A stretch of DNA of 64,000 bases from positions 556,205-620,204 of the forward strand of contig CAWCGQ010000004.1 of the NCBI GenBank assembly GCA_963795125.1, given 5' to 3'. This DNA is from an uncultured Acidimicrobiia bacterium (GTDB lineage: Bacteria > Acidobacteriota > Vicinamibacteria > Vicinamibacterales > UBA2999). This document shows, piece by piece, positions 1-64,000 of this stretch. Made by a program: the position numbers and the translations under genes. Under the pieces are notes generated by a model, which saw nothing but the letters and a program-made list of their open reading frames with translations, had not been told where the DNA came from and did not search any database. How positions within the stretch are numbered: the first letter of the stretch is position 1; each line of letters begins with the position of its first letter.

Positions 1-2041
1 CAGGCCGCCGCCGATGCGCGCGGTGTAGATGTTCTGGTTGCGCGAGCCCGCGTTGCCGGCGTGGCAGACGGCGACCTGCTTCGACGGATCGAACAGGCTC
101 TGCCCGGTTCCCTCCCACGATGGTCGGTGGTGTGTAATTCGCCCAATTGCCGTCGAGCGGCGCGCGCACGTCGCGGTTGTCGGTCCAGGTGGCGTGGAAA
201 ACGGGAAAGGCCGCCGACGCCGACGGTGTTGTACACCCATCGCCCACCTGCTGCCGGCACGAACGCGGGCGCGGCGGTCAGGTCGATGTAGTCGCCGATG
301 AACGGAACCGTGCCCAGCTTGAACATCGGCAGGTTGGGCGGGTTGATCTGCAGCTGTTCGAGCGCCGTCAGCGCTGTTGCGATAGCCCATGAGGTAGTCG
401 GACACCTTGACCGACGGCGCGAACACCGGCGAGGGGCCGGCCGTGGCGAGCGACGCCCGGATGTCGATGGTCTGACGCTTGCCGTTGGTCGAGATCTGGT
501 CGGTGACGTATTTGCCGAACACCTGCGCGGCTGTCTCGCGCAGGTCGTAATAGACCAGCATCAGCTTGCCGCCCGCGAAGGCCAGGCTTGGCATCAACTG
601 ATGCCCGAATGCCTCGTTCGCCGCAATCACCGGCGCAGTGAACGACACCGCGTCGAGTGGTGGTGGCCACCAGGATGCGTGAGTCGCCGTCGATCGTGCT
701 CGGGCGCTGCTCGGCGTAGCCGCGCTCGGCCCACGCCACGTAGACCCGGCTGCTGCCGTCGATCGCCATCGCCGGATAGGCGTTGGTCCGGAAGCTGTAC
801 GGCGAGGTGCCCTGATCGGGATTCGAGATCGCCGCCACCACCGTGCGGTTGCGCCCGCTTCTTGCGGTGTTCGAAGATATTCTCGAGCGCCGCCGACGGC
901 GATCCGGTTCCCGCAAACCCCCGCGCCTCGGCCCGGGCTTCGAGAACGCGCCGCCGCCGACCGGCAAGCGGGCCAGCATGACGGCGTCGGCGGTGGGCTG
1001 AGCGGGACTCGCAAAACGGCGCCACGCGACGAAGACGTCGCCGTCATGGGGATCAATCGCGAGGACCGCGCCTTGATTGAGCGCGTCTGCGGTGCTGGTG
1101 ACGCGCATCGGCGCGCTCCAGGTCGCGCCGCAGTCAAGCGAGCGCTTGAGGAAGATTTCGGCGCGAAGGGTGTCGAGCCGTCGCCCGTGATCGACGTGTA
1201 CGCCACATACACCGCGCCACCAGGCACGCGGATCAGCCCGTCGTCGTGCACGTTGGTCGAGTTGCCCCGCCCGTTCTTCTTGTGCCCATTGCGCTTGACC
1301 TTTGCGCCACCGGGCGTGCCGCCGACGACGCACATGACGGGGTTGTTGCTGCGGGGGATATCCACGGCCATCCAGGGTTTGTCGAGAAACGCCGCGCCGG
1401 TGGAGGTCGCCACCATGCTGGTCCCCAGGTACGAAACGGTGTCGCCGTTCTCCTTGCCGTTGGTGTCGATGAAGCGCGTCAGGAAAATGCCGCTCTTGCC
1501 GCCCTCACCGCGATCGAAGACGAGACCGCTGTAGTAGAAGAGACCGTGCGTGCCGGCGCGCACCACCGGGTCGGCCCCGGCCTGATAGCCCTTGAGTGGC
1601 GACGCCAGTACCGGCGGCCGATTGGTCCTGCGGGTACCCGGGCAGGAGCGTGCTGGACCATCGCTGTCCGCCGTCGAACGACTTGTAGACGCTGATCCAC
1701 GCGTCGCCGGTCTCCGCATCGTCGGGCAGGCCCGGAAGATCGACCGTTCGGTAGTCATTGCTGCCACCGAGCAGATGCAACGGGTTCCTCGTGGAAGCGG
1801 CCATCGTCGATTCGTTCTGCCGCTGCAGAAACGGGTCGCCATCAGGCCAGCCGGTGCCGGCCACCATGTTCACGTTTCTGCCCGGAATCTGTGCGAGCAG
1901 CGTAGCTCCCGCAGAAAGGGCGAGGCCGACGAACAGGCCGGAGGCGAGCCGAGTGAAGCTGCAAAGACGAGGGGTCGAGCCGGGCATTGGTGCTCCTGCG
2001 AGTGGGACTATCCTTGTTCTTGCTGGTGCCGTCCTCGACAT
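1..2041 (-). CDS. BNR/sialidase-like (exo-alpha-sialidase family) secreted protein; 3' end off-window; reading frame broken several times as assembled
   Basis: ORF 1505-2041 has a signal-like N-terminus, then SNDYRTVDLPG and SVYKSFDGGQRW. The protein continues in other minus frames (AAFLDKPWMAVD around 1350-1390; SLDCGATWSAP in ORF 368-1333). Confidence 0.55.
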
Positions 2042-2178
2042 GACTTAGTGCGTCACCAAGGACAACGGGCACATAGCCTACCAGCATTCAGTCGGTTTCG
2101 ACTAGCCTCCGACGCGCCCTCCCAAACCGAGACGCGTCGACAGCCATCACCACCGAGGGAAGCTCGAGTAACAAGCGC

Positions 2179-3156
2179 GTGGGACAGCCAAACAGCCTCA
2201 CCTCCAAGGATCGGCTAAAGTCAGGCCTGGACAGGCTTTACGTGGAATTCAACGCCGATCGCGCGGTCGCCGATCCTGTGTGGATGGCGCGGCGCTTCGA
2301 CCGCGACGACGATCGCGAAGTCGCCGCGTTTATCGCCGCCGCGCTCGCGTTCGGACGCGTCCAGAGCGTGCTCAACTCGGTGGACGGAATGCTGCAGGTG
2401 ATGGGCGCGTCACCCGCGGCGTTCGTGCGCGATTTCCAGCCGGCGCGCGATCGGCACTGTTTCAAGCACCTCGTGCATCGCTGGACGAGCGGCGCCGACT
2501 TCGCCGCGCTCGTCTGGATACTGCACCAGATGATCGAGCACCGCGGATCGATTGAAGGCTTCTTCACAGAAGGCCTCACGCCTGACGCGATCGATGTCGG
2601 CGAGGCGCTTCAATCTTTCTCCACCCGCGCGCTCGCCCTCGACGTGAAGGCGATCTACGGCTCCAAACGTCCGAAGCCCGGCGTCGCGTACTTCTTCTCG
2701 CGACCCTCGTCCGGCGGCGCCTGCAAGCGCCTCAACCTGTTCCTGCGCTGGATGGTCCGCGAAGATCAGGTCGATCTTGGCGTGTGGAAGAACGTCCGGC
2801 CGGGACAACTGATCGTCCCGCTCGATACCCACGTGATTCGTGTCGGGCGCTGCCTGCGCCTCACGAAGCTGAAGAGCCCCGGCTGGCGAATGGCGGCCGA
2901 CATTACCGCGTCCCTGCGGCAGATCGATCCCGCCGATCCGGTCAGGTTCGACTTCTCGATTTGCCACCTCGGCATGATGAACGCGTGCGGGTTCGGGAAG
3001 AAAATCGGTGACGCGAATTGCCCGCTCAAAGGTGCCTGTTACCCGGGAGCGGGCGTCGGCGCCGAAGCTAGTCCTGGCGCAGCGCCACGACAGGATCGAC
3101 TGAGGCAGCGCGGCGCGCCGGCACGAACGCCGCCATCAGGGCGACGAGAACCATAG
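2179..3156 (+). CDS. TIGR02757/DUF2400 family protein
   Basis: Single 325-aa ORF with family-typical blocks (FIAAALAFGRV, LVHRW, FFSRPSSGGACKRLNLFLRWMVR, VPLDTHV, FDFSICHLG). The last ~40 aa overlap the convergent permease gene, so the true stop may be earlier (possible late frameshift). Confidence 0.65.
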   Translation: MGQPNSLTSKDRLKSGLDRLYVEFNADRAVADPVWMARRFDRDDDREVAAFIAAALAFGRVQSVLNSVDGMLQVMGASPAAFVRDFQPARDRHCFKHLVHRWTSGADFAALVWILHQMIEHRGSIEGFFTEGLTPDAIDVGEALQSFSTRALALDVKAIYGSKRPKPGVAYFFSRPSSGGACKRLNLFLRWMVREDQVDLGVWKNVRPGQLIVPLDTHVIRVGRCLRLTKLKSPGWRMAADITASLRQIDPADPVRFDFSICHLGMMNACGFGKKIGDANCPLKGACYPGAGVGAEASPGAAPRQDRLRQRGAPARTPPSGRREP

Positions 3157-5719
3157 CCGCCGCGGCGACGCCAATCGGCAGCACGCCGTCGACCTGAACA
3201 TTCGCGAGCCAAGCCGCCCGCCATGCGCCCGCCGGCGACCGCGATCGGGATGCCGACGAGCAGCCCGGCGACGACGATGCCGGCCGCGTTCTTCACGACC
3301 ATCGCGATCACTTGTCCGGGCGTCGCGCCGAGCGCCATGCGGACGCCGATCTCGTTGGTGCGTCGCGACACCGTATAGGCGAGCAACCCGTAGAGACCGA
3401 GCCCGGCGAGGGCGGCGCCGAGAATGCCGAACATGGTCGAGAGCATCGCGACCATGCGTTCCGGGATCACCGCCGCGTCAACCTGATCGTCGAGCGTCGT
3501 CATCGACGCCACCGCTCCTGCGGTGAAGACCTCGTCGGCCAGTCGCCGGACGTCGCCGGCCACCGCCGTCGGAGCGATCGCGGTGCGGATCGAAAAGCGA
3601 TGGGCGAACATCCGCGATTCCTGGAGCGCGTTCAGATAGACGGTGCGTGGCGCCTGGTCGTGCAGCGTCAGGTACTTCGCATCGGCGACCACGCCGACGA
3701 TCTCAAAGGGGCCGCTTTGCCCTTCAAGCGTGAAGCGGTGCCCGATCGCCGAGCCGTCGCCGAAATAGTAGGTGGCCGCCGCCTGGTTGATGATCGCGAC
3801 GCGTCGCCGTCCCTCGTCTTCGAACGAAAAATCACGTCCCGCGATCAGCGCGGTGCCGAAGGTGTCGAAATATTTCGGCGCGACCCAGTTCAGCAGCGTG
3901 CGGAAGCGATCGGCGGCTCCTGAACGCCGACCATGTCGACGAAGCGGGAGGCGCCGGCGCCGTGAATTGGCGTGACCGCACTCACCGTGGCCGAACGGAC
4001 ATTGGGGATGGCGGCGATCCTGGCCAGCAGGTCCTGATACGGCCGCGACAACTGCTCGGGCGTGTAGCCCGTACGTGACGCATCGATCGTCATCAGCAGG
4101 ACCGAGCTCCGATCGAAGCCCAGGCCGACGTTGCGAAGATTGGACAGGTGATTGACGAACAGCGCCGCCGCGGTCAACAGCACCATCGAGATCGACACCT
4201 GCGCGACGATCAGGCCATGGCCGAACAGCCGCTTCGATCGTGTCTCCCCCGCGGTGCCGGTCTCGCGCAGCGATACGCCCGGCGCGCTACTGAACGCGTG
4301 CCACGCCGGCGCGAGCCCGAACATCACGCCGGTCAACCACCGCAACCACCGCCGTGAACAGCAGCGCGTCGGTGTCGAGTCGCGCATCCAATTGGACCGG
4401 TCCGACGAGACCAACCATGCCGCGGCCGGAGGTGAGAATGCCAACCAGCGCCTTCACGCCCAGGTAGGCGATGCCGATGCCGAGCAGTCCTCCCGCCGCC
4501 GCCAGCAGCAGCGATTCGCTGAGCATCTGCCGGACCAGCCGCCATCGCGACGCGCCAACGGATACCCGGACCGCCATCTCGCGGCGCCTCGCCGACGAGC
4601 GCGCAAGCAGGACGCCGGCGACATTCGTGCACGCCACCAGCAGCAACAGGGCGACGATCGCCAGGAGGGTCCACAGCGGCTTGCCGTAGCGGTCGCGCAT
4701 CAGCGCGAACCCGGCGCGGGCGGGCTCGAGATCGATGGTCAGCTTCTGGAGATTCGGTGACCGCCTGGAGAGCAGCTCGACGCGGAAGCGATCGAGGACC
4801 CGCATTTCGGCGCGCGCCTGGTCGAGGGTGACGGCTGGTTTCAGCCGCGCCATCAGGCCGAGGGGCGGCGCACCCTCACCGCGCCGTTCGGCCGCGAGCG
4901 GGAGCCACAGTTCGGGACGAAAGCCGACCAGGAGACCTCGATACGACTTCGGTGTCACACCGACAATCGTCGCCGGCACGCCGTTGACGACCAGTGGCTG
5001 CCCGAGAACCGACGGGCTGAGGTTGAAGCGCTCCTGCCACATCCGCCAGCTGACGACCACCACCGCGGCGGCGCCGGGTTGATGGTCTTCAGGGCCGATC
5101 AGCCTGCCGATCGCCGCGTCGACGCCGAGCGCCGGGAAGAAATTCTCGGTGACGTACTCGCCGCTCACATCCTTCACGTCGCCCACCTCGAAGCGCGCGG
5201 GAGACATCGCGAACAGCATCGGTGAAGACGTGGTTGTTATCGCGATAGTGCTCGAAGACGCGTCCAGTTGTAGCCGTTGGTGCGCGGCTCGCCCGGGAAC
5301 TGGCTCAGCACTTCCACCAGGCGATCGGGTTCGTGCACCGGCAGCGGTCGCAACACCAGCATGTTCACGAGGCTGAAGATCGCGGTGTTGGCGCCAATGC
5401 CGAGGCCGAGCGACACCACCGCGACGATCGAGAACACCGGACTCCGCCGCATCATGCGCATGGCGATACGGCCGTCGCCCACCATGTCCTCGAGCCACGG
5501 CAAGCCGCGTTGGTCGCGCACCGCGTCCATGGCTTGCGCGATGCCGCCCGCTTCGATGCGCGCCCGGCGCATCGCCTCCTCGGGGGAGTGGCCCTGGCGC
5601 CGCGCCTCCTCGGCGAGCAGGTCGAGATGCAGGCGGAGTTCCTCTTCGAGGTCGGCGTCGGGTCGCCTGCCGCTGATCGTGCCCCACAGCCGCCGGATCC
5701 ATTCGTGGAGGATCGCCAT
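3068..5719 (-). CDS. ADOP-family duplicated FtsX/MacB-type ABC permease; multiple frame changes as assembled
   Basis: N-terminus MAILHEWIRRLWGTISGRRPDADLEEEL...RRSPVFSIVAVVSLGLGIGANTAIF (ORF 5237-5719). Middle FtsX block is in ORF 4287-5780 and ORF 3890-4444. C-terminal FtsX block YGLLAYTVSRRTNEIGVRMALGA is in ORF 3039-3692. Terminal ...ASVDPVVALRQD* is read in another frame, with the stop at 3068. Confidence 0.8.
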
Positions 5720-5728
5720 GTCTGCTTC

Positions 5729-6076
5729 CTAGGTCTGGTCGTCGAGGACCGTTCGCATGATCGAGGTCATCCGATCCCACTCGGCCTTCTCGGTTTCGAG
5801 CCGGCGCTTGCCGGCCGCGGTCAGCGCATAGAAGCGCGCCTTGCGGTTGCTGTCGGTCTGGCCCCAGTCACCGCGCAGCAGGCCGCGCTGTTCGAGGCGC
5901 ATCAGCGCGGGGTAGAGCGTGCCCATGTTGAGCTGCAGGGCGCCCTTCGACACCTGCTCCAGGCGGGCGGCGATGGCATAGCCGTGCTGCGGCCCGAGCG
6001 ACGCGAGCGTCTGCAGCACCATCAGGTCGAGCGTGCCCTGCAGGACCCCGGCTTTGTCCGCGTCTTTATTAGACAT
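5729..6076 (-). CDS. PadR family transcriptional regulator
   Basis: LQGTLDLMVLQTLASLGPQHGYAIAARLEQVSKGALQLNMGTLYPALMRLEQRGLL is a typical PadR winged helix. The gene lies 9 nt upstream of the permease. The ATG at 6076 is preferred over the ORF-track start at 6097. Confidence 0.85.
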   Translation of the reverse strand: MSNKDADKAGVLQGTLDLMVLQTLASLGPQHGYAIAARLEQVSKGALQLNMGTLYPALMRLEQRGLLRGDWGQTDSNRKARFYALTAAGKRRLETEKAEWDRMTSIMRTVLDDQT

Positions 6077-6144
6077 CCGAATGGAGAATGCCACCACTCC
6101 ATTAGATTGTCAAATGCAGCAGTCGGCGCGGGCCCGGCCCCCTG

Positions 6145-7356
6145 CTACGGCGTCGGCACGCGCGTCTCGCGCGGGTGGAACGCGACCACCAGCAGCAGCG
6201 CCGCGGCCAGCGCGAGGACGGCCGGCGCGAGGAACAGTCGCGAGAAATCGACCGCGCCATCCGGCGGTGCGGAACACATCGCCCAGCCATCCCCACAGCA
6301 GGCTGCCGGCGAACGGACCGACGCCGAGGATCACCAGGTTGAACAGTCCCTGCGCGCTGGCGCGCGCGTCGCGCGGGCAGCGCTCGTCGACGAAGATGTA
6401 GACCGCCGCGAAGAAGAACGCGTAGCACATGCCGTGGACGAGGTTGATCGCGACCATCAGCCACAGCGGATCGCCGATCGCGAACACGAAGAAGCGCGCG
6501 GCATGCGCGAGGATGCCGATGGTCATGGTCCAGCGCCAGCCCAGTTCGCGCCAGCGCCCAGCCGAGCAGCGGCCATCGACGCGATCTCGGCGACCTGGCC
6601 GACGCTCATCGCCGCCATGATCAGGTTCTCCGCGAGGCCGGCCTGCTGCAGGAACGGGCTGGTCCACTGGAAGTAGCCCTGGTGCACGAGCGCATCCATC
6701 GTCGTGGCGATGAACAGCACCAGCATCACCGGATCGCGCAGCAGCGCGATCGCCTTCATCGGCGCGCTGGCGCCGGGCTCGCGCGGCGCCGGCGGCGTGT
6801 GCGGCAGCGTCAGCGAGAAGGCGGCCAGCGCGATCGAGGCGATGCCGGCGACGGTGAAGATGCTCGACAGCGCGGCGTGCAGGTCGGGACCGGTCTTGCC
6901 GGCGAGGATGAACACGAACGGCCAGCTCGCGGCGATCCAGCCGATGGTGCCCCACAGCCGGATCTTGCCGAACTCGGTCTGCGCGTTCGAGATGTGATGA
7001 AAGCAGATCGCGTTGGTCAGCGACATCGTCGGCATGTAGGCCAGCTGATAGATCAGCATGACCATCAGGAACGACCAGAAGGTGGTCTGGAAGGCGAGGG
7101 CGAACATCGCGGCGCCGCCGACCAGGTGCAGCACGGCGAGCAGCTTCTCGGTCGACAGCACGCGGTCGGCGATCTGCCCGCCGAAGTAGAGGCCGAACAC
7201 GCAGGCGATCGCCTGGGTCGCGAACACCCAGCCGATCTGCGCGCCGGTGAAGCCGAGGACGTCGCCAAGATAGAGGGCGAGCAGCGGCAGCCACGATCCC
7301 CAGATCAGATATTCCAGGAACATCATCACGGACAGGCGCGTCGAGGCGGCTGTCAT
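6145..7356 (-). CDS. MFS transporter, nucleoside:H+ symporter-like family; at least 2 frame changes
   Basis: ORF 6523-7356 reads MMFLEYLIWGSWLPLLALYLG...KIRLWGTIGWIAASWPF. The C-terminal half is in the ORF 6110-7294 frame (LWLMVAINLVHGMCYAFFFAAVYIFVDE). The last ~45 aa (DGAVDFSRLFLAPAVLALAAALLLVVAFHP...) are in a third frame and end at 6145. Confidence 0.7.
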
Positions 7357-7383
7357 GATGGAGGTGAACTATAGTTCACATCC

Positions 7384-8613
7384 ATGGCAGGCAGGTTGGG
7401 TGTCGGCTTTATCGGCAGCGGATTCATCACGCGCTTTCACATCCGCTCGTGGGAGGCGGTCCGCGACGCGGACGTCCGCGGCATTTACAGTCCGACGCGG
7501 GCCAACGCCGAAGACGCGGCGGCCCTGGCGCGCTCGCTGCACGTCGGCGACGCGCGGGCCTTCGACTCGATCGAGGCGATGGTCGCGGACGAGTCGATCG
7601 ACTGCGTCTGGTTGTGCGGGCCGAACTTCGCGCGCGTCCAGAACATGGAGCGCATCGTCGCCGCGATCAAGAAGGGCGCGACGCTCAAGGCGATCGCCTG
7701 CGAGAAGCCGCTCGGCCGCAACGCCGCCGAAGCGGCGCGCATGGTCGAACTGGTCGAAGCAGGCCGGCCTGCTGCACGGCTATCTCGAAAACCAGTTGTT
7801 CATGCCGAGCCTCGAGCGCGGCAAGCAGATCGTGTGGGCGAGAGGCGCCGCGTTCGCCGGCCGCCCGTATCTCGCGCGCGCGGCCGAAGAGCACGGCGGC
7901 CCGCACATGCCGTGGTTCTGGCAGGGCGACCTGCAGGGCGGCGGCGTGCTGAACGACATGATGTGCCACAGCCTCGAGGTGGGCCGCTACCTGCTGACCA
8001 AGCCCGGCGCGCCGCGCGACAGCATTCGCCCGCTGAAGGTGTCGGCGCAGATCGCCTCGCTGAAGTGGTCGCGTCCCGAGTACACCGCGCTGCTGCGCGG
8101 CACCATGACCGACAAGGTCGATTACGGCAAGCATCCCGCCGAAGACTGGGCGCGCGCGACCGTGACCTACGTCGACGAGGCCGGCACGCCGCTGATCGTC
8201 GAGGCGACGACGTCGTGGAGTTTCGTGGGCGCGGGCTTGCGTTTGTCGATGGAGCTGCTCGGTCCCGAATACTCGATGTCGATCAGCACGCTCGACGGCG
8301 GCACCAAGGTGTTCTTCTCGCGCCGCTTGCAGGACAGCAGCAGAGCGGCGAGGACCTGCTCGAGAAGCAGAACGCCGAGCAGGGCCTGATGCCGATCGTC
8401 GGCAACGAAGCGAGCGAGTACGGCTACGAGAACGAGAACCGCGCGTTCGCGCGGGCGTTTCTTGACGGCATCCAACCGGAGCTCGACTTTCACGCCGGCC
8501 GCGAGGTCACCGAGCTGCTGATGGCGTGTTACATGAGCGCAGAGGAAGAGCGGGTGATCGAATGGAAACCGGCAAACCTGCAGTCGTACGTGCCGCCGCC
8601 GGCCAGGCGTTAA
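7384..8613 (+). CDS. Gfo/Idh/MocA family oxidoreductase; 2 frame changes (near 7760 and 8340)
   Basis: Rossmann start [14 protein letters not shown], then ACEKPLGRN. The middle part is in the frame of ORF 7355-8389 ([13 protein letters not shown]...[15 protein letters not shown]). The C-terminus returns to the first frame ([16 protein letters not shown]). Confidence 0.8.
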
Positions 8614-9460
8614 GCCGCCGCGAGTTCGGCGTCGTGGCCGCGGCCGGCTTCGCGCGGCCTGTCGCGCCCTGGTCGTCCGACGTCGTGCAACCGTCGAACG
8701 TGACGATTGGCGTCCAGAGCTACAGCTTTCGCGATCGACCGCTCGCCGATGCGATCGCCGGCATGCAGAAGCTGGGGCTGCGCAGCTGCGAGCTGTGGCA
8801 GGCCCACGTCGAGCCGCGCGGCATCCCGCGAGGAGGAACTGCGTCGCTGGCGCGAGACGGTCCCGCTCGACACGTTCCATCGGGTCCGCGATCAGTTCGC
8901 GAAGGCGTCGATCGCGCTGTCGGCCTACAACATCAGCATCCAGGACAGTTTCTCCGACGCGGAGATCGAGCGCGCGTTCGACATGACCGCGGCGCTCGGC
9001 GCGCCGCTGATCACCTCGTCGTCGAACATCAAGACCGTCGCGCGCATTGCGCCGGTGGCCGAGCGGCGCAAGATGCTGGTCGGCATGCACAACCACTCGC
9101 GGGTCGATGCCAACGAGTTCGCGACGGCGCAGAGCCTGGCGGAGGCGATGCAGCAGAACCGCTACATCGCGACCAATCTCGACATCGGCCACTTCACCGC
9201 CACCAACGAGGACGCGGTGGCGTTCCTGAAGACAGCATCACGATCGCATCGTCACGCTGCACCTCAAGGATCGCAAGCGCGACCAGGGCCCGAATCTCGA
9301 GTTCGGCGCCGGCGATTCGCCGATTGCCGAGGTCCTGAAGCTGGTCAGCGCCAACCGCTGGCCGATTCCGATGAACATCGAATACGAGTACAAGGGCGGC
9401 GACTCGGTGGATGAGGTCGGAAATGCCTGGCGTACTGCCGCCGCGTGCTTGAATCTATAA
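8562..9460 (+). CDS. Sugar phosphate isomerase/epimerase (xylose-isomerase-like TIM barrel) with TAT-type signal; at least 2 frame changes
   Basis: [13 protein letters not shown] twin-arginine leader, then GVQSYSFRD (ORF 8526-9338), [15 protein letters not shown]...VGMHNHS...NLDIGHF (ORF 8707-9414), then VTLHLKDRK...IEYEY in a third frame, with the stop at 9458-9460. Start is uncertain (8562 ATG or a nearby GTG). Confidence 0.7.
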
Positions 9461-9468
9461 TCCTGACC

Positions 9469-10194
9469 ATGACCCTTCGACTCGCTACGCTCGCTCAGGG
9501 CACGAGACTGGTGGCACTTGCCGCGGTTCTACTGCTCGGAACCACGCTGACTGCTCAAGCACCCGATGCTGACCGCCGCCGAGAAGGCCGAAGGCTGGAA
9601 GCTGATGTTCGACGGCAAGTCGCTCGCCGGCTGGCGCGGCTACAAGACCGAGACGCCGCCGACCGGCTGGCGCGCCGAGAACGGCGTGCTGATTCGCGAC
9701 GGCGAAGGCGGCGACTTGATGACCGCCGAACAGTACGGCGACTTCGAGATGCGCTTCGACTGGAAGATCACCGACAAGGGCAACAGCGGCATCATCTATC
9801 GCATCGCCACCACCGAGCCCGCAACCGTGGCACACCGGACCGGAGTATCAGATTCTCGCACAACGCGCGGCCATGCCGACGGCAAGAACCCGATTACGTC
9901 AGCGGGATCGAACTACGCGGTGAACGAGCCGATCAAGGACGTCACCAGGCCGGTCGGCGAATGGAACGAAGGCCGCCTGATCGCGCGAGGCAATCACGTC
10001 GAGCACTGGCTGAACGGCGTCAAGGTGGTCGACTACGAGATCGGCAGCGCCGACTGGAACGCGCGCGTCAAGGCGAGCAAGTTCGGCAAGATTCCACCCT
10101 ACGGCACCGTGAAGCGCGGCTACATCGCGCTCCAGGATCACGGCAACGTCGTGTCAGCTACCGCAATCTGAAAATCAAGCCGCTGAATCCGTAG
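9469..10194 (+). CDS. DUF1080 (3-keto-disaccharide hydrolase-like) secreted protein; several frame changes
   Basis: Signal peptide MTLRLATLAQGTRLVALAAVLLLGTTLTAQA, then GWKLMFDGKSLAGWRGY...NSGIIYRI...PEYQIL..NARGHADGKNP...HWLNGVKVVDYE...YIALQDHGN. These are spread over three frames (ORFs 9445-10194 and 9566-10171). Confidence 0.75.
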   Translation: MTLRLATLAQGTRLVALAAVLLLGTTLTAQAPDADRRREGRRLEADVRRQVARRLARLQDRDAADRLARRERRADSRRRRRRLDDRRTVRRLRDALRLEDHRQGQQRHHLSHRHHRARNRGTPDRSIRFSHNARPCRRQEPDYVSGIELRGERADQGRHQAGRRMERRPPDRARQSRRALAERRQGGRLRDRQRRLERARQGEQVRQDSTLRHREARLHRAPGSRQRRVSYRNLKIKPLNP

Positions 10195-10196
10195 CA

Positions 10197-10248
10197 CGGC
10201 CGACAGCCCGACGGCCCGACAGCCTGACAGGCCTACGCCTACGGCCTG
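10197..10248. repeat. Short-word array in a convergent spacer (CCGACAGCC / CCTACGCC words)
   Basis: acggCCGACAGCCCGACGGCCCGACAGCCTGACAGGCCTACGCCTACGGCCTG fills the whole gap between the stops at 10194 and 10249. Confidence 0.6.
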
Positions 10249-11779
10249 CTACAGACTCCACCCGCGGCGATACTCGCGCTTGAGCAGCTCGTTGGCCTCG
10301 CGCGAGTTGGTTACCTTCATGTTGGCGGCGTCGTAGTGAATCTTCGCTCCGGCGCGTAGCGCCACCACACCGAGCAGCATCACTTCGGTCAGCTTCGCCG
10401 CGTACTCGAACGGCGACGAGGCCTGCGCCGTCGCCCTTGCAGGCGTTCGACCAGTTCACTTCGTGGCTGGTGGTGATGCGCGGCAGCGTCGTGCTGCGGA
10501 TCGCCGACCGACTTGTGCAGCGAGTCGGGCAGCAGGCGAGCGCCCAGGCCGTAGGTGTTGTGGATCACCTTGCCCTTGGTGCCGACCATGATGGCGCCGC
10601 CCTCGGCGTTGAGCTTTTCGCCCTCGGCGAATTCCGGCGGGGTCGGCGGAAACATGCCGCCGTCGTACCACGTCAGCTTGACCGGCGGCTTGGCGCCGCG
10701 CGCCGGGAACTCGTAGAAGGTCTTGGTCGCGATCGGGAAGCACCCCTTGTCGACGAACGGCGTCGAGACGGTTTCGATCGACGTCGGATAGCCGAGATCG
10801 AGCGCCCAGTACGAATGATCGATCAGGTGCGCGCCCATGTCGCCGAGCGCGCCGCAGCCCCAGTCGGTCCAGCCGCGCCAGTTGAACGGGTGATAGACCG
10901 GGTGGTAATCGCACCGCCGGCGCCGGCCCGAGGAACAGATCCCACGACAGCTCGTCGGGCACCGAGTAGATGCCCATCGCGTTGGCGAGCCGCGCCATCA
11001 CGCCGTTCATGTTCCAGCGCATGTTCTCGGAGATCGCGCCGCGGCTCCGGACGCGGAATGCCCTGCGGCCAGTACGAGAGCGGACGATTGGTCCAGACGT
11101 GGACTTCGGTGACGTCGCCGATCGCGCCGGACTGCACCCACTCCACCGCCTTGCGCCCGTCGTCCCACGAGTGGCCCTGGTTGCCCATCTGCGTGACGGC
11201 CTTCGGCGTCTGCCGCGCCTTGCGCGCCAGCTGCGCGCGCTTCATCGACCGACCAGCACAGCGGCTTCTGCACGTAGACGTGCTTGTCGAGATCGAGCGC
11301 GGCCATCGCGATCGCCGCGTGCATGTGATCGGGCGTGGCGACGACGATCGCGTCGATGTCCTTCTGCTGCTCGAGCATCAGGCGATAGTCGGTGTAGCGC
11401 TTCTGCTTCGGCAGGTCCTCGGTCGAGGATGCGCTTGAGCGAGCCGACGCGATGCTCGCTGTTCTTGCGCGCCTCGGCGGTCAGCTCCGTCTTGAGCAGG
11501 CGCTCTTCCTCGCGCTTGAGCGCGCCTTCGAACGTCGCGGCGGTCCACTGCGGCCCGGCGTAGCCCCAGTCGACGTCGCACAAGCGCGACGATGTTGTTG
11601 TCGAGGCCGAGGTTGAGCAGGTTGGTCCGGCCCATGCCGCCGACGCCGATGCCGGCGATGTTGAGGCGATCGCTCGGCGCACGTGAGCCGCGCCCGAGCA
11701 CGTGGCGCGGAACGATCGTGACTGCGGCCGTGGTGGCCGCGACGTTGGTGACGAAATCGCGTCTCGAAATTGTTGACAT
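10249..11779 (-). CDS. Gfo/Idh/MocA family oxidoreductase with TAT signal; many frame changes
   Basis: [24 protein letters not shown]...[12 protein letters not shown] (ORF 11378-11863), [15 protein letters not shown]...VYVQKPL (ORF 11007-11378), NQGHSWDDG...VHVWTNRP (ORF 10823-11245), [15 protein letters not shown] (ORF 10389-10838). The C-terminus ...[10 protein letters not shown] ends at 10249. Confidence 0.75.
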
Positions 11780-11837
11780 GGTGGCCTTTCGCCGGTGGCC
11801 GGATGCTACTACAATCCTGCTCGTACCCGACCCCCAC

Positions 11838-13558
11838 ATGCAGATCATCCGCAATCGCACCATTCACGACGTCGTCATCGTCGGCTCGGGCGCGGGCGGC
11901 GGCATGGCCGCGAAGGTCCTGACCGAGGCCGGCGCCAACGTCCTGATGCTCGAAGCCGGCGTGATGTTCGACTCCCGCCGCGATTCGAAGATGATGGCGT
12001 GGCCGTACCAGTCTCCACGGCGTGGCCTGCCGGTCCCCGAGCGCCAGTTCGGCGAGTTCGACGCCGGCTGGGGTGGCTGGACGCTCGAAGGCGAGCCGTA
12101 CACCTCCGCGCCGGGCGATCGCTTCGACTGGTTCCGCACGCGCATGCTCGGCGGCCGCACCAATCACTGGGGCCGCATCTCGCTGCGCTTCGGCCCGGAC
12201 GACTTCCGGCGCAAGAGCCTCGACGGTCTCGGCGACGACTGGCCGATCAGCTACGACGACCTCAAGCCGTACTACGACAGCATCGATCGCTACATCGGCC
12301 TGTTCGGATCGAATGAAGGTCTGCCGAACGATCCGGACGGCATCTTCCAGCCGCCGCCGAAGCCGCGCTGCTACGAACTGCTGATCAAGCAGGCGTCGGA
12401 GCGCTTGAACATCCGCTGCATTCCGATCCGGCTGTCGATCCTGACGCAGCCGTTGAACGATCGCCCGGCGTGCCACTACTGCGGCCAGTGCGGGCGCGGC
12501 TGCGCGTCGCACGCCAACTTCTCGTCGCCGTCGGTGCTGCTGCCGCCGGCGCTCGCCACCAAGCGCCTGACCATCGTCACCAACGCGATGGCGCGCGAGG
12601 TCACGGTCGGCGACGATGGCCTGGCGACCGGCGTGACCTACGTCGACAAGAACACCGGCCGCGAGAACCACGTGCGCGGGCGGATCGTCGTGATGGCGGC
12701 GAGCGCGTGCGAGACCGCGCGGCTGCTGCTCAATTCGAAGTCGTCGCGCTTTCCGGACGGCCTCGGCAACTCGAGCGGCGTCGTCGGCAAGTACCTCACC
12801 GACACCACCGGCACCAGCGTCCGCGGTTTCATCCCGAAGATGATGAACGGCGTGCCGCACAACGAGGACGGCGCCAGCGGATCGCACCTCTACATGCCGT
12901 GGTGGGGCGACAACCAGAAGCTCGACTTCCCGCGCGGGTATCACATCGAGCTTGGCGGCGGCCGGCGCATGCCCGGCTTCGGCACGCTCAGCGGCGTGCA
13001 TCTCTATCACACGCACCGCCGGCGACGGCGGCCTGGTGTCGAGCGGCGGTTACGGCAAGCAGCTGAAGGACGACTACCGGCGCTTCTACGGCGCCACGGT
13101 CGGCTTTGCCGGGCGCGGCGAGATGATCCCCAACGAGAACTCGTTCTGCGAGATCGATCCGACGGTGGTGGATCGCTGGGGCATTCCGGTGCTGCGCTTC
13201 CACTGGAAGTGGAGCGACCACGAGCTCAAGCAGGTCAAGCACATGCAGGAGACCTTCCGCTCGATCATTCACGAGATGGGCGGGACGCCGATGACGCCGA
13301 TGCCGACGGCGGAGCAGAGTTACGGCATCGAGCCGGGCGGCCGCATCATCCACGAAGTGGGTTGCGTGCGCATGGGCAACGATCCGAAGACGTCGGTGCT
13401 GAACAGCAACTGCCAGGCGCACGATTGCCGCAACCTGTTCGTCACCGACGGCGGTCCGTTCGTGACCAATCCGGACAAGAACGTGACGTGGACGATCCTC
13501 GCGCTGGCGATGCGCACCAGTGAGTTACATCGCCGATCAGCGGAAGGGAGGCCTATGA
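11838..13558 (+). CDS. GMC family oxidoreductase (FAD); at least 2 frame changes
   Basis: DVVIVGSGAGGGMAAKVLTEAG, RMLGGRTNHWG and CHYCGQCGRGC in ORF 11592-13523. The C-terminal half is in the ORF 12952-14448 frame (IIHEVGCVRMGNDP...LFVTDGGPFV). The last residues ...YIADQRKGGL* are in another frame. The stop overlaps the next ATG (ATGA at 13555). Confidence 0.8.
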
Positions 13559-14176
13559 GCGACCGGCGTTCAAGCTACGGCGGACCAGTCGCCGCGACGT
13601 GCTCAAGGTGCTGCTCGCCGCGCCGGCCGCGACCTTCTCGTGGACCGACGCAGAGGCGGCGCAGGCTGCGGCGTCCGCGCAGGCCGCCCGCGCGGCGGCG
13701 ACCGCGAAACCGTTCGTGCCGAAGTTCTTCACGGCTGCGTGAGTTCAGGCTCGTGCATGTGCTTGCGGACATCGTCATTCCGAAGGACGAGCGATCGGGC
13801 AGCGCCACCGACGCCGGCGTGCCCGAGTTCATGGACTTCATGATGATCGATCAGCCGGCGCGCCAGGTGGCGATGCGCGGCGGCCTGGCGTGGCTCGACG
13901 TGGAATGCCAGAAGCGCTTCGACAAGACGTTCCTGAACTGCTCGGCGGCCGAGCGCACCGCGGTGCTCGACGACATCGCGTGGCCGTCACAGCGCGAAGC
14001 CGGAATTCGCGCACGGCGTCGCATTCTTCACCAACTTCCGCGATCTCACCGCGAGCGGTTTCTGGACCACGCGGATGGGCATCGACGATCTGCAGTACAC
14101 GGGCAATCGCTCGGTGGCGCGGTGGAACGGCTGCCCGCCCGAGGCGCTGAAGAAGCTCGGCGTCAGCTACGAATAG
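13555..14176 (+). CDS. Gluconate 2-dehydrogenase subunit 3-like small subunit with TAT signal; at least 3 frame changes
   Basis: RRDVLKVLLAAPAAT twin-arginine leader, FRLVHVLADIVIPKDERSGSATDAGVPEFMDFMM, FTNFRDLTASGFWTTRMGIDDLQY. It directly follows and overlaps the GMC gene, the usual pairing. Confidence 0.7.
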
Positions 14177-14181
14177 CGCGT

Positions 14182-16413
14182 GTGACCCTTCGCCTCCTCG
14201 TCCTGCTGGTCCTCGCGGCCCGCGCCGCGTCGGCCCAGGATGCCGGCTCGTCGATTGTCAGCCGCGACCGCGCCCGACATCGTCACCGTCCGTGCGCACC
14301 GCGTCCCGACCGCTGCGCATCGACGGTCGACTCGACGAGGAGGTCTATCGCACGATCGCGCCGATCAGCGACTTCATCCAGCAGGAGCCCGACGAGGGCC
14401 AGCCGGCCACCGAGAAGACCGAGGCGTGGATCCTGTTCGACGACGTGAATCTTTATATCTGCGCGCGCAACTGGGACAGCCATCCGGAGCGGGAGATCGC
14501 CAACGAGCTGCGCCGCGACAGCGGCAACATCCTCGGCAACGAGAACCTGACCTTCGCCATCGACACGCTGCACGATCGCCGCAACGGCTACGTGTTCCAG
14601 ACCAACGCGCTGGGCGCGCTGCGCGACATGGCGGTCACCGACGATCAGCAGAACCAGGCCTGGAACGGCATCTGGAGCGTCAAGACCGCGCGTTTCGAGA
14701 ACGGCTGGACGGTGGAAGTGGCGATCCCGTTCAAGACGCTGCGCTATCGCGGCAGCGGCCCGCAGACCTGGGGCATCAACCTGCGGCGCCTGGTCAAGTG
14801 GAAGAACGAGTTCTCGTACCTGTCGCTGGTGCCCGCGGCGCTCGGCACCGGCGGCATCAGCCGCATGGCCTCGGCGGCGACCGTGATCGGCCTCGAGACG
14901 CCGGCGCAGTCGAAGAACCTCGAGCTGAAGCCCTACGCGGTGGCCTCGTCCACCACCGATCGCGGCGGCGCGTCGCCGTTCAACAACCGCGGCGACGCCA
15001 ACGCCGGGCTCGACTTCAAGTACGGCCTGACGCGCAGCCTGATCGTCGACGCGACCTATCGCACCGATTTCGCGCAGGTCGAGGAAGACGTCCAGCAGAT
15101 CAACCTGACGCGCTTCAGCGTGTTCTTTCCGGAGAAGCGCGACTTCTTCATCGAAGGCCAGGGCATCTTCGATTTCGGCGGCGTGCAGGCCGGCAACAGC
15201 CCCGGCGACGTGCCGCTGTTGTTCTTCAGCCGCCAGATCGGACTGAGCCAGGGGCAGGTGGTGCCGGTGATCGGCGGCGCGCGCCTCACCGGACGCGCCG
15301 GCGCCTACAGCATCGGCGCGCTCAATATTCAGACCGACGACAAGCCGTCGGCGCGGGCGCTGTCGACGAATTTCTCGGCGCTGCGTCTCAAGCGCAACCT
15401 GTTCCGCCGCAGCAACGTCGGCGTGCTGGCGACTCGGCGCGGTCCGGCGCTCGGCAGCCTGCCGGGTACGAGCGCGTCCAGCTACACGGCCGGCGCCGAC
15501 GCCACGATGCTGTTCTTCAGCAGCATCAACATCACCAGCTACTACGCGCTGACCAGCAACCCCGGTCCCGGCGGCGCCGAACGTGACCGGATCGAGCTAC
15601 CGCGGACGGTTCGACTACAACGCCGATCGCTACGGCGCCACCGCCGAGCACATGCTGATCGACGCCGACTTCAGGCCGGAGGTCGGCTACGTGCGGCGCA
15701 CCGACATTCGCCGCAGCTTTGCGCAGGTCCGCTTCAGCCCGCGGCCGCGCGGCAGCCGGTTGGTTCGCAAATACACCTGGCAGGCGAGCCTCGACTACGT
15801 GACCGACGCGGCGGCCGTCGAGCTGCAGAGCCGCGAGGCCGCCGGGTTCTTCCGGATCGATTTCCAGTCGAGCGATCAGTTCTCCGCGGAGCATTCGCGC
15901 GAGTTCGAGCTGCTGCCGGGCCGGTTCGCGATCGCGCCGGGGGTGATCGTGCCGGCGGGCGGCTATACCTACTCCAGCACGCGCGTGTCGTACTCGCTCG
16001 GCCAGCAGCGCCGGGTGTCCGGGCGGCTGAGCGCGGCGACCGGTTCGCTGTACGGCGGCACCAAGTCGCGAGGTGTCGTACTCGGGCCGGTGGGGCGTCA
16101 TCCCGCAGTTCTCGCTCGAGCCCAGCATGACCCTCGCGTGGGGGTCGCTGCCCTCCGGCGACTTCACCGCCCGGCTGCTCGGGTCGCGCGTCACCGTGAC
16201 GCCGAGCCCGCGCATGCAGATCAGCAGCCTGGTGCAGTTCAACGTCGACGGCCGCACACGCTGACCGCGAGCGCCCGGCTGCGATGGGAGTACACCGGCG
16301 GCAGTGACCTGTTCGTCGTCTACAGCGACGGACGCGACACCCGCAACGCCGGCTTTCCCGGGCTCGTGAATCGCACGTTCGCGATCAAGGCGACGCGCCT
16401 GCTGAGGTTCTAG
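14182..16413 (+). CDS. DUF5916 / carbohydrate-binding-family-9-like large secreted or outer-membrane protein; several frame changes
   Basis: GTG start with signal VTLRLLVLLVLAARAASAQD. The main body is in ORF 14292-16130 (PLRIDGRLDEEVY...WGINLRR...TDFAQVEEDVQQINLTRF). The C-terminal third is in ORF 15583-16413 and ends ...FAIKATRLLRF. Confidence 0.65.
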
Positions 16414-17807
16414 GTGGCTGCCACTCCGGAGGTCGCTGGTCATCGGCGGCGGTCCCGCCGGCGCCTCGGCGGCGTTGCTGCTCGCGCAGTGGGGCCACGC
16501 CGTGCGGCTGATCACCAGGCCGCCCGCCGGGCACGGCCTCGCCGTGTCGCTGCCGCCGAGCTGCGCGAAGCTGTTCGACGCGATCGGCGTCAGCGACGCG
16601 ATTGAACGCGCCGGGTTCCTGCGCTCGACCGGCAACACCGTCTGGTGGGGAAGCGACGAGGCGCGCGTCGAATCGTTCGCCGCCGGCGCGCGCGGCTGGC
16701 AGCTCGAGGTCGGCCGGCTGGCCGAGGTGCATGCTCGACGAGCGCCGTCGCCGCCGGCGTCCGCGTCGAACGCGGACCGCACGTCGATGCCCGGGCCGGC
16801 TTCGTGATCGACTGCACCGGCCGCGCCGGGGTGCTCGCGCGCGCGAAGGGTCTTCGCGAGTTCGATCCGGGTCCGCGCACCGTCGCGCTCGTCGGCGAGT
16901 GGCGACGCGACGGCGAGTGGCCCGTGCCCGACGACACGCACACGCTGATCGAGTCCTACGACGATGGGTGGATGTGGTCGGTGCCGACCGCGCCGGTGTG
17001 CGGCACATTGCCGCCATGGTCGATCCACAGCGCTCGGCGCTCGCCCGCGGCGGCTCGTGCGAGGGATGTCTACCTCGCGGAAATCGCCAAGACCCGCGTC
17101 TTCAGCCGACTGACCTCGGGCGCGGCGCTCCATGATGGCCCACGCGGCTGGGACGCGTCCCAGTATCGCGCTCGCGAGTACGCCGGCGACGGCTGGCTGC
17201 TGGCCGGCGACGCCGGGTCCTTTGTCGACCCGCTGTCGTCCGCCGGCGTGAAGAAGGCGTTGGCGTCCGGATGGCTCGCCGCGATCGTCGCGCACACCTG
17301 TCTGGCGCGATCCGTCGATGCGGTCGCACGCGCTGGAGTTCTATTCCGCCAGGGAAACGGAGATCGAGCAGCACCTCTCGCGGGAGAGCCGCCGGTTCCT
17401 GGTCGATGCGGCGGGGCGGCATCCGCGCCCGTTCTGGGACGAGCGCTCGGACGAGGCCGCGCGCGAGCTGGAGCGACGCGTCCGCGGTGCAGCGCGCGTT
17501 TGAGCGATTGAAAGTCCGAGGATGAGCTGCGGCTGCGGCTGGGGCCGGCGATCACCGTGCAGCCACGGCCGATCATCCGCGGCAACGAGATCGTCCTCGA
17601 GCCGCACCTGGTGTCGCCCGACGATCCGCGCGGCGTCCGTTACGTCCGGGAGATCGACTCGTGGCCCTCGCCGAGCTCGCCCCGTCTGCTCGGTCCGTCC
17701 CCGACCTGTTCGAGGCCTGCACCACGCGACTCGGATCGATGCCCCTGCCGGACTTTCTGTTCGCGCTCGCGACGGCGGTTGCGCGGGGGTGGCTTGTGGC
17801 ACAATGA
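16414..17807 (+). CDS. qhpG: FAD-dependent monooxygenase, QhpG-like (tryptophan-hydroxylating maturation enzyme of QHNDH); several frame changes
   Basis: LVIGGGPAGASAALLLAQWGHAVRLI dinucleotide fold, then DCTGRAGVLA and LLAGDAGSFVDPLSSAGVKKA (ORF 16645-17511). The tail is in the ORF 17318-17503 and 17557-17871 frames. It sits immediately upstream of qhpA on the same strand. Confidence 0.65.
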
Positions 17808-17831
17808 CCGCGCAATTCACCGGCCTCAACC

Positions 17832-19551
17832 ATGGCCAAACGCATCCTCGCTGCCGCAACCCTTCTTCTGACTGGCGCGATCCTGTCCGCCGCGCAGGCG
17901 CCGCAACCGACCGCGGCGCCGACCGCGAAGCCCGAAGAAGGCATCCCGGTCACCGATGCGACGGTCCTCAAAGCCTGCGGGAGCTGCCATAAGCCCGACG
18001 ACAAGGGGCAGATGTCGCGCATCTCCTTCCAGCGCAACACGCCCGAGGGCTGGCAGCTGACCGTGCAGCGCATGGCCTCGCTGAACGGCCTGAACATCGA
18101 GCCGGAGACGGCGCGCCAGGTCGTGAAGTACCTGTCGAACCATCTCGGGCTCGCGCCGGAGGAGGCCAGGCCGGCCGCCTGGGAGGCCGAGCGCCGCCTG
18201 ATCGACTTCAAGTACACCGCCAGCGCCGACACCGAGTCGACCTGCATCAAGTGCCATTCGATGGGCCGCGTCATGTCGCAGCGCCGCACCAAGACCGAGT
18301 GGGAACTGCTGATCGCGATGCATCGCGGGTGGTATCCGCTGGTCGACAACCAGGCGTTTCGCCGCAGCGGTCCGCCGCCGCCCGCTCCACCGTCTGACGG
18401 CCGCCCGGCGGACAACCGTCATCCGGTCGAGAAGGCGCTCGCCCACCTCGCCACGACCTATCCGCTGAAGACACCCGAGTGGACGGCGTGGTCCGCCAAC
18501 ATGCGGCCGGCGCGGCTCGACGGCACGTGGGCGCTGAGCGGCTGGGAGCTGGGCAAGGGCGCGATCTACGGCCGCGTCACGATCACCGCCGATCCGTCCT
18601 CGCCCGAGGAGTTCACGACGTCGACGACCTATCGCGTCGCCCGCACCGGCGAGACGGTCACGCGCACCGGCCGTTCGATCGTCTATACCGGCTTCCAGTG
18701 GCGCGGCCGCTCGTCGACGCTCGGCCGCCGATTCGACGATGCGCGAGGTGATGATGGTCGATCGCGACTGGCGCAGCATGGACGGCCGCTGGTTCACCGG
18801 CGGCTACGACGAGCTCGGCATCGACGTGAAGCTCGAGCGCGTCGCCGGCGAAACGCGCGTGCTCGGCACCGACCGCACGGCGCTCAAGCAGGGCGCCGCC
18901 GGCCAGCCGCTCAAGATCTACGGCGTCAACCTCGGCACGCTGCAGCCGCGCGACATCGATCTCGGTCCCGGCATCACCGTCACGCGCATCGTCGAGAGCA
19001 CGCCGGAGATGGTGACGGTCACGGTGGATGTGGCCGCTGCCGCCGCGCCGGGCTCGCGCGACCTGTTCGTCGCCGGCGCCTCGCGGCCAGAAGGCGCTCG
19101 CGGTGTTCGACAAGATCGACGGCATCAAGGTCAAGCCCGACTGGGCGATGGCCCGGGTCGGCGGCGACACCTTCCCGAAGATGCTGGCGCAGTTCGAGGC
19201 CTGGGCCTACAGCAACGGCGCCGACGGCAAGCCGGATTCTCCCGACGACATCGACCTCGGGATGGTCGACGCGGCGTGGAGCCTGGAGGAATACGCCGCC
19301 ATCTACAACGACGACGACATCAAGTTCGTCGGGCACGCTGAACGCGGCGACCGGCCGCTTCACGCCGGCGATCGACGGCCCCAATCCCAAGCGCGTCCGG
19401 CGCGCGCAACAACATCGGCGATGTCTGGGTGGTGGCGACCTATCCCGGCGAGGCGGTGGCCGGCAAGCCGGCGCCGACCCATCGCGCCCGCGCGCACCTG
19501 CTGGTCACCGTGCCGCTCTACATGCGGTTCGATCCGTCGAGGGCGCAATGA
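17832..19551 (+). CDS. qhpA: Quinohemoprotein amine dehydrogenase alpha subunit (dihaem cytochrome c + beta-barrel domains); at least 3 frame changes
   Basis: Signal peptide, two CXXCH motifs (CGSCH, CIKCH), SFQRNTPEGWQLTVQRM and TKTEWELLIAMHRGWYP in ORF 17832-19835. It continues in ORFs 18739-19341 and 19028-20146. The stop overlaps the qhpD ATG (ATGA at 19548). Confidence 0.8.
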
Positions 19552-21008
19552 GCACGGTCGGCCTGCGCGAGTTTCATTCGTTCGAGGCGGCCGGCCGCCG
19601 CTTCCTCTACCTGGTGCCGAGCGCCGCGGTGTTCGCGCTCGACGACTGCTCGAGCGCGATTCTCGATTCGCTGTCGTCGGGCCCGCGCGCCGGCGGACGA
19701 CATCGCCCGCGCGCTGTCGCCGCGCTTCGACGCCGCGCGACGGTCGCCGACACGCTCGCCGAGCTGCAGCGCGTCCGCGCGCTGGCCGATACCGGCGGTG
19801 CCGGCGCCGCCGCTCGCCGAAGATCATCCCGCTGAAGCCGGTGCCGCTGCAGACGCTGGTGGTCAACGTCACCAACCAGTGCAACCTGGCCTGCACCTAC
19901 TGCTACGAGTACGGCGAGGACAAGATCGTCGATACCGAGAACGGCAAGCAGCCGAAGTTCATGACCGAGGAGACGGCGCGCGAGAGCGTCGAGTTCGCGC
20001 TGCGCGAGTCGCGCGACAACCCGCACGCGCACATCACGTTCTTCGGCGGCGAGACGCTGATGAACTTCCCGGTGCTGCAAGTCGACCATTGCCTACGCGC
20101 GGCGGCGCGCCGCCGAGGTCGGCAAGGCAGATCGACTTCAGCCTGACGACCAACGCGACGCTGCTGCGGCCCGACGTCATCGAGTTCCTGGCCGACGAGC
20201 GCGTCGGCGTGACCATCTCGATCGACGGCCCCGAGGAGATGCAGGACAAGTTCCGCGTCTTCAACAACGGCGCCGGCAGCTACGCGATGGCGGCGCCGAA
20301 GATCAAGGCGCTGCTGGCGCGGCACCGCTCGCGGCCGATCGGCGCGCGCGTCACGCTGACCAGGCAGACGCTCGACGTCCGGAAGATCTATCGCCACCTC
20401 ACCGACGAGCTCGGGTTCTGGGAAGTCGGCTTCGCGCCGGTCACGACCGCGCCCGGCCGCGACTACGCGATCGTCGGACGGCGGCTTCGATCACCTGCTG
20501 GCGCAGTTCCGCGACCTGGCCGGCGACTATCTCGAGGCGTCGCTGCAGAATCGCCATCACGGCTTCTCGAACGTCCGCGAGACCCTGCAGGAGATCCATC
20601 ACGGTCACGCCAAGGCCTATCCCTGCGGCGCCGGCATCGGCCTGATGGGCGTCTCGACCGACGGCGAGGTCGCGCTCTGCCATCGCTTCGCCGGCTCCGA
20701 CGAGCACAACTTCGGCAACGTGCGCGACGGCGTGTCGTTCGAGAAGCAGCAGGCGTTCCTGGAGTCGCACCACATCGCGAACAAGACCGACTGCAGCACC
20801 TGCTGGGCGCGGCCGATCTGCGCCGGCGGCTGCTATCACGAGGCCCACACCCGCTACGGCTCGACCAACCGTCCCAACCTGCACTACTGCGACTGGATTC
20901 GCGGCTGGACGCACACCTGCCTGGAGATCTACGGCGAGATTGCCGAACGCAATCCCGGGTTTCCTGCGGCAGTTCGATGACGAAGAGGTTCCGGAGAAGG
21001 TCTCATGA
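19548..21008 (+). CDS. qhpD: Radical SAM/SPASM peptide maturase QhpD; several frame changes
   Basis: VVNVTNQCNLACTYCYEYG (CX3CX2C), FFGGETLMNF, FSLTTNATLL, and the SPASM block CSTCWARPICAGGCYHEA (ORF 20645-20980). The stop overlaps the qhpC ATG (ATGA at 21005). Confidence 0.85.
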
Positions 21009-21366
21009 AGCATCTGACCACCGATCAATCGCAAGGCCGCGCGCGTCGCGTCGGTGACCGCGCCGACGGCCGCCAGGGACGTCGTCGCGCTGCAGGGCCC
21101 GCCGCAGCAACCCGAGCCGCCGCACATCCCGAACGGCTGCTCGCTGGTGTTCTGCGCCCGGCTGGGAAGCCGACCGCAACGGCGGCACCGCCGGGCTGTG
21201 CCAGCCGGTCGAGCGCGACCTGTTCGACTGCCACATGGGCTGCTTCTGGCCGGCGCAGGTGCCGGACCAGTTGAACCATGCGCCGGACTGGACCGCGAAG
21301 TGCGCGGCCGCGCAGAAGGACTGGCGCAAGATCGACCTGATCTTCCCGGACGAGAAGAAGAAATGA
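21005..21366 (+). CDS. qhpC: QHNDH gamma-subunit precursor (crosslinked CTQ peptide) QhpC; 2 frame changes in 360 nt
   Basis: MKHLTTDQSQ... leader, then ...PNGCSLVF / PGWEADRNGGTAGLCQPVERDLFDCHMGCFWPAQVPDQLNHAPDWTAKCAAAQKDWRKIDLIFPDEKKK*. The last frame is not in the ORF track because it lacks a long Met-initiated ORF. Confidence 0.8.
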
Positions 21367-22452
21367 CGCGGCTGCTGTTGATGCTGCTGGCGCTGGCGAG
21401 CGTCGGCCTCGGCGCGCAGAAGCCGGCGCGCTGCCGTCGCCGTCGGCGGCAATCACCTGATGTACATCGGCACCTATGCCGGGACGATCCAGATCTTCGA
21501 CGAGGCCACCGAGAAGATGGTCGGCGACATCAAGCTGCAGACCGGCATTCCGCGATCGCTGACCCTGTCGCAGTCGCGCTCGAAGTTCTACGTGCTCGAT
21601 TCGACGCTGGAGAAGATCGAGATCGTCGACATCCCGACGCGCGCGTCGCTGTCGTCGTTCACGCTGAGCGAAGGCAACAAGCAGGTCCGGATCCGCGGCC
21701 TTCAGGTCGATCCGCTCGAGCGCTTCCTGATCCTGCTGACGCGCTCGGCCACCAAGCTGATCGATCGCTGGGAGATCGGCGACATCTCGCTGCAGTTCTA
21801 CGACCTGGCGCAGAAGAAGGTCACCCGCACGATTCCGTGGCCGAAAGGCGAGGAGCGCGAGAACGTCAACATCCGCTTCTCCCCGGACGGCAAGCTGCTG
21901 TATTTCTTCGGCGACGATGTCCTGATTCTCGAGACCACGAATTTCACCGAGGTCGACACCTGGCCGCTCAGCCGTCCGCTCGAAGCCGGCCTCGGCCGCG
22001 TCAACTTCGGCTCGGTCGACGACTTCAATGAGGACCCGGGCTTCCTGACCGGCCTGTTCACCACCCAGGATCCGATCCAGAACCGTCGCATCATGAGCCT
22101 CGGCCGCGTCAACCTGGCGGCGAAGACGATCGATCTCACGCCGATCGGCCCGGCCGAAGGCGTCAGCTTCGCGCTGGCGCCGGATCGCAAGCGCGGCTAC
22201 GGCCTGATGCAGCAGATTGGCCGCTACGAGTTCTGGACGTTCGACGTCGCCCAGAAGAAGCTGCACGGCCGCACCGTCTTCGAAGGCCGCCCGCGCATGG
22301 CGTTGCGCGTGTCGTCGAACGGCAAGCTGCTGTACATCTTCCAGGCCGGAGCGACCATCGACGTCTACGACGCCGCGTCCTACAAGCTGCTGCGCACCAT
22401 CGAGATGACCGCGGATCAGACCACCAACCTGTTCATCCTGCCGAGGAAGTAG
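21363..22452 (+). CDS. qhpB: QHNDH beta subunit (7-bladed beta-propeller) QhpB; one frame change near 21430
   Basis: Signal peptide MTRLLLMLLALASVGLGAQ in the ATGA-overlapping frame. The mature part is the intact ORF 21460-22452 (YIGTYAGTIQIFDEAT...FSPDGKLLYFFG...SSNGKLLYIFQAG). Confidence 0.75.
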
Positions 22453-22546
22453 ATCCGCTAGGCGAGGCCGGTGAATCGGGGGGCCACGCTATACCAGGCA
22501 GGCATCAGGTCGATCGGCATGGTGCGGCGACCAGACCATCGAATAT

Positions 22547-24423
22547 GTGACAATCGACGGCCGGAGCATGTCCGCTTCGGCCGCGCTCGAGCGCGCGGGC
22601 ACCGCAGCGTCCAGCCATGCCGTCCACGCACCGATGAACCGACAGGTCTTCAGCTACCTCGTGCCGTACTGGCGGCGCCTCGATCCTGGTCCTGGCGATC
22701 AGCCTGATCAGCACCGCGACGACGCTCGTCATCCCGTACCTCTCGAAAGATCTGATCGACACCGCGCTGGTCGGCCGCGATCTCGGTGCCTTGCGGCGCA
22801 TCGTCTTCTGGTTCATCGCGCTCGGCGTCCTCGGCTTCATCCTCAACGTGACCAGCGGCCTGCGCTACACGCGCGTGTCGGCGGAGATCCTGTTCGACAT
22901 GCGGCTGTCGCTGTATGCGCACCTGCAGCGGCTGTCGCCGCGCTTCTACGCGCGCACGCGGCTCGGCGACATCGTCTCGCGGCTCAACAACGACATCAGC
23001 GAGATCCAGCGCGTCGCCGCGGAGGCCGCGCTGGCCTGGGTCGGCAACGTGCTGTTTCTGGTCGGCAGCCTGGTGATGATGATCTGGCTCGACTGGCGGC
23101 TGTCGCTGATCGCGCTGGCGCCGCTGCCGATCAGCCTGGTCGCGCTGGCGTTCTATCGCCGCCGGCTCGAGGGCCGGGTCGCCGACCTGCGGCAGCGCAG
23201 CGCCGACATCGGCAGCTTCCTGATCGAGACGCTGCAGGCGGCCTCGCTGGTGGTCGCGTCGAACGCGCAGGCGCGCGAGCAGGATCGGTTTCGCGGGCTG
23301 AACGGCGCGTTCATCGAGTCGTTGATGCGGATGCAGCGCGTGACCTACTTCGCCGGCGGCCTGCCCGGCACGGTGCTGTCGATCGGCTCGGCGATCGCGT
23401 TCTTCTACGGCGGTCTGCGCGTGATCGACGGTACGCTGACGCTCGGCACGATGGGCGCGTTTCTCGCCTACCAGATGCGAGTGTTCGCGCCGGCGCAGGC
23501 GTTGATGGGCCTGTTTGCGAGCCTGACCACCGCCAAGGTGTCGTGGTCGCGCGTGCTGCGAGATCCTCGACGCGCCGATCGATGTCGTCGAGCGCCCGGA
23601 CCGCGAGGGCGATGAGCGAGCCGCGCGGCGAGCTGAGGTTCGAAGCGGTGACGCTCGGCACCGATCGCAGTCGCGCGTGCTGGACGCAGGTGTCGTTCAC
23701 CGCGCGGCCGGGACAGACGGTGGCGCTGGTCGGCGGCAGCGGCGTCGGCAAGTCGACGATCGCCTACCTGGCGACGCGTCTGCTCGATCCCGATGCCGGC
23801 GTCGTGCGGCTCGACGGCCACGATCTGCGCGACCTGACGCTTGCAGAGCGTGCGCCGGCACATCGTGCTGGTCGAGCAGGAGCCGACGCTGCTCCACGCA
23901 CTCGATCGAGGAGAACATTCGCTACGTGCGGCCGGACGCGACCGGCGACGAGGTCAGGCGGGCCGCGGAGGCCGCCGGGCATCGCGGCGTTCATCGAGGC
24001 ACTGCCGCAGGGCTACGCGACCGTCGCCGGTGAGCGAGGCCTGGCGGTGTCGGCCGGCGAGCGCCAGCGCATCGCGCTGGCGCGCGCGTTTCTCGCCGAT
24101 CCCGCGGTGCTGGTGATGGACGAGCCGACCGCGGCGCTCGATGCGATCGCGCAGCGGCAGGTGATCGACGGCTCGCAGGCGGTGATGCGCGGCCGCACCA
24201 TCGTGCTGATCACGCATCGCCGCGAGGTGGCGATGGCGGCCGATCATGTCGTGGTCCTCGACGGCGCGCGCGTCGTCGATGCGGGAGCCGCCGCGCCTGC
24301 TCGCGGACGCGGTCGGCGGCGTTTGCGCGGTTGTTCGAGATCGACCTGTCCGACCGTCCGCGCAGCCCGCGGCGCAGGTGGAAGGGCCGGCGCGAAGGCG
24401 ATCGCCCGGCCGGCGCGTCATGA
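22547..24423 (+). CDS. qhpF: ABC transporter, fused permease/ATPase (QhpF-like exporter); several frame changes
   Basis: Six-TM exporter domain in ORF 22791-23615 (SRLNNDISEIQ...). The ATPase has Walker A (GGSGVGKST, read in the 22547-24478 frame), EENIRYV, the signature LSAGERQRIALARA, and Walker B VLVMDEPTAALD. Start is uncertain (GTG 22547, ATG 22568 or ATG 22634). Confidence 0.75.
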
Positions 24424-25137
24424 CGCGCGCAGGAAGCGCGGACGCGCACAACGTCAGGGTCGCGGTCGATCGCCGTGATCGACAGCGGCGTGCACGCGAA
24501 TCATCCGCATGTCGGTGGCGTTGCCGGTGGCATCGGCATCGACGACCATGGCGCCGCGCATGACGATTACGTCGATCGTCTCGGCCACGGCACCGCGGTG
24601 ACCGCGGCGATTCGCGAGAAGGCTCCGGACGCGGAGATCTTCGCGATCAAGGTGTTCGATCGCGAACTGGCCGCGACCGGCCAGGCGCTGGTCGCCGCGT
24701 GCGAGTACGCGCTGTCGACTCGGAACCGCAGCTCGTCAACCTGAGTCTTGGCACACCGAACGTCGATTACGAGGCCGCGCTCATGGACGTCGTCGGCCGT
24801 CTGCAGCAGACAGCGGCGCGATCGTGATCGCGGCGGGTGAGCAGGACGGCGTGCGCTGGCTGCCGGGATCGTTGCCGGTGTCTGGGCGGTGCGCTCGACT
24901 GGACCGGTGCCGCGAGACAGCTGCCGGATCGATCGGCTGAATCGGCAGGGCGCGGCGTTTCGCGCCACCGGTTTTCCGCGGCCGATTCCCGGCGTGCCGC
25001 CCGCGCGCAACTTGAAGGGCCTCAGCTTCGCGGTGGCCAACGTCACCGGAACGGTGGCGCGATTGCTCGCGGAGGACGACGACGGTGATGCCGTCACCGT
25101 GCTGACGCGGGCGTTCGAGCGCGGCCGCTTCGGCTAG
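24420..25137 (+). CDS. qhpE: Small subtilisin-like (S8) serine peptidase, QhpE-like leader peptidase; at least 3 frame changes
   Basis: Catalytic-triad blocks AVIDSGVHANHPHV (Asp), GHGTAVTAAI (His) and GLSFAVANVTG (Ser) are spread over ORFs 24475-24744 and 24889-25137 plus one more frame. The ATG overlaps the qhpF stop (ATGA at 24420). Confidence 0.65.
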
Positions 25138-27597
25138 TCGCGGCGCAGCGCCAGCATCGGATCGAGACGGGTGGCTCGCCGCGCCGGCAGAATGCTGGCC
25201 GCGACGGCGACCACCGCCAGCAGCAGCGTGATGCCGCCGATCGTGATCGGATCGCGTCCGCTCGATCTGCACGAGCAGGTTGGTGCTCGAGAACAGCGCG
25301 CCGACCCCGAGGGCACCGGCTACACCAATCGTCAGTCCGATCGCGAGCTGGATGAACGATCGCCGCAGGAACAGCCAGGCTACCTGGTTGCCCTGCGCGC
25401 CGAGCGCCATGCGCAGGCCAATCTCCTGCGTGCGCTGCGAGACCGCGTAGGCGGTGACCGCGTAGAGGCCGACCGCCGACAGCGTCAGCGCGATCAACGC
25501 GAAGATCGTGAACATGCTGCCGAAGATGCGGAATGGCCATCGCGCCTGTTCGAGCGCCGCGTCCAGCGTGCGAATGCCGAACAACGGCAGGTCGGGATCG
25601 ATCGCGCGCACTTCCTCGCGCAGGATCGGCGTCATCAGGTTGGGGTCGCCGGCGCTGCGCACCGAGCAGGTTCATGAAGCCGCGCGGATCGGTTCGGAAG
25701 GGCAGGTAGGCGATTGGATCGGGATCGGGCAGTTGGAAATCGCGCTGCCGCAGGTTCGGCACGATGCCGACGATGGTCGCGGTGATGCGAGACCGGAATG
25801 CCGCCCTGCGGCGCCGCGCCGCCCTGCAGGTCGATCGCCAGCGTGATGCGGCGGCCGATCGGATCGTCGCCGGGGAAGTGCAGTGCCGCGAACCGCTGGT
25901 TGACGATCACGCTTTCGCGTCCGGTCATCCCGTCTTCGTCGGTCAGATCGCGGCCCCGTTGCAGCGACAGCCCAACGGTCTTGAAGTAGCGCGGATCGAT
26001 CGTCAGCATCGTCACGTTCGGCGCCTGCTGTCCCTGATCGAGCGGCCGGCCGTCGATCGTCAGCTGGCGCAGAAACCCGCCCTGCATCGGCACGTTGCTG
26101 GTGATGGTGACCGCCTCGATCTTCGGATTCGATCGGAGTCGTTCCTCGAGCCGCTCGTAGAACGCCAGCCGCTGCTCGACCGACGGGTACTTCCGCTCCG
26201 GCAACTGCCAGCGCCATGGTGAGCAACCGTGAGGTGTCGATGCCGAGGTCGAGACTGTAGAGCGTCAGGAAGTTGCGCATCATGAAGCCGGCGCCTGCGA
26301 GCAGCACCACGGTGAGCGTCAGTTCGGCGACCATCAGCGCGCCGGTCCAGCGGCTGGCGCGCGCGCCGGCGGAACCGCTGCGGCCGCCCTCCTTCAGCAC
26401 CTCGTTGACGTCGGTCTTCGAGATGTGCAGCGCCGGCGCCAGTCCGAAGACGATGCCGGTGGCGAGGCAGACGAGGGCGAAGAAGCCGATCACCGTGCCG
26501 TCCATCGTGAACTGAATCCAGTACGGGCCGGCCGACATCCTGCGTCGCGCGGTCGAACAGGCGGATGCCGATCGCGGCGATGCCGAGCCCGCCGATGCCG
26601 CTCAGCACCGCCAGCATCACGCTTTCGATCAGCAGCTGGCGAATCACCCGCCAGCGCGACGCGCCGAGCGCCACGCGCACTGAGATTTCCCGCGCGCGGT
26701 TGGTGGCCCGCGACAGCAGCAGGTTGGCGACGTTCGCGCAGGCGATCAGCAGGACGAACGCCACCGCGCCCATCAGCGACAGGAACACGGTGCGGATCGG
26801 CCCGCCGTTCTGACTCTCGTTGAACGTTTGGACGCGTGCCTGAATGTCCTTGTTGGTGTCCGGATTCTCCGATTCGAGCGTCCTCGAAATGTTGACGAGT
26901 TCGCTTTGCGCCTGCGCGCGCGTGACGCCGGGCGCGAGATGGCCGAAGGTCTGCAGCTGCCTGGAGTGTCGCGGTTGGGTTTCGAGATTCGGAATCTGCG
27001 ACAGCGGCAGCCACAGGTCGGTGTTGAAGGGGAACTTGAAACCCTCGGGCATGACGCCGATCACGGTGGCCGGGATATCGTTGACGCGAATGGTCCGGCC
27101 GATCACGGCTGGATTGCTGCCGTAGCGGTTCTGAAACATGCCGTGGCCGATGATCACCACCGCCGCCGCGCCGCGGCGGTCGTCGTCGGCGGCAAAATTG
27201 CGCCCGAGCACCGGGGTGGTTCCGAGGATGGTCAGCCCGTTGGCCGAGATGTGCGAGCCGTTGAAGCGCTCCGGCGGCTGGCCTTCGTCGCTGACGTTGG
27301 CGACGTCGCCGTCGTAGGCCCCGAAGCTTTCGAAGGTGCGGGTGCGTCCTTCCAGTCGCGATAGTCCAGGAACGACACGCCCCGGGCGCGGTTACGCACC
27401 CGATCGAACGAATCGACCGCCAGCGTGCGATCCGGATCGGCGATCGGCAGGCCGCGGATCAACACCGCGTTCACGAACGTGAACACCGTGGCGTTGACGC
27501 CAATCCCCATGGCCAGCGCGATGGCCGCGACCACGGTGAACCACCGGTCTTTCACCAGCAGGCGCGCCGCGAAGCGAATGTCTTCCCAAAGACCCAT
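25134..27597 (-). CDS. ADOP-family duplicated FtsX/MacB-type ABC permease (second copy, no adjacent PadR); multiple frame changes
   Basis: [41 protein letters not shown] (ORF 27232-27621). First FtsX block [32 protein letters not shown] (ORF 26060-27211). Second block [22 protein letters not shown] (ORF 24781-25662). The C-terminus reads ...[18 protein letters not shown]. Confidence 0.8.
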
Positions 27598-27731
27598 GCG
27601 TGGTGACCTCTGTGGCGCCACCGGCCGTGGGGCCGGCGAAGCAGGCGGGTGGACCTAGCTTCCCTTACGCAGCAGAGGTTGCCGGGGTTCCACGATTCCC
27701 CGAAACGCGGCCCAAGGGTTACTATCAGCCG

Positions 27732-28241
27732 GTGAACATCCGGCCCGCGCGGGTCGACGATGCCGAGGTCCTCGCGGAGCTCGCACGCCGGACCTTCCAC
27801 GACACCTTTGCGCCAACCAACGACCCGACCGACATGGCGCTCTACCTGTCGCGCGCCTACGGTATCGATCAACAAACGCGTGAGCTGAGCGATCGTGACA
27901 TCACCACGCTGGTGGTGGAGGCCGGCGGCGAGGCGATTGCCTATGCGCAGTTGCGTACCGGCCACGCGCCGGATTGCGTCGTCGGTGCGAGGCCGATCGA
28001 GCTGTGGCGCTTCTACGTGAGCCGCGAGTGGCATGGTCGCGGCGTCGCGGTGCCGCTGATGGATCGCGTCAGGTCGGCGGCCCGGGAGCGCGAGGCGAAG
28101 ACCCTGTGGCTCGGCGTCTGGGAGCGCAATGCGCGGGCCCACGCGTTTTACGTAAAATGCGGATTCACCGACGTCGGTGAGCACGTATTCTTGTTCGGCA
28201 CCGATCCGCAAACCGACCTGGTGATGGTCACCACGCTCTAG
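27732..28241 (+). CDS. GNAT family N-acetyltransferase
   Basis: IRPARVDDAEVLAELARRTFHDTF...LWRFYVSREWHGRGVAVPLMD...LWLGVWERNARAHAFYVKCGF. The in-frame GTG at 27732 is preferred to the ORF-track start at 27600. Confidence 0.8.
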   Translation: MNIRPARVDDAEVLAELARRTFHDTFAPTNDPTDMALYLSRAYGIDQQTRELSDRDITTLVVEAGGEAIAYAQLRTGHAPDCVVGARPIELWRFYVSREWHGRGVAVPLMDRVRSAAREREAKTLWLGVWERNARAHAFYVKCGFTDVGEHVFLFGTDPQTDLVMVTTL

Positions 28242-28249
28242 ACGCACCC

Positions 28250-29236
28250 ATGAAGAGACGCAGAGTCATCGGCCTCAGCCTAGTTGCCACCGCCGTCATC
28301 TGGTTCCAGGTGGCGGGCCGTTTCGAGGCCGGTCGTATCGACGCCCAGCGGCTGACGCGGGTCGCCGGCGAGCCTCAGCCGGCCAGCCTTCGCATCGACA
28401 GCGAACGGTTGATGGCCGCGGTGACCACGCTGTCCGATCCGTCGATGGAAGGCCGCGCCGCCGGGTCGCCGGGCGGCATTGCCGCACGCACCTGGATTGT
28501 CGAGCGCTTCAAGACACTCGGGCTGCATCCGGTCGCCGGCGCTTACGTGCACCCCTTCACCTATACCCGCATGACCCTGAGCGGGCGGCAGGACGGCGAC
28601 GGCGCCAACGTGCTCGGCATGTGCGTGGGGACCGATCCGAAGTTGCCGTTCTTCGTCGTGTCGGCTCACTACGATCACCTCGGCATGCGCGACGGCCAGA
28701 TCTATCCGGGGGCTGATGACGATGCGTCTGGTGTCGCGGTCACGTTGGAGATCGCCGCCTACTGCCAGAAGACGCCGTTCCGGCATTCAATCGTCTTCGC
28801 GGCGTTCGATGCCGAGGAGCGCGGCCTGCAGGGCGCGAGGGCCTTCATGGCGAAGCCGCCGGTGCCGCAGGATCGGCTTGCGTTGAATGTCAATCTCGAC
28901 ATGGTCAGCCGCAGCGACAAGCGCGAGATCTTCATCGCCGGCACCTACCACTACCCGAATCTCAAGGCGCCGCTCGACGAAATTGCCAGGCGCGCGCCGG
29001 TGACAGTGTTGTTCGGCCACGACAAGCCGGTGGCGGTCGCCGGCGGCGTCGAGGACTGGACCAACCAGTCCGACCACGGCCCGTTCCACGCCGCAAACAT
29101 TCCGTTCGTCTATTTCGGGGTCGAAGATCACGCTGATTACCACAAGCCCACCGACACCGCGGACAAGATCAACCGTGGCTTTTTCGTCGACGTCGCCGAA
29201 ACCATCCTCTCCGCCCTCCTCGCCCTCGACCGTTGA
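28250..29236 (+). CDS. M28 family metallopeptidase
   Basis: Intact 328-aa ORF with SAHYDHLG, GADDDASGVAVTLEIA, FAAFDAEERGLQGA, NLDMV and SDHGPFHAANIP metal-ligand blocks. Confidence 0.8.
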   Translation: MKRRRVIGLSLVATAVIWFQVAGRFEAGRIDAQRLTRVAGEPQPASLRIDSERLMAAVTTLSDPSMEGRAAGSPGGIAARTWIVERFKTLGLHPVAGAYVHPFTYTRMTLSGRQDGDGANVLGMCVGTDPKLPFFVVSAHYDHLGMRDGQIYPGADDDASGVAVTLEIAAYCQKTPFRHSIVFAAFDAEERGLQGARAFMAKPPVPQDRLALNVNLDMVSRSDKREIFIAGTYHYPNLKAPLDEIARRAPVTVLFGHDKPVAVAGGVEDWTNQSDHGPFHAANIPFVYFGVEDHADYHKPTDTADKINRGFFVDVAETILSALLALDR

Positions 29237-29251
29237 ATTTGGGGTCAGGTC

Positions 29252-29839
29252 TCAATTTTCAACATTCTTGATCCGCCGTTCGCCATCACGTCGAAGCGTG
29301 CAGATGACCCGGCTCACGCTTGCCGGATGCAGCTGCAAAGCGCGGGCGATTTCCGCCATGGTGTAGCCGTGGATGACATGCGCCCGTTGCATCACCACCG
29401 CGCGGGTGGCGCCCACCGCCCCGGAGAAGAGTTCCTCGAGCGACGGCCGGAACACAGCTCGATACGAACGCGGCAGCGAGGCCATGTGCAGCTTTTCGCC
29501 GATGAATGAACGGATCGATTGCCGGAATTTTTCGGAACCCACGACCGGCGACTCCCATTCCTCGCCCGGCGCGTAGTCCCAATCGAAGAACGCCCGGTAT
29601 TGCCGCTGCGACTCTTCTCGCGTTGGTGCGGGAAAGACCGAGTCGAGCCAGTCGATCGACAGATGGGGCGGCACCGCGGTCATGCCGGCCGTTGCCCGGT
29701 AACTGCTCCACTTCCAGAGCCGCGGATGGGGAACCAGACCAGCATCGACCGGGTTCATGACGACGTAGGCCACGGCGACGCGTAGAGACATGACGTGTTA
29801 GGTCGCGCCATGGATGTTCAGGCGAGGAGGACGAGGCAT
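29252..29839 (-). pseudogene. Decayed IS200/IS605-like Y1 (REP-associated-type) transposase: in-frame TAA plus internal deletion of the catalytic core
   Basis: The minus strand reads MPRPPRLNIHGAT*HVMS (TAA at 29798-29800, where homologs have Tyr in the xYHV motif). It then jumps straight to ...VAYVVMNPVDAGLV...WKWSSYRATAG and a C-terminal HTH-like tail (GYTMAEIARALQLHPASVSR). About 100 aa that normally lie between are missing. Confidence 0.6.
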
Positions 29840-30034
29840 ACGCGGGGTCCCTCCAATCGCAATGCCGTCGGCGATCGTCCACAAATCGCGCGGCAACGAC
29901 GCGGCCCGGTCACGCCGTTGTCGGATTCTGCGAAGCCGGCACCGGCAGGAGATCGCAGGAACTGCAACGGTGCAGGCGGCCCAGGTGCCTCCAGTGATGT
30001 TGAAAAGTGGGACCTGACCCCAGATACTAGCGGC

Positions 30035-30694
30035 GTGGAGCAAAAGCTGTTCGATGCGATCAAAGGCGGGCGGGTGGATGAAGTCCGGCAGCTGATTGAG
30101 CAGGATCCATCATTGAAAGACGCCCGCGACGAGAGCGGGGCGTCGGCGATCCTGGTGGCGGCTTACAACATGAAGCCCGACGTCGCGAACGCGCTGGTGG
30201 AACTCGGCGCGCCCATCGATATCTTCGAGGCGAGCGTGCTCGGCAAGGTCGATCGGATCCGCGAGATCGTGGAAGGCAATCCCGATCGGGTGTGGGAGCA
30301 CGCGCCAGACGGATTCACCGCCGTGGCGCTGGCGGCGTTCTTTGGCCAGCTGTCCGCAGTGCGGGCGCTCGTCGCCGCGGGCGCGGACGTGACCGCCGCC
30401 GCGACCAACCCGCTGAAAGTTCAGGCGCTGCACGCCGCCGTCGCCAGCAGAAACCTCGAGATCGTCACGGCCGTACTCGCTGCCGGCGCCGATTCGAACG
30501 CCCAGCAGCAGGCTGGGTTCCGCCCGATGCATGAAGCCGGCTCGAATGCGAATCGACCGCTGGCCGAATTACTGCTCGCACACGGCGCCGATCCGTCGCT
30601 GCCCAACGACGACGGCAAATCGGCGATCGACCTCGCGCGCGACAAAGGTCACGCGGAGTTCGCCGACTGGCTGGCTACACAGCGGCCCGGCTGA
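30035..30694 (+). CDS. Ankyrin repeat protein
   Basis: Repeated ...G..ALH.A...G....V..LL..GAD.N blocks (e.g. LHAAVASRNLEIVTAVLAAGADSNA and MHEAGSNANRPLAELLLAHGADPSL). The in-frame GTG at 30035 is chosen because the upstream part of ORF 29795-30694 overlaps the transposase relic and is low complexity. Confidence 0.7.
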   Translation: MEQKLFDAIKGGRVDEVRQLIEQDPSLKDARDESGASAILVAAYNMKPDVANALVELGAPIDIFEASVLGKVDRIREIVEGNPDRVWEHAPDGFTAVALAAFFGQLSAVRALVAAGADVTAAATNPLKVQALHAAVASRNLEIVTAVLAAGADSNAQQQAGFRPMHEAGSNANRPLAELLLAHGADPSLPNDDGKSAIDLARDKGHAEFADWLATQRPG

Positions 30695-30701
30695 TGACGC
30701 C

Positions 30702-31793
30702 TCAGCGTGAGGCCACGCGCTGGTAGACGGCGAGCGTACCGTCGACCAGCCGATCGACGCCGAAGTGTTCCGCGACGCGCTCGAGCCCGGCCTCACCGTA
30801 AGCCTTGCGCAGCGCCGAATCCTTCAGCAGCGTGACGATCGCGCCGGCCAGTGCTTTCGCGTCGCCGGGTTCGACCAGCAATCCGGTTTCATAGGGCATC
30901 ACCGCCTCCGGAATGCCCCCGGCGGTTGTGCCGACCACGGCGTGGCCCATCGCCATGGCGTCGAGCACCGCCGATCCGAGCCCCTCGGTGATCGAGCTCA
31001 TCACGAACAGGTCGGCGGTCTTCATCAGCGACATCACGTCTTCGCGAAAGCCGGGCAGCAGCACCCGCTTGGCCAGGCCGAGATGCTTGATCTGCTTTTC
31101 GAGCGGCGCGCGCAACTCGCCTTCCCCAAAGATCACCAGATGCGCCTCCGGGACTTCGCGCAGCACGAGCGGCATGGCGTCGATCAGATGCTTTTGTCCT
31201 TTATGCGCGACCAGCGCGCCGACGTTCACCATCACCGGGACGCCGTGCGGCAGCCAGTATTCCGCATGCAGGTCGACGGCGGGACGATGGGCGATCTTGT
31301 CGACGTCGATGCCGTCATGGACGACATCGATGCGGCCCGCGGGGATGCCGTCCTGGACCAGGATCGCCTTGATGGCGTGCGACGCCGCGATGAAGCCATC
31401 CATCTGCCGGTACTTCCACTGCGAGAAGGCATGCGACTGCAGGTGGAAGTCGACCCGGCGCGACGCGATCAGCTTGGGACGCGGCGTCGGGGCGGCGAAC
31501 GACAGCGCCAGCGCCGCCATCGACACCGCGTGCGGATCGTGCGCGTGCACGATCGCCGGCGTCCATGCGCGCACGATCTTCGACAGCCGCCACGCGGTGG
31601 CAAGATCGATCTCGTTCACCGGGGCGAGCGGCACCAGGTCCGGGCCCTCGGAGGCGCGCCGGAACAGCTCGCCCTCACTGTGGGCGACCAGCACGGCACG
31701 GTGCCCCCTGGCCCGCATGCCGAGAACGGTCAGGAGGACCTGTTGCTGTCCCCCGCGCCAGGTGCGCGCGGTGTCGATGTGGAGGGCGAACAC
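30702..31793 (-). CDS. Glycosyltransferase family 4 (GT-B, Glycos_transf_1)
   Basis: Intact 363-aa ORF with the typical C-terminal domain (LVIFGEGELR...ADLFVMSSITEGLGSAVLDAMAMGHAVVGTTAGGIPE). Confidence 0.8.
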   Translation of the reverse strand: MFALHIDTARTWRGGQQQVLLTVLGMRARGHRAVLVAHSEGELFRRASEGPDLVPLAPVNEIDLATAWRLSKIVRAWTPAIVHAHDPHAVSMAALALSFAAPTPRPKLIASRRVDFHLQSHAFSQWKYRQMDGFIAASHAIKAILVQDGIPAGRIDVVHDGIDVDKIAHRPAVDLHAEYWLPHGVPVMVNVGALVAHKGQKHLIDAMPLVLREVPEAHLVIFGEGELRAPLEKQIKHLGLAKRVLLPGFREDVMSLMKTADLFVMSSITEGLGSAVLDAMAMGHAVVGTTAGGIPEAVMPYETGLLVEPGDAKALAGAIVTLLKDSALRKAYGEAGLERVAEHFGVDRLVDGTLAVYQRVASR

Positions 31794-32530
31794 AGCTCCC
31801 AGAGTTTCGCAAACTTCAGCCCGACATAACGGGCATTCATGGCCGAGACGATCAGGCCGGGCACGCCGTCTTTGAACCCGCCCCGCAAGAAGTAGTTCCG
31901 AACAAACGCCGCCGGCGGATGGACCAGCAAATCGAACATCCCCGCGCGCCGCCCCTCCTCGAACATCTGCCTGGCCGCGAGCGTCGTATAGCGATCCATG
32001 GTCTGGTGGTGGTGCGCGAGATCGCGATATGCAAAATGCTGCAACTCGCCATGCAAGTCCTGCACCGGCCCGTCCGACTTGACCGATTCATGCACGTAGC
32101 GGCCGGTCCACTGCCCGCGGCGTCGATCGTACAGGCGCAACTGGTAGTCCGGGTACCAGTCGGTCGACCGCATCCAGCGCCCGAGATGAAACGTCACCCG
32201 CGGCACGCGAAAGCCGGCCGCCCGCGGCCCGCCCGCGACCAGCGTCGTGATCTCGCCGGCCAGTTCCGGCGTCACCCGCTCGTCGGCGTCGAGCGAGAAG
32301 ATCCAGTCGTGACTCGCCAGACCGGCCGCGAAGTTCTTCTGCGCGATGTAGCCGGGCCAGGGCCGCACGATGACGTGCGGCGTGAACGCGCGCGCAATGG
32401 CAACGGTGTCGTCCGTGCTCTCGCTGTCGACGACGATAATCTCGTCGGCCCAGGCGAGGGACTCGAGGGCGGCGTGGAGGTTCGCCGCCTCGTTGAAGGT
32501 GATGATGGTGGCCGTGACCGGCACGGCCAC
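31730..32530 (-). CDS. Glycosyltransferase family 2
   Basis: TATIITFNEAANLHAALESLAWADEIIVVDSESTDDTVAIA...FSLDADERV is the GT-A signature. It overlaps the downstream GT4 ORF by 64 nt. Confidence 0.8.
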   Translation of the reverse strand: MAVPVTATIITFNEAANLHAALESLAWADEIIVVDSESTDDTVAIARAFTPHVIVRPWPGYIAQKNFAAGLASHDWIFSLDADERVTPELAGEITTLVAGGPRAAGFRVPRVTFHLGRWMRSTDWYPDYQLRLYDRRRGQWTGRYVHESVKSDGPVQDLHGELQHFAYRDLAHHHQTMDRYTTLAARQMFEEGRRAGMFDLLVHPPAAFVRNYFLRGGFKDGVPGLIVSAMNARYVGLKFAKLWELCSPSTSTPRAPGAGDSNRSS

Positions 32531-32538
32531 CAGTCTAA

Positions 32539-32592
32539 CGTGCCTTGGGTGCGTACGGTGCCTTTGGTGCGTACGGGGCGACAGGTGCCTAC
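32539..32592. repeat. Tandem direct repeat GTGCCTTGGGTGCGTACG x2 plus a partial copy
   Basis: cGTGCCTTGGGTGCGTACG/GTGCCTTTGGTGCGTACG/GGGCGACAGGTGCCTAC lies between the GT2 start and the TolC stop. A related GGTGCGCACGGTGC lies at 35866-35879. Confidence 0.7.
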
Positions 32593-34196
32593 TGGCCGAA
32601 CAGCGGCGCCTGCTGGACGGCGGAGTAGTTCACCACCGACTTCGCGTACTCGACCAGCGCCAGCAGCTCGTTGTTGCGGGCGATGTTCAGGTCGCGCTGC
32701 GCCTGCAGGACAAAGAAGTTCTGCGTCATGCCGGCCTGGTACTTCTTCTCTTCCGCTTCGAGCCGGCGCTCGGCGAGCACGCGCGACGAGCGCGTCGCCT
32801 CCACCCGCTTGGCGTTGGTCTGCACCGTGCGCGCGGCATCGCGAACCTGCGTGGTCACGGCCAGTTCGAGGCTGGTCAGCTGCCGTTCGGCCTGCGTCTG
32901 CTGCAGGCGCGCCCTGGCGAGCTGGGCTTCCTGGGTCGACTTGCCGATCGGATAGGCGATGTCGAGCTGCAGGCTCCAGCCCGGGAAGTCGCCGCTGAAG
33001 GTCGAGCCGAGACCGTTGAACAGACCGACGCTGGTCGACGACACGATGGCGCCGGTCGGCAGTCCGGTCTGCGGGTCGCGCGCACGCACCACTTGCGTGC
33101 CGGCGATCGACTGCGCGTTGTAGTTGACGTTCGCGGTGACGTCGGGCAGCGATTGATTGCGGAAGTAGCGGATGTTGACGTCGTTGATCTCGAGGTTCTT
33201 GCGCGCGTTGACCACGTCGGTGCGCTGCGTCAGCGCGCTCTTGACGGCGGCGTCGGTGTCGACCGCGGCCGGCACGAACGTCACCGTGTCGGTAGGCTCG
33301 ATTCGCGCGGTCCAGAAGTCCGGTGACGACGGGTTGTAGACGAGGGTGCGGATCGCGTCCTGCTGCCGATCGATCGCGGCCTCGGCGATAATCACCGATT
33401 CCTCGCGGGTCGCCACCTCGGCTTCGGCCTGCACGATGTCGAGCGGCGCCATGGTGCCAATCTCGACCCGGGCGCGATTGTCCTTGAGCGACTGCTCCGC
33501 CAGGCCGAGCGACTGGCGCTGCACCGCCAGGTTGCCGATCGCGTAAGTCAGATCGTAGTAGGCATTGCGGACGTTGCGGGTCGTCAGCGCAATCGACTGC
33601 TGCAGCTGGACGTCGCTGATCTCGCGATTCTTCTGCCCGACCAATAACTGCTGGCGCGTCCCGTCGATCTTGAAGTTACGCAACAGCGGCTGGGTGAAGG
33701 TGGCGCTGATGGACGAGTTGAGCTGCGGGTTGAACGTCGAGAAGGCGTTGTTGGTGGTGTTGCGCGCGTTGTTCCACCGCACGTCGTAGCTGCCGCCGTG
33801 GAACGCCGTCTGCGACGCGACGCCGAAGTTGAACACGCTCCGGCCGCTGGTAATGCCGGTGGCGCTGCCGGACAGGAAGCTGGTTGACGGCTGCGTCGAA
33901 TCGGACGAACTCACCGTCGAGACGAAGTTGGGCGTGTAGGCCGCCTTGAACTGCGCGATCGACAAGTCCTGCAACTGCGGATTGATGCGCTGGACCTCGA
34001 GGTCGAGGTTCTGCTCGAGCGCCGTGGCCACCGCATCGTCAATGCTCATGCGGCGCACCGGGCCCTCCTGGGCCGCGGGCATGGCCGGCGTTGTCTGCGC
34101 GTGAACAGGGGATAGTCCGAAAACGGACACCGTCGCCGCCAACAGGCCGGCTCTTACCGCGGTCCGGGCGCAAAAACGCTTATCAAAACGCATCAC
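32589..34196 (-). CDS. TolC family outer-membrane efflux protein
   Basis: Intact 535-aa ORF with a signal peptide and two tandem OEP-type repeats (AYTPNF..., NVRNAYYDL..., ARVEIGTMAPLDIVQAEAEV, QNFFVLQAQRDL). Confidence 0.8.
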   Translation of the reverse strand: MMRFDKRFCARTAVRAGLLAATVSVFGLSPVHAQTTPAMPAAQEGPVRRMSIDDAVATALEQNLDLEVQRINPQLQDLSIAQFKAAYTPNFVSTVSSSDSTQPSTSFLSGSATGITSGRSVFNFGVASQTAFHGGSYDVRWNNARNTTNNAFSTFNPQLNSSISATFTQPLLRNFKIDGTRQQLLVGQKNREISDVQLQQSIALTTRNVRNAYYDLTYAIGNLAVQRQSLGLAEQSLKDNRARVEIGTMAPLDIVQAEAEVATREESVIIAEAAIDRQQDAIRTLVYNPSSPDFWTARIEPTDTVTFVPAAVDTDAAVKSALTQRTDVVNARKNLEINDVNIRYFRNQSLPDVTANVNYNAQSIAGTQVVRARDPQTGLPTGAIVSSTSVGLFNGLGSTFSGDFPGWSLQLDIAYPIGKSTQEAQLARARLQQTQAERQLTSLELAVTTQVRDAARTVQTNAKRVEATRSSRVLAERRLEAEEKKYQAGMTQNFFVLQAQRDLNIARNNELLALVEYAKSVVNYSAVQQAPLFGQ

Positions 34197-34396
34197 ACTG
34201 CTACTCCATTCGAAGGAATTGTCGAGTCTTTGACCGGGGCAACAGCAAAAGCAGTGCCGCGAGCCGAGACATCAGCCCTCAATGATAGACGCGAGAGGGC
34301 CTCCCCGGGTTCGTTCAAAACAAGGCCGCGGCCGTGCCAGCCGGAGCGACGAAGCGTCGAAATGTCGCGGAGGTGGGCCGATATACTAGCGATTCG

Positions 34397-34975
34397 ATGA
34401 CTGAAGCTGAAGTTTTGACAATTTTTAGACAATCCGGCGCTCTTCTCGAAGGGCACTTCCGGTTGTCGTCCGGACTACACAGCCCCGGCTACTTGCAATG
34501 CGCGCTGGTGCTGCAGCATCCGCGCGAAGCCGAGGCGCTCGGCGCCGCACTTGGCGCCATCGTGCGGGCGCTCGGGGTGCAAACGGTGCTGTCGCCGGCG
34601 CTCGGAGGCATCGTGATCGGGCAGGAAGTTGGCCGCGCTCTCGGCGTCCGCGCGATCTTCGCCGAACGGCAGGACGGCACCCTGACGCTGCGCCGCGGCT
34701 TCGCGCTCGAACCCGGCGAGAAAGTTCTCGTCGTCGAGGACGTCGTCACGACCGGTGGATCGACGCGCGAGACCATGGACGTGGCAAAAGCCGCGGGCGC
34801 GGTCGTGGTCGCCGCCTGCGCCATCGTCGATCGCAGCGGTGGCAAGCAGGGGCTGGATGTTCCATTCCACGCCTTGCTGCCGATGGCCGTGCAGGCGTAC
34901 ACGGAAGACGAGTGTCCGCTGTGCCAACAAGGGCTCCCGGTCGTCAAACCCGGGTCGCGCGCGGCGAAGGCTTGA
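34397..34975 (+). CDS. pyrE: Orotate phosphoribosyltransferase
   Basis: GALLEGHFRLSSGLHSPGYLQC and the PRPP loop VLVVEDVVTTGGSTRE. The ATG at 34397 is preferred (TATACT hexamer 11 nt upstream). Confidence 0.85.
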   Translation: MTEAEVLTIFRQSGALLEGHFRLSSGLHSPGYLQCALVLQHPREAEALGAALGAIVRALGVQTVLSPALGGIVIGQEVGRALGVRAIFAERQDGTLTLRRGFALEPGEKVLVVEDVVTTGGSTRETMDVAKAAGAVVVAACAIVDRSGGKQGLDVPFHALLPMAVQAYTEDECPLCQQGLPVVKPGSRAAKA

Positions 34976-35025
34976 GGCCCTGAGGGCTTTGACGTCCTGA
35001 GGTCCTGAGGTCTTGGGGTCCTGAC
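34970..35025. repeat. 8-nt-period word array (CTTGAGG/CCTGAGG family) filling the pyrE-truA spacer
   Basis: GGCTTGAG GCCCTGAG GGCTTTGA CGTCCTGA GGTCCTGA GGTCTTGG GGTCCTGA. Confidence 0.7.
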
Positions 35026-35034
35026 AACTTCCAC

Positions 35035-35862
35035 ATGGCATCGAGGACTCTCAAGTTCACGATCGCGTACGACGGCACCAACTACGCCGGCTGGCAGCGG
35101 CAGGCGAACGCGCTTGCCATCCAGCAGGTCCTCGAAGAGGAAATCGCCACCATCGTCGGGGCGCACCACCCGCTGAATGCCGCCAGCCGGACCGATTCGG
35201 GGGTGCATGCCGCCGCGCAGGTCGCGAGCCTCACGCTCGATCATCCGATCGCCTGCGGCGAGCTGCAGAAGGCGCTGAACGCGCGGTTGAAGGCCGGCGA
35301 TCTTCGCATCCGCGCCATCGAGGAGATGCCGGATCGCTGGGACGCGCGCATCTTCGCGAAGTCGAAGACCTATCGCTATGCGATCTGGAACGGCCCGGCG
35401 CCGAGCCCGTTCTTCCGTCACGTCGTGTGGCACGTGCCGCAGCCGCTCGATCTCGATCGCATGGCGCGCGCAACCGGGGCGTTGCTCGGCGAGCACGACT
35501 TCGCGGCGTTTCAGGGCCGCGGCACCGACGTCAAGACGACGGTTCGCCGGGTCCTCGCCGCGCAAATGATCGAGATGGACATGCACGCCGATCAGCCCAT
35601 CGCGCTGCCGCCGCTCGACCGCTCGACCGGCCCCGACGCTGGCGGCGCGGCGATGGACGACGGGCGGCTGTTTCGCTTTGAGACCAGCGGCACGGGATTC
35701 CTGCGCCACATGGTGCGCACCATCGTCGGCACGCTGGTCGAGATTGGCCGGGGTCAGCGCGCCGTCGAAGAGATGGCGGAAATTATCGCCTCACGCGATC
35801 GCCGCCGCGCCGGCCACAACGCTCCGCCGCACGGTCTGATGTTGTGGAGAGTGACTTACTAG
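35035..35862 (+). CDS. truA: tRNA pseudouridine(38-40) synthase
   Basis: IAYDGTNYAGWQRQ, AASRTDSGVHAAAQV (catalytic Asp), HDFAAFQ, GTGFLRHMVRTIVGTLVEIG. Confidence 0.9.
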   Translation: MASRTLKFTIAYDGTNYAGWQRQANALAIQQVLEEEIATIVGAHHPLNAASRTDSGVHAAAQVASLTLDHPIACGELQKALNARLKAGDLRIRAIEEMPDRWDARIFAKSKTYRYAIWNGPAPSPFFRHVVWHVPQPLDLDRMARATGALLGEHDFAAFQGRGTDVKTTVRRVLAAQMIEMDMHADQPIALPPLDRSTGPDAGGAAMDDGRLFRFETSGTGFLRHMVRTIVGTLVEIGRGQRAVEEMAEIIASRDRRRAGHNAPPHGLMLWRVTY

Positions 35863-35876
35863 GGTGCGCACGGTGC

Positions 35877-37199
35877 TCAAGGCTTGGTGATTTCGGCCTG
35901 CGGCGGTTTTCCGATCCATGAATTAACCACCCAGACCAAACCTGCCGCCGCGACAATCACCATCAGCAGGCGCAGTGCCGCCGCGATATCGCCAGGGCCC
36001 AGGTCGGGCATGCGGAAGTTGCGCAGCACCGCGCCGCGTTCGGTCGCCCAGTGCCAGGCGGTGTGCGCGACGAGCGCCGACAGCAGGATCGTGCCGATCC
36101 GCTCCGCGACCACATAGCGAAACACCAGCAGCAACAGCGGGATCGTGACCAGCAGGACCGCCACTTGCCCGATCTCGACGCCGACGTTGAACGCCAGCAG
36201 CGAGGCCAGCAGATGATCGCCCGCAAACTGCAGCCGCTCGCGCAGCAGGAACGAGAAGCCGAAGCCGTGAATCAGCCCGAACGCAAACGTCGCCATCCAG
36301 CGGCGCCGCAGGTTCGCGCCGACGATGTTCTCGAACGCCATATAGACGATCGAGATGGCGATCAAGGTCTCGATCATCGGCGGGAACCACAGGCTGGCGG
36401 GCGCCATGCCGAATGCCGACGCGATCAGCGTCACCGAATGCGCCACCGTGAAGGACGTGATCACGACCAGCAGCGGCCGGAATCGTCGAAACGGAATCAC
36501 CAGGCACAGCAGGAACAACAGATGATCGGCGCCGTCGAGAATGTGGAAAAAGCCCTCCCGCGCGAACAGCAGGAACGCCTGGTGCCAGCGCGGATCGAGG
36601 TGCACGATGCCGGTGTCGGCGTGGACGTCGAAGGCGCGCTCGGTTTTTCCGGGCTGCAGGAAGCGCAGCACGACGTTGACCTGCACGCCGAGCCGCGTCA
36701 GCCCGGGCAGGATGGCGAAGTCGGACTGATCGGAGGTAATGGGATATTCGAAGGCGATATCCATCAACCCCTGTTCCCAATAGATCCCGACCGACTGGTC
36801 GAGACGCGGGCCGGTCAGGACATGCGCGAGCGCGGCGTCGTACGACTGGAAGGATTGATCGGCGGGCAGCGAGACGCGGGCGCCGGCGACCGTGGGCCGG
36901 CCGAGCCGTTGGCCGTTCTCGTACAGCTGCAGGTAGTCGATCAGCCACAACGTGGCCGCATCCTTCAGGGCCTGATCGATGCGTGAAAAGTCCAGGAACC
37001 CGCTCGCGCCCGTCGGCACGTCCACGTCCCGCAGGGACTTCATCGGCACGCGCAGCAGCAGCGTCAAGGTCTGCCCTTGCGGGCGGACGAAACCGAAGAC
37101 CGTGACCTCGTTCGGGACCTCGTGCGCGCCGATCCCTGGAGCCAGGGCGACGAGTAAGGCGGCGACGAGGGCCACAGGCGTATAGGCTCGAAACCGCAC
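35877..37199 (-). CDS. HupE/UreJ family membrane protein with a large N-terminal periplasmic domain
   Basis: The C-terminal half has the HupE/UreJ TM pattern (GADHLLFLLCLVIP...SFTVAHSVTLIASA...FGLIHGFGFS...AFNVGVEIGQ). The GTG start at 37199 gives a signal-like VRFRAYTPVALVAALLVALAPGIGA. The longer ORF-track start at 37535 would overlap the divergent gene. Confidence 0.65.
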   Translation of the reverse strand: MRFRAYTPVALVAALLVALAPGIGAHEVPNEVTVFGFVRPQGQTLTLLLRVPMKSLRDVDVPTGASGFLDFSRIDQALKDAATLWLIDYLQLYENGQRLGRPTVAGARVSLPADQSFQSYDAALAHVLTGPRLDQSVGIYWEQGLMDIAFEYPITSDQSDFAILPGLTRLGVQVNVVLRFLQPGKTERAFDVHADTGIVHLDPRWHQAFLLFAREGFFHILDGADHLLFLLCLVIPFRRFRPLLVVITSFTVAHSVTLIASAFGMAPASLWFPPMIETLIAISIVYMAFENIVGANLRRRWMATFAFGLIHGFGFSFLLRERLQFAGDHLLASLLAFNVGVEIGQVAVLLVTIPLLLLVFRYVVAERIGTILLSALVAHTAWHWATERGAVLRNFRMPDLGPGDIAAALRLLMVIVAAAGLVWVVNSWIGKPPQAEITKP

Positions 37200-37371
37200 G
37201 CGGGCGGAACGGCCCCCGGGGCTTCGAGGCGCGGCGATGTCGATACTGACCTGTTCGTCGATACGCTCCACTGAACGGCTCAATAACTTGCTGGTTTCGA
37301 CGCTCGACACAGGTTCCGGCCCCAAGTATACTGGCGCCCGCCGAAGGGTACTTCTTGAGAGGGGAACCAAG

Positions 37372-38625
37372 ATGGAACGGGTTATGAAGAATCGCAAGCT
37401 CAAAGTCGGGGTGATGTTTGTCGCGCTGCTGCTCGCGCTGGGTGCGGGACAGGCCATGCTCGATCGCGCATCAGCCCAAGCCAAGCAGGTGCCTCGCTTC
37501 GAGGTCGACCCGTTCTGGCCGAAGCCGATGCCCAATAACTACGTGCAGGGCATGACGATCGGCATTGGTATTACCTCTGACGATCACGTGCTGGTCATTC
37601 ACCGCGCCAACGATGCCGGCAGCGGCCTCGATCGCACGGAGTACGCCATCCTGAAGGAAGGCTCGCCGCGCGTCGGCGAATGCTGCATGCCGGCCCCGCC
37701 GGTGCTCGAGTTCGATGCCGACGGCAATCTCGTTCGCAGCTGGGGCGGACCGTCGAAGGACGGGTCCTACGACTGGCCGGAAAGCAATCACGGCATCGTC
37801 GTGGACCACAAAGGCTTCGTGTGGATCGGCGGCAACGGCGGTCCCGATGCGCACATCCTGAAGTTCACGCGCGACGGCAAGTTCGTGGCGCAGTACGGCA
37901 AGAAGGACGCGCGCCTGCAGGCGGGCACCGGCGGCGCCAAGCCGAACTACGTGTCGAACAGCCTCGACATGAACAACTTCGGCCGGGTCGCGAAGATGTT
38001 CATCGATCCGAAGGCGAACGAAGGCTACGTGGCTGACGGCTACCTCAACAAGCGCGTCGCGGTGATCGACCTCGACAGCGGCAAGATCAAGCGCATCTGG
38101 GGCGCCTACGGCGAGCCGCCGACCGACCTGCCGCTCGGACCGTACGATCCGACGCAGCCGCCCGCCAAGCAGTTCCGCAACCCGGTGCACTGCGCCGAGC
38201 GCGCCGACGACGGCATGGTGTATGTCTGCGACCGTCCGAACGATCGTCTGCAGATCTTCACGAGCGAGGGTAAGTTCGTGAAGGAAGTGTTCGTGGCCAA
38301 GGAGACCCGTGCCGACGGTTCGGTGTGGGACGTCGCGTTCTCGAAGGATCCGCAGCAGACCTGGCTCTACATGGCCGACGGCGTCAACGAGCACGTTCGC
38401 GTGTTCAACCGCGCGACCATGGAAGAGGTCTACAACTTCGGCTACGGCGGCCGCCAGCCCGGCATGTTCCTGGGCGTGCACAGCCTCGCGGTGGACTCGA
38501 AGGGCAACATCTACACCACCGAAACCTACACCGGCAAGCGCCTGCAGCGGTTCAACTACAAGGGCATGGGCGCGGTGCCGAAGAGCGGCCAGGTCGCATG
38601 GCCGGGCTCCGCGGGCCTCAAGTAA
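37372..38625 (+). CDS. Secreted NHL-repeat beta-propeller protein
   Basis: Signal peptide (MERVMKNRKLKVGVMFVALLLALGAG), then repeated ...G.F..P.G..VD..G..YV.D..N.R.Q.F blocks (RNPVHCAERADDGMVYVCDRPNDRLQIF; HSLAVDSKGNIYTTETYTGKRLQRF). A GAGAGGGG Shine-Dalgarno lies about 8 nt before the ATG. Confidence 0.7.
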   Translation: MERVMKNRKLKVGVMFVALLLALGAGQAMLDRASAQAKQVPRFEVDPFWPKPMPNNYVQGMTIGIGITSDDHVLVIHRANDAGSGLDRTEYAILKEGSPRVGECCMPAPPVLEFDADGNLVRSWGGPSKDGSYDWPESNHGIVVDHKGFVWIGGNGGPDAHILKFTRDGKFVAQYGKKDARLQAGTGGAKPNYVSNSLDMNNFGRVAKMFIDPKANEGYVADGYLNKRVAVIDLDSGKIKRIWGAYGEPPTDLPLGPYDPTQPPAKQFRNPVHCAERADDGMVYVCDRPNDRLQIFTSEGKFVKEVFVAKETRADGSVWDVAFSKDPQQTWLYMADGVNEHVRVFNRATMEEVYNFGYGGRQPGMFLGVHSLAVDSKGNIYTTETYTGKRLQRFNYKGMGAVPKSGQVAWPGSAGLK

Positions 38626-38686
38626 CAGTCGGCAGTCAAGAGTCGACAGTTAAGAGTTCGGTCGGACGGTTGACAGTCAGCAGTTC
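38626..38686. repeat. 'AAGAGTCGNCAGTTAAGAG' family element, copy 1
   Basis: CAGTCGGCAGTCAAGAGTCGACAGTTAAGAGTTCGGTCGGACGGTTGACAGTCAGCAGTTCG starts at the first base after the NHL stop codon and runs into the terminator. Confidence 0.75.
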
Positions 38687-38722
38687 GGGCCGGCCCGGGG
38701 GAAACCCGGGCCGGCCTTTTCG
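38687..38722 (+). terminator. Intrinsic terminator after the NHL gene
   Basis: GGGCCGGCCCGGG-GGAAA-CCCGGGCCGGCC followed by TTTTCG. Confidence 0.8.
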
Positions 38723-38745
38723 TCGTACAATCACAGACCGACTCC

Positions 38746-39534
38746 ATGAGCCTCGATCAATTGCTGGAGTGGATCCCTTCGGGCGGGCCGGAAGAGACGC
38801 TGGCGCGACAGGTTGAGTTCGATCGCCTGCCGCGGCACGTCGCCATCATCATGGACGGCAACGGGCGCTGGGCCGGCGAGCGCCACCTGCCGCGCGTGGA
38901 GGGTCATCGCGCCGGTGTCGACGCGGTGCGCGACATCGTCGAAGCGTCCGCTCGCCTCGGCCTCGAGGTCCTGACGCTCTACGCGTTCTCCGTCGAAAAC
39001 TGGAAGCGTCCGGCGGCTGAAGTCAGCACGCTGATGCTGTTGCTCAAGCGCTATCTCGGCCTCGAGCTGAGCACGCTGCTTCGCAACAACATCCGCTTCA
39101 ACGTGATTGGCCGGACCGATGCGCTGCCGCCCGATGTGCGTCACGAGCTGCTCGAGGCCGAGCACAAGACCGCCAAGAACACCGGGATGCTGTTCAACAT
39201 CGCGCTCAACTACGGCGGCCGCACCGAAATCGTCGATGCGGCGCGGCGCGCGCTCGAGGAGGGCATCAACCCGGCCGAGCTCGACGAGGATCGTTTCTCC
39301 AGTTTGCTGTATACGCGCGGCCAGCCCGATCCCGATCTGTTGATCCGGACGAGCGGGGAAATGCGCGTCAGTAATTTCCTGCTGTGGCAGATCGCCTACG
39401 CGGAGATCTGGGTCACCGACACCTTGTGGCCCGACTTTCGATGCCGTCACCTGCTCGAAGGCGTGCTCGCGTATCAGAAACGCGATCGCCGGTTCGGCGG
39501 CATCACTCCACCCGTGCCGGCCGGTGTCCGTTAG
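38746..39534 (+). CDS. uppS: Isoprenyl transferase (undecaprenyl diphosphate synthase)
   Basis: HVAIIMDGNGRWA, LTLYAFSVENWKRP, RTSGEMRVSNFLLWQIAYAE. Confidence 0.9.
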   Translation: MSLDQLLEWIPSGGPEETLARQVEFDRLPRHVAIIMDGNGRWAGERHLPRVEGHRAGVDAVRDIVEASARLGLEVLTLYAFSVENWKRPAAEVSTLMLLLKRYLGLELSTLLRNNIRFNVIGRTDALPPDVRHELLEAEHKTAKNTGMLFNIALNYGGRTEIVDAARRALEEGINPAELDEDRFSSLLYTRGQPDPDLLIRTSGEMRVSNFLLWQIAYAEIWVTDTLWPDFRCRHLLEGVLAYQKRDRRFGGITPPVPAGVR

Positions 39535-39682
39535 GCCACCGATTAGACAGCCACCGATTAGACAGCCACCGATTGACACCGATTAGACACCGACTAGACA
39601 GCCACCGACTAGACAGCCACCGATTGACACCGATTAGACACCGACTAGACAGCCACCGATTGACACCGATTAGACACCGACG
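39535..39682. repeat. Tandem array of GCCACCGATTAGACA-type units (11-15 nt, about 12 units, higher-order ~51-nt period) filling the uppS-cdsA spacer
   Basis: GCCACCGATTAGACA x2, then the pattern GCCACCGATTGACA-CCGATTAGACA-CCGACTAGACA(-GCCACCGACTAGACA) repeated nearly three times. It begins right after the uppS TAG. Confidence 0.85.
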
Positions 39683-39697
39683 AATGGAAATTCTCAC

Positions 39698-40480
39698 ATG
39701 ACGCGCGTCCTCAGCGGCGTCGTCCTCGGCGGCGCCGCGCTCGCGCTGATCTGGTTCCTCAGCTCGATCGCGCTGCTGCTGGTCGCGCTGATCGTCGCGG
39801 CGATCGCCTTTCACGAATACGAACGCATCGTCGATGCGATTGGCGCCAAGGTGCCGTACTGGACGGCGCTGCTGGCGACGCTGTTCGCCTGCGCGATGGT
39901 GCCGTTCCAGTGGATCGATATTGAATCGGTGCTGGCGGCGTCGCTGCTGCTGATCGCGCTCAACGTGCTGATCTCGGAGCGCGTCGGCACCCCGCTCCTG
40001 GCCGACACCGCGGCCGCGGTGCTGGCGCCGGTCTACATCGGCGTGCCGCTCGGTTGCCTGGTCGGCGTGCATGCGATCGCCGGGCGCGAGGCGGTGGTCC
40101 TGCTGATCGCCGCCGTCGCGGTGAGCGACAGCTCGCAGTACTACGCCGGCCGCACGTTCGGGCGCACCCCGCTGGCGCCGCTTCGCAGCCCGAAGAAGAC
40201 CCGCGAGGGCGCGCTCGGCGGCTTTGTCGTCGCGCCGATCTTTCTCGCGGTGGCCGGAAGCTACTGGCTGCCCGCGTTTCCGTGGTGGTGGCACGCGAGC
40301 GTCGGGCTCGGCATTGTCGCCACCGGCATCATCGGCGACCTGTTCGAGTCGATGCTGAAGCGCGCCGCGAACATGAAGGACAGCGGAACGCTCATCCCGG
40401 GCCATGGGGGAGTGCTGGACAGAATCGACGCACTTCTCTTTGCGGCGCCGGTGTTCTACTTTTTCCTCAGGAACGTGTAA
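39698..40480 (+). CDS. cdsA: Phosphatidate cytidylyltransferase
   Basis: SDSSQYYAGRTFGR...SPKKTREGALGG...GDLFESMLKRAANMKDSGTLIPGHGGVLDRIDALLF signature. Confidence 0.9.
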   Translation: MTRVLSGVVLGGAALALIWFLSSIALLLVALIVAAIAFHEYERIVDAIGAKVPYWTALLATLFACAMVPFQWIDIESVLAASLLLIALNVLISERVGTPLLADTAAAVLAPVYIGVPLGCLVGVHAIAGREAVVLLIAAVAVSDSSQYYAGRTFGRTPLAPLRSPKKTREGALGGFVVAPIFLAVAGSYWLPAFPWWWHASVGLGIVATGIIGDLFESMLKRAANMKDSGTLIPGHGGVLDRIDALLFAAPVFYFFLRNV

Positions 40481-40485
40481 TGACA

Positions 40486-40628
40486 GGGTTCCACAGGTTC
40501 CAGGGGTTCCACAGGGTTCCAAGGGCATCGTTCTGCTCTAGTTCCATGCGGTTCCCGGTGAACTATTGGAACCGCAGCAGCACGATGCCTTTGGAACCGG
40601 TGGAACCCTTGGCACCCCTGGAACCGTT
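40486..40628. repeat. GGTTCCA/TGGAACC word palindrome filling the cdsA-dxr spacer
   Basis: Left arm GGGTTCCACAGGTTCCAGGGGTTCCACAGGGTTCCAAGGG. Central hairpin GGCATCGTTCTGCT...GCGGTTCC/GGAACCGC...AGCAGCACGATGCC. Right arm TTGGAACCGGTGGAACCCTTGGCACCCCTGGAACCG. Confidence 0.8.
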
Positions 40629-41846
40629 GTGAAAAGACGGATCGCCATCCTCGGTTCGACCGGTTCGATCGGGACCAGCGCCCTCGACGTCGCGCGAACG
40701 CATCCCGATCGCGTCGAGGTGGTGGCGCTCGCGGCGGCGAGCAACGTCGGCGCCATGGTCAAGCAGATCCTCGAGTTCCGGCCGCGCGCGGTGGCGATGG
40801 CGACGGGCGAGGCGATGGACCGGCTGCGCGCCGCGCTCGGGGGATCCCCCGCCGAGATCTCCGGCGTCGGCAACGACGGCCTGTGCGAGATTGCGTCCCA
40901 TCCCGACGTCGACCTGGTGTTGTGCGCCTCGTCGGGGACCGCGGCGCTCGATGCGGTGCTCTGCGCCATCGAGGCCGGCAAGACGATCGCGCTGGCAAAC
41001 AAGGAAGTGCTGGTGATGGCGGGCGGCCTGGTGATGGAGGCTGCGAGACGGAAGGGCGTCGCCGTGCTGCCGGTCGACAGCGAGCACAACGCCATCCATC
41101 AATGTCTCCACGGCCGCCGCGACGGCGAGGTGCGACGTCTCATCCTGACCGCGTCGGGCGGGCCTTTTCGCGGCCGGTCCCTGGCCGGGCTCGCTGACGT
41201 GACCGCCGCCGACGCGCTGAAGCATCCAACGTGGCAGATGGGCCCGAAGATCACCATCGACTCGGCGACCTTGATGAACAAGGGACTCGAAGTGATCGAG
41301 GCACACTGGCTGTTCGACGTGCCGCCGGCGCGGATCGACGTGGTGGTGCACCCGCAATCGATCGTCCACTCGATGGTCGAGCTCCTGGACGGCTCGATCA
41401 TCGCGCAGCTGGGCATCACCGACATGCGGCTGCCGATCCAGTATGCGTTCGCGTATCCCGACCGCTGGGACGCCCCCGTGCCCTTCCTGGATCTCACCCG
41501 GCAGAAGCCGCTCGAGTTCCATGAGCCGGCGTGGGACGACTTTCCGTGCCTGCGGCTCGCGTATCGCGCGCTCGATGCCCCGCCGCACGACGCAGACGAC
41601 GGGTCGCCCGGACCGCGGGTGCAGCGCAGCCTGCCGATCGTGTTGAACGCGGCCAACGAGGTCGCGGTGGCGTGTTTTCTCGAGGGACGTCTCGGTTTCA
41701 CGCATATTCCCCGGGTGATCGCTCAGGCCATGGAGGCGCACACGCCGGAGGCGGCGGCGACGCTCCAGGACGTCCGGCGGGTCGATCGGTGGGCCCGGAT
41801 CCACGCGGCCGAGCTGGCTCGAGAGTTAGAATTGGAAAAGCAATGA
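40629..41846 (+). CDS. dxr: 1-deoxy-D-xylulose-5-phosphate reductoisomerase
   Basis: GTG start gives VKRRIAILGSTGSIGTSALDV. Also LANKEVLVMAG, VDSEHNAIHQC, LTASGGPFR, IDSATLMNKGLEVIEAHWLF, HPQSIVHSMVE. Confidence 0.9.
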   Translation: MKRRIAILGSTGSIGTSALDVARTHPDRVEVVALAAASNVGAMVKQILEFRPRAVAMATGEAMDRLRAALGGSPAEISGVGNDGLCEIASHPDVDLVLCASSGTAALDAVLCAIEAGKTIALANKEVLVMAGGLVMEAARRKGVAVLPVDSEHNAIHQCLHGRRDGEVRRLILTASGGPFRGRSLAGLADVTAADALKHPTWQMGPKITIDSATLMNKGLEVIEAHWLFDVPPARIDVVVHPQSIVHSMVELLDGSIIAQLGITDMRLPIQYAFAYPDRWDAPVPFLDLTRQKPLEFHEPAWDDFPCLRLAYRALDAPPHDADDGSPGPRVQRSLPIVLNAANEVAVACFLEGRLGFTHIPRVIAQAMEAHTPEAAATLQDVRRVDRWARIHAAELARELELEKQ

Positions 41847-43183
41847 CCACCTTGTTCGCGTTCTTCTTTGTGCTCGGCGTGCTCGTGTTCATCCACGAGC
41901 TGGGCCACTTCCTGCTGGCTCGCTGGCATGGCGTGCGCGTCCTGACGTTCTCGCTCGGCTTCGGGCCGAAGCTGTTGAAGGTCCAGCGCGGCGACACCGA
42001 ATATTGCATCAGCGCCATTCCGCTTGGCGGCTACGTCAAGATGGCCGGCGAGAACCCCGACGACCCGCAGACCGGCGCGGGCGACGAATTCCTGTCGAAG
42101 TCGAAGTGGCAGCGGTTCCAGATCCTGATCGCCGGACCGGTGATGAATCTTGCGCTGGCCGTCGTTCTGCTGGCGTTCGTGCTGCTGCAGGGCGCCGACG
42201 TGCTCGCGTTCCTGGATCGCCCGGCGGTGGTCGGACTGGTGCAGGCGGGCTCGCCCGCCGAGAAGGCCGGCATTCAACCCGGCGACACCATTACCAGGTT
42301 CGGCACCGCGGACGTGCGCACCTGGGAACACCTCGACATGGCGGTCGCGGCGCGGCCCGAGCGCGAAGTCGAAATGACGGTCATTCGCGGCGGCCGCGAG
42401 GAGCGCCTCAGGGTCCGTCCCGATCTCACCGAACTGCGCACCCGTAACGACGCGCGCTTCGAGGTCGGCACCATCGGCGTCATGCCGGACGTCTACCCGA
42501 GCGTGGCGTCGTTTGTGGCCGGCAAGCCGGCGGAATCCTCGGGGCTGCAGGCGGGCGACCTGATCCTCGCGGTTGACGGCGAGCGGATGGTGTTCCGATC
42601 GCAGGTCGCCGAGGCGATCTCGAAAAAGTCCGGCGACCAGCCGATCGAGTTCCGGGTCCGCCGCGACGGCAGCGATCAAACCATCTCCGTGTCTCCCTAC
42701 CGGGAAGGCGATCAGACTCGCGTCGGCATCTACATGAGCGAGGCGACGCGTTCGTTCAAGCCGTCGTTCTTCGAAGCGATCGGCATGAGCGTTCAGCGCA
42801 ACATCGAGATGGCCGGCTTGATCCTCAATACGCTCAGGGATCTGGTGACCGGCGAGGCGTCGCCGAAGCAGTTGATGGGACCCGTCGGCATCGCGCAGCT
42901 GTCGGGCGAGTCGGCGCAGGCCGGCTGGATCGCGCTGCTCAGCCTGATGGCGGGGATCAGCCTCAACCTTGGACTGTTGAACCTGCTGCCGATTCCGGTG
43001 CTCGACGGCGGCCACATCTTCATCATGGCGATCGAAACGATCTCGCGCCGCGACTTCAGCCTTCAGGTGAAGGAGAAGATGCTGTTTGTCGGGTTCGTGC
43101 TGCTGATGACGCTGATGGTGACGGTGATCTACAACGATCTGACCAGGATTACGTGGATTGAGAACCTGATGCCGTGGCGGTAG
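41843..43183 (+). CDS. rseP: RIP metalloprotease RseP (site-2 protease, PDZ domains)
   Basis: The ATG overlaps the dxr stop (ATGA). HELGHFLLAR zinc motif, GGYVKMAGE, PDZ-like GIQPGDTI / GLQAGDLI, and the C-terminal NLLPIPVLDGGH. Confidence 0.9.
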   Translation: MTTLFAFFFVLGVLVFIHELGHFLLARWHGVRVLTFSLGFGPKLLKVQRGDTEYCISAIPLGGYVKMAGENPDDPQTGAGDEFLSKSKWQRFQILIAGPVMNLALAVVLLAFVLLQGADVLAFLDRPAVVGLVQAGSPAEKAGIQPGDTITRFGTADVRTWEHLDMAVAARPEREVEMTVIRGGREERLRVRPDLTELRTRNDARFEVGTIGVMPDVYPSVASFVAGKPAESSGLQAGDLILAVDGERMVFRSQVAEAISKKSGDQPIEFRVRRDGSDQTISVSPYREGDQTRVGIYMSEATRSFKPSFFEAIGMSVQRNIEMAGLILNTLRDLVTGEASPKQLMGPVGIAQLSGESAQAGWIALLSLMAGISLNLGLLNLLPIPVLDGGHIFIMAIETISRRDFSLQVKEKMLFVGFVLLMTLMVTVIYNDLTRITWIENLMPWR

Positions 43184-43322
43184 TAGTCTGTGGTCAGTAG
43201 CCAGTAGCCAGTAGCCAGTAGCCGAGTCAGTACCAGAGCTAGCCAGTAGTCAGTAGCCGGTATCCAGAAGAATTCTTGTCCTTCCGGAGTCCGGCTACCG
43301 GCTACTGGCTACCGGATACCGA
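43184..43322. repeat. CAGTAGCC/GGCTACTG 8-nt word array in the convergent rseP / D-aminoacylase spacer
   Basis: CAGTAGCC x4 direct, more degenerate copies, an AGAATTCT centre, then GGCTACCGGCTACTGGCTACC inverted. The inverted arm encodes the last residues (SGSQ*) of the D-aminoacylase. Confidence 0.8.
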
Positions 43323-45020
43323 CCGGGCTCGCTTCAGTACTTTCCCCGGTCGTGCGTTCGTGTGTGTGCCTTCATCAAGCACGACCTGTCCGTTCACCAA
43401 AACAGTGTCAATCCCCACCGGATACTGAAACGGATCCTCGAACGTCGCTTGGTCGGCGACGGTGGCCGGGTCAAAAATCACCAGGTCGGCCCACATCCCC
43501 TCCTTGATCGAGCCGCGATCGGCGATGCCGAGGATGCTGGCGGGCAACGACGTCATCTTCCTCACCGCTTCCGCGAGCGTGATCACGTTCATCTCGCGAA
43601 CGTAACGGCCCAGCACGCGCGGGAAGGTGCCGAAGTTGCGCGGATGCGGCACGCCGACCCGCAGCGGACCGTCGGTGGCGAGCGACGAACCGTCCGAGCC
43701 GATTGCCACCCACGGCTGCTTCAACGCGAGCGCGAGATCGCCCTCGTCGATGATGAAATACACGCAGCCGACCGAGCCGCGTTCGTCGATCAGCAGATCG
43801 AACACGAAGTCGAACGGGTCCTTGCCGGCCTGCTGCGCCGCCTCCGCGACGCGCATGCCTTCGTACTTGCGGTTCGCTGACGCGCCGGCCTCGACCGCGC
43901 CGCGCGTTCGGCCGATTGCCGCGAGCTGCACGTTCTGCCAGGTGCCCGCCGACTGGTAGCGGCTCTCCCACGTCGGATTGGTATTCTCCATTTCCTTGCG
44001 GATGCGCGCGCGTTCGCGACGGTCCTGCAGGCGGGCGATCAGCTTGTCGGTCCCGCCGTCCAGCGCCCAGGGCGGGATGGTGGCGGTCAGGCCGGTGCTG
44101 CTCGCGACGTAGGGGTATTGATCGGCGGTGACGCGCACGCCGCGCGCCCGCGCGGCTTCGACCAGCTCGATCACTTCCTTCATGCGGCCGACGTTTTTCT
44201 GGCCGGTCACCTTGATGTGAAACACGTGCACGGGCAGCTTCGCGCGCTCGCCGATGGCGATCGCCTCTTCGATCCCCTCGCGCAGCTTCAGGCCGTCGTA
44301 GCGCAGGTGCGAGGCGTAGAGGCCGCCCTTGGCGGCCGCGGGTCTCGAGACCGCGGACAATTCCTCGACATCCGCATAGGCGTTGGGCGGATAGATCAGG
44401 CCGGTCGACACGCCGAAGATGCCCTGGTCCATCATCGACGACACCATCGTCTGCATCGCCTCGATCTCGGCCGCGGTGGCCTTGCGATCGTCTTCTCCGA
44501 TCACCATCTCGCGCACGGTGCCGAGGCCGACATACGACAGCAGGTTGGGCGAAATGCCGCCCTGTTCGATCGCCGCGAAGTAGCCGTCAAAATCGGTCCA
44601 CCGTTGAGTCCGCGGGCTGCCCCCACTGTCAACCTCCGGCTGGCGGGGGGCGACCGAGCCGGATTCGCCGATCACCTCGGTGGTCACGCCCTGGCGGATC
44701 TTGCTCTCGCCGTTGCCGTCGGTGATGAGGGTCATGTCGGAATGGCTGTGCAGGTCGATGAAGCCCGGCGCCACGGTGCGTCCGTTGGCGTCGATGGTGC
44801 GCGCGGCGGTGCCGCTGACGTCGCCGACCGCCGCGATCTTGCCGGCCGCGATCGCGATCGATCCGTCGCGCGGCGCGCCGCCGCTGCCGTCGACAATCCG
44901 CGCGTTGGTGATGAGGACGTCGAACGACGGGGCGGTGGCCGGCGGCGGGGTCGTCGAGCACGCGCCGAGCGCGGCGGCAAACGCCAGCACGGACGAACGA
45001 CGGAGGCACGGTAGCAGCAT
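43302..45020 (-). CDS. N-acyl-D-amino-acid deacylase (D-aminoacylase) family amidohydrolase, lipoprotein-type signal
   Basis: Lipobox-like AAALGAC. GFIDLHSHSD metal motif, QGVTTEV, and DRGSIKEGMWADLVIFDP near the C-terminus. Confidence 0.8.
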   Translation of the reverse strand: MLLPCLRRSSVLAFAAALGACSTTPPPATAPSFDVLITNARIVDGSGGAPRDGSIAIAAGKIAAVGDVSGTAARTIDANGRTVAPGFIDLHSHSDMTLITDGNGESKIRQGVTTEVIGESGSVAPRQPEVDSGGSPRTQRWTDFDGYFAAIEQGGISPNLLSYVGLGTVREMVIGEDDRKATAAEIEAMQTMVSSMMDQGIFGVSTGLIYPPNAYADVEELSAVSRPAAAKGGLYASHLRYDGLKLREGIEEAIAIGERAKLPVHVFHIKVTGQKNVGRMKEVIELVEAARARGVRVTADQYPYVASSTGLTATIPPWALDGGTDKLIARLQDRRERARIRKEMENTNPTWESRYQSAGTWQNVQLAAIGRTRGAVEAGASANRKYEGMRVAEAAQQAGKDPFDFVFDLLIDERGSVGCVYFIIDEGDLALALKQPWVAIGSDGSSLATDGPLRVGVPHPRNFGTFPRVLGRYVREMNVITLAEAVRKMTSLPASILGIADRGSIKEGMWADLVIFDPATVADQATFEDPFQYPVGIDTVLVNGQVVLDEGTHTNARPGKVLKRARSVSGSQ

Positions 45021-45022
45021 GT

Positions 45023-46132
45023 TCAGTTGGCCTTGAATTTGGTGACAATGGCTTCGGCAAACGGCGCGACCGGTCCGGCCGGATGCTCGACCGCCGGGGA
45101 GATGTTGGCGCGGGCGGCCGCATCGGCCGCGGCCGCGCCCTGGATGGCCACCACGGTGTGCGCCAGCAGATCCGACGCCTGGTCGGCGCCGAAGTTGGCG
45201 GCGAAATTCAGCACCGCCGATGCGCTGGTGAACGTGACGAGGTCGATCCGCCGATCGAGCAACTGGCGGTAGATGTCGATGTGCGTGTCGGTGTCGACGA
45301 TCACCTCGGCGCCTTCGGCGCGCAGCAGCTCCGCCAGATCGTCGGGCTGCTCCTTCGAATGCATCACCAGCGCGCGGCGCCCGAACAGCGGCCGCGAGTC
45401 GAACCAGCGCAAGTGCTCGCGAAAGTTCACCACCCGGCCGACGATCAGCAGCCCGGCGTCGACCGGCTGGTCCTTCAGCTGGGCCAACAGTTCGCCGAGC
45501 GTCCCGGCGATGGTGCGCTGAGACGGCAGCGTGCCCTGACGAATGATGGCCGCCGGTTCATCGGGCGATCGCCCGTGATCGACCAGCGCGTGCAACATGC
45601 GCGGCAGCTGCTGCGGACCCGCATACGACACAATCGTGCCTTCGAGCTTCGCCAGCGCGCCCCAGTCGATGCGCGCCTTCTCGCGGCCTTCATCCTCATG
45701 CCCGCGCACGAAGGTGACCGTGTCGCCGCTGCCGGGGTAGGTGATCGGCACGCCGGCGTAGGCGCTGGCGCCAATCGCGTGCGGCACCCCCGGCACCACC
45801 TCGTAGTGAACGCCGTGCTCGTGCAGGAACAGCGCTTCCTCGCCGCCCTGATCGAACAGGAACGGATCGCCCCACTTCAGCCGCGCCACGGTCTTGCCTT
45901 CGCGCGCCTTCTCGGCAATCAGCAGGCAGATGGCGTCCTGGTCGCGCGGCTCCGGCGCGGCGCCGCCGACGTCGATGCGCTCGGCATGATCCGGCGCGAG
46001 GTCGAGCAGCTCGGGGTGCACGAGGTGATCGAAGATCACCACGTCGGCCCGCTGCAGACAGCGAGCGCCGCGAAGGGTAATGAGGTCGGGCGCGCCGGGA
46101 CCGGCGCCGATCAAATAGACGATCGCTTTCAC
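45023..46132 (-). CDS. cobA: Uroporphyrinogen-III C-methyltransferase fused to a short HemD-like (uroporphyrinogen-III synthase) C-terminal segment
   Basis: YLIGAGPGAPDLITLRG, RLKWGDPFLFDQGGEE, VPGVPHAIGASAYAGVPIT. The last ~110 aa (LVTFTSASAVLNF...) resemble half a HemD fold. Confidence 0.75.
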   Translation of the reverse strand: MKAIVYLIGAGPGAPDLITLRGARCLQRADVVIFDHLVHPELLDLAPDHAERIDVGGAAPEPRDQDAICLLIAEKAREGKTVARLKWGDPFLFDQGGEEALFLHEHGVHYEVVPGVPHAIGASAYAGVPITYPGSGDTVTFVRGHEDEGREKARIDWGALAKLEGTIVSYAGPQQLPRMLHALVDHGRSPDEPAAIIRQGTLPSQRTIAGTLGELLAQLKDQPVDAGLLIVGRVVNFREHLRWFDSRPLFGRRALVMHSKEQPDDLAELLRAEGAEVIVDTDTHIDIYRQLLDRRIDLVTFTSASAVLNFAANFGADQASDLLAHTVVAIQGAAAADAAARANISPAVEHPAGPVAPFAEAIVTKFKAN

Positions 46133-46147
46133 GGGGAGATAGTAACT

Positions 46148-46187
46148 GGTCTTGAGGGCCTGGGTCGTAAGGTCTTGAGGTCTCAGG
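46148..46187. repeat. 8-nt-period word array (GGTCTTGA family) between cobA and the VWA gene
   Basis: GGTCTTGA GGGCCTGG GTCGTAAG GTCTTGAG GTCTCAGG. Confidence 0.6.
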
Positions 46188-47127
46188 AGACCGGGCCGTA
46201 ATAGCCGCGCTTGGTCCGCGCGGTGGAGTTGGGGCGGGAGACCTGCACCACGATTCGCCGGAAGGCGCCGTCGCGGCGCGGGTTCTTCGACGCGTAGCCC
46301 ATCGAGTACTGGCTCGACAGCTCCTCGGCAATCTGCCCGTAGACTTCCTTCAACTCGTCAATCTGCTTCGCGAAGAACGCGCGGCCGCCGGTTTCCTGGG
46401 CGAGCTGGCGCAGTACGAATTCCGCCTCGCGGAAGCCCCTGAGCGCGCTGGTTTCCCGGGGCTGGAGGCCGATGGTATAAATCGCCGTTTCCGATCGCTT
46501 GGCGAGCTCCAGCACTTCCTCGAAGCTGACCAGGCTCGACGTGTCTTCGCCGTCCGACAACACCACGATCGCCTGGCGCCGTATTTCGTCGGGGTTCCTG
46601 GCCTTCACCTTCGCCAGTTCCTTCAGGGAAATGTAGACCGCGTTATGCAGCGCCGTCGAGCCGCCCGCCGCCGTGCTGCGAATCGCGGTCTCGAGCTCCT
46701 CGATCTTGTTCGTGAAGCCGAGTTTGATCTCGACCCGGCTGTCGAAATCGACCACCTGCGCCAGGTCCTGCGGGCGAATCCGCCGGGCGAATCCGATCGC
46801 CGCTTCCTGCGCGTTGGCCATGCGCTGCTCCATGCTGGCGCTGGAGTCGATGAGCAGCGACAGCGCGATCGGCAGGTTGGTGCGATTGAAGTAGGTGAGC
46901 TCCTGTTTCGCGCCGTCCTCGAACACCGAGAACTCGTCCTGGCCGAGGTCGGTGATGTAGCGGCCCTGCGGATCGGTGGCGGTGACGTTGAGCGAGACCA
47001 CCTCGACCCCGGCGCGGAACACCTGCGGCTGGTCCTGCCCCGACACCGTGGCGGCCGGCACGACACCGCCCGCGGCAAGCGCGCCACAGGCGGCCGACAC
47101 GAGCAGCGCGCGGGTGATCGTTCGCAT
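46183..47127 (-). CDS. VWA domain protein (acidobacterial TIGR03436-like)
   Basis: Signal peptide, FRAGVEVVSLNVTATDPQGRYITDL, MIDAS-like LLIDSSASM, GGSTALHNAV, VLSDGEDTSS. Confidence 0.8.
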   Translation of the reverse strand: MRTITRALLVSAACGALAAGGVVPAATVSGQDQPQVFRAGVEVVSLNVTATDPQGRYITDLGQDEFSVFEDGAKQELTYFNRTNLPIALSLLIDSSASMEQRMANAQEAAIGFARRIRPQDLAQVVDFDSRVEIKLGFTNKIEELETAIRSTAAGGSTALHNAVYISLKELAKVKARNPDEIRRQAIVVLSDGEDTSSLVSFEEVLELAKRSETAIYTIGLQPRETSALRGFREAEFVLRQLAQETGGRAFFAKQIDELKEVYGQIAEELSSQYSMGYASKNPRRDGAFRRIVVQVSRPNSTARTKRGYYGPVS

Positions 47128-47130
47128 CGA

Positions 47131-48018
47131 CTAGCGGATCGCCTGCCCGCGCGCCGGCGCGCCGCTCACCTCGACCCCCGCCCTGGCGGACGCGATCTCG
47201 ATCTTCTGCGGCGGGATCAACGTCTGCGGCCGGGAATAGACGATGCGGTGCTGGCTCTTGAGGATGGCGGCGAGCTCCTTCATCTTGCCTTCGAACGCCT
47301 GGCTCGAGAGCACGTCGCTGCGGCTGCCGCCGCTTTCGCGCGGGCCGCGATCGAGCACCGAGGCGCGATTGCGCGCCTCATCATTCATCGAGGAGCCGGC
47401 CGGCGAGGTCAGGACCACGGCGTGCATCATCGCCCCGCCTTTGGCCAGCGCTTCGAGCACCTCCGAATAGTGGCGAGTGCTGAACTCGGTGTTCTCGGTG
47501 GTCAGCAGCACCATCGCGGCGCGATCTTCGGGACGCTTCTCGAGCCCCTTGCTGATCTCGACGATGGCGTCGAGCAGCGTGGCGCCGGAATCCGGCATCG
47601 CGAACACTTTGCCGACCCCGTCCATCAACTCTTTCTGACTGGTGGTGTAGTCGCGCAGGATCGTCGGGCGGTCGGCGACGCCGACGAGCGCGACGGGTCC
47701 GATGCCGTCCAGTTCGCTCATCAAGGTCGTCAGGGCGCGGCGGATGTCGGCGATGCTGTTGCCCGCCGCCTGGGAGTTGTCGACGAGGATTGCGACCGCC
47801 ATCGGCGTGGTCGCGGGCGTGACGCGCAGCACTTCGCGGAGCGCCCCGTCTTCGCGCACGGTGAGCGCGTCCGGGGTGAGGCCGGTGATCGGCGCGCGCG
47901 TTCTGGCGTCCCACGCGCCGGCGTAAGCGACACGCTCGTTGCCCTGCGCAAGAACGGAGATGGAAAGGAGAAACGCAGCTGCGCCTCCTGCGATCAGTCG
48001 AACCGACATCTTTGGCAT
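47131..48018 (-). CDS. VWA-like domain protein
   Basis: Signal peptide, AILVDNSQAAG, DSGATLLDAI, and the same architecture as the downstream VWA gene 3 nt away. Confidence 0.65.
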   Translation of the reverse strand: MPKMSVRLIAGGAAAFLLSISVLAQGNERVAYAGAWDARTRAPITGLTPDALTVREDGALREVLRVTPATTPMAVAILVDNSQAAGNSIADIRRALTTLMSELDGIGPVALVGVADRPTILRDYTTSQKELMDGVGKVFAMPDSGATLLDAIVEISKGLEKRPEDRAAMVLLTTENTEFSTRHYSEVLEALAKGGAMMHAVVLTSPAGSSMNDEARNRASVLDRGPRESGGSRSDVLSSQAFEGKMKELAAILKSQHRIVYSRPQTLIPPQKIEIASARAGVEVSGAPARGQAIR

Positions 48019-48086
48019 GCTCTACCCCGGCCAGCCGGCAGGCGCATCCGGCGGCTCTCCCGCAGTATATCGCCTACACTAACCGC

Positions 48087-48338
48087 ATGGCGCCGACGTC
48101 GCAAACCACGTGGCAGCTCATCGGTCAGCTGAGCACCATCGGCATGTCGTTCGTGTTCGCGCTGGTGCTCGGCTTCGCGGCCGGCTTCTGGCTCGATGGG
48201 GTGCTCGGAACCAAGCCCTGGCTGTCGTTTATCGGCTTCTTCTTCGGGCTCGCGGCCGGCGTCCTCAACGTCTACCGCGTCCTGCAGCTGTCAAATCGTT
48301 CTACTAGTTCCACGAGTTCGAAGGATTCCAGCACCTAG
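48087..48338 (+). CDS. AtpZ/AtpI-family small membrane protein
   Basis: Two-TM pattern LIGQLSTIGMSFVFALVLGFAAGFWLDG...WLSFIGFFFGLAAGVLNVY. The Ser/Thr-rich tail is encoded by a repeat array. It lies upstream of the atp genes. Confidence 0.6.
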   Translation: MAPTSQTTWQLIGQLSTIGMSFVFALVLGFAAGFWLDGVLGTKPWLSFIGFFFGLAAGVLNVYRVLQLSNRSTSSTSSKDSST

Positions 48339-48415
48339 GTTCAAGAACCCGTTGGAACCCAACCGGACAACGCCCTTGGAACGCCTGGCACCCGTGGCAC
48401 CTTTGGAACCGTTGT
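48298..48415. repeat. GTTCCA/TGGAACC-TGGCACC word palindrome, second locus (atpZ 3' end to atpI-like start)
   Basis: The left words GTTCTAC, GTTCCACG, GTTCGAAGG and ATTCCAGC lie inside the atpZ tail. The right arm CTTGGAACGCCTGGCACCCGTGGCACCTTTGGAACCGTTG is almost the same string as 40598-40628. Confidence 0.75.
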
Positions 48416-48419
48416 TGCC

Positions 48420-48773
48420 GTGATTGAGCGCATCGCACGCGGGACGGCGATCGCGTGCGCGGTGATCGCCGTGTTGTTTGCGGCCTGGCGGCGTGACCTG
48501 GCCGCGCCGCTGGGGGTGCTTGGCGGCGGCGCCTTAATCGGCCTGTCGTTCTGGGCGATCCGCGGCACGGTCGACGCGTTGATCGGCGGAAATCCTTCGG
48601 GATTCGCGCTAGTGAAGTTTTTCACAAGGCATGGTATATTGGCCCTCGCGGCCTACGGTATGATGGTGCGTTTGCACCTCGATCCGGTGGGTTTACTGGC
48701 GGGTGTATCGTCCCTCGGCGTTGCCGTCACGGTCGAAGCGTTCAGAGGTTTGAGATGGAGGCGTTTTCTGTGA
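48420..48773 (+). CDS. ATP synthase protein I-like membrane protein
   Basis: 117-aa, 4-TM-like protein from a GTG start. Its stop overlaps the GTG of the c-subunit gene (GTGA at 48770). The call rests on position and size only. Confidence 0.5.
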   Translation: MIERIARGTAIACAVIAVLFAAWRRDLAAPLGVLGGGALIGLSFWAIRGTVDALIGGNPSGFALVKFFTRHGILALAAYGMMVRLHLDPVGLLAGVSSLGVAVTVEAFRGLRWRRFL

Positions 48774-49114
48774 GAACAAGTCGGTTGCTGCTGTCCCTGA
48801 TGTTCGGATTCGTCGTTCTCGGTCTGGCCTCGCCGGTCTATGCCCAGGAAGCTGCCGCGGAAGCGGCCAACTCGGGCCTCGTCCAGTGGTCGATCGTTAC
48901 CGCGGGCTTCGCGCTGGCCATTGCCGCCGCGGGCGCCGCGCTCGGTCAGGGCAAGGCGGTGGCGTCGGCCGCGGAAGCGATCGCGCGCAACCCCGGTGCC
49001 GCCGGCGAAATCCGCGGCGCGCTGATTCTCGGCCTCGTGCTGATCGAATCGCTCGTGATTTACGTGCTGCTCGTCTCGCTGATTCTGTTCTTCATCAAGC
49101 CGTTTGGCGGCTAG
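48770..49114 (+). CDS. atpE: F-type ATP synthase subunit c with N-terminal signal-like extension
   Basis: IAAAGAALGQGKAVASAAEAIARNPGAAGEIRGALILGLVLIESLVIYVLLVSLILFF is a hairpin with loop RNP and carboxylate E in LIESLVIY. It is preceded by LLLSLMFGFVVLGLASPVYA. An alternative ATG lies at 48755. Confidence 0.85.
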   Translation: MRTSRLLLSLMFGFVVLGLASPVYAQEAAAEAANSGLVQWSIVTAGFALAIAAAGAALGQGKAVASAAEAIARNPGAAGEIRGALILGLVLIESLVIYVLLVSLILFFIKPFGG

Positions 49115-49291
49115 AGACAGTCGGCAGTCGAGAGTCGACGGTTAAGAGTTTTCAGTTAACAGTCGGCAGTTCAGTCGTGAGTTGTCAAAAAGGCGAACCT
49201 TCGGGTTCGCCTTTTTCGTTGTCTGCCGACCGTCGACTGAACTGAAAACTGAAGCCCCAAGCTCTTAACTGTAGACTCTTGACTGCCGACT
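49115..49291. repeat. 'AAGAGTCGNCAGTTAAGAG' family, inverted pair (copies 2 and 3) forming a ~175-nt palindrome around the atpE terminator
   Basis: The left arm GACAGTCGGCAGTCGAGAGTCGACGGTTAAGAGTTTTCAGTT... matches the reverse complement of the right arm, CACAGTCGGCAGTCAAGAGTCTACAGTTAAGAGC... Confidence 0.8.
49187..49216. terminator. Bidirectional intrinsic terminator after atpE
   Basis: AAAAA-GGCGAACC-TTCG-GGTTCGCC-TTTTT. It sits at the centre of a ~175-nt imperfect palindrome. Confidence 0.8.
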
Positions 49292-50164
49292 GTGACCACC
49301 CTCGACTTCCTGCTGCTCCTCATGGTCCTCATCTGGGGCGCCAACTTCTCCATTGTCAAGGTTGCGCTGCTGGATTTTCCGGAGGTCGCGTTCAATGCCA
49401 TGCGCATGGTGGTCGCGACGACGGTCTATCTGGGGGTGATATTCGCGACGCCGGCGAGGTCGCGTCTGAAGACGCTGACGCGCCGGGACTGGCTCGAGCT
49501 CGCGTTTCTCGGCTCGATCGGCACCTTCCTCTATCAGTTCTGTTTCGTCTCGGCGGTCAAGCGCACCAGCGTCGGCAACGGCTCGCTGATCATCGGCGTC
49601 TCGCCGATCGTCATCGCGCTGATGTCCGCCGTGGTCGGGCACGAGCGCATCCGCGCCGTGCGATGGCTCGGCATCGCCGTCGCGATGTTCGGCCTCTATC
49701 TGGTCGTCGGCCGCGGCGTGGACCTCACGGCGCAGACCTGGCGCGGCGACGCGTTGATGATGGCCGGGGTGATCTGCTGGGCCACCTATTCGGTCGCGTC
49801 CCAGGGAATCCTCAAACGCCAGTCGCCGCTCCTGGTCATCGCCCTGACCTTTTCGATCGGGGCGACGCTGTACGTGGTGACGATGACGCCGATCCTGATC
49901 GGGGTGGACTGGGGGGCGATCTCGCGGTTCAGCTGGCTGCTGATGCTGGCTTCGGCGCTGCTGGCGCTCAATCTGTCGTACTGGATCTGGTACACCGGCC
50001 TCAAGCGCCTTGGCGGATCGCGGACCTCGGTCTACAGCTACCTCACCCCGGTCGTGGCCATGGTCGTCGCGGCATTGTGGCTGGGTGAGCCGATTTCGGC
50101 GAATCAGCTCGCGGGTGCGGGCGCCATCTTCGGAGGCCTGCTCATTACCCGGTTTACGCACTGA
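49292..50164 (+). CDS. EamA/DMT family transporter
   Basis: Intact 290-aa, 10-TM-like ORF with two EamA halves (LIWGANFSIVKVAL...; VICWATYSV...). Confidence 0.8.
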   Translation: MTTLDFLLLLMVLIWGANFSIVKVALLDFPEVAFNAMRMVVATTVYLGVIFATPARSRLKTLTRRDWLELAFLGSIGTFLYQFCFVSAVKRTSVGNGSLIIGVSPIVIALMSAVVGHERIRAVRWLGIAVAMFGLYLVVGRGVDLTAQTWRGDALMMAGVICWATYSVASQGILKRQSPLLVIALTFSIGATLYVVTMTPILIGVDWGAISRFSWLLMLASALLALNLSYWIWYTGLKRLGGSRTSVYSYLTPVVAMVVAALWLGEPISANQLAGAGAIFGGLLITRFTH

Positions 50165-50278
50165 GGCGGTCAAACCGCCCCCGGGCCGCGGCGGGTCGGC
50201 TGGCACCCCGCCGAAGGTCTGGACGCCGAGCGATGGGTGTGGCCCGTCCCTGTTCGCCGTGCGGTCGTCCCTGTTTCC

Positions 50279-50307
50279 TTGCAATTTCTCCCTGATTTCT
50301 GTAAATT
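50279..50307 (+). promoter_or_regulatory. Candidate sigma70-type promoter for TonB-type paralog 1
   Basis: TTGCAA, a 17-nt spacer, then TAAATT, about 108 nt upstream of the ATG at 50415. This is a pattern match only. Confidence 0.3.
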
Positions 50308-50414
50308 AGCGGCGCTTACTTTTCGTTACATTTGGCGTCGGCCGCGAGTGCCGGCGTCTTGTTATTTTGGGATCTGGCCCGGCGGTCGGCCCCCACACGA
50401 TCCGAGGAGGACAC

Positions 50415-53297
50415 ATGAGGCGTTGGACTACGGGCCTGCTGGCTTTGCTGGTGGTGCTGTCGTATGGCGGAGCGGCCTTCGCTCAGGGCGGTGGCGCAAG
50501 CAGCACGGGCACGATACAGGGCCGCGTTACGGACGCGCAGGGAGCGGTTCTTCCGGGCGTCACCGTGACGGCAACCAGTCCGGCGCTGATTCAGCCGCAG
50601 ACGACCGTGACCTCCGAGACCGGCAATTACCGCTTCCCGGCGGTGCCCCCCGGCAACTTTGAATTGAGTTACGAGCTGGCCGGCTTCAACACCTTGAAGC
50701 GGGCGGGCATCTCGATCACCCTTGGCTTCACCGCCAACGTGAACGTGGAGCTCGCGCTCGCGACGCTGCAGGAGACCGTGACGGTCAGCGGCGCGTCGCC
50801 GGTGATCGACACCAGCTCGACGCGCGTGCAGCAGAACTTCAAGATGGAGCAGCTGCAGTCGATTCCGAACGGGCGCGACATGTGGGCGCTGCTGGCGGTG
50901 ACGCCGTCCGTGCAGATGGGCCGTATTGACGTTGGCGGCAACCGCGCCGGCACGCAGACCGGCTACACCGCCTACGGGATGACCGGCCAGGTCCGCGTCC
51001 TCATCGAAGGCATCAACACCACCGAGGGCACCGGCGGCGCGGGCTTCTATTTCGACTACGCCTCGCTCGAGGAAGCGTTCATCGGCACGAGCGGCCAGTC
51101 GGCGGAAATGCCGAATCCCGGCGTGCAGAGCCAGTTCATCGCGCGCAGCGGTTCGAACCAGTTCCAGGGCGAGTACCACCTCGATTGGTATAACAACTCG
51201 CTGCAGGGCTCGAACATTCCCGATTCGTACACCGCGCCCACCGCCTTCAACAACTCGCCGATCCGCGCGCACAGCAACGAGATTGGCCGCTATTACGATC
51301 AGGACATCAACATCGGCGGTCCGCTCAAGAAGGACAAGCTGTGGATGTTCGGCACCTACCGCACGCAGTTCAACGCCGTCGCCCAGCCCCAGTTCACCTT
51401 CGACCAGACGTTCGACACCAAGTTGTGGAACCCGGTGGCGAAGCTCACCTACCAGCTGAATCAGAAGAACAAGATCATCGGCTACTACCAGTGGGGCCAG
51501 AAGGAACAGCCCAACCGCCTGCCGTTTGCGACCTATACCTACAACTCGCCGGAGCAGACGTTCAAGCAGGACTCGGGCAGCTGGGTCTACAAGGGCGAAT
51601 GGAACGGCACCATCAGCGACAAGCTGTATGTCGAAGCCCGTTACGGTGACTTCGGCTACTACTTCCCGCTCATCGCCAATAGCTCCGCGAACTTCTGGTT
51701 CCGCGACAGCGGCCGACTCGAACTCGACGGCGCCAACCAGATCTGGCAGCTCGATCGCGACCGCAAGCAGTACACCGCCGCCGCCACCTATTTCCTCGAC
51801 ACCGCCAAGGGCAGCCACACCTTCAAGATGGGTGGCGAATTGCTCAAGGAGCAGTCGTGGGAAGGCTACCTGCAGCAGTGGGGCGGCAACATCGAGCACC
51901 TCTACAGCAACGGCGCCTCGAGCCAGGTGATCTTCGCCTTTCCGACCGCGACCGACGCCGGCAAGCTGAGCGCGCACGACAAGCTGAACGCCCGCGCGGC
52001 GCTCGATCAGATCGGCGCGTTTCTGAACGATACCTGGTCGATCGGCCGGGCCACCGTCAATGCCGGTGTCCGCTACGATCGCTATCGCGGCTGGCTGCCG
52101 GAACAGCAGCAGCTGCCGGGTTCGGTGGCGCAGTGGGCCAGCCGTTTCCCGTCGCTCGCCAACCAGGTGACGGCGAAAACGTTTGCGTCAAAGACGTTCT
52201 ACACCTGGAACCAGGTGGCGCCGCGCATCGGCATGACCTTCGACCTGTCGGGCGACGGCAAGACGGTGCTCAAGGGCAACTACGGCCTCTACTGGCACAA
52301 TCCGGGCGCCGGCGTCGCGGGCAGCGGCAATGCCAACACCGCCGACAAGCGCGCGACCTATTCGTGGAACGACGTGAACGGCGATCGCCGCTGGCAGCCG
52401 GGTGAAGAAGGCGCGCAGGTGTCCGCGTCGCTCGAGGGCGCCATCGGCGTCGACCCCAACATCAGCGCGCCCTATACCCACGAGGCGAGCGTGTGGCTCG
52501 AGCGTCAGGTCACCGACACCATGGGCGTGCGCGCCGGCTTCGTCTACAAGACGGAAGACGACCTGATTGCGACCTACCAGCCGTTCCGCGGTCCCTCGGC
52601 CTTCACGGTGCCCTACACCTTCGTCGACATCGGCGTCGATGGCCGCTCCGGTACGGCGGACGATCGCAACCTGACCCTCTACGGCATCCCGAACGCCAAC
52701 CTGGCGAACTTCCCCAACACCCAGGTCGTTCAGAACGTCGACCAGTACTCGCGCTACAAGACCTACGAGGTCTCGATGAACAAGCGCTACGGCAACAAGT
52801 GGTCGGGATCGCTCGGCTACGGCTTCACGCAGTTGTCGGATTTCCCCAACGGCCCGGTCCGCAACCCGAACAACCCCGGGTTGGAGGAACGAACGATTTG
52901 GAACTTCAAGGGCACGGGTTCGTACGACGCGCCGTACGGCATCCGCGTCTCCCCGGTCCTGCGTCATCAGTCCGGCGCCAACTACGCCCGCACGCTGTCG
53001 ATCACGGCTCCGGCGGCGCTGGCCCTGACCGCAACCTCCTCGGGCAACGGCGCGACCGCGTATGCCGAACCGATGAACAGCAACCGCGAGGACAACATCT
53101 GGGTGTTCGACATCCGCGCCGAAAAGCAGTTCACGTTCGGCTCGCGAGTCCGTCTCCGCGCGTATATCGACGGCTTTAACCTGGCCAACAGCTACGCGTC
53201 CGAAACCATCAGCCGCGCCACCGGACTGGGGTATCAGAAGCCCTCGGCCATTCTCGCTCCGAGGACCGCGCGCGTCGGCTTCCGGTTCATTTTCTAG
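50415..53297 (+). CDS. CarboxypepD_reg-fused TonB-dependent-receptor-like outer-membrane protein (paralog 1)
   Basis: Signal peptide, TGTIQGRVTDAQGAVLPGVTVTATS...TGNYRFPAVPPGNFEL, plug-like SGASPVIDTSST. A long beta-barrel ends ...PRTARVGFRFIF. The ATG at 50415 has a GAGGAGG Shine-Dalgarno. Confidence 0.85.
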   Translation: MRRWTTGLLALLVVLSYGGAAFAQGGGASSTGTIQGRVTDAQGAVLPGVTVTATSPALIQPQTTVTSETGNYRFPAVPPGNFELSYELAGFNTLKRAGISITLGFTANVNVELALATLQETVTVSGASPVIDTSSTRVQQNFKMEQLQSIPNGRDMWALLAVTPSVQMGRIDVGGNRAGTQTGYTAYGMTGQVRVLIEGINTTEGTGGAGFYFDYASLEEAFIGTSGQSAEMPNPGVQSQFIARSGSNQFQGEYHLDWYNNSLQGSNIPDSYTAPTAFNNSPIRAHSNEIGRYYDQDINIGGPLKKDKLWMFGTYRTQFNAVAQPQFTFDQTFDTKLWNPVAKLTYQLNQKNKIIGYYQWGQKEQPNRLPFATYTYNSPEQTFKQDSGSWVYKGEWNGTISDKLYVEARYGDFGYYFPLIANSSANFWFRDSGRLELDGANQIWQLDRDRKQYTAAATYFLDTAKGSHTFKMGGELLKEQSWEGYLQQWGGNIEHLYSNGASSQVIFAFPTATDAGKLSAHDKLNARAALDQIGAFLNDTWSIGRATVNAGVRYDRYRGWLPEQQQLPGSVAQWASRFPSLANQVTAKTFASKTFYTWNQVAPRIGMTFDLSGDGKTVLKGNYGLYWHNPGAGVAGSGNANTADKRATYSWNDVNGDRRWQPGEEGAQVSASLEGAIGVDPNISAPYTHEASVWLERQVTDTMGVRAGFVYKTEDDLIATYQPFRGPSAFTVPYTFVDIGVDGRSGTADDRNLTLYGIPNANLANFPNTQVVQNVDQYSRYKTYEVSMNKRYGNKWSGSLGYGFTQLSDFPNGPVRNPNNPGLEERTIWNFKGTGSYDAPYGIRVSPVLRHQSGANYARTLSITAPAALALTATSSGNGATAYAEPMNSNREDNIWVFDIRAEKQFTFGSRVRLRAYIDGFNLANSYASETISRATGLGYQKPSAILAPRTARVGFRFIF

Positions 53298-53332
53298 GCA
53301 TTCCACTCTCGGCTCCTGTGGGGGAGTCGTTA

Positions 53333-53373
53333 GGCGGGTGGCCGCTACGCCGGCGCCACCCGCCGTTTTTTTT
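53333..53373 (+). terminator. Intrinsic terminator after TonB-type paralog 1
   Basis: GGCGGGTGGC...GCCACCCGCC followed by a T8 run. Confidence 0.75.
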
Positions 53374-53661
53374 GTCAGGCCGCGGCATCGATCGACAGAC
53401 CGCCGGTTGGGGCGAGATTTACGCACGATTCGTCACGGGCCGGCGACGGCGGTCCGTCACCCCCAGACGTGCGTTGACCCGTCTTGGTTTGCATCTGACC
53501 CCCGCCTTTCGGTATGGTTGCCGTTGGTACCGCGTGACCATCCCCGGGGCAAATCCTCGTCCGGTGCCTCTCATCGCGCTTTGTTCGTCAATCCGTGTTC
53601 GATTTGCATTGTCGGTAAGTGGGCTCTGGCCGCGGGTCAGCCCCCCCACAAGGAGGGAAAC

Positions 53662-56517
53662 ATGAGGCATTGGTTTAGTGGCCTGTTGGCCGTGGCGGCG
53701 GTGGTGTCGTTGGCCACGTCGGCGTCTGCGCAGGGCGGCGGCGCCAGCAGCACCGGCACGATTCAGGGCCGGGTGTCGGACTCGCAGGGCGCGGTGTTGC
53801 CCGGCGTGACCGTGACCGCGACCAGTCCGTCGGCGCTCGGCGCGCAAACGACGGTGACGTCGGAGACGGGAAATTACCGTTTCCCCGCGGTGCCCCCCGG
53901 CAACTATGAACTGACCTTCGAGCTGGCGGGCTTCAACTCGCTCAAGCGCTCGGGCATTTCGATCACCCTCGGCTTCACCGCCCAGGTGAACGTCGAGCTC
54001 GCACTCGCCACGCTGCAGGAGACGGTCACGGTGAGCGGCGCCTCGCCGGTCATCGACACCAGCTCGACGCGCGTGCAGCAGAATTTCAAGCTCGAACAAC
54101 TCCAGTCGCTGCCCAATGGCCGTGACATGTGGGCGCTGCTGGCGGTCACGCCGTCGGTGCAGATGAGCCGCATCGATGTCGGCGGCAACCGCGCCGGCAC
54201 CCAGACCGGTTACACCGCCTACGGCCAGAGCGGCCAGGTGCGCGTGCTGATCGAAGGCATCAACTCGACCGAGGGCACCACCGGCGCCGGGTTCTATTTC
54301 GATTATTCGTCGCTCGAAGAAGTGTTCCTCGGCACCAGCGGCCAGTCGGCGGAAATGCCCAATCCGGGCGTGCAGTCGCAGTTTGTCGCCAAGTCGGGCG
54401 GCAACCAGTTCAGCGGCGAGTACTACATCGACTGGTACAACAACTCGCTGCAGGGCGCGAACATTCCCGCCGACTACTCGACGCCGACCGCGTTTCGCAA
54501 CTCGCCGATCCGCCAGCACAGCAACGAGATCGATCGCTACTACGACACCGCGATCAATGCCGGCGGCCCGATCAAGAAGGACAAGATCTGGTGGTTCGGC
54601 ACCTATCGCACCCAGTTCAACGCCATCCAGCAGCCGAACTTCACCTTCGACAAGACCTTCGACACCAAGCTGTGGAATCCCGTCGCCAAGGGGACCTATC
54701 AGATCAACCAGAAGCAGAAGCTGATCGGCTACTACCAGTGGGGCCAGAAAGTTCAGCCGAATCGCCTGCCGTTCGGCACCTACACCTATCGCGACGAGGG
54801 GCCGACCAACCGGCAGGATTCCGGCAGCTGGGTCTACAAGGCCGAGTGGAACGCCACTGTGAGCGACAAGCTGTATGTCGAGGCCCGCTACGGCGACTTC
54901 GGCTACTACTTCCCGCAGATCACCAACGGCACCCAGGATTACTTCTGGCGCGATTCGGGCACCCTCGATATTCTCGGCTCGCATCAGAAGAACCAGAACG
55001 ATCGCGATCGCAAGCAGTGGAACGGCGCCGCCACCTACTTCCTCGACAGTTCGTCGGGCAGCCACACCTTCAAGCTCGGCGGCGAGATCCTGAAGGAACT
55101 GCAGTGGTTCGGCGTGTTGCAGGGCGTCGGCGGCAATATCGAGCACGTCTACAACAACGGCGTTTCGAACCAGCTGATCTTCCGCATTCCCACCGCCACC
55201 CAGGTCGGCGGCCTGAAGGACAACGACGAGGGCCACCTGACCACCCGCAATGCGCTGGATCAAACCTCGCTGTTCATCAACGACACCTGGTCGGTCGGCC
55301 GGTTGACGCTGAACGGCGGCGTGCGATGGGATCGCTACCACGGCTGGCTGCCCGAGCAGAGACAGCTGGCCGCCACCGTCGGCCCGGTCAGCGTCGCCGC
55401 CAAGACCTTTGCCGAGACCGATCTCTTCACCTGGAACCAGTTCGCGCCGCGAATCGGCGTGGTCTACGACCTGACCGGAGACGGCAAGACGGTGCTGAAG
55501 GGCAACTACGGCCTTTACTGGCACAACCCCGGCGTCGGCGTGCCAAGCGACGTCAACCCGAACACCGGCACCAAGTCGGCCACCTACGGGTGGAACGACA
55601 TCAATGGCGATCGGCGATATCAGGCGGGCGAGGAAACGGCGTTACAGGCCGCGTCGCTCGAAGGCGCCATTCGCCTCGATCCGAATCTGAGCGATCCGTA
55701 CACGCATGAAGCGGCGTTGTGGCTCGAACGTCAGCTGACCGAGACCATCGGCGTGCGCACGGGTTACGTCTACAAGACCGAAGACGATCTGATTCAGCTC
55801 TACATCCCAACCCGTGGCATCGACGCCTACCGGACCAGCGGCGTGCCGTTCAACTTCGTCGACATCGGTGTCGACGGCGTGCGCGGGACGGCGGACGATC
55901 GCAGTTTGAGCTACGTCGGGTTGCCGTCGGCCAACGCCGCGACGCTGTTTCCGACCACCCAGGTCGAAACCAACGTCGCGCAGTTCTCCCGCTATCGGAC
56001 CTTCGAAATGTCGCTCAACAAGCGCTACGGCAACAAGTGGTCGGCGTCGATTGGCGGCTCGCACACCTGGATGCAGGACTTCCCGAACAACTTCCCGCAG
56101 AACCCGAATCAGCCGGGCGTGGAAGATCGGACCACCTGGAACTTCAAGGCCAGCGGTTCCTACGACGCGCCGTTCGGCATCCGGGTCTCGCCGGTGCTGC
56201 GTCACCAGTCGGGCCTCAATTACGCCCGCACCAACAGCATCGCGTACCCGGCCGGTCTCACCGGATCAGGCACGACCGTCTACATGGAACCGATGAACTC
56301 GAACCGCGAGGACAACATCTGGGTGTTCGACGTCCGCGGCGAGAAGACGCTCAACCTCAGCAGCCGCGTGCGCACCCGGTTCTTCCTCGACCTGTTCAAC
56401 CTCTCCAACAGTCACGCGTCTGAAACGATCAGCCGCGCGACCGGCACCGGCTATCTGAAACCGTCGGCGATCCTGGCGCCGCGAACGGCGCGAGTCGGGT
56501 TCCGCTTCCTCTGGTAG
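53662..56517 (+). CDS. CarboxypepD_reg-fused TonB-dependent-receptor-like outer-membrane protein (paralog 2)
   Basis: Same architecture. The first ~200 aa are nearly identical to paralog 1. It ends ...PRTARVGFRFLW. The ATG at 53662 has an AAGGAGGG Shine-Dalgarno. Confidence 0.85.
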   Translation: MRHWFSGLLAVAAVVSLATSASAQGGGASSTGTIQGRVSDSQGAVLPGVTVTATSPSALGAQTTVTSETGNYRFPAVPPGNYELTFELAGFNSLKRSGISITLGFTAQVNVELALATLQETVTVSGASPVIDTSSTRVQQNFKLEQLQSLPNGRDMWALLAVTPSVQMSRIDVGGNRAGTQTGYTAYGQSGQVRVLIEGINSTEGTTGAGFYFDYSSLEEVFLGTSGQSAEMPNPGVQSQFVAKSGGNQFSGEYYIDWYNNSLQGANIPADYSTPTAFRNSPIRQHSNEIDRYYDTAINAGGPIKKDKIWWFGTYRTQFNAIQQPNFTFDKTFDTKLWNPVAKGTYQINQKQKLIGYYQWGQKVQPNRLPFGTYTYRDEGPTNRQDSGSWVYKAEWNATVSDKLYVEARYGDFGYYFPQITNGTQDYFWRDSGTLDILGSHQKNQNDRDRKQWNGAATYFLDSSSGSHTFKLGGEILKELQWFGVLQGVGGNIEHVYNNGVSNQLIFRIPTATQVGGLKDNDEGHLTTRNALDQTSLFINDTWSVGRLTLNGGVRWDRYHGWLPEQRQLAATVGPVSVAAKTFAETDLFTWNQFAPRIGVVYDLTGDGKTVLKGNYGLYWHNPGVGVPSDVNPNTGTKSATYGWNDINGDRRYQAGEETALQAASLEGAIRLDPNLSDPYTHEAALWLERQLTETIGVRTGYVYKTEDDLIQLYIPTRGIDAYRTSGVPFNFVDIGVDGVRGTADDRSLSYVGLPSANAATLFPTTQVETNVAQFSRYRTFEMSLNKRYGNKWSASIGGSHTWMQDFPNNFPQNPNQPGVEDRTTWNFKASGSYDAPFGIRVSPVLRHQSGLNYARTNSIAYPAGLTGSGTTVYMEPMNSNREDNIWVFDVRGEKTLNLSSRVRTRFFLDLFNLSNSHASETISRATGTGYLKPSAILAPRTARVGFRFLW

Positions 56518-56548
56518 GATCGAGCTCGGCTCCTGTGGGGGAGTCGTT

Positions 56549-56587
56549 AGGGTGGGAGGCGCTACGCCGGCGCCCCCGCCCTTTTTT
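56549..56587 (+). terminator. Intrinsic terminator after TonB-type paralog 2
   Basis: GGGTGGGAGGCGC-tac-GCCGGCGCCCCCGCCC followed by TTTTTT. It is homologous to the terminator at 53333. Confidence 0.7.
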
Positions 56588-56683
56588 AGTCCGCAATCAA
56601 GAGTCGGCAGTTAAGAGTTCGGTCGACAGTCTCAGCCGACAGTCTCAGCCGACAGTCTCAGCCGACAGTCCCAGTCGAGATTT
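56588..56683. repeat. 'AAGAGTCGNCAGTTAAGAG' family copy 4 followed by a 13-nt tandem repeat (GACAGTCTCAGCC x3)
   Basis: AGTCCGCAATCAAGAGTCGGCAGTTAAGAGTTCGGTC, then GACAGTCTCAGCC x3 and GACAGTCCCAGTC. Confidence 0.8.
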
Positions 56684-56708
56684 GGCGCCCGGCGGTATTC
56701 TGTATCGC

Positions 56709-57500
56709 ATGCCGGATCCCTCCATTACCTACGGAAGTTACCTCGCGGTTGATGAGCTGCTCGAGCTCCAGCGCCCCCGCTCGGACGGGCCCGAACATGA
56801 CGAGATGCTCTTCATCGTCATTCACCAGGTCTACGAACTGTGGTTCAAGCAGCTGCTGCATGAAGTCGATCGCGTGATGGTGCTGCTCGAGGCGCGCGAT
56901 CCGTTTCGCGCGCAGCACTCGCTGAAGCGCATTCTCACCATCCTGAAGGTGCTGGTGGCGCAGCTCGATATCCTCGAGACGATGACGCCGCTGGAGTTTC
57001 AGTCGTTCCGGCAACGGCTCGAAGCGGCCAGCGGGTTCCAGTCGGATCAATTCCGCCAGCTCGAGTTCGCGCTCGGCAACAAGTCGCCGGCGACGATCGA
57101 GCGCTTTCCCGAGGGCAGCCGTGCGCGCACCGCGCTCGAACGGCGGTTCGAGGCGGCCACGTTGTGGGATGCGTTCCTCAGGTACCTGGCGCGCGACGGC
57201 TATGCCGTGCCGGACCACCTGCTGTCGCGCGACGTCAGCAGACCGATCGAGCCCTCGCCCGAACTGCAATCAACGCTGATCGATCTGTATCGCCGCGATC
57301 CGCAGCACGCGGAAATGTGCGAGCGGCTCGTCGACCTCGACGAAGGACTGCAGGAATGGCGCTATCGCCACGTCAAGATGGTCCAGCGCACGATCGGCGC
57401 GAAGATCGGCACCGGCGGCTCGAGCGGCGCCCAGTATCTGGTGACGACCTTGATGACCCCGATATTTCCCGATCTCTGGGAAATCCGATCGCGGCTCTGA
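56709..57500 (+). CDS. kynA: Tryptophan 2,3-dioxygenase
   Basis: YGSYLAVDELLELQ, HDEMLFIVIHQVYELWFKQ, SGFQSDQFRQLEF, WRYRHVKMVQRTIGAKIGTGGSSG. Confidence 0.85.
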   Translation: MPDPSITYGSYLAVDELLELQRPRSDGPEHDEMLFIVIHQVYELWFKQLLHEVDRVMVLLEARDPFRAQHSLKRILTILKVLVAQLDILETMTPLEFQSFRQRLEAASGFQSDQFRQLEFALGNKSPATIERFPEGSRARTALERRFEAATLWDAFLRYLARDGYAVPDHLLSRDVSRPIEPSPELQSTLIDLYRRDPQHAEMCERLVDLDEGLQEWRYRHVKMVQRTIGAKIGTGGSSGAQYLVTTLMTPIFPDLWEIRSRL

Positions 57501-57747
57501 AACCAACAGAACCAACAATCCGAAGCCGCGATTTTCAATGCATTGGATTAGATGGCGCCAAGGGCGGCCGGGCTGAGAATTCAGGCCGTTTTCTTTACAC
57601 TTTTTCTGTGCAACTCCGGCACGTCGATTGCTCTTATGGGGGTTGAAAGTTGCTTGTCCCGCCCGAAGCCGGTTGGCGAAGGCGGACCGCCCCCACAGGA
57701 GCAGCAATTTTTATTTTGAGCCAGGCTGACTAGGCCACTGGCTCGGA

Positions 57748-57776
57748 GGGCCCCAGGATTGGGGCCCTTTGTTTTT
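57748..57776 (+). terminator. Terminator-like hairpin about 80 nt upstream of the cytochrome gene (attenuator or end of a small RNA)
   Basis: GGGCCCC-AGGATT-GGGGCCC followed by TTTGTTTTT. Confidence 0.55.
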
Positions 57777-57857
57777 CTGGGCCGAACGGTGTCCGGGCGG
57801 CCGGATCCGGCGAAGCTCGAAACACACCAGCGAGCGAAGGTGGATAGAATCCACCCG

Positions 57858-60173
57858 ATGTCATCGGGTTCAAAGGCGATCGTCGCAGCATCGTTGCTGC
57901 TCGCGCTGGCCGTGGCGACAAGCGCCACCGGGCGCCCGCCGGACCTCAACCCCTCAAGCCCTCAAGCCCTTACGCCCTCGAGCCCACAACCCTCAAGCCC
58001 TCAACCAGCCCACGACTACCTGGGTTCGGCGAGCTGCGAGCGTTGTCACGACGTCGAACACACGCAGTGGAAGAATTCCCTCCACATCAAGATGACCAAG
58101 CCGATTGCGGAAGCCACCGTGGTTGGTGACTTTCGTGACGGGACCAGGTTCGCCGACCACGACCGCGCCTATGCGTTCGGCACCAAGGACGGCAAGCCGT
58201 ACGTGTCGGTTTCGCTCGGTGGGCGCGCGCCGGAGACCTTCAGCGTCGATTACACGCTCGGCGCCAAGCGTTACCAGGGGTATCTCTCGACCTTGCCCGA
58301 AGGACGCATTTACGTGCTGCCGGTGTTCTGGCACATCGCGACCCGGCGGTGGATCGACTGGAAAGAAATTACCTCGGTGCCCGAAGGCGCCCATCACCTG
58401 CGGCAGATCTGGAACTCGAACTGTTTCAACTGCCACGCCACCAATCTCGTCCAGGGTTACGACGTCGGCGGCAAGCAGTACAAGTCGACGTGGACCGAGA
58501 TGGGCATTGGCTGTGAAGCCTGTCACGGCCCCGGTCGTCAGCACGTCACGCTGATGGACGCATGGGAGAAGGACCCGGCGTTGAAGCCGGCCTTCGACAA
58601 CAGTTCGAAGAATCGCCAGTTGAGCGACATCCTCAAGATTCTTTCGGTGCGGAGCTCCGACCCGCGCCGCATCTACGACACCTGTGCCTATTGCCACGGC
58701 AACAAGCGAAACGTCTTCCTGGGATTCAAGGGCGGCGATCGCTTCGCCGACCACGCCATGCCGTTTCTCGTCAGCGATCCCATCCCCGAGAACGATTTGC
58801 AAGGTGAGTTCTGGCCCGATGGCCGGCCCAATCGCTTCAACCGGCCGCAGGCGCTGACGCTGAGCGGCTGCTTCAAGGCCGGCGCGATTACCTGCACGAG
58901 CTGTCATGTCGCGCACGGATCGCGCAACGAGTTCTCGTTGAAGGTCAACATCAACCAGGGCCGCAACGGAGACGGGTTGTGCACGCAGTGCCATTCCACG
59001 CCGAAGGCGGGGAGCCGGGAGCCGGGAGCCGGACTGCCGCGGCCCTCATTCACCGGGGCGGGTCTCGAAGCGCACACGTTTCATCAGCCCGACTCCACCG
59101 GCTCCCGCTGCATCAGCTGTCACATGAGCGACGTGAACTGGCGCTTGCTGATCCGCCGCCGCGATCACACCTTCCAGCCGCCCGTGCCGGAGACCACCAC
59201 CCGGTTCGGCATCCCGAACGCCTGCACGACGTGCCATGACGACCGCACGCCCGAGTGGGCGGCCACTCAGATGAACGCGTGGTGGGACGATGGCGATCGC
59301 CGCGAGAAATCCGCATCGCTCGCCGACACCATGTATCGCGCCGGCTCAGGCGACACCACCACGCTGCCCGCGCTGGCCAGGCTGGCCGTCGATCGATCGC
59401 AAGGGTTCCTCATCCGGGCCAGCGCCGCCGATTACATTGGGCGACTCGTGTCGGAGTGGAGGACCGGCGGCACCACTCGCGCCGGGGCGCCCACGCAAAC
59501 GTCTTTCGACGATGGGACGACGACGGGTTCTACGAGGGGTTCTACGGATGGTTCTACGAGGGGTTCTACGAACGTTCTACGGGGCACCTCCGACGGGAGA
59601 ACGAATGTCGCACCGTCGTCGAACCTCCGTAGAACCGCTCCCGATGTCACCCCCGCGATCGTCAACGCGCTGATCGGCGCGGCGGCGGACCCCGAGGCGG
59701 CGGTGCGTGGTGCCGCGGTCATTGCGCTCGGCCAGGTCGGTCATCGCGAACGCGCCCTCGCGCCGATCCTCGCGCGGCTGGTCGACCAGTCGCGCGTCGT
59801 GCGCGCCAAGGCCGCTGAGGTGCTGGCGAGCTTCGGCATCGTGGAGCTGCCCGGCGCCGCGGGTGAGGCCTTGCGCAAGGCGCAGGACGATTACGTGGCG
59901 AGCCTCGACACGTTCCCCGACGTCGCCTCAAATCATGCCGCCAAGGGCTGGCTGGAGGCCGAACGCGGCAACGTCGTCGCCGCACGCGATGCGCTCGACA
60001 AGGCGACAACGGTGTCGCCCAACTACGCGTTTCCGTGGGTGATGAAAGGCGTGCTGTCGGCGCGGGAAGGGAAGTTTGCCGACGCGGTGGAGATGTGGAA
60101 GAAGGCCCGTTCGATCGAGCCTTCTTACCCCAATATCGATCAGCTCATTGCCGAAGTGGAGAAACGGAAGTAG
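57858..60173 (+). CDS. Octahaem c-type cytochrome fused to C-terminal HEAT/TPR-like helical repeats
   Basis: Signal peptide and eight CXXCH motifs (CERCH, CFNCH, CEACH, CAYCH, CTSCH, CTQCH, CISCH, CTTCH). The C-terminal ~180 aa have helical repeats (AVRGAAVIALGQVG, VRAKAAEVLASFG, TPR-like NYAFPWVMKGVLSAREGKFADAVEMWKKA). Confidence 0.8.
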   Translation: MSSGSKAIVAASLLLALAVATSATGRPPDLNPSSPQALTPSSPQPSSPQPAHDYLGSASCERCHDVEHTQWKNSLHIKMTKPIAEATVVGDFRDGTRFADHDRAYAFGTKDGKPYVSVSLGGRAPETFSVDYTLGAKRYQGYLSTLPEGRIYVLPVFWHIATRRWIDWKEITSVPEGAHHLRQIWNSNCFNCHATNLVQGYDVGGKQYKSTWTEMGIGCEACHGPGRQHVTLMDAWEKDPALKPAFDNSSKNRQLSDILKILSVRSSDPRRIYDTCAYCHGNKRNVFLGFKGGDRFADHAMPFLVSDPIPENDLQGEFWPDGRPNRFNRPQALTLSGCFKAGAITCTSCHVAHGSRNEFSLKVNINQGRNGDGLCTQCHSTPKAGSREPGAGLPRPSFTGAGLEAHTFHQPDSTGSRCISCHMSDVNWRLLIRRRDHTFQPPVPETTTRFGIPNACTTCHDDRTPEWAATQMNAWWDDGDRREKSASLADTMYRAGSGDTTTLPALARLAVDRSQGFLIRASAADYIGRLVSEWRTGGTTRAGAPTQTSFDDGTTTGSTRGSTDGSTRGSTNVLRGTSDGRTNVAPSSNLRRTAPDVTPAIVNALIGAAADPEAAVRGAAVIALGQVGHRERALAPILARLVDQSRVVRAKAAEVLASFGIVELPGAAGEALRKAQDDYVASLDTFPDVASNHAAKGWLEAERGNVVAARDALDKATTVSPNYAFPWVMKGVLSAREGKFADAVEMWKKARSIEPSYPNIDQLIAEVEKRK
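57944..58010. repeat. 8-nt-period CCTCAAGC word array inside the cytochrome CDS (signal peptide / mature domain junction)
   Basis: CCTCAACC CCTCAAGC CCTCAAGC CCTTACGC CCTCGAGC CCACAAC CCTCAAGC CCTCAACC is translated as PSSPQALTPSSPQPSSPQP. The reverse-complement words GGGCTTGAGGGCTTGA occur at 63702-63718. Confidence 0.7.
59525..59636. repeat. GGTTCTACG/CGTAGAACC word array inside the cytochrome CDS (haem domain / helical-repeat domain junction)
   Basis: GGGTTCTACGAGG GGTTCTACGGAT GGTTCTACGAGG GGTTCTACGAAC GTTCTACGG ... GTCGAACC TCCGTAGAACC is translated as GSTRGSTDGSTRGSTNVLRG... Confidence 0.8.
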
Positions 60174-61124
60174 CTACCCCTTCTTCAGTTGCTCGATCAA
60201 TCCCTTCGCCTGCGCGGCCTCGGCGGAGTTCGGATCGGCGGCGATCACCTTGTTCATGATCTCGATGGCGCCGGCGGTGTCGGCCTTCTGCAGCTTGGCG
60301 AGACCCAGCTTGAAGAGCGGCTTGCCCCAGGCCGGGTCCATGCCCGCGGCGCGCTCGTAGTACTTCACGGCTTCGTCGGTTTCGCCCTTCGCGAACTTCA
60401 CTTCACCAAGGTTGTAGAACACTTCGCGATTGGCATTGACCGAGGTCGTCAACTCGAGCAGCGCTTTTTCCGCGTTCGCGAAGTCGCCCTTTTCGAGATA
60501 CGTCATGCCGATCTCGATCTTGGCCTTGTCGTTCGCGGGGTCGGCGGCGATCACCTTCTGATACGACGCGATGGCGCCGTCGTAGTCCTTCTTCAAGCGC
60601 TGCACCTGGGCAATCTGCCCGTTGATCATCGTGAGCGCCGGGGTCTTGGCGAGCACCGCCTCGTAGGCCGCGATGGCCGCGTCGTGCTGGCCGGCGTTGG
60701 CCATGTCAATTGCCTTCTGCAGTTCGGCCTGCAGTTCCTTGGTGTTGACGCCGGCAAGCGCGCCGGCCGGTCCGGCCGCGCCAGGCGCGAGAGCGAAGTC
60801 GACCGGCGGCATCGGCGCGCCGAGGCTGCGCACCGGAACCTGTCCGGACGATGGCGAGAAGCCGGGGGCTACCGCGGTGACCTTCCAGGCGCCGGTCTTG
60901 AGCCCGATGATCGAGTAACGGCCCTTGTCGTCGGTGGTTGCCGTAAAAGACGATGGCGACGCGGTCGGGTTCTCGGCGGTCACCGTGGCGCCCTTGAGGG
61001 GCTGGCCGTTCGTGTCCTTGACCTGGCCACCAATGCGGCCGGTCTGGGCCGCTGCCGGAACGGCCGACACGACCAGGGCGGTGCCCAATGCCACCGCGGA
61101 TAGGAACATCTTCAAATCACGCAT
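60174..61124 (-). CDS. Secreted CarboxypepD_reg-like domain + TPR repeat protein
   Basis: Signal peptide, GRIGGQVKDTNGQPLKGATVTAENP...DDKGRYSIIGLKTGAWKV, then TPR blocks (AIAAYEAVLAKTP, AIASYQKVIAADPAN, AVKYYERAAGMDP). Its stop abuts the stop of the convergent cytochrome gene. Confidence 0.75.
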   Translation of the reverse strand: MRDLKMFLSAVALGTALVVSAVPAAAQTGRIGGQVKDTNGQPLKGATVTAENPTASPSSFTATTDDKGRYSIIGLKTGAWKVTAVAPGFSPSSGQVPVRSLGAPMPPVDFALAPGAAGPAGALAGVNTKELQAELQKAIDMANAGQHDAAIAAYEAVLAKTPALTMINGQIAQVQRLKKDYDGAIASYQKVIAADPANDKAKIEIGMTYLEKGDFANAEKALLELTTSVNANREVFYNLGEVKFAKGETDEAVKYYERAAGMDPAWGKPLFKLGLAKLQKADTAGAIEIMNKVIAADPNSAEAAQAKGLIEQLKKG

Positions 61125-61245
61125 TGCCTGTATCTCCCCTGCCCGTCTCCGCTCGGCTGAAGCCTGCAAGCTACGGCGCGGTCGCGCCGGAGCGGCCTTC
61201 GGCCGCGAAGGCGGAAAAAAGCTAACGACTCAGTATATTAGCCTC

Positions 61246-63702
61246 ATGCGTCTGACACCAAAAGGGGCTTGGGCCCAGGGTCCCGCGTTCTGGATCCTGC
61301 TCCTGGTCGCCGGTTTATACCAGTTTCCAGCCTCCGCCCGCCAAACCGACGCTCGCTGGTCGCGTATCGACGAGCTCGTCCACGACGCGATGGCCGCAAA
61401 ACTCACGCCCGGCGCCATCGTCGTCGTCGGACAGGGCCCCTCGACTTCGCCCGGGGCCAGCGACCCAACCCAATATGAAAAGGCGTTCGGCTTTCGCGCC
61501 ACCGTGCCGGCCGAGGAGCCGATGACTCTTGATACGGTCTTCGACCTCGCATCGTTGACCAAGGTGGTGGCGACGACCACCGCCGTGATGACGCTGATCG
61601 AGGACGGCCGCATCCGGCTCAACGGCACGGTCGCGAGCCATATCCCGGGATTCGAGCGATACGGAAAAGGCGGCATCACCATCCGCCACCTGCTGACGCA
61701 CGTGTCGGGCCTGCGTCCCGACGTGGACCTGCATCCGTGGTCGGGGTACGACGCGGCCATCGAGCTCGCGAAGGATGAAGTGCCGACGTCGGCTCCCGGT
61801 GAATCGTTTGTCTACAGCGACATCAACTTTTTCCTTCTCGGCGACATCGTGTCGCGCGTGACGGGGCAGTCACTCGACGCCTACCTGAGGGAGCGCGTCT
61901 TTCTTCCCCTCGGGATGACCGACACGGGATTTCTTCCGCCCAGGACGTTGTTGCCGCGCATTGCGCCGACCGAGCGATGCGCGGAGCAGGACGCCTGGCC
62001 GTGCAAGCGGCTCGACGCGCCGCCGCTGCGCGGCGTGGTCCACGATCCCACCGCACGGCGCATGGGAGGCATTGCCGGCCACGCGGGCCTCTTCAGCACA
62101 GCGCGCGATCTCAAGCTGTTCGCGCGCATGCTGCTCGGCAAGGGGCGCCTCGGCGCGACGCGCGTGCTGTCGGCGGCAAGCGTGGCCGCGATGACCTCTC
62201 CGCAAACGCCCGCCGGCATGGCCAGCGTGCGCGGCCTGGGCTGGGACATCGATACGACCTTCTCCAGCAACCGCGGCGACTTGTTCCCGGCCGGAACCTC
62301 GTATGGGCACACCGGCTTCACCGGCACGAGCTTGTGGATTGATCCCGCGTCGGACTCGTACGTGATCTTCCTGTCGAGCCGGTTGCATCCAGATGGCGTC
62401 GGGGATGTCGGCGTACTGCGCAGCCGAATCGCGAGCGTCGCGGCAGCGGCGATCACCGATGGTTCTACGGCCGTTCAACGACGGTTCTCCGATCGTTCTA
62501 CGACTGACGTACGTAGAACCACCGTAGAACCATCGTCGAACGACCGTAGAACCCCTGTGCTGACCGGCATCGACGTCCTGGTCCGCGATGGTTTCAGGCA
62601 GCTCCGCGGCAAGCGCGTCGGTCTGATGACCAATCACACCGGCAAGTCGCGAGAGGCGGTCGCGACCATTGATCTGCTGCACCAGGCGCCCGGCGTCACC
62701 CTGGTGTCGCTCTTCAGCCCCGAGCACGGTATTCGCGGCGTGCTCGACGCCGACGTGCCGGCGGAGAAGGATCAGAAGACCGGCCTGACCATTCACTCGC
62801 TGTTCTACAAGGGCGGCACCGGCCGTCCGCTCGAGGGAGCGCTGGCCGGCATCGACACGCTGGTCATCGATCTGCAGGACATCGGCGCGCGCTTCTACAC
62901 CTACCAGCTGGCCATGGGCTATGCGATGGAAGAGGCCGCGAAGCGTAAGATCGCCGTCGTCGTGCTCGATCGCCCCAACCCGATCAACGGCTGGCAGATC
63001 GAAGGTCCGCTGTCGCGCGCGCCGGCTGAGGGTGAGTCGCCAAACACCTTCATCGCCTATCTGCCGATGCCGATTCGCCATGGCATGACGCTGGGCGAGT
63101 TGGCGCGGCTGTATAACGGCGAGCGGAAGATCGGCGCCGACCTGACGGTGGTCGCGCTCGAGCACTGGAAGCGCGACTACTGGTTCGACGAAACCGGACT
63201 GACCTGGATCAATCCGTCGCCCAACATGCGCAACATGAACCAGGCGACGCTTTATCCCGGCGTTGGCGCGATCGAATACTCGAACATCTCCGTTGGCCGC
63301 GGCACCGATCAGCCGTTCGAACAGATCGGCGCGCCGTGGATCAACGGCCCGCAACTGGCGGAGACGCTCAATGCCCGGCGGCTGCCGGGGATTCGTTTCT
63401 ATCCAATCACCTTCACGCCGACGTCCAGCAGGTACGCAAATGAGGAGTGCCGGGGCGTGTTCATGGTGGTGACCAACCGCGCAACACTGCAGCCCGTGCG
63501 CGTCGGGATGGAGATTGCGAGCGCGTTGTTCTCGCTGTATGGCGCAAGCTACCAGCCGAACAACATGTGGCGCCTGGTTGGCAGTGAGGAACTTGTCGGC
63601 CGCATCCGGCAGGGCGAGGATGCCGCCTCGATTGCCGCGCGCGCAAGCGTCGATGAGGCGCGCTGGCGTCAACGCCGCGCGAAGTATCTGATCTACAAGT
63701 AG
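61246..63702 (+). CDS. Fusion protein: serine hydrolase (beta-lactamase/PBP4*-like) + DUF1343 (NamZ-type exo-beta-N-acetylmuramidase family)
   Basis: The N-terminal half has FDLASLTKVVATTTAV (SxxK), YSDINF (YxN-like) and YGHTGFTGTSLWIDP (HTG). The C-terminal half has GKRVGLMTNHTG, LFSPEHG, LVIDLQDIGARFYTY and WINPSPNM. They are joined by a repeat-encoded linker at 62461-62553. Confidence 0.8.
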   Translation: MRLTPKGAWAQGPAFWILLLVAGLYQFPASARQTDARWSRIDELVHDAMAAKLTPGAIVVVGQGPSTSPGASDPTQYEKAFGFRATVPAEEPMTLDTVFDLASLTKVVATTTAVMTLIEDGRIRLNGTVASHIPGFERYGKGGITIRHLLTHVSGLRPDVDLHPWSGYDAAIELAKDEVPTSAPGESFVYSDINFFLLGDIVSRVTGQSLDAYLRERVFLPLGMTDTGFLPPRTLLPRIAPTERCAEQDAWPCKRLDAPPLRGVVHDPTARRMGGIAGHAGLFSTARDLKLFARMLLGKGRLGATRVLSAASVAAMTSPQTPAGMASVRGLGWDIDTTFSSNRGDLFPAGTSYGHTGFTGTSLWIDPASDSYVIFLSSRLHPDGVGDVGVLRSRIASVAAAAITDGSTAVQRRFSDRSTTDVRRTTVEPSSNDRRTPVLTGIDVLVRDGFRQLRGKRVGLMTNHTGKSREAVATIDLLHQAPGVTLVSLFSPEHGIRGVLDADVPAEKDQKTGLTIHSLFYKGGTGRPLEGALAGIDTLVIDLQDIGARFYTYQLAMGYAMEEAAKRKIAVVVLDRPNPINGWQIEGPLSRAPAEGESPNTFIAYLPMPIRHGMTLGELARLYNGERKIGADLTVVALEHWKRDYWFDETGLTWINPSPNMRNMNQATLYPGVGAIEYSNISVGRGTDQPFEQIGAPWINGPQLAETLNARRLPGIRFYPITFTPTSSRYANEECRGVFMVVTNRATLQPVRVGMEIASALFSLYGASYQPNNMWRLVGSEELVGRIRQGEDAASIAARASVDEARWRQRRAKYLIYK
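62461..62553. repeat. GGTTCTACG/CGTAGAACC word palindrome inside the beta-lactamase-like/DUF1343 CDS, exactly at the domain junction
   Basis: GGTTCTACG..GGTTCTCCG..CGTTCTACG-actgacgta-CGTAGAACC-AC-CGTAGAACC..GTCGAACG..CGTAGAACC. Confidence 0.8.
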
Positions 63703-63718
63703 GGCTTGAGGGCTTGAC
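63702..63718. repeat. GGGCTTGA x2 word pair directly after the stop of the fusion gene
   Basis: tAGGGCTTGAGGGCTTGAcc is the reverse complement of the CCTCAAGC words at 57944-58010. Confidence 0.5.
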
Positions 63719-63720
63719 CG

Positions 63721-64000
63721 TCAGAATCTGAAGCGGACGCCGACGGTCGGCAGCCTCGGTATCGACTGGTCGCGCTCTTCGACGAGCCGCGGGCGGTCTG
63801 AAGCGGCGTCGTGTTCCAGTCGCGCCTCGAACGCACCGGCATTCTTGCGGTTGAGGAGATTGATCACCTCTGCGTAGACCTCCCACCGGCCGGCGGCGCC
63901 GCGCGGCCGCCACGTCGCGCGCAGGTCGACGCGCGCGAACACCGGCAAGCGCGCGCGAAACAGGTTGTCGACGCCGCCGAGGTTCACGGCGTAGATCGGC
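63721..64000 (-). CDS. TonB-dependent receptor, C-terminal end only (5' part off-window)
   Basis: The terminal barrel strands read ...RWEVYAEVINLLNRKN...PRLPTVGVRFRF*, with an aromatic C-terminal residue. Confidence 0.7.
   Translation of the reverse strand, partial: PIYAVNLGGVDNLFRARLPVFARVDLRATWRPRGAAGRWEVYAEVINLLNRKNAGAFEARLEHDAASDRPRLVEERDQSIPRLPTVGVRFRF

Follow-up and report, generated by a model that had tools for sequence, protein, structure and literature searches.

Frame-broken genes across the left 27 kb of a Vicinamibacterales contig, a qhp cluster among them, very probably reflect a consensus artefact

The window analysed here, a 64,000-nucleotide stretch of a 779,563-bp contig from an uncultured soil bacterium of the Vicinamibacterales, falls into a left tract in which most genes can be read only by changing frame and a right tract in which they are uninterrupted. 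Of the two explanations offered in an earlier note on this DNA, our comparisons support an artefact of consensus quality and strongly disfavour the other, genuine pseudogenes of very recent origin lying in one block. An assembly or consensus artefact of one sort or another is, with a probability of about 0.93, the source of the frame breaks; judging from sequence comparison, it is almost certain that the organism itself has intact genes in the left tract, the whole qhp (quinohaemoprotein amine dehydrogenase) cluster included. The specific mechanism is probably the collapse of close strains with a doubling of alleles at polymorphic sites. The source's own gene calls in this region are fragmentary, and the features were delineated as follows.

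1..27346, no strand: noisy tract, extra bases of 1 nt (rarely 2 nt) at about 3.3 per kb; it continues past the left window edge, 27,346 nt being its minimum extent
1..2100, minus: coding region with no Pfam match, GC3 phase alternating
2179..3156, plus: DUF2400/TIGR02757 gene, intact (PF09674, 2.3e-68; single-frame matches)
3071..5700, minus: ADOP/MacB-FtsX permease 2, at least 5 frame switches (-1/-2/-3/-1/-3/-1)
5729..6097, minus: PadR regulator, intact
6159..7373, minus: MFS transporter, 3 extra bases (6268, 6545, 6568)
7384..8613, plus: Gfo/Idh/MocA oxidoreductase, shifts at ~7760 (+1) and ~8334 (+2/+5)
8562..9421, plus: AP_endonuc_2 / sugar-phosphate-isomerase-like gene, 2 shifts (~8835, 9232)
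9445..10194, plus: DUF1080 (3-keto-disaccharide hydrolase-like) gene, 4 events (9818, 9859, 9868, 10150)
10250..11780, minus: second Gfo/Idh/MocA gene, 7 single extra bases (10425, 10491, 10914, 11035, 11233, 11424, 11581)
11838..13540, plus: GMC oxidoreductase, 2 events (13013, 13525), with a clean stretch of 1.43 kb inside
13541..14170, plus: gluconate 2-dehydrogenase subunit-3-like gene, 2 events (13740, 13993)
14240..16413, plus: CBM9/DUF5916 protein gene, 5 events (14265, 14309, 15579, 16068, 16252), the last three backed by 14/14 references
16440..17811, plus: FAD-dependent, tryptophan-halogenase-like gene, 8-10 events including 1-nt deletions at 16991 and 17661
17832..19548, plus: qhpA (alpha subunit), 4 extra bases (18719, 19089, 19334, 19396)
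19548..21010, plus: qhpD (radical SAM/SPASM maturase), 9 extra bases
21010..21390, plus: qhpC (gamma subunit), 2 extra bases (21018, 21153)
21390..22452, plus: qhpB (beta-propeller subunit), a net +1 cluster at 21414-21443 in the N-terminal region, remainder clean
22547..24350, plus: ABC exporter (qhpF-like), 8-11 events
24350..25134, plus: subtilisin-like S8 peptidase (qhpE-like), 3-4 events (24712 +2, 24806 +2, 24874 -1)
25135..27598, minus: ADOP/MacB-FtsX permease 1, start ATG at 27598, 6 events (25263, 25664, 25786, 26206, 26525, 27345)
27346..28250, no strand: noisy-to-clean changeover interval, with its upper limit taken from the 95% bound for an event density of 3.3 per kb
27732..64000, no strand: clean tract, GNAT and M28 peptidase through beta-lactamase/NamZ fusion genes uninterrupted

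Seventy frame-shifting indels were curated at 6.2-27.35 kb (positions 6268 to 27345), corresponding to 3.3 per kb with a Poisson-like spacing. At least five further shifts occur at 3.1-5.7 kb and, with ADOP permease 2 counted in, the total is about 75-85. To the right, comparison of 27.7-39.5 kb with up to 11 references revealed no frame-shifting indel, the 9 blocks aligned in this range contained no window-private non-3n indel, and the segment at 40-64 kb, with its long ORFs and steady GC3 phase, gave no sign of frame breaks. At the left-tract rate, the probability of finding no event in the 36.65 kb right of the boundary is e^-122. The asymmetry between frame-broken and unbroken genes claimed in the earlier note is confirmed by these figures, the alignments with relatives up to 39.5 kb having disclosed no similar indel density right of 27.6 kb. 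Composition points the same way: the GC3 phase switches repeatedly within genes left of about 27.4 kb and is steady on the right, and stop-to-stop ORFs consistent with GC3 have a median of 126 aa (maximum 356 aa, coverage 33%) on the left against 351 aa (maximum 1146 aa, coverage 76%) on the right. When intact proteins of relatives were used as queries, most left genes were matched as 2-7 HSPs in differing frames; four gave one HSP each, in three of the four by being forced across shifts that were placed by DNA comparison. On the right, all nine genes tested gave one full-length HSP.

At the DNA level, with up to 14 independent relatives, identical non-3n gaps recurred at the same window positions. 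The individual examples given in the earlier note held up. The PadR and TIGR02757 genes do read through, and the exit and return of frame in the first Gfo/Idh/MocA gene correspond to the shifts at ~7760 and ~8334; the nominal 409-aa ORF of that gene is open throughout, yet about 570 nt of it are out of frame. Both switches described for qhpC were located, the close pair described in the DUF1080 gene is at 9859 and 9868 with two more at 9818 and 10150, and the switch reported near 27350 in the ADOP permease is the last lesion of the window, a 1-nt deletion at 27345/6.

The lesions are nearly all insertions. In the left blocks, 55 window-private non-3n insertions (49 of 1 nt, 5 of 2 nt and 1 of 5 nt) were counted against 4 deletions, each of 1 nt, and clean references showed essentially no private non-3n indels in the same comparison. 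Every lesion is private to the window; none recurs in the independent relatives compared, up to 14 in number. The extra base differed from both of its neighbours in 40/49 cases; the run holding it had a length of 1 in those 40, of 2 in 6/49 and of 3 in 3/49, and no lesion among the 49 events examined lay in a homopolymer run of 4 or more. The indels thus do not lie in homopolymers, and homopolymer-type error, as from Nanopore R9, 454 or Ion Torrent, was ruled out as a candidate.

The extra bases are instead associated with polymorphic sites. In 24 of 36 clean cases (67%), the extra base was an allele found in relatives at the adjacent column, polymorphism being judged here from relatives at 75-90% identity and not from the strains of the sample itself. 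Random insertions simulated in the right blocks and realigned in the same way matched an allele in 18% of cases (19/105; Fisher p = 1.5e-7), and those simulated in the left blocks in 16.8% (n=202; Fisher p = 4e-9). The column adjoining the extra base was variable in 92% of cases, compared to 58-60% in the random controls. Allele doubling would be expected to favour synonymous third positions as partner sites; among 14 partner columns, a small sample, 8 were third, 6 second and none first positions. The description of the damage as generic single-base indel noise therefore does not hold: the events are nearly all insertions, outside homopolymers, at polymorphic sites and with the alternative allele.

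Apart from the extra bases, the left genes are in good order. Once these were removed by projecting the window genes on the coordinates of the closest relative (L081), the seven genes from qhpA to ADOP permease 1 contained 0 internal stops in 3,110 codons, conserved full-length ORFs being restored without other damage. Corrected left genes are 82-96% identical to those of L081 in amino acids, and right-hand genes 75-90%. Where three relatives agree, the window has a substitution of its own at 3.8% of the sites on the left against 5.3% of those on the right, so that the left half has no excess of substitutions and its branch is, if anything, shorter. The view that preserved motifs and start/stop overlaps speak against old decay is borne out by these results.

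The signature is not confined to this contig. Three other assemblies of the clade, L084, L085 and L167 (ENA ERZ25039511, ERZ25039494 and ERZ25039469), show the same signature of +1 insertions at other, non-homologous positions. Of their private +1 insertions, 70-80% are unlike both neighbours, and an allele is matched in 6/9, 11/16 and 12/15 cases, respectively. The three records all bear 'contig_N' names, and it is from this naming and from the neighbourhood of the accessions only that they appear to have been produced the same way. Short-read-style assemblies of the same clade (L081, on a k141-named contig, L119 and L090) are clean, as is L086 save for three non-3n insertions of 5 nt, 4 nt and 7 nt in the Gfo/Idh/MocA stretch, the last two called against the window alone.

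The changeover can be placed only within 27,346 to about 28,250, an interval wider than the divergent spacer 27598-27731 with which the earlier note had made it coincide; because the event density is only 3.3 per kb, the switch is not assignable to that spacer. No repeat, mobile element, Ns or synteny break was found in the interval 27346-28250. Gene order across it is kept in at least five relatives (L081, L082, L001, L002, L096, L088), with a collinearity spanning 18-40 kb, so that the boundary does not mark a biological junction; an island edge, mobile element or rearrangement bounding the block was looked for and none was found. For the same reason, the suggestion that two unrelated assemblies had been mis-joined is unlikely.

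Pseudogene accumulation is genuine in reductive genome evolution, as in Mycobacterium leprae and recent endosymbionts, where decay is deletion-biased, includes larger deletions, brings nonsense codons and faster substitution, and extends over the whole genome. The window shares with such genomes many neighbouring genes that are unreadable in one frame, but these other hallmarks are absent from it, and genome decay was rejected as a candidate on that account. For the block to consist of real, very young pseudogenes, an insertion-prone episode over about 27 kb would have had to strike 18 genes, the whole qhp cluster among them. The deposited sequence does carry the lesions, and its GC3 signal is as undamaged as its motifs and overlaps, which is how extremely recent events would leave them; this reading is nevertheless most improbable given a spectrum of 55 insertions and 4 deletions, none of the latter large, the lack of any nonsense codon or substitution excess, some 70 events in 21 kb followed by none in the next 36.65 kb across conserved synteny, the alternative alleles at the lesions, and three further assemblies with the same signature at different positions. 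There is, likewise, only a very slim chance that the lesions are real products of an insertion-only process at strain-polymorphic sites that inactivated the 18 genes, for example through faulty processing of mismatched heteroduplexes after import of 27 kb by recombination from a close strain.

Two other kinds of artefact have to be weighed. A low-coverage or unpolished long-read consensus, made from few noisy reads or from a stretch skipped by the polisher and with no role for strain heterogeneity, would account for the abrupt change in quality, the Poisson-like spacing, the third of insertions that lack an allele match and the sister contigs that are noisy across whole loci; genes broken up by indels are also what long-read assembly classically yields when depth is low (PMC9262707). 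It is unlikely, since the observed 67% of allele matches contrasts with the 17-18% or so expected of random insertions (p = 4e-9), and the observed 92% of sites next to a variable column with about 58-60%, and since the 55:4 excess of insertions and the avoidance of homopolymers are unlike the usual residual nanopore errors, which are homopolymer indels (PMC9262707). Alternatively, alleles could have been imported as insertions after assembly, by reference- or homology-guided polishing, by merging of related assemblies or by polishing across samples. Such a step would fit the relatives' alleles in the extra bases, the sharp boundary and a signature common to several assemblies with the same naming style, and at the level of sequence its expectations are indistinguishable from those of strain collapse during polishing. 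We consider it quite improbable: no Ns, repeat or synteny break betrays a join at the boundary, and the one workflow described, a candidate for this contig that was followed in a large Nanopore project on soil MAGs, consisted only of metaFlye and one Medaka round (PMC12313526).

According to the strain-collapse reading, the assembler would have collapsed at least two co-occurring close strains or near-species onto a single path over at least the left 27.35 kb, their reads together making up the consensus there. At some SNP sites the polisher would then have written both alleles side by side instead of one, each doubled site adding one base and hence a +1 frame shift; to the right of 27,346-~28,250, a single haplotype would contribute or the haplotypes would be identical. 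Flye-style contig names and the contig size suggest a long-read platform for the source assembly. The collapse of strains, the polishing step assumed to write both alleles, and the link between the two are inferences from the sequence pattern, and no paper on polishers describing both alleles written in tandem was found. For 12 of the 36 clean insertions the extra base matches no allele of the relatives at hand, and ordinary read errors probably contribute to the total. The four 1-nt deletions and five 2-nt insertions count against allele doubling and need their own explanation.

As far as the published descriptions go, gene-fragmenting indel errors of long reads, measured by IDEEL-type tests, are consensus single-base indels that split otherwise well-conserved genes into several ORFs, depend on coverage and are seen in MAGs (PMC9262707; PMC12007338), near-finished Nanopore-only MAGs needing roughly 40x coverage (PMC9262707). 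These features recur in the window, but the classic form, in those descriptions, is homopolymer-linked with many deletions, whereas here insertions prevail 55:4, 40/49 extra bases are unlike both neighbours, the sites are polymorphic with an alternative allele and the damage is sharply bounded. Strain-collapsed contigs from metaFlye or other strain-oblivious assembly, as outlined for Strainberry (PMC8302730) and Strainy (bioRxiv 10.1101/2023.01.31.526521), likewise merge reads of close strains into one path, locally and up to where strains diverge structurally or become identical; collapse by Flye into consensus contigs is indicated for strains of ~98.7% identity (PMC8302730). Within those outlines collapsed regions are SNV-rich, and tandem allele doubling with +1 frameshifts is not described.

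The qhp cluster of the window is, on comparison of its sequence with relatives, an ordinary member of its kind and not a decayed one. It comprises qhpA, qhpD, qhpC and qhpB in this order together with the exporter and the subtilisin-like peptidase, and its genes align full length to those of relatives once the frames are followed; the tryptophan-halogenase-like gene just upstream of qhpA is possibly qhpG-like. Gene content and order match the intact cluster of L081, in which Pfam domains are Dehyd-heme_bind/Qn_am_d, Radical_SAM, QH-AmDH_gamma, beta-propeller, ABC_membrane+ABC_tran and Peptidase_S8. Every member in the window carries +1 artefacts and is 82-96% identical to L081 once these are removed.

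The artefacts could also be a faithful marker of two haplotypes on the left and one on the right in the source community, which is more likely than the version with real lesions; if so, a real recombination or sweep boundary would lie near 27.4-28.2 kb. Fragments created by such artefacts are already in public protein collections, as illustrated by the source's own gene call within ADOP permease 2, a 310-aa fragment (P0241), and many Gfo/Idh/MocA relatives on contigs of 50-480 kb measure 139-302 aa compared to a full length of ~407 aa. Collapsed-strain stretches may be recognisable from a finished assembly alone, by +1 insertions that are unlike both their neighbours and carry the alternative allele of a variable site next to them, and the signature might also permit their repair, which would be of some value for the quality control of MAGs. 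In biological terms the result is negative, in that no member of the qhp cluster, none of the sugar-oxidoreductase genes and neither of the two ADOP permeases in this Vicinamibacterales genome should be regarded as a pseudogene; all would best be treated as functional.

The 64 kb window has a G+C content of ~66% and contains no Ns. At such a G+C content, off-frame ORFs remain open over long distances and a list of ORFs alone therefore hides the damage: 7384-8613, though damaged, is listed as a formally open ORF of 409 aa. The features referred to below are as follows.

1-27346, noisy tract with frame-shifting extra bases
3071-5700, minus strand, second ADOP/MacB-FtsX permease
7384-8613, plus strand, Gfo/Idh/MocA gene
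25135-27598, minus strand, ADOP/MacB-FtsX permease ADOP1
27732-64000, clean tract

When G+C was calculated per codon phase in 150-nt bins, the high-GC3 phase was found to jump repeatedly within genes left of ~27.4 kb and to be constant across each gene on the right. The two halves were then compared using stop-to-stop ORFs whose frame fits the GC3 phase.

GC3-consistent ORFs on the two sides of the window
Left side: median 126 aa; maximum 356 aa; 33% of the sequence covered
Right side: median 351 aa; maximum 1146 aa; 76% of the sequence covered

In the segment 1-2.1 kb, a Pfam search gave no match; in a comparison with ORFs of L084, a homologous contig, high-GC off-frame ORFs cross-match, both sequences being noisy.

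The genomes nearest to the window are MAGs of Vicinamibacterales (Acidobacteriota). Two of their contigs, L001 and L002, show ~75% protein identity to the window and are collinear with it from 18 to 40 kb, spanning the proposed boundary. A nearer relative, L081 (84-86% DNA identity), is an ENA contig whose k141 name is that of a short-read assembler; the identical sequence is present as a JGI contig (L082/L119). In L081 the region is intact and carries qhpA, qhpD, qhpC and qhpB of the quinohaemoprotein amine dehydrogenase (qhp) cluster, the ABC exporter, the S8 peptidase, the ADOP permease, the GNAT gene and the M28 peptidase. For 6.2-18 kb, the contigs L086, L090, L088, L096-L098 and others served as references.

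In a frameshift-aware comparison with intact proteins of the relatives, most left genes are matched in 2-7 pieces lying in different frames, and the good pieces are stop-free. Single HSPs were obtained for qhpB, S8, DUF1080 and the Gfo/Idh/MocA gene, the last being a mis-hit to a paralog. On the right, all nine genes tested gave one full-length piece each. At the DNA level, clusters of gaps that are not a multiple of 3 fell at the same window coordinates with any reference, an agreement that reaches 14 of 14 references at best. Multiple alignments then served to count the indels that occur in one sequence only and whose length is not divisible by 3. The left blocks contain 55 such insertions in the window (49 with a length of 1 nt, five with 2 nt and one with 5 nt) versus 4 deletions, all of 1 nt; none was found in nine right-hand blocks reaching 39.5 kb, and the references have essentially zero. 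The abrupt left/right asymmetry described in an earlier note, made from the sequence alone, is thus borne out, all of its individual examples of broken frames were recovered, and the PadR and DUF2400 (TIGR02757) genes that it had set apart as readable are intact. The curated list comprises 70 events between 6268 and 27345, or 3.32 per kb, with a spacing indistinguishable from Poisson (coefficient of variation 1.06, largest gap 1432 nt). At this density, an event-free stretch of 36.65 kb, as follows here, has a probability of e^-122. The second ADOP permease (3.1-5.7 kb) shows at least 5 frame switches, and its inclusion gives a total of ~75-85 events. Programmed frameshifting or recoding was dismissed, because the ~70 events are spaced at random and affect 18 unrelated genes, which lie on both strands.

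The last event lies at 27345 and, at the 95% level, the tract extends no further than 28,247, which places its end between 27,346 and ~28,250. As the end is placed only within this interval, its coincidence with the spacer 27598-27731 is possible but not demonstrable. Gene order across the boundary is identical in at least five relatives, and neither repeats nor other features were detected in a search of the junction. In the divergent ADOP1/GNAT spacer (27599-27731), the window has 16-35 nt more than each of the five aligned relatives, among which the spacer length varies.

The placement of indels in homopolymers was raised in the earlier note. Of 49 extra bases, 40 are unlike both of their neighbours and none lies within a run of four or more, which led us to reject ordinary homopolymer noise. 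In window positions 17985-27350, runs of at least 4 bases occur at 1.39 per kb, versus 3.0-3.6 per kb in the corresponding stretch of L081, L001 and L002. This ~2.5-fold deficit in the noisy tract is partly due to gene content because a left/right difference is present in the relatives too; on the clean side (27351-38058) the window's run frequency is in line with that of the relatives. For 24 of the 36 clean insertions, the added base occurs among the relatives at the adjacent column, where the window's own aligned base differs. As controls, random bases were added in silico (3.5 per kb) and subjected to the same alignment and calling procedure.

Match of inserted bases to alleles of relatives at the adjacent column
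Observed, window: allele match 67% (24/36); adjacent column variable 92%
Control, clean right blocks of the window: allele match 18% (19/105), Fisher p = 1.5e-7; adjacent column variable 60%
Control, clean reference within left blocks: allele match 16.8% (n=202), p = 4e-9; adjacent column variable 58%

The pattern looks like the two alleles of one SNP written in tandem. By codon position, 14 partner sites divide into 8 third, 6 second and 0 first positions.

The same signature was found in other contigs. L084, L085 and L167 (from ERZ25039511, ERZ25039494 and ERZ25039469) are 87-90% identical to the window and stem from other assemblies at ENA, in which contigs are named in the style of Flye ('contig_N'). 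Their gene calls are fragmented in the homologous region (L084 1-17177, L085 1-20771, L167 4800-16000), and multi-way alignments revealed private +1 insertions in each of the three, located elsewhere than those of the window. These are mostly unlike both neighbours and match an allele in 6/9 (L084), 11/16 (L085) and 12/15 (L167) cases. The first 4.4 kb of L167 are clean and the remainder is noisy, so that noisy tracts are patchy in this contig too. L086, from a fourth 'contig_N'-type assembly, has three private insertions that are not a multiple of 3 in the Gfo/Idh/MocA stretch, where the gene (10001-10888) is called at 295 aa versus ~407 aa, and is clean elsewhere; local lesions occur even in good contigs of this kind. 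References of short-read style are clean. The window's own gene call P0241, a 310-aa fragment of the 3071-5700 permease, is present at NCBI and ENA on a contig of 779,563 bp, a length usual for soil MAGs assembled from long reads. Further truncated products of frame-broken genes among public proteins are Gfo/Idh/MocA relatives of 139-302 aa (P0124, P0137, P0174, P0222, P0362-P0364) on contigs of 50-480 kb, full-length ones (P0365, P0361) being ~407 aa.

Genuine decay was assessed by projecting the window onto the coordinates of L081, whereby the extra bases drop out. From qhpA to ADOP1, the seven projected genes comprise 3,110 codons with zero internal stops and are 82-96% identical to L081, compared with 75-90% for right-hand genes; the left genes are conserved at least as well as those on the right. 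In a relative-rate check with three relatives, window-private changes at invariant sites amounted to 3.8% on the left versus 5.3% on the right (5.7% and 6.5% for L081 as control), and the window's branch carries no surplus of substitutions in the left half. Pseudogene decay in bacteria is biased towards deletions, and neutral decay reaching 3.3 indels per kb should have been accompanied by several per cent substitutions and many stops. The lesions are not decay.

Of the two explanations offered in the earlier note, a consensus artefact is the best-supported, and a real block of young pseudogenes, for which every test aimed at decay was negative, is highly improbable. We infer that, over the left tract, reads of at least two closely related strains present together were collapsed, and that at some SNPs the polisher retained both alleles, adding one base. 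By our own undocumented reasoning, a likelihood-based polisher could favour 'both bases' if a base missing from a read were cheaper than a mismatch. The tract would end sharply where the second haplotype ceases to contribute or turns identical. Flye is documented as collapsing strains into a single consensus (PMC8302730), and ~40x depth is documented as the requirement for a near-finished Nanopore-only consensus (PMC9262707). One large soil project used metaFlye and one Medaka round (PMC12313526); this contig may belong to it, and the tie of the sister contigs to the Danish soil Nanopore project is a lead only. In a limited literature survey, no description of tandem allele doubling by polishers was found.

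Pure low-coverage or unpolished noise would account for the sharp edge, the Poisson spacing and the 12 of 36 insertions without an allele match. As it leaves the allele association and the excess of insertions unaccounted for, we regard it as an unlikely sole cause; those 12 insertions indicate that some plain noise is probably mixed in. A post-assembly processing step importing alleles of relatives, inseparable from strain collapse without logs, appears more doubtful still. The 'transposase relic' of the earlier note (29252-29882) consists of two minus-strand ORFs (179 and 198 aa) that overlap each other and match only part of an L001 ORF (40%) and, weakly, HTH_23. At roughly the corresponding place, two genes downstream of the M28 peptidase gene, L081 carries a 292-aa Y1_Tnp (RAYT-type) gene. 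The relic looks like a genuine remnant, unconnected with the noisy tract.

Several observations concern the genes themselves. Directly upstream of qhpA, the FAD-dependent gene 16440-17811 resembles a tryptophan halogenase (one fragment matches PF04820), and from its position could be a qhpG-type flavoprotein of the qhp system. The permeases 3071-5700 and 25135-27598 are paralogous (~30-39% identical), the former lying directly downstream of the intact PadR gene on the same strand (the pair spans 3071-6097). From the qhpB stop to the start of the ABC exporter alignment (22453-22633) there are ~180 nt versus ~30 nt in L081 and ~60 nt in L001; possible upstream starts of the exporter are 22547 (GTG) and 22569 (ATG).

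The methodological value of the finding is modest: it provides a signature, readable from sequence alone, of one specific type of consensus failure, from which truncated proteins have already been seeded in public databases. Its biological interest is low. The frame breaks are real in the deposited sequence and are no feature of the organism; with the extra bases ignored, the qhp cluster is an ordinary, intact-looking member of its kind.
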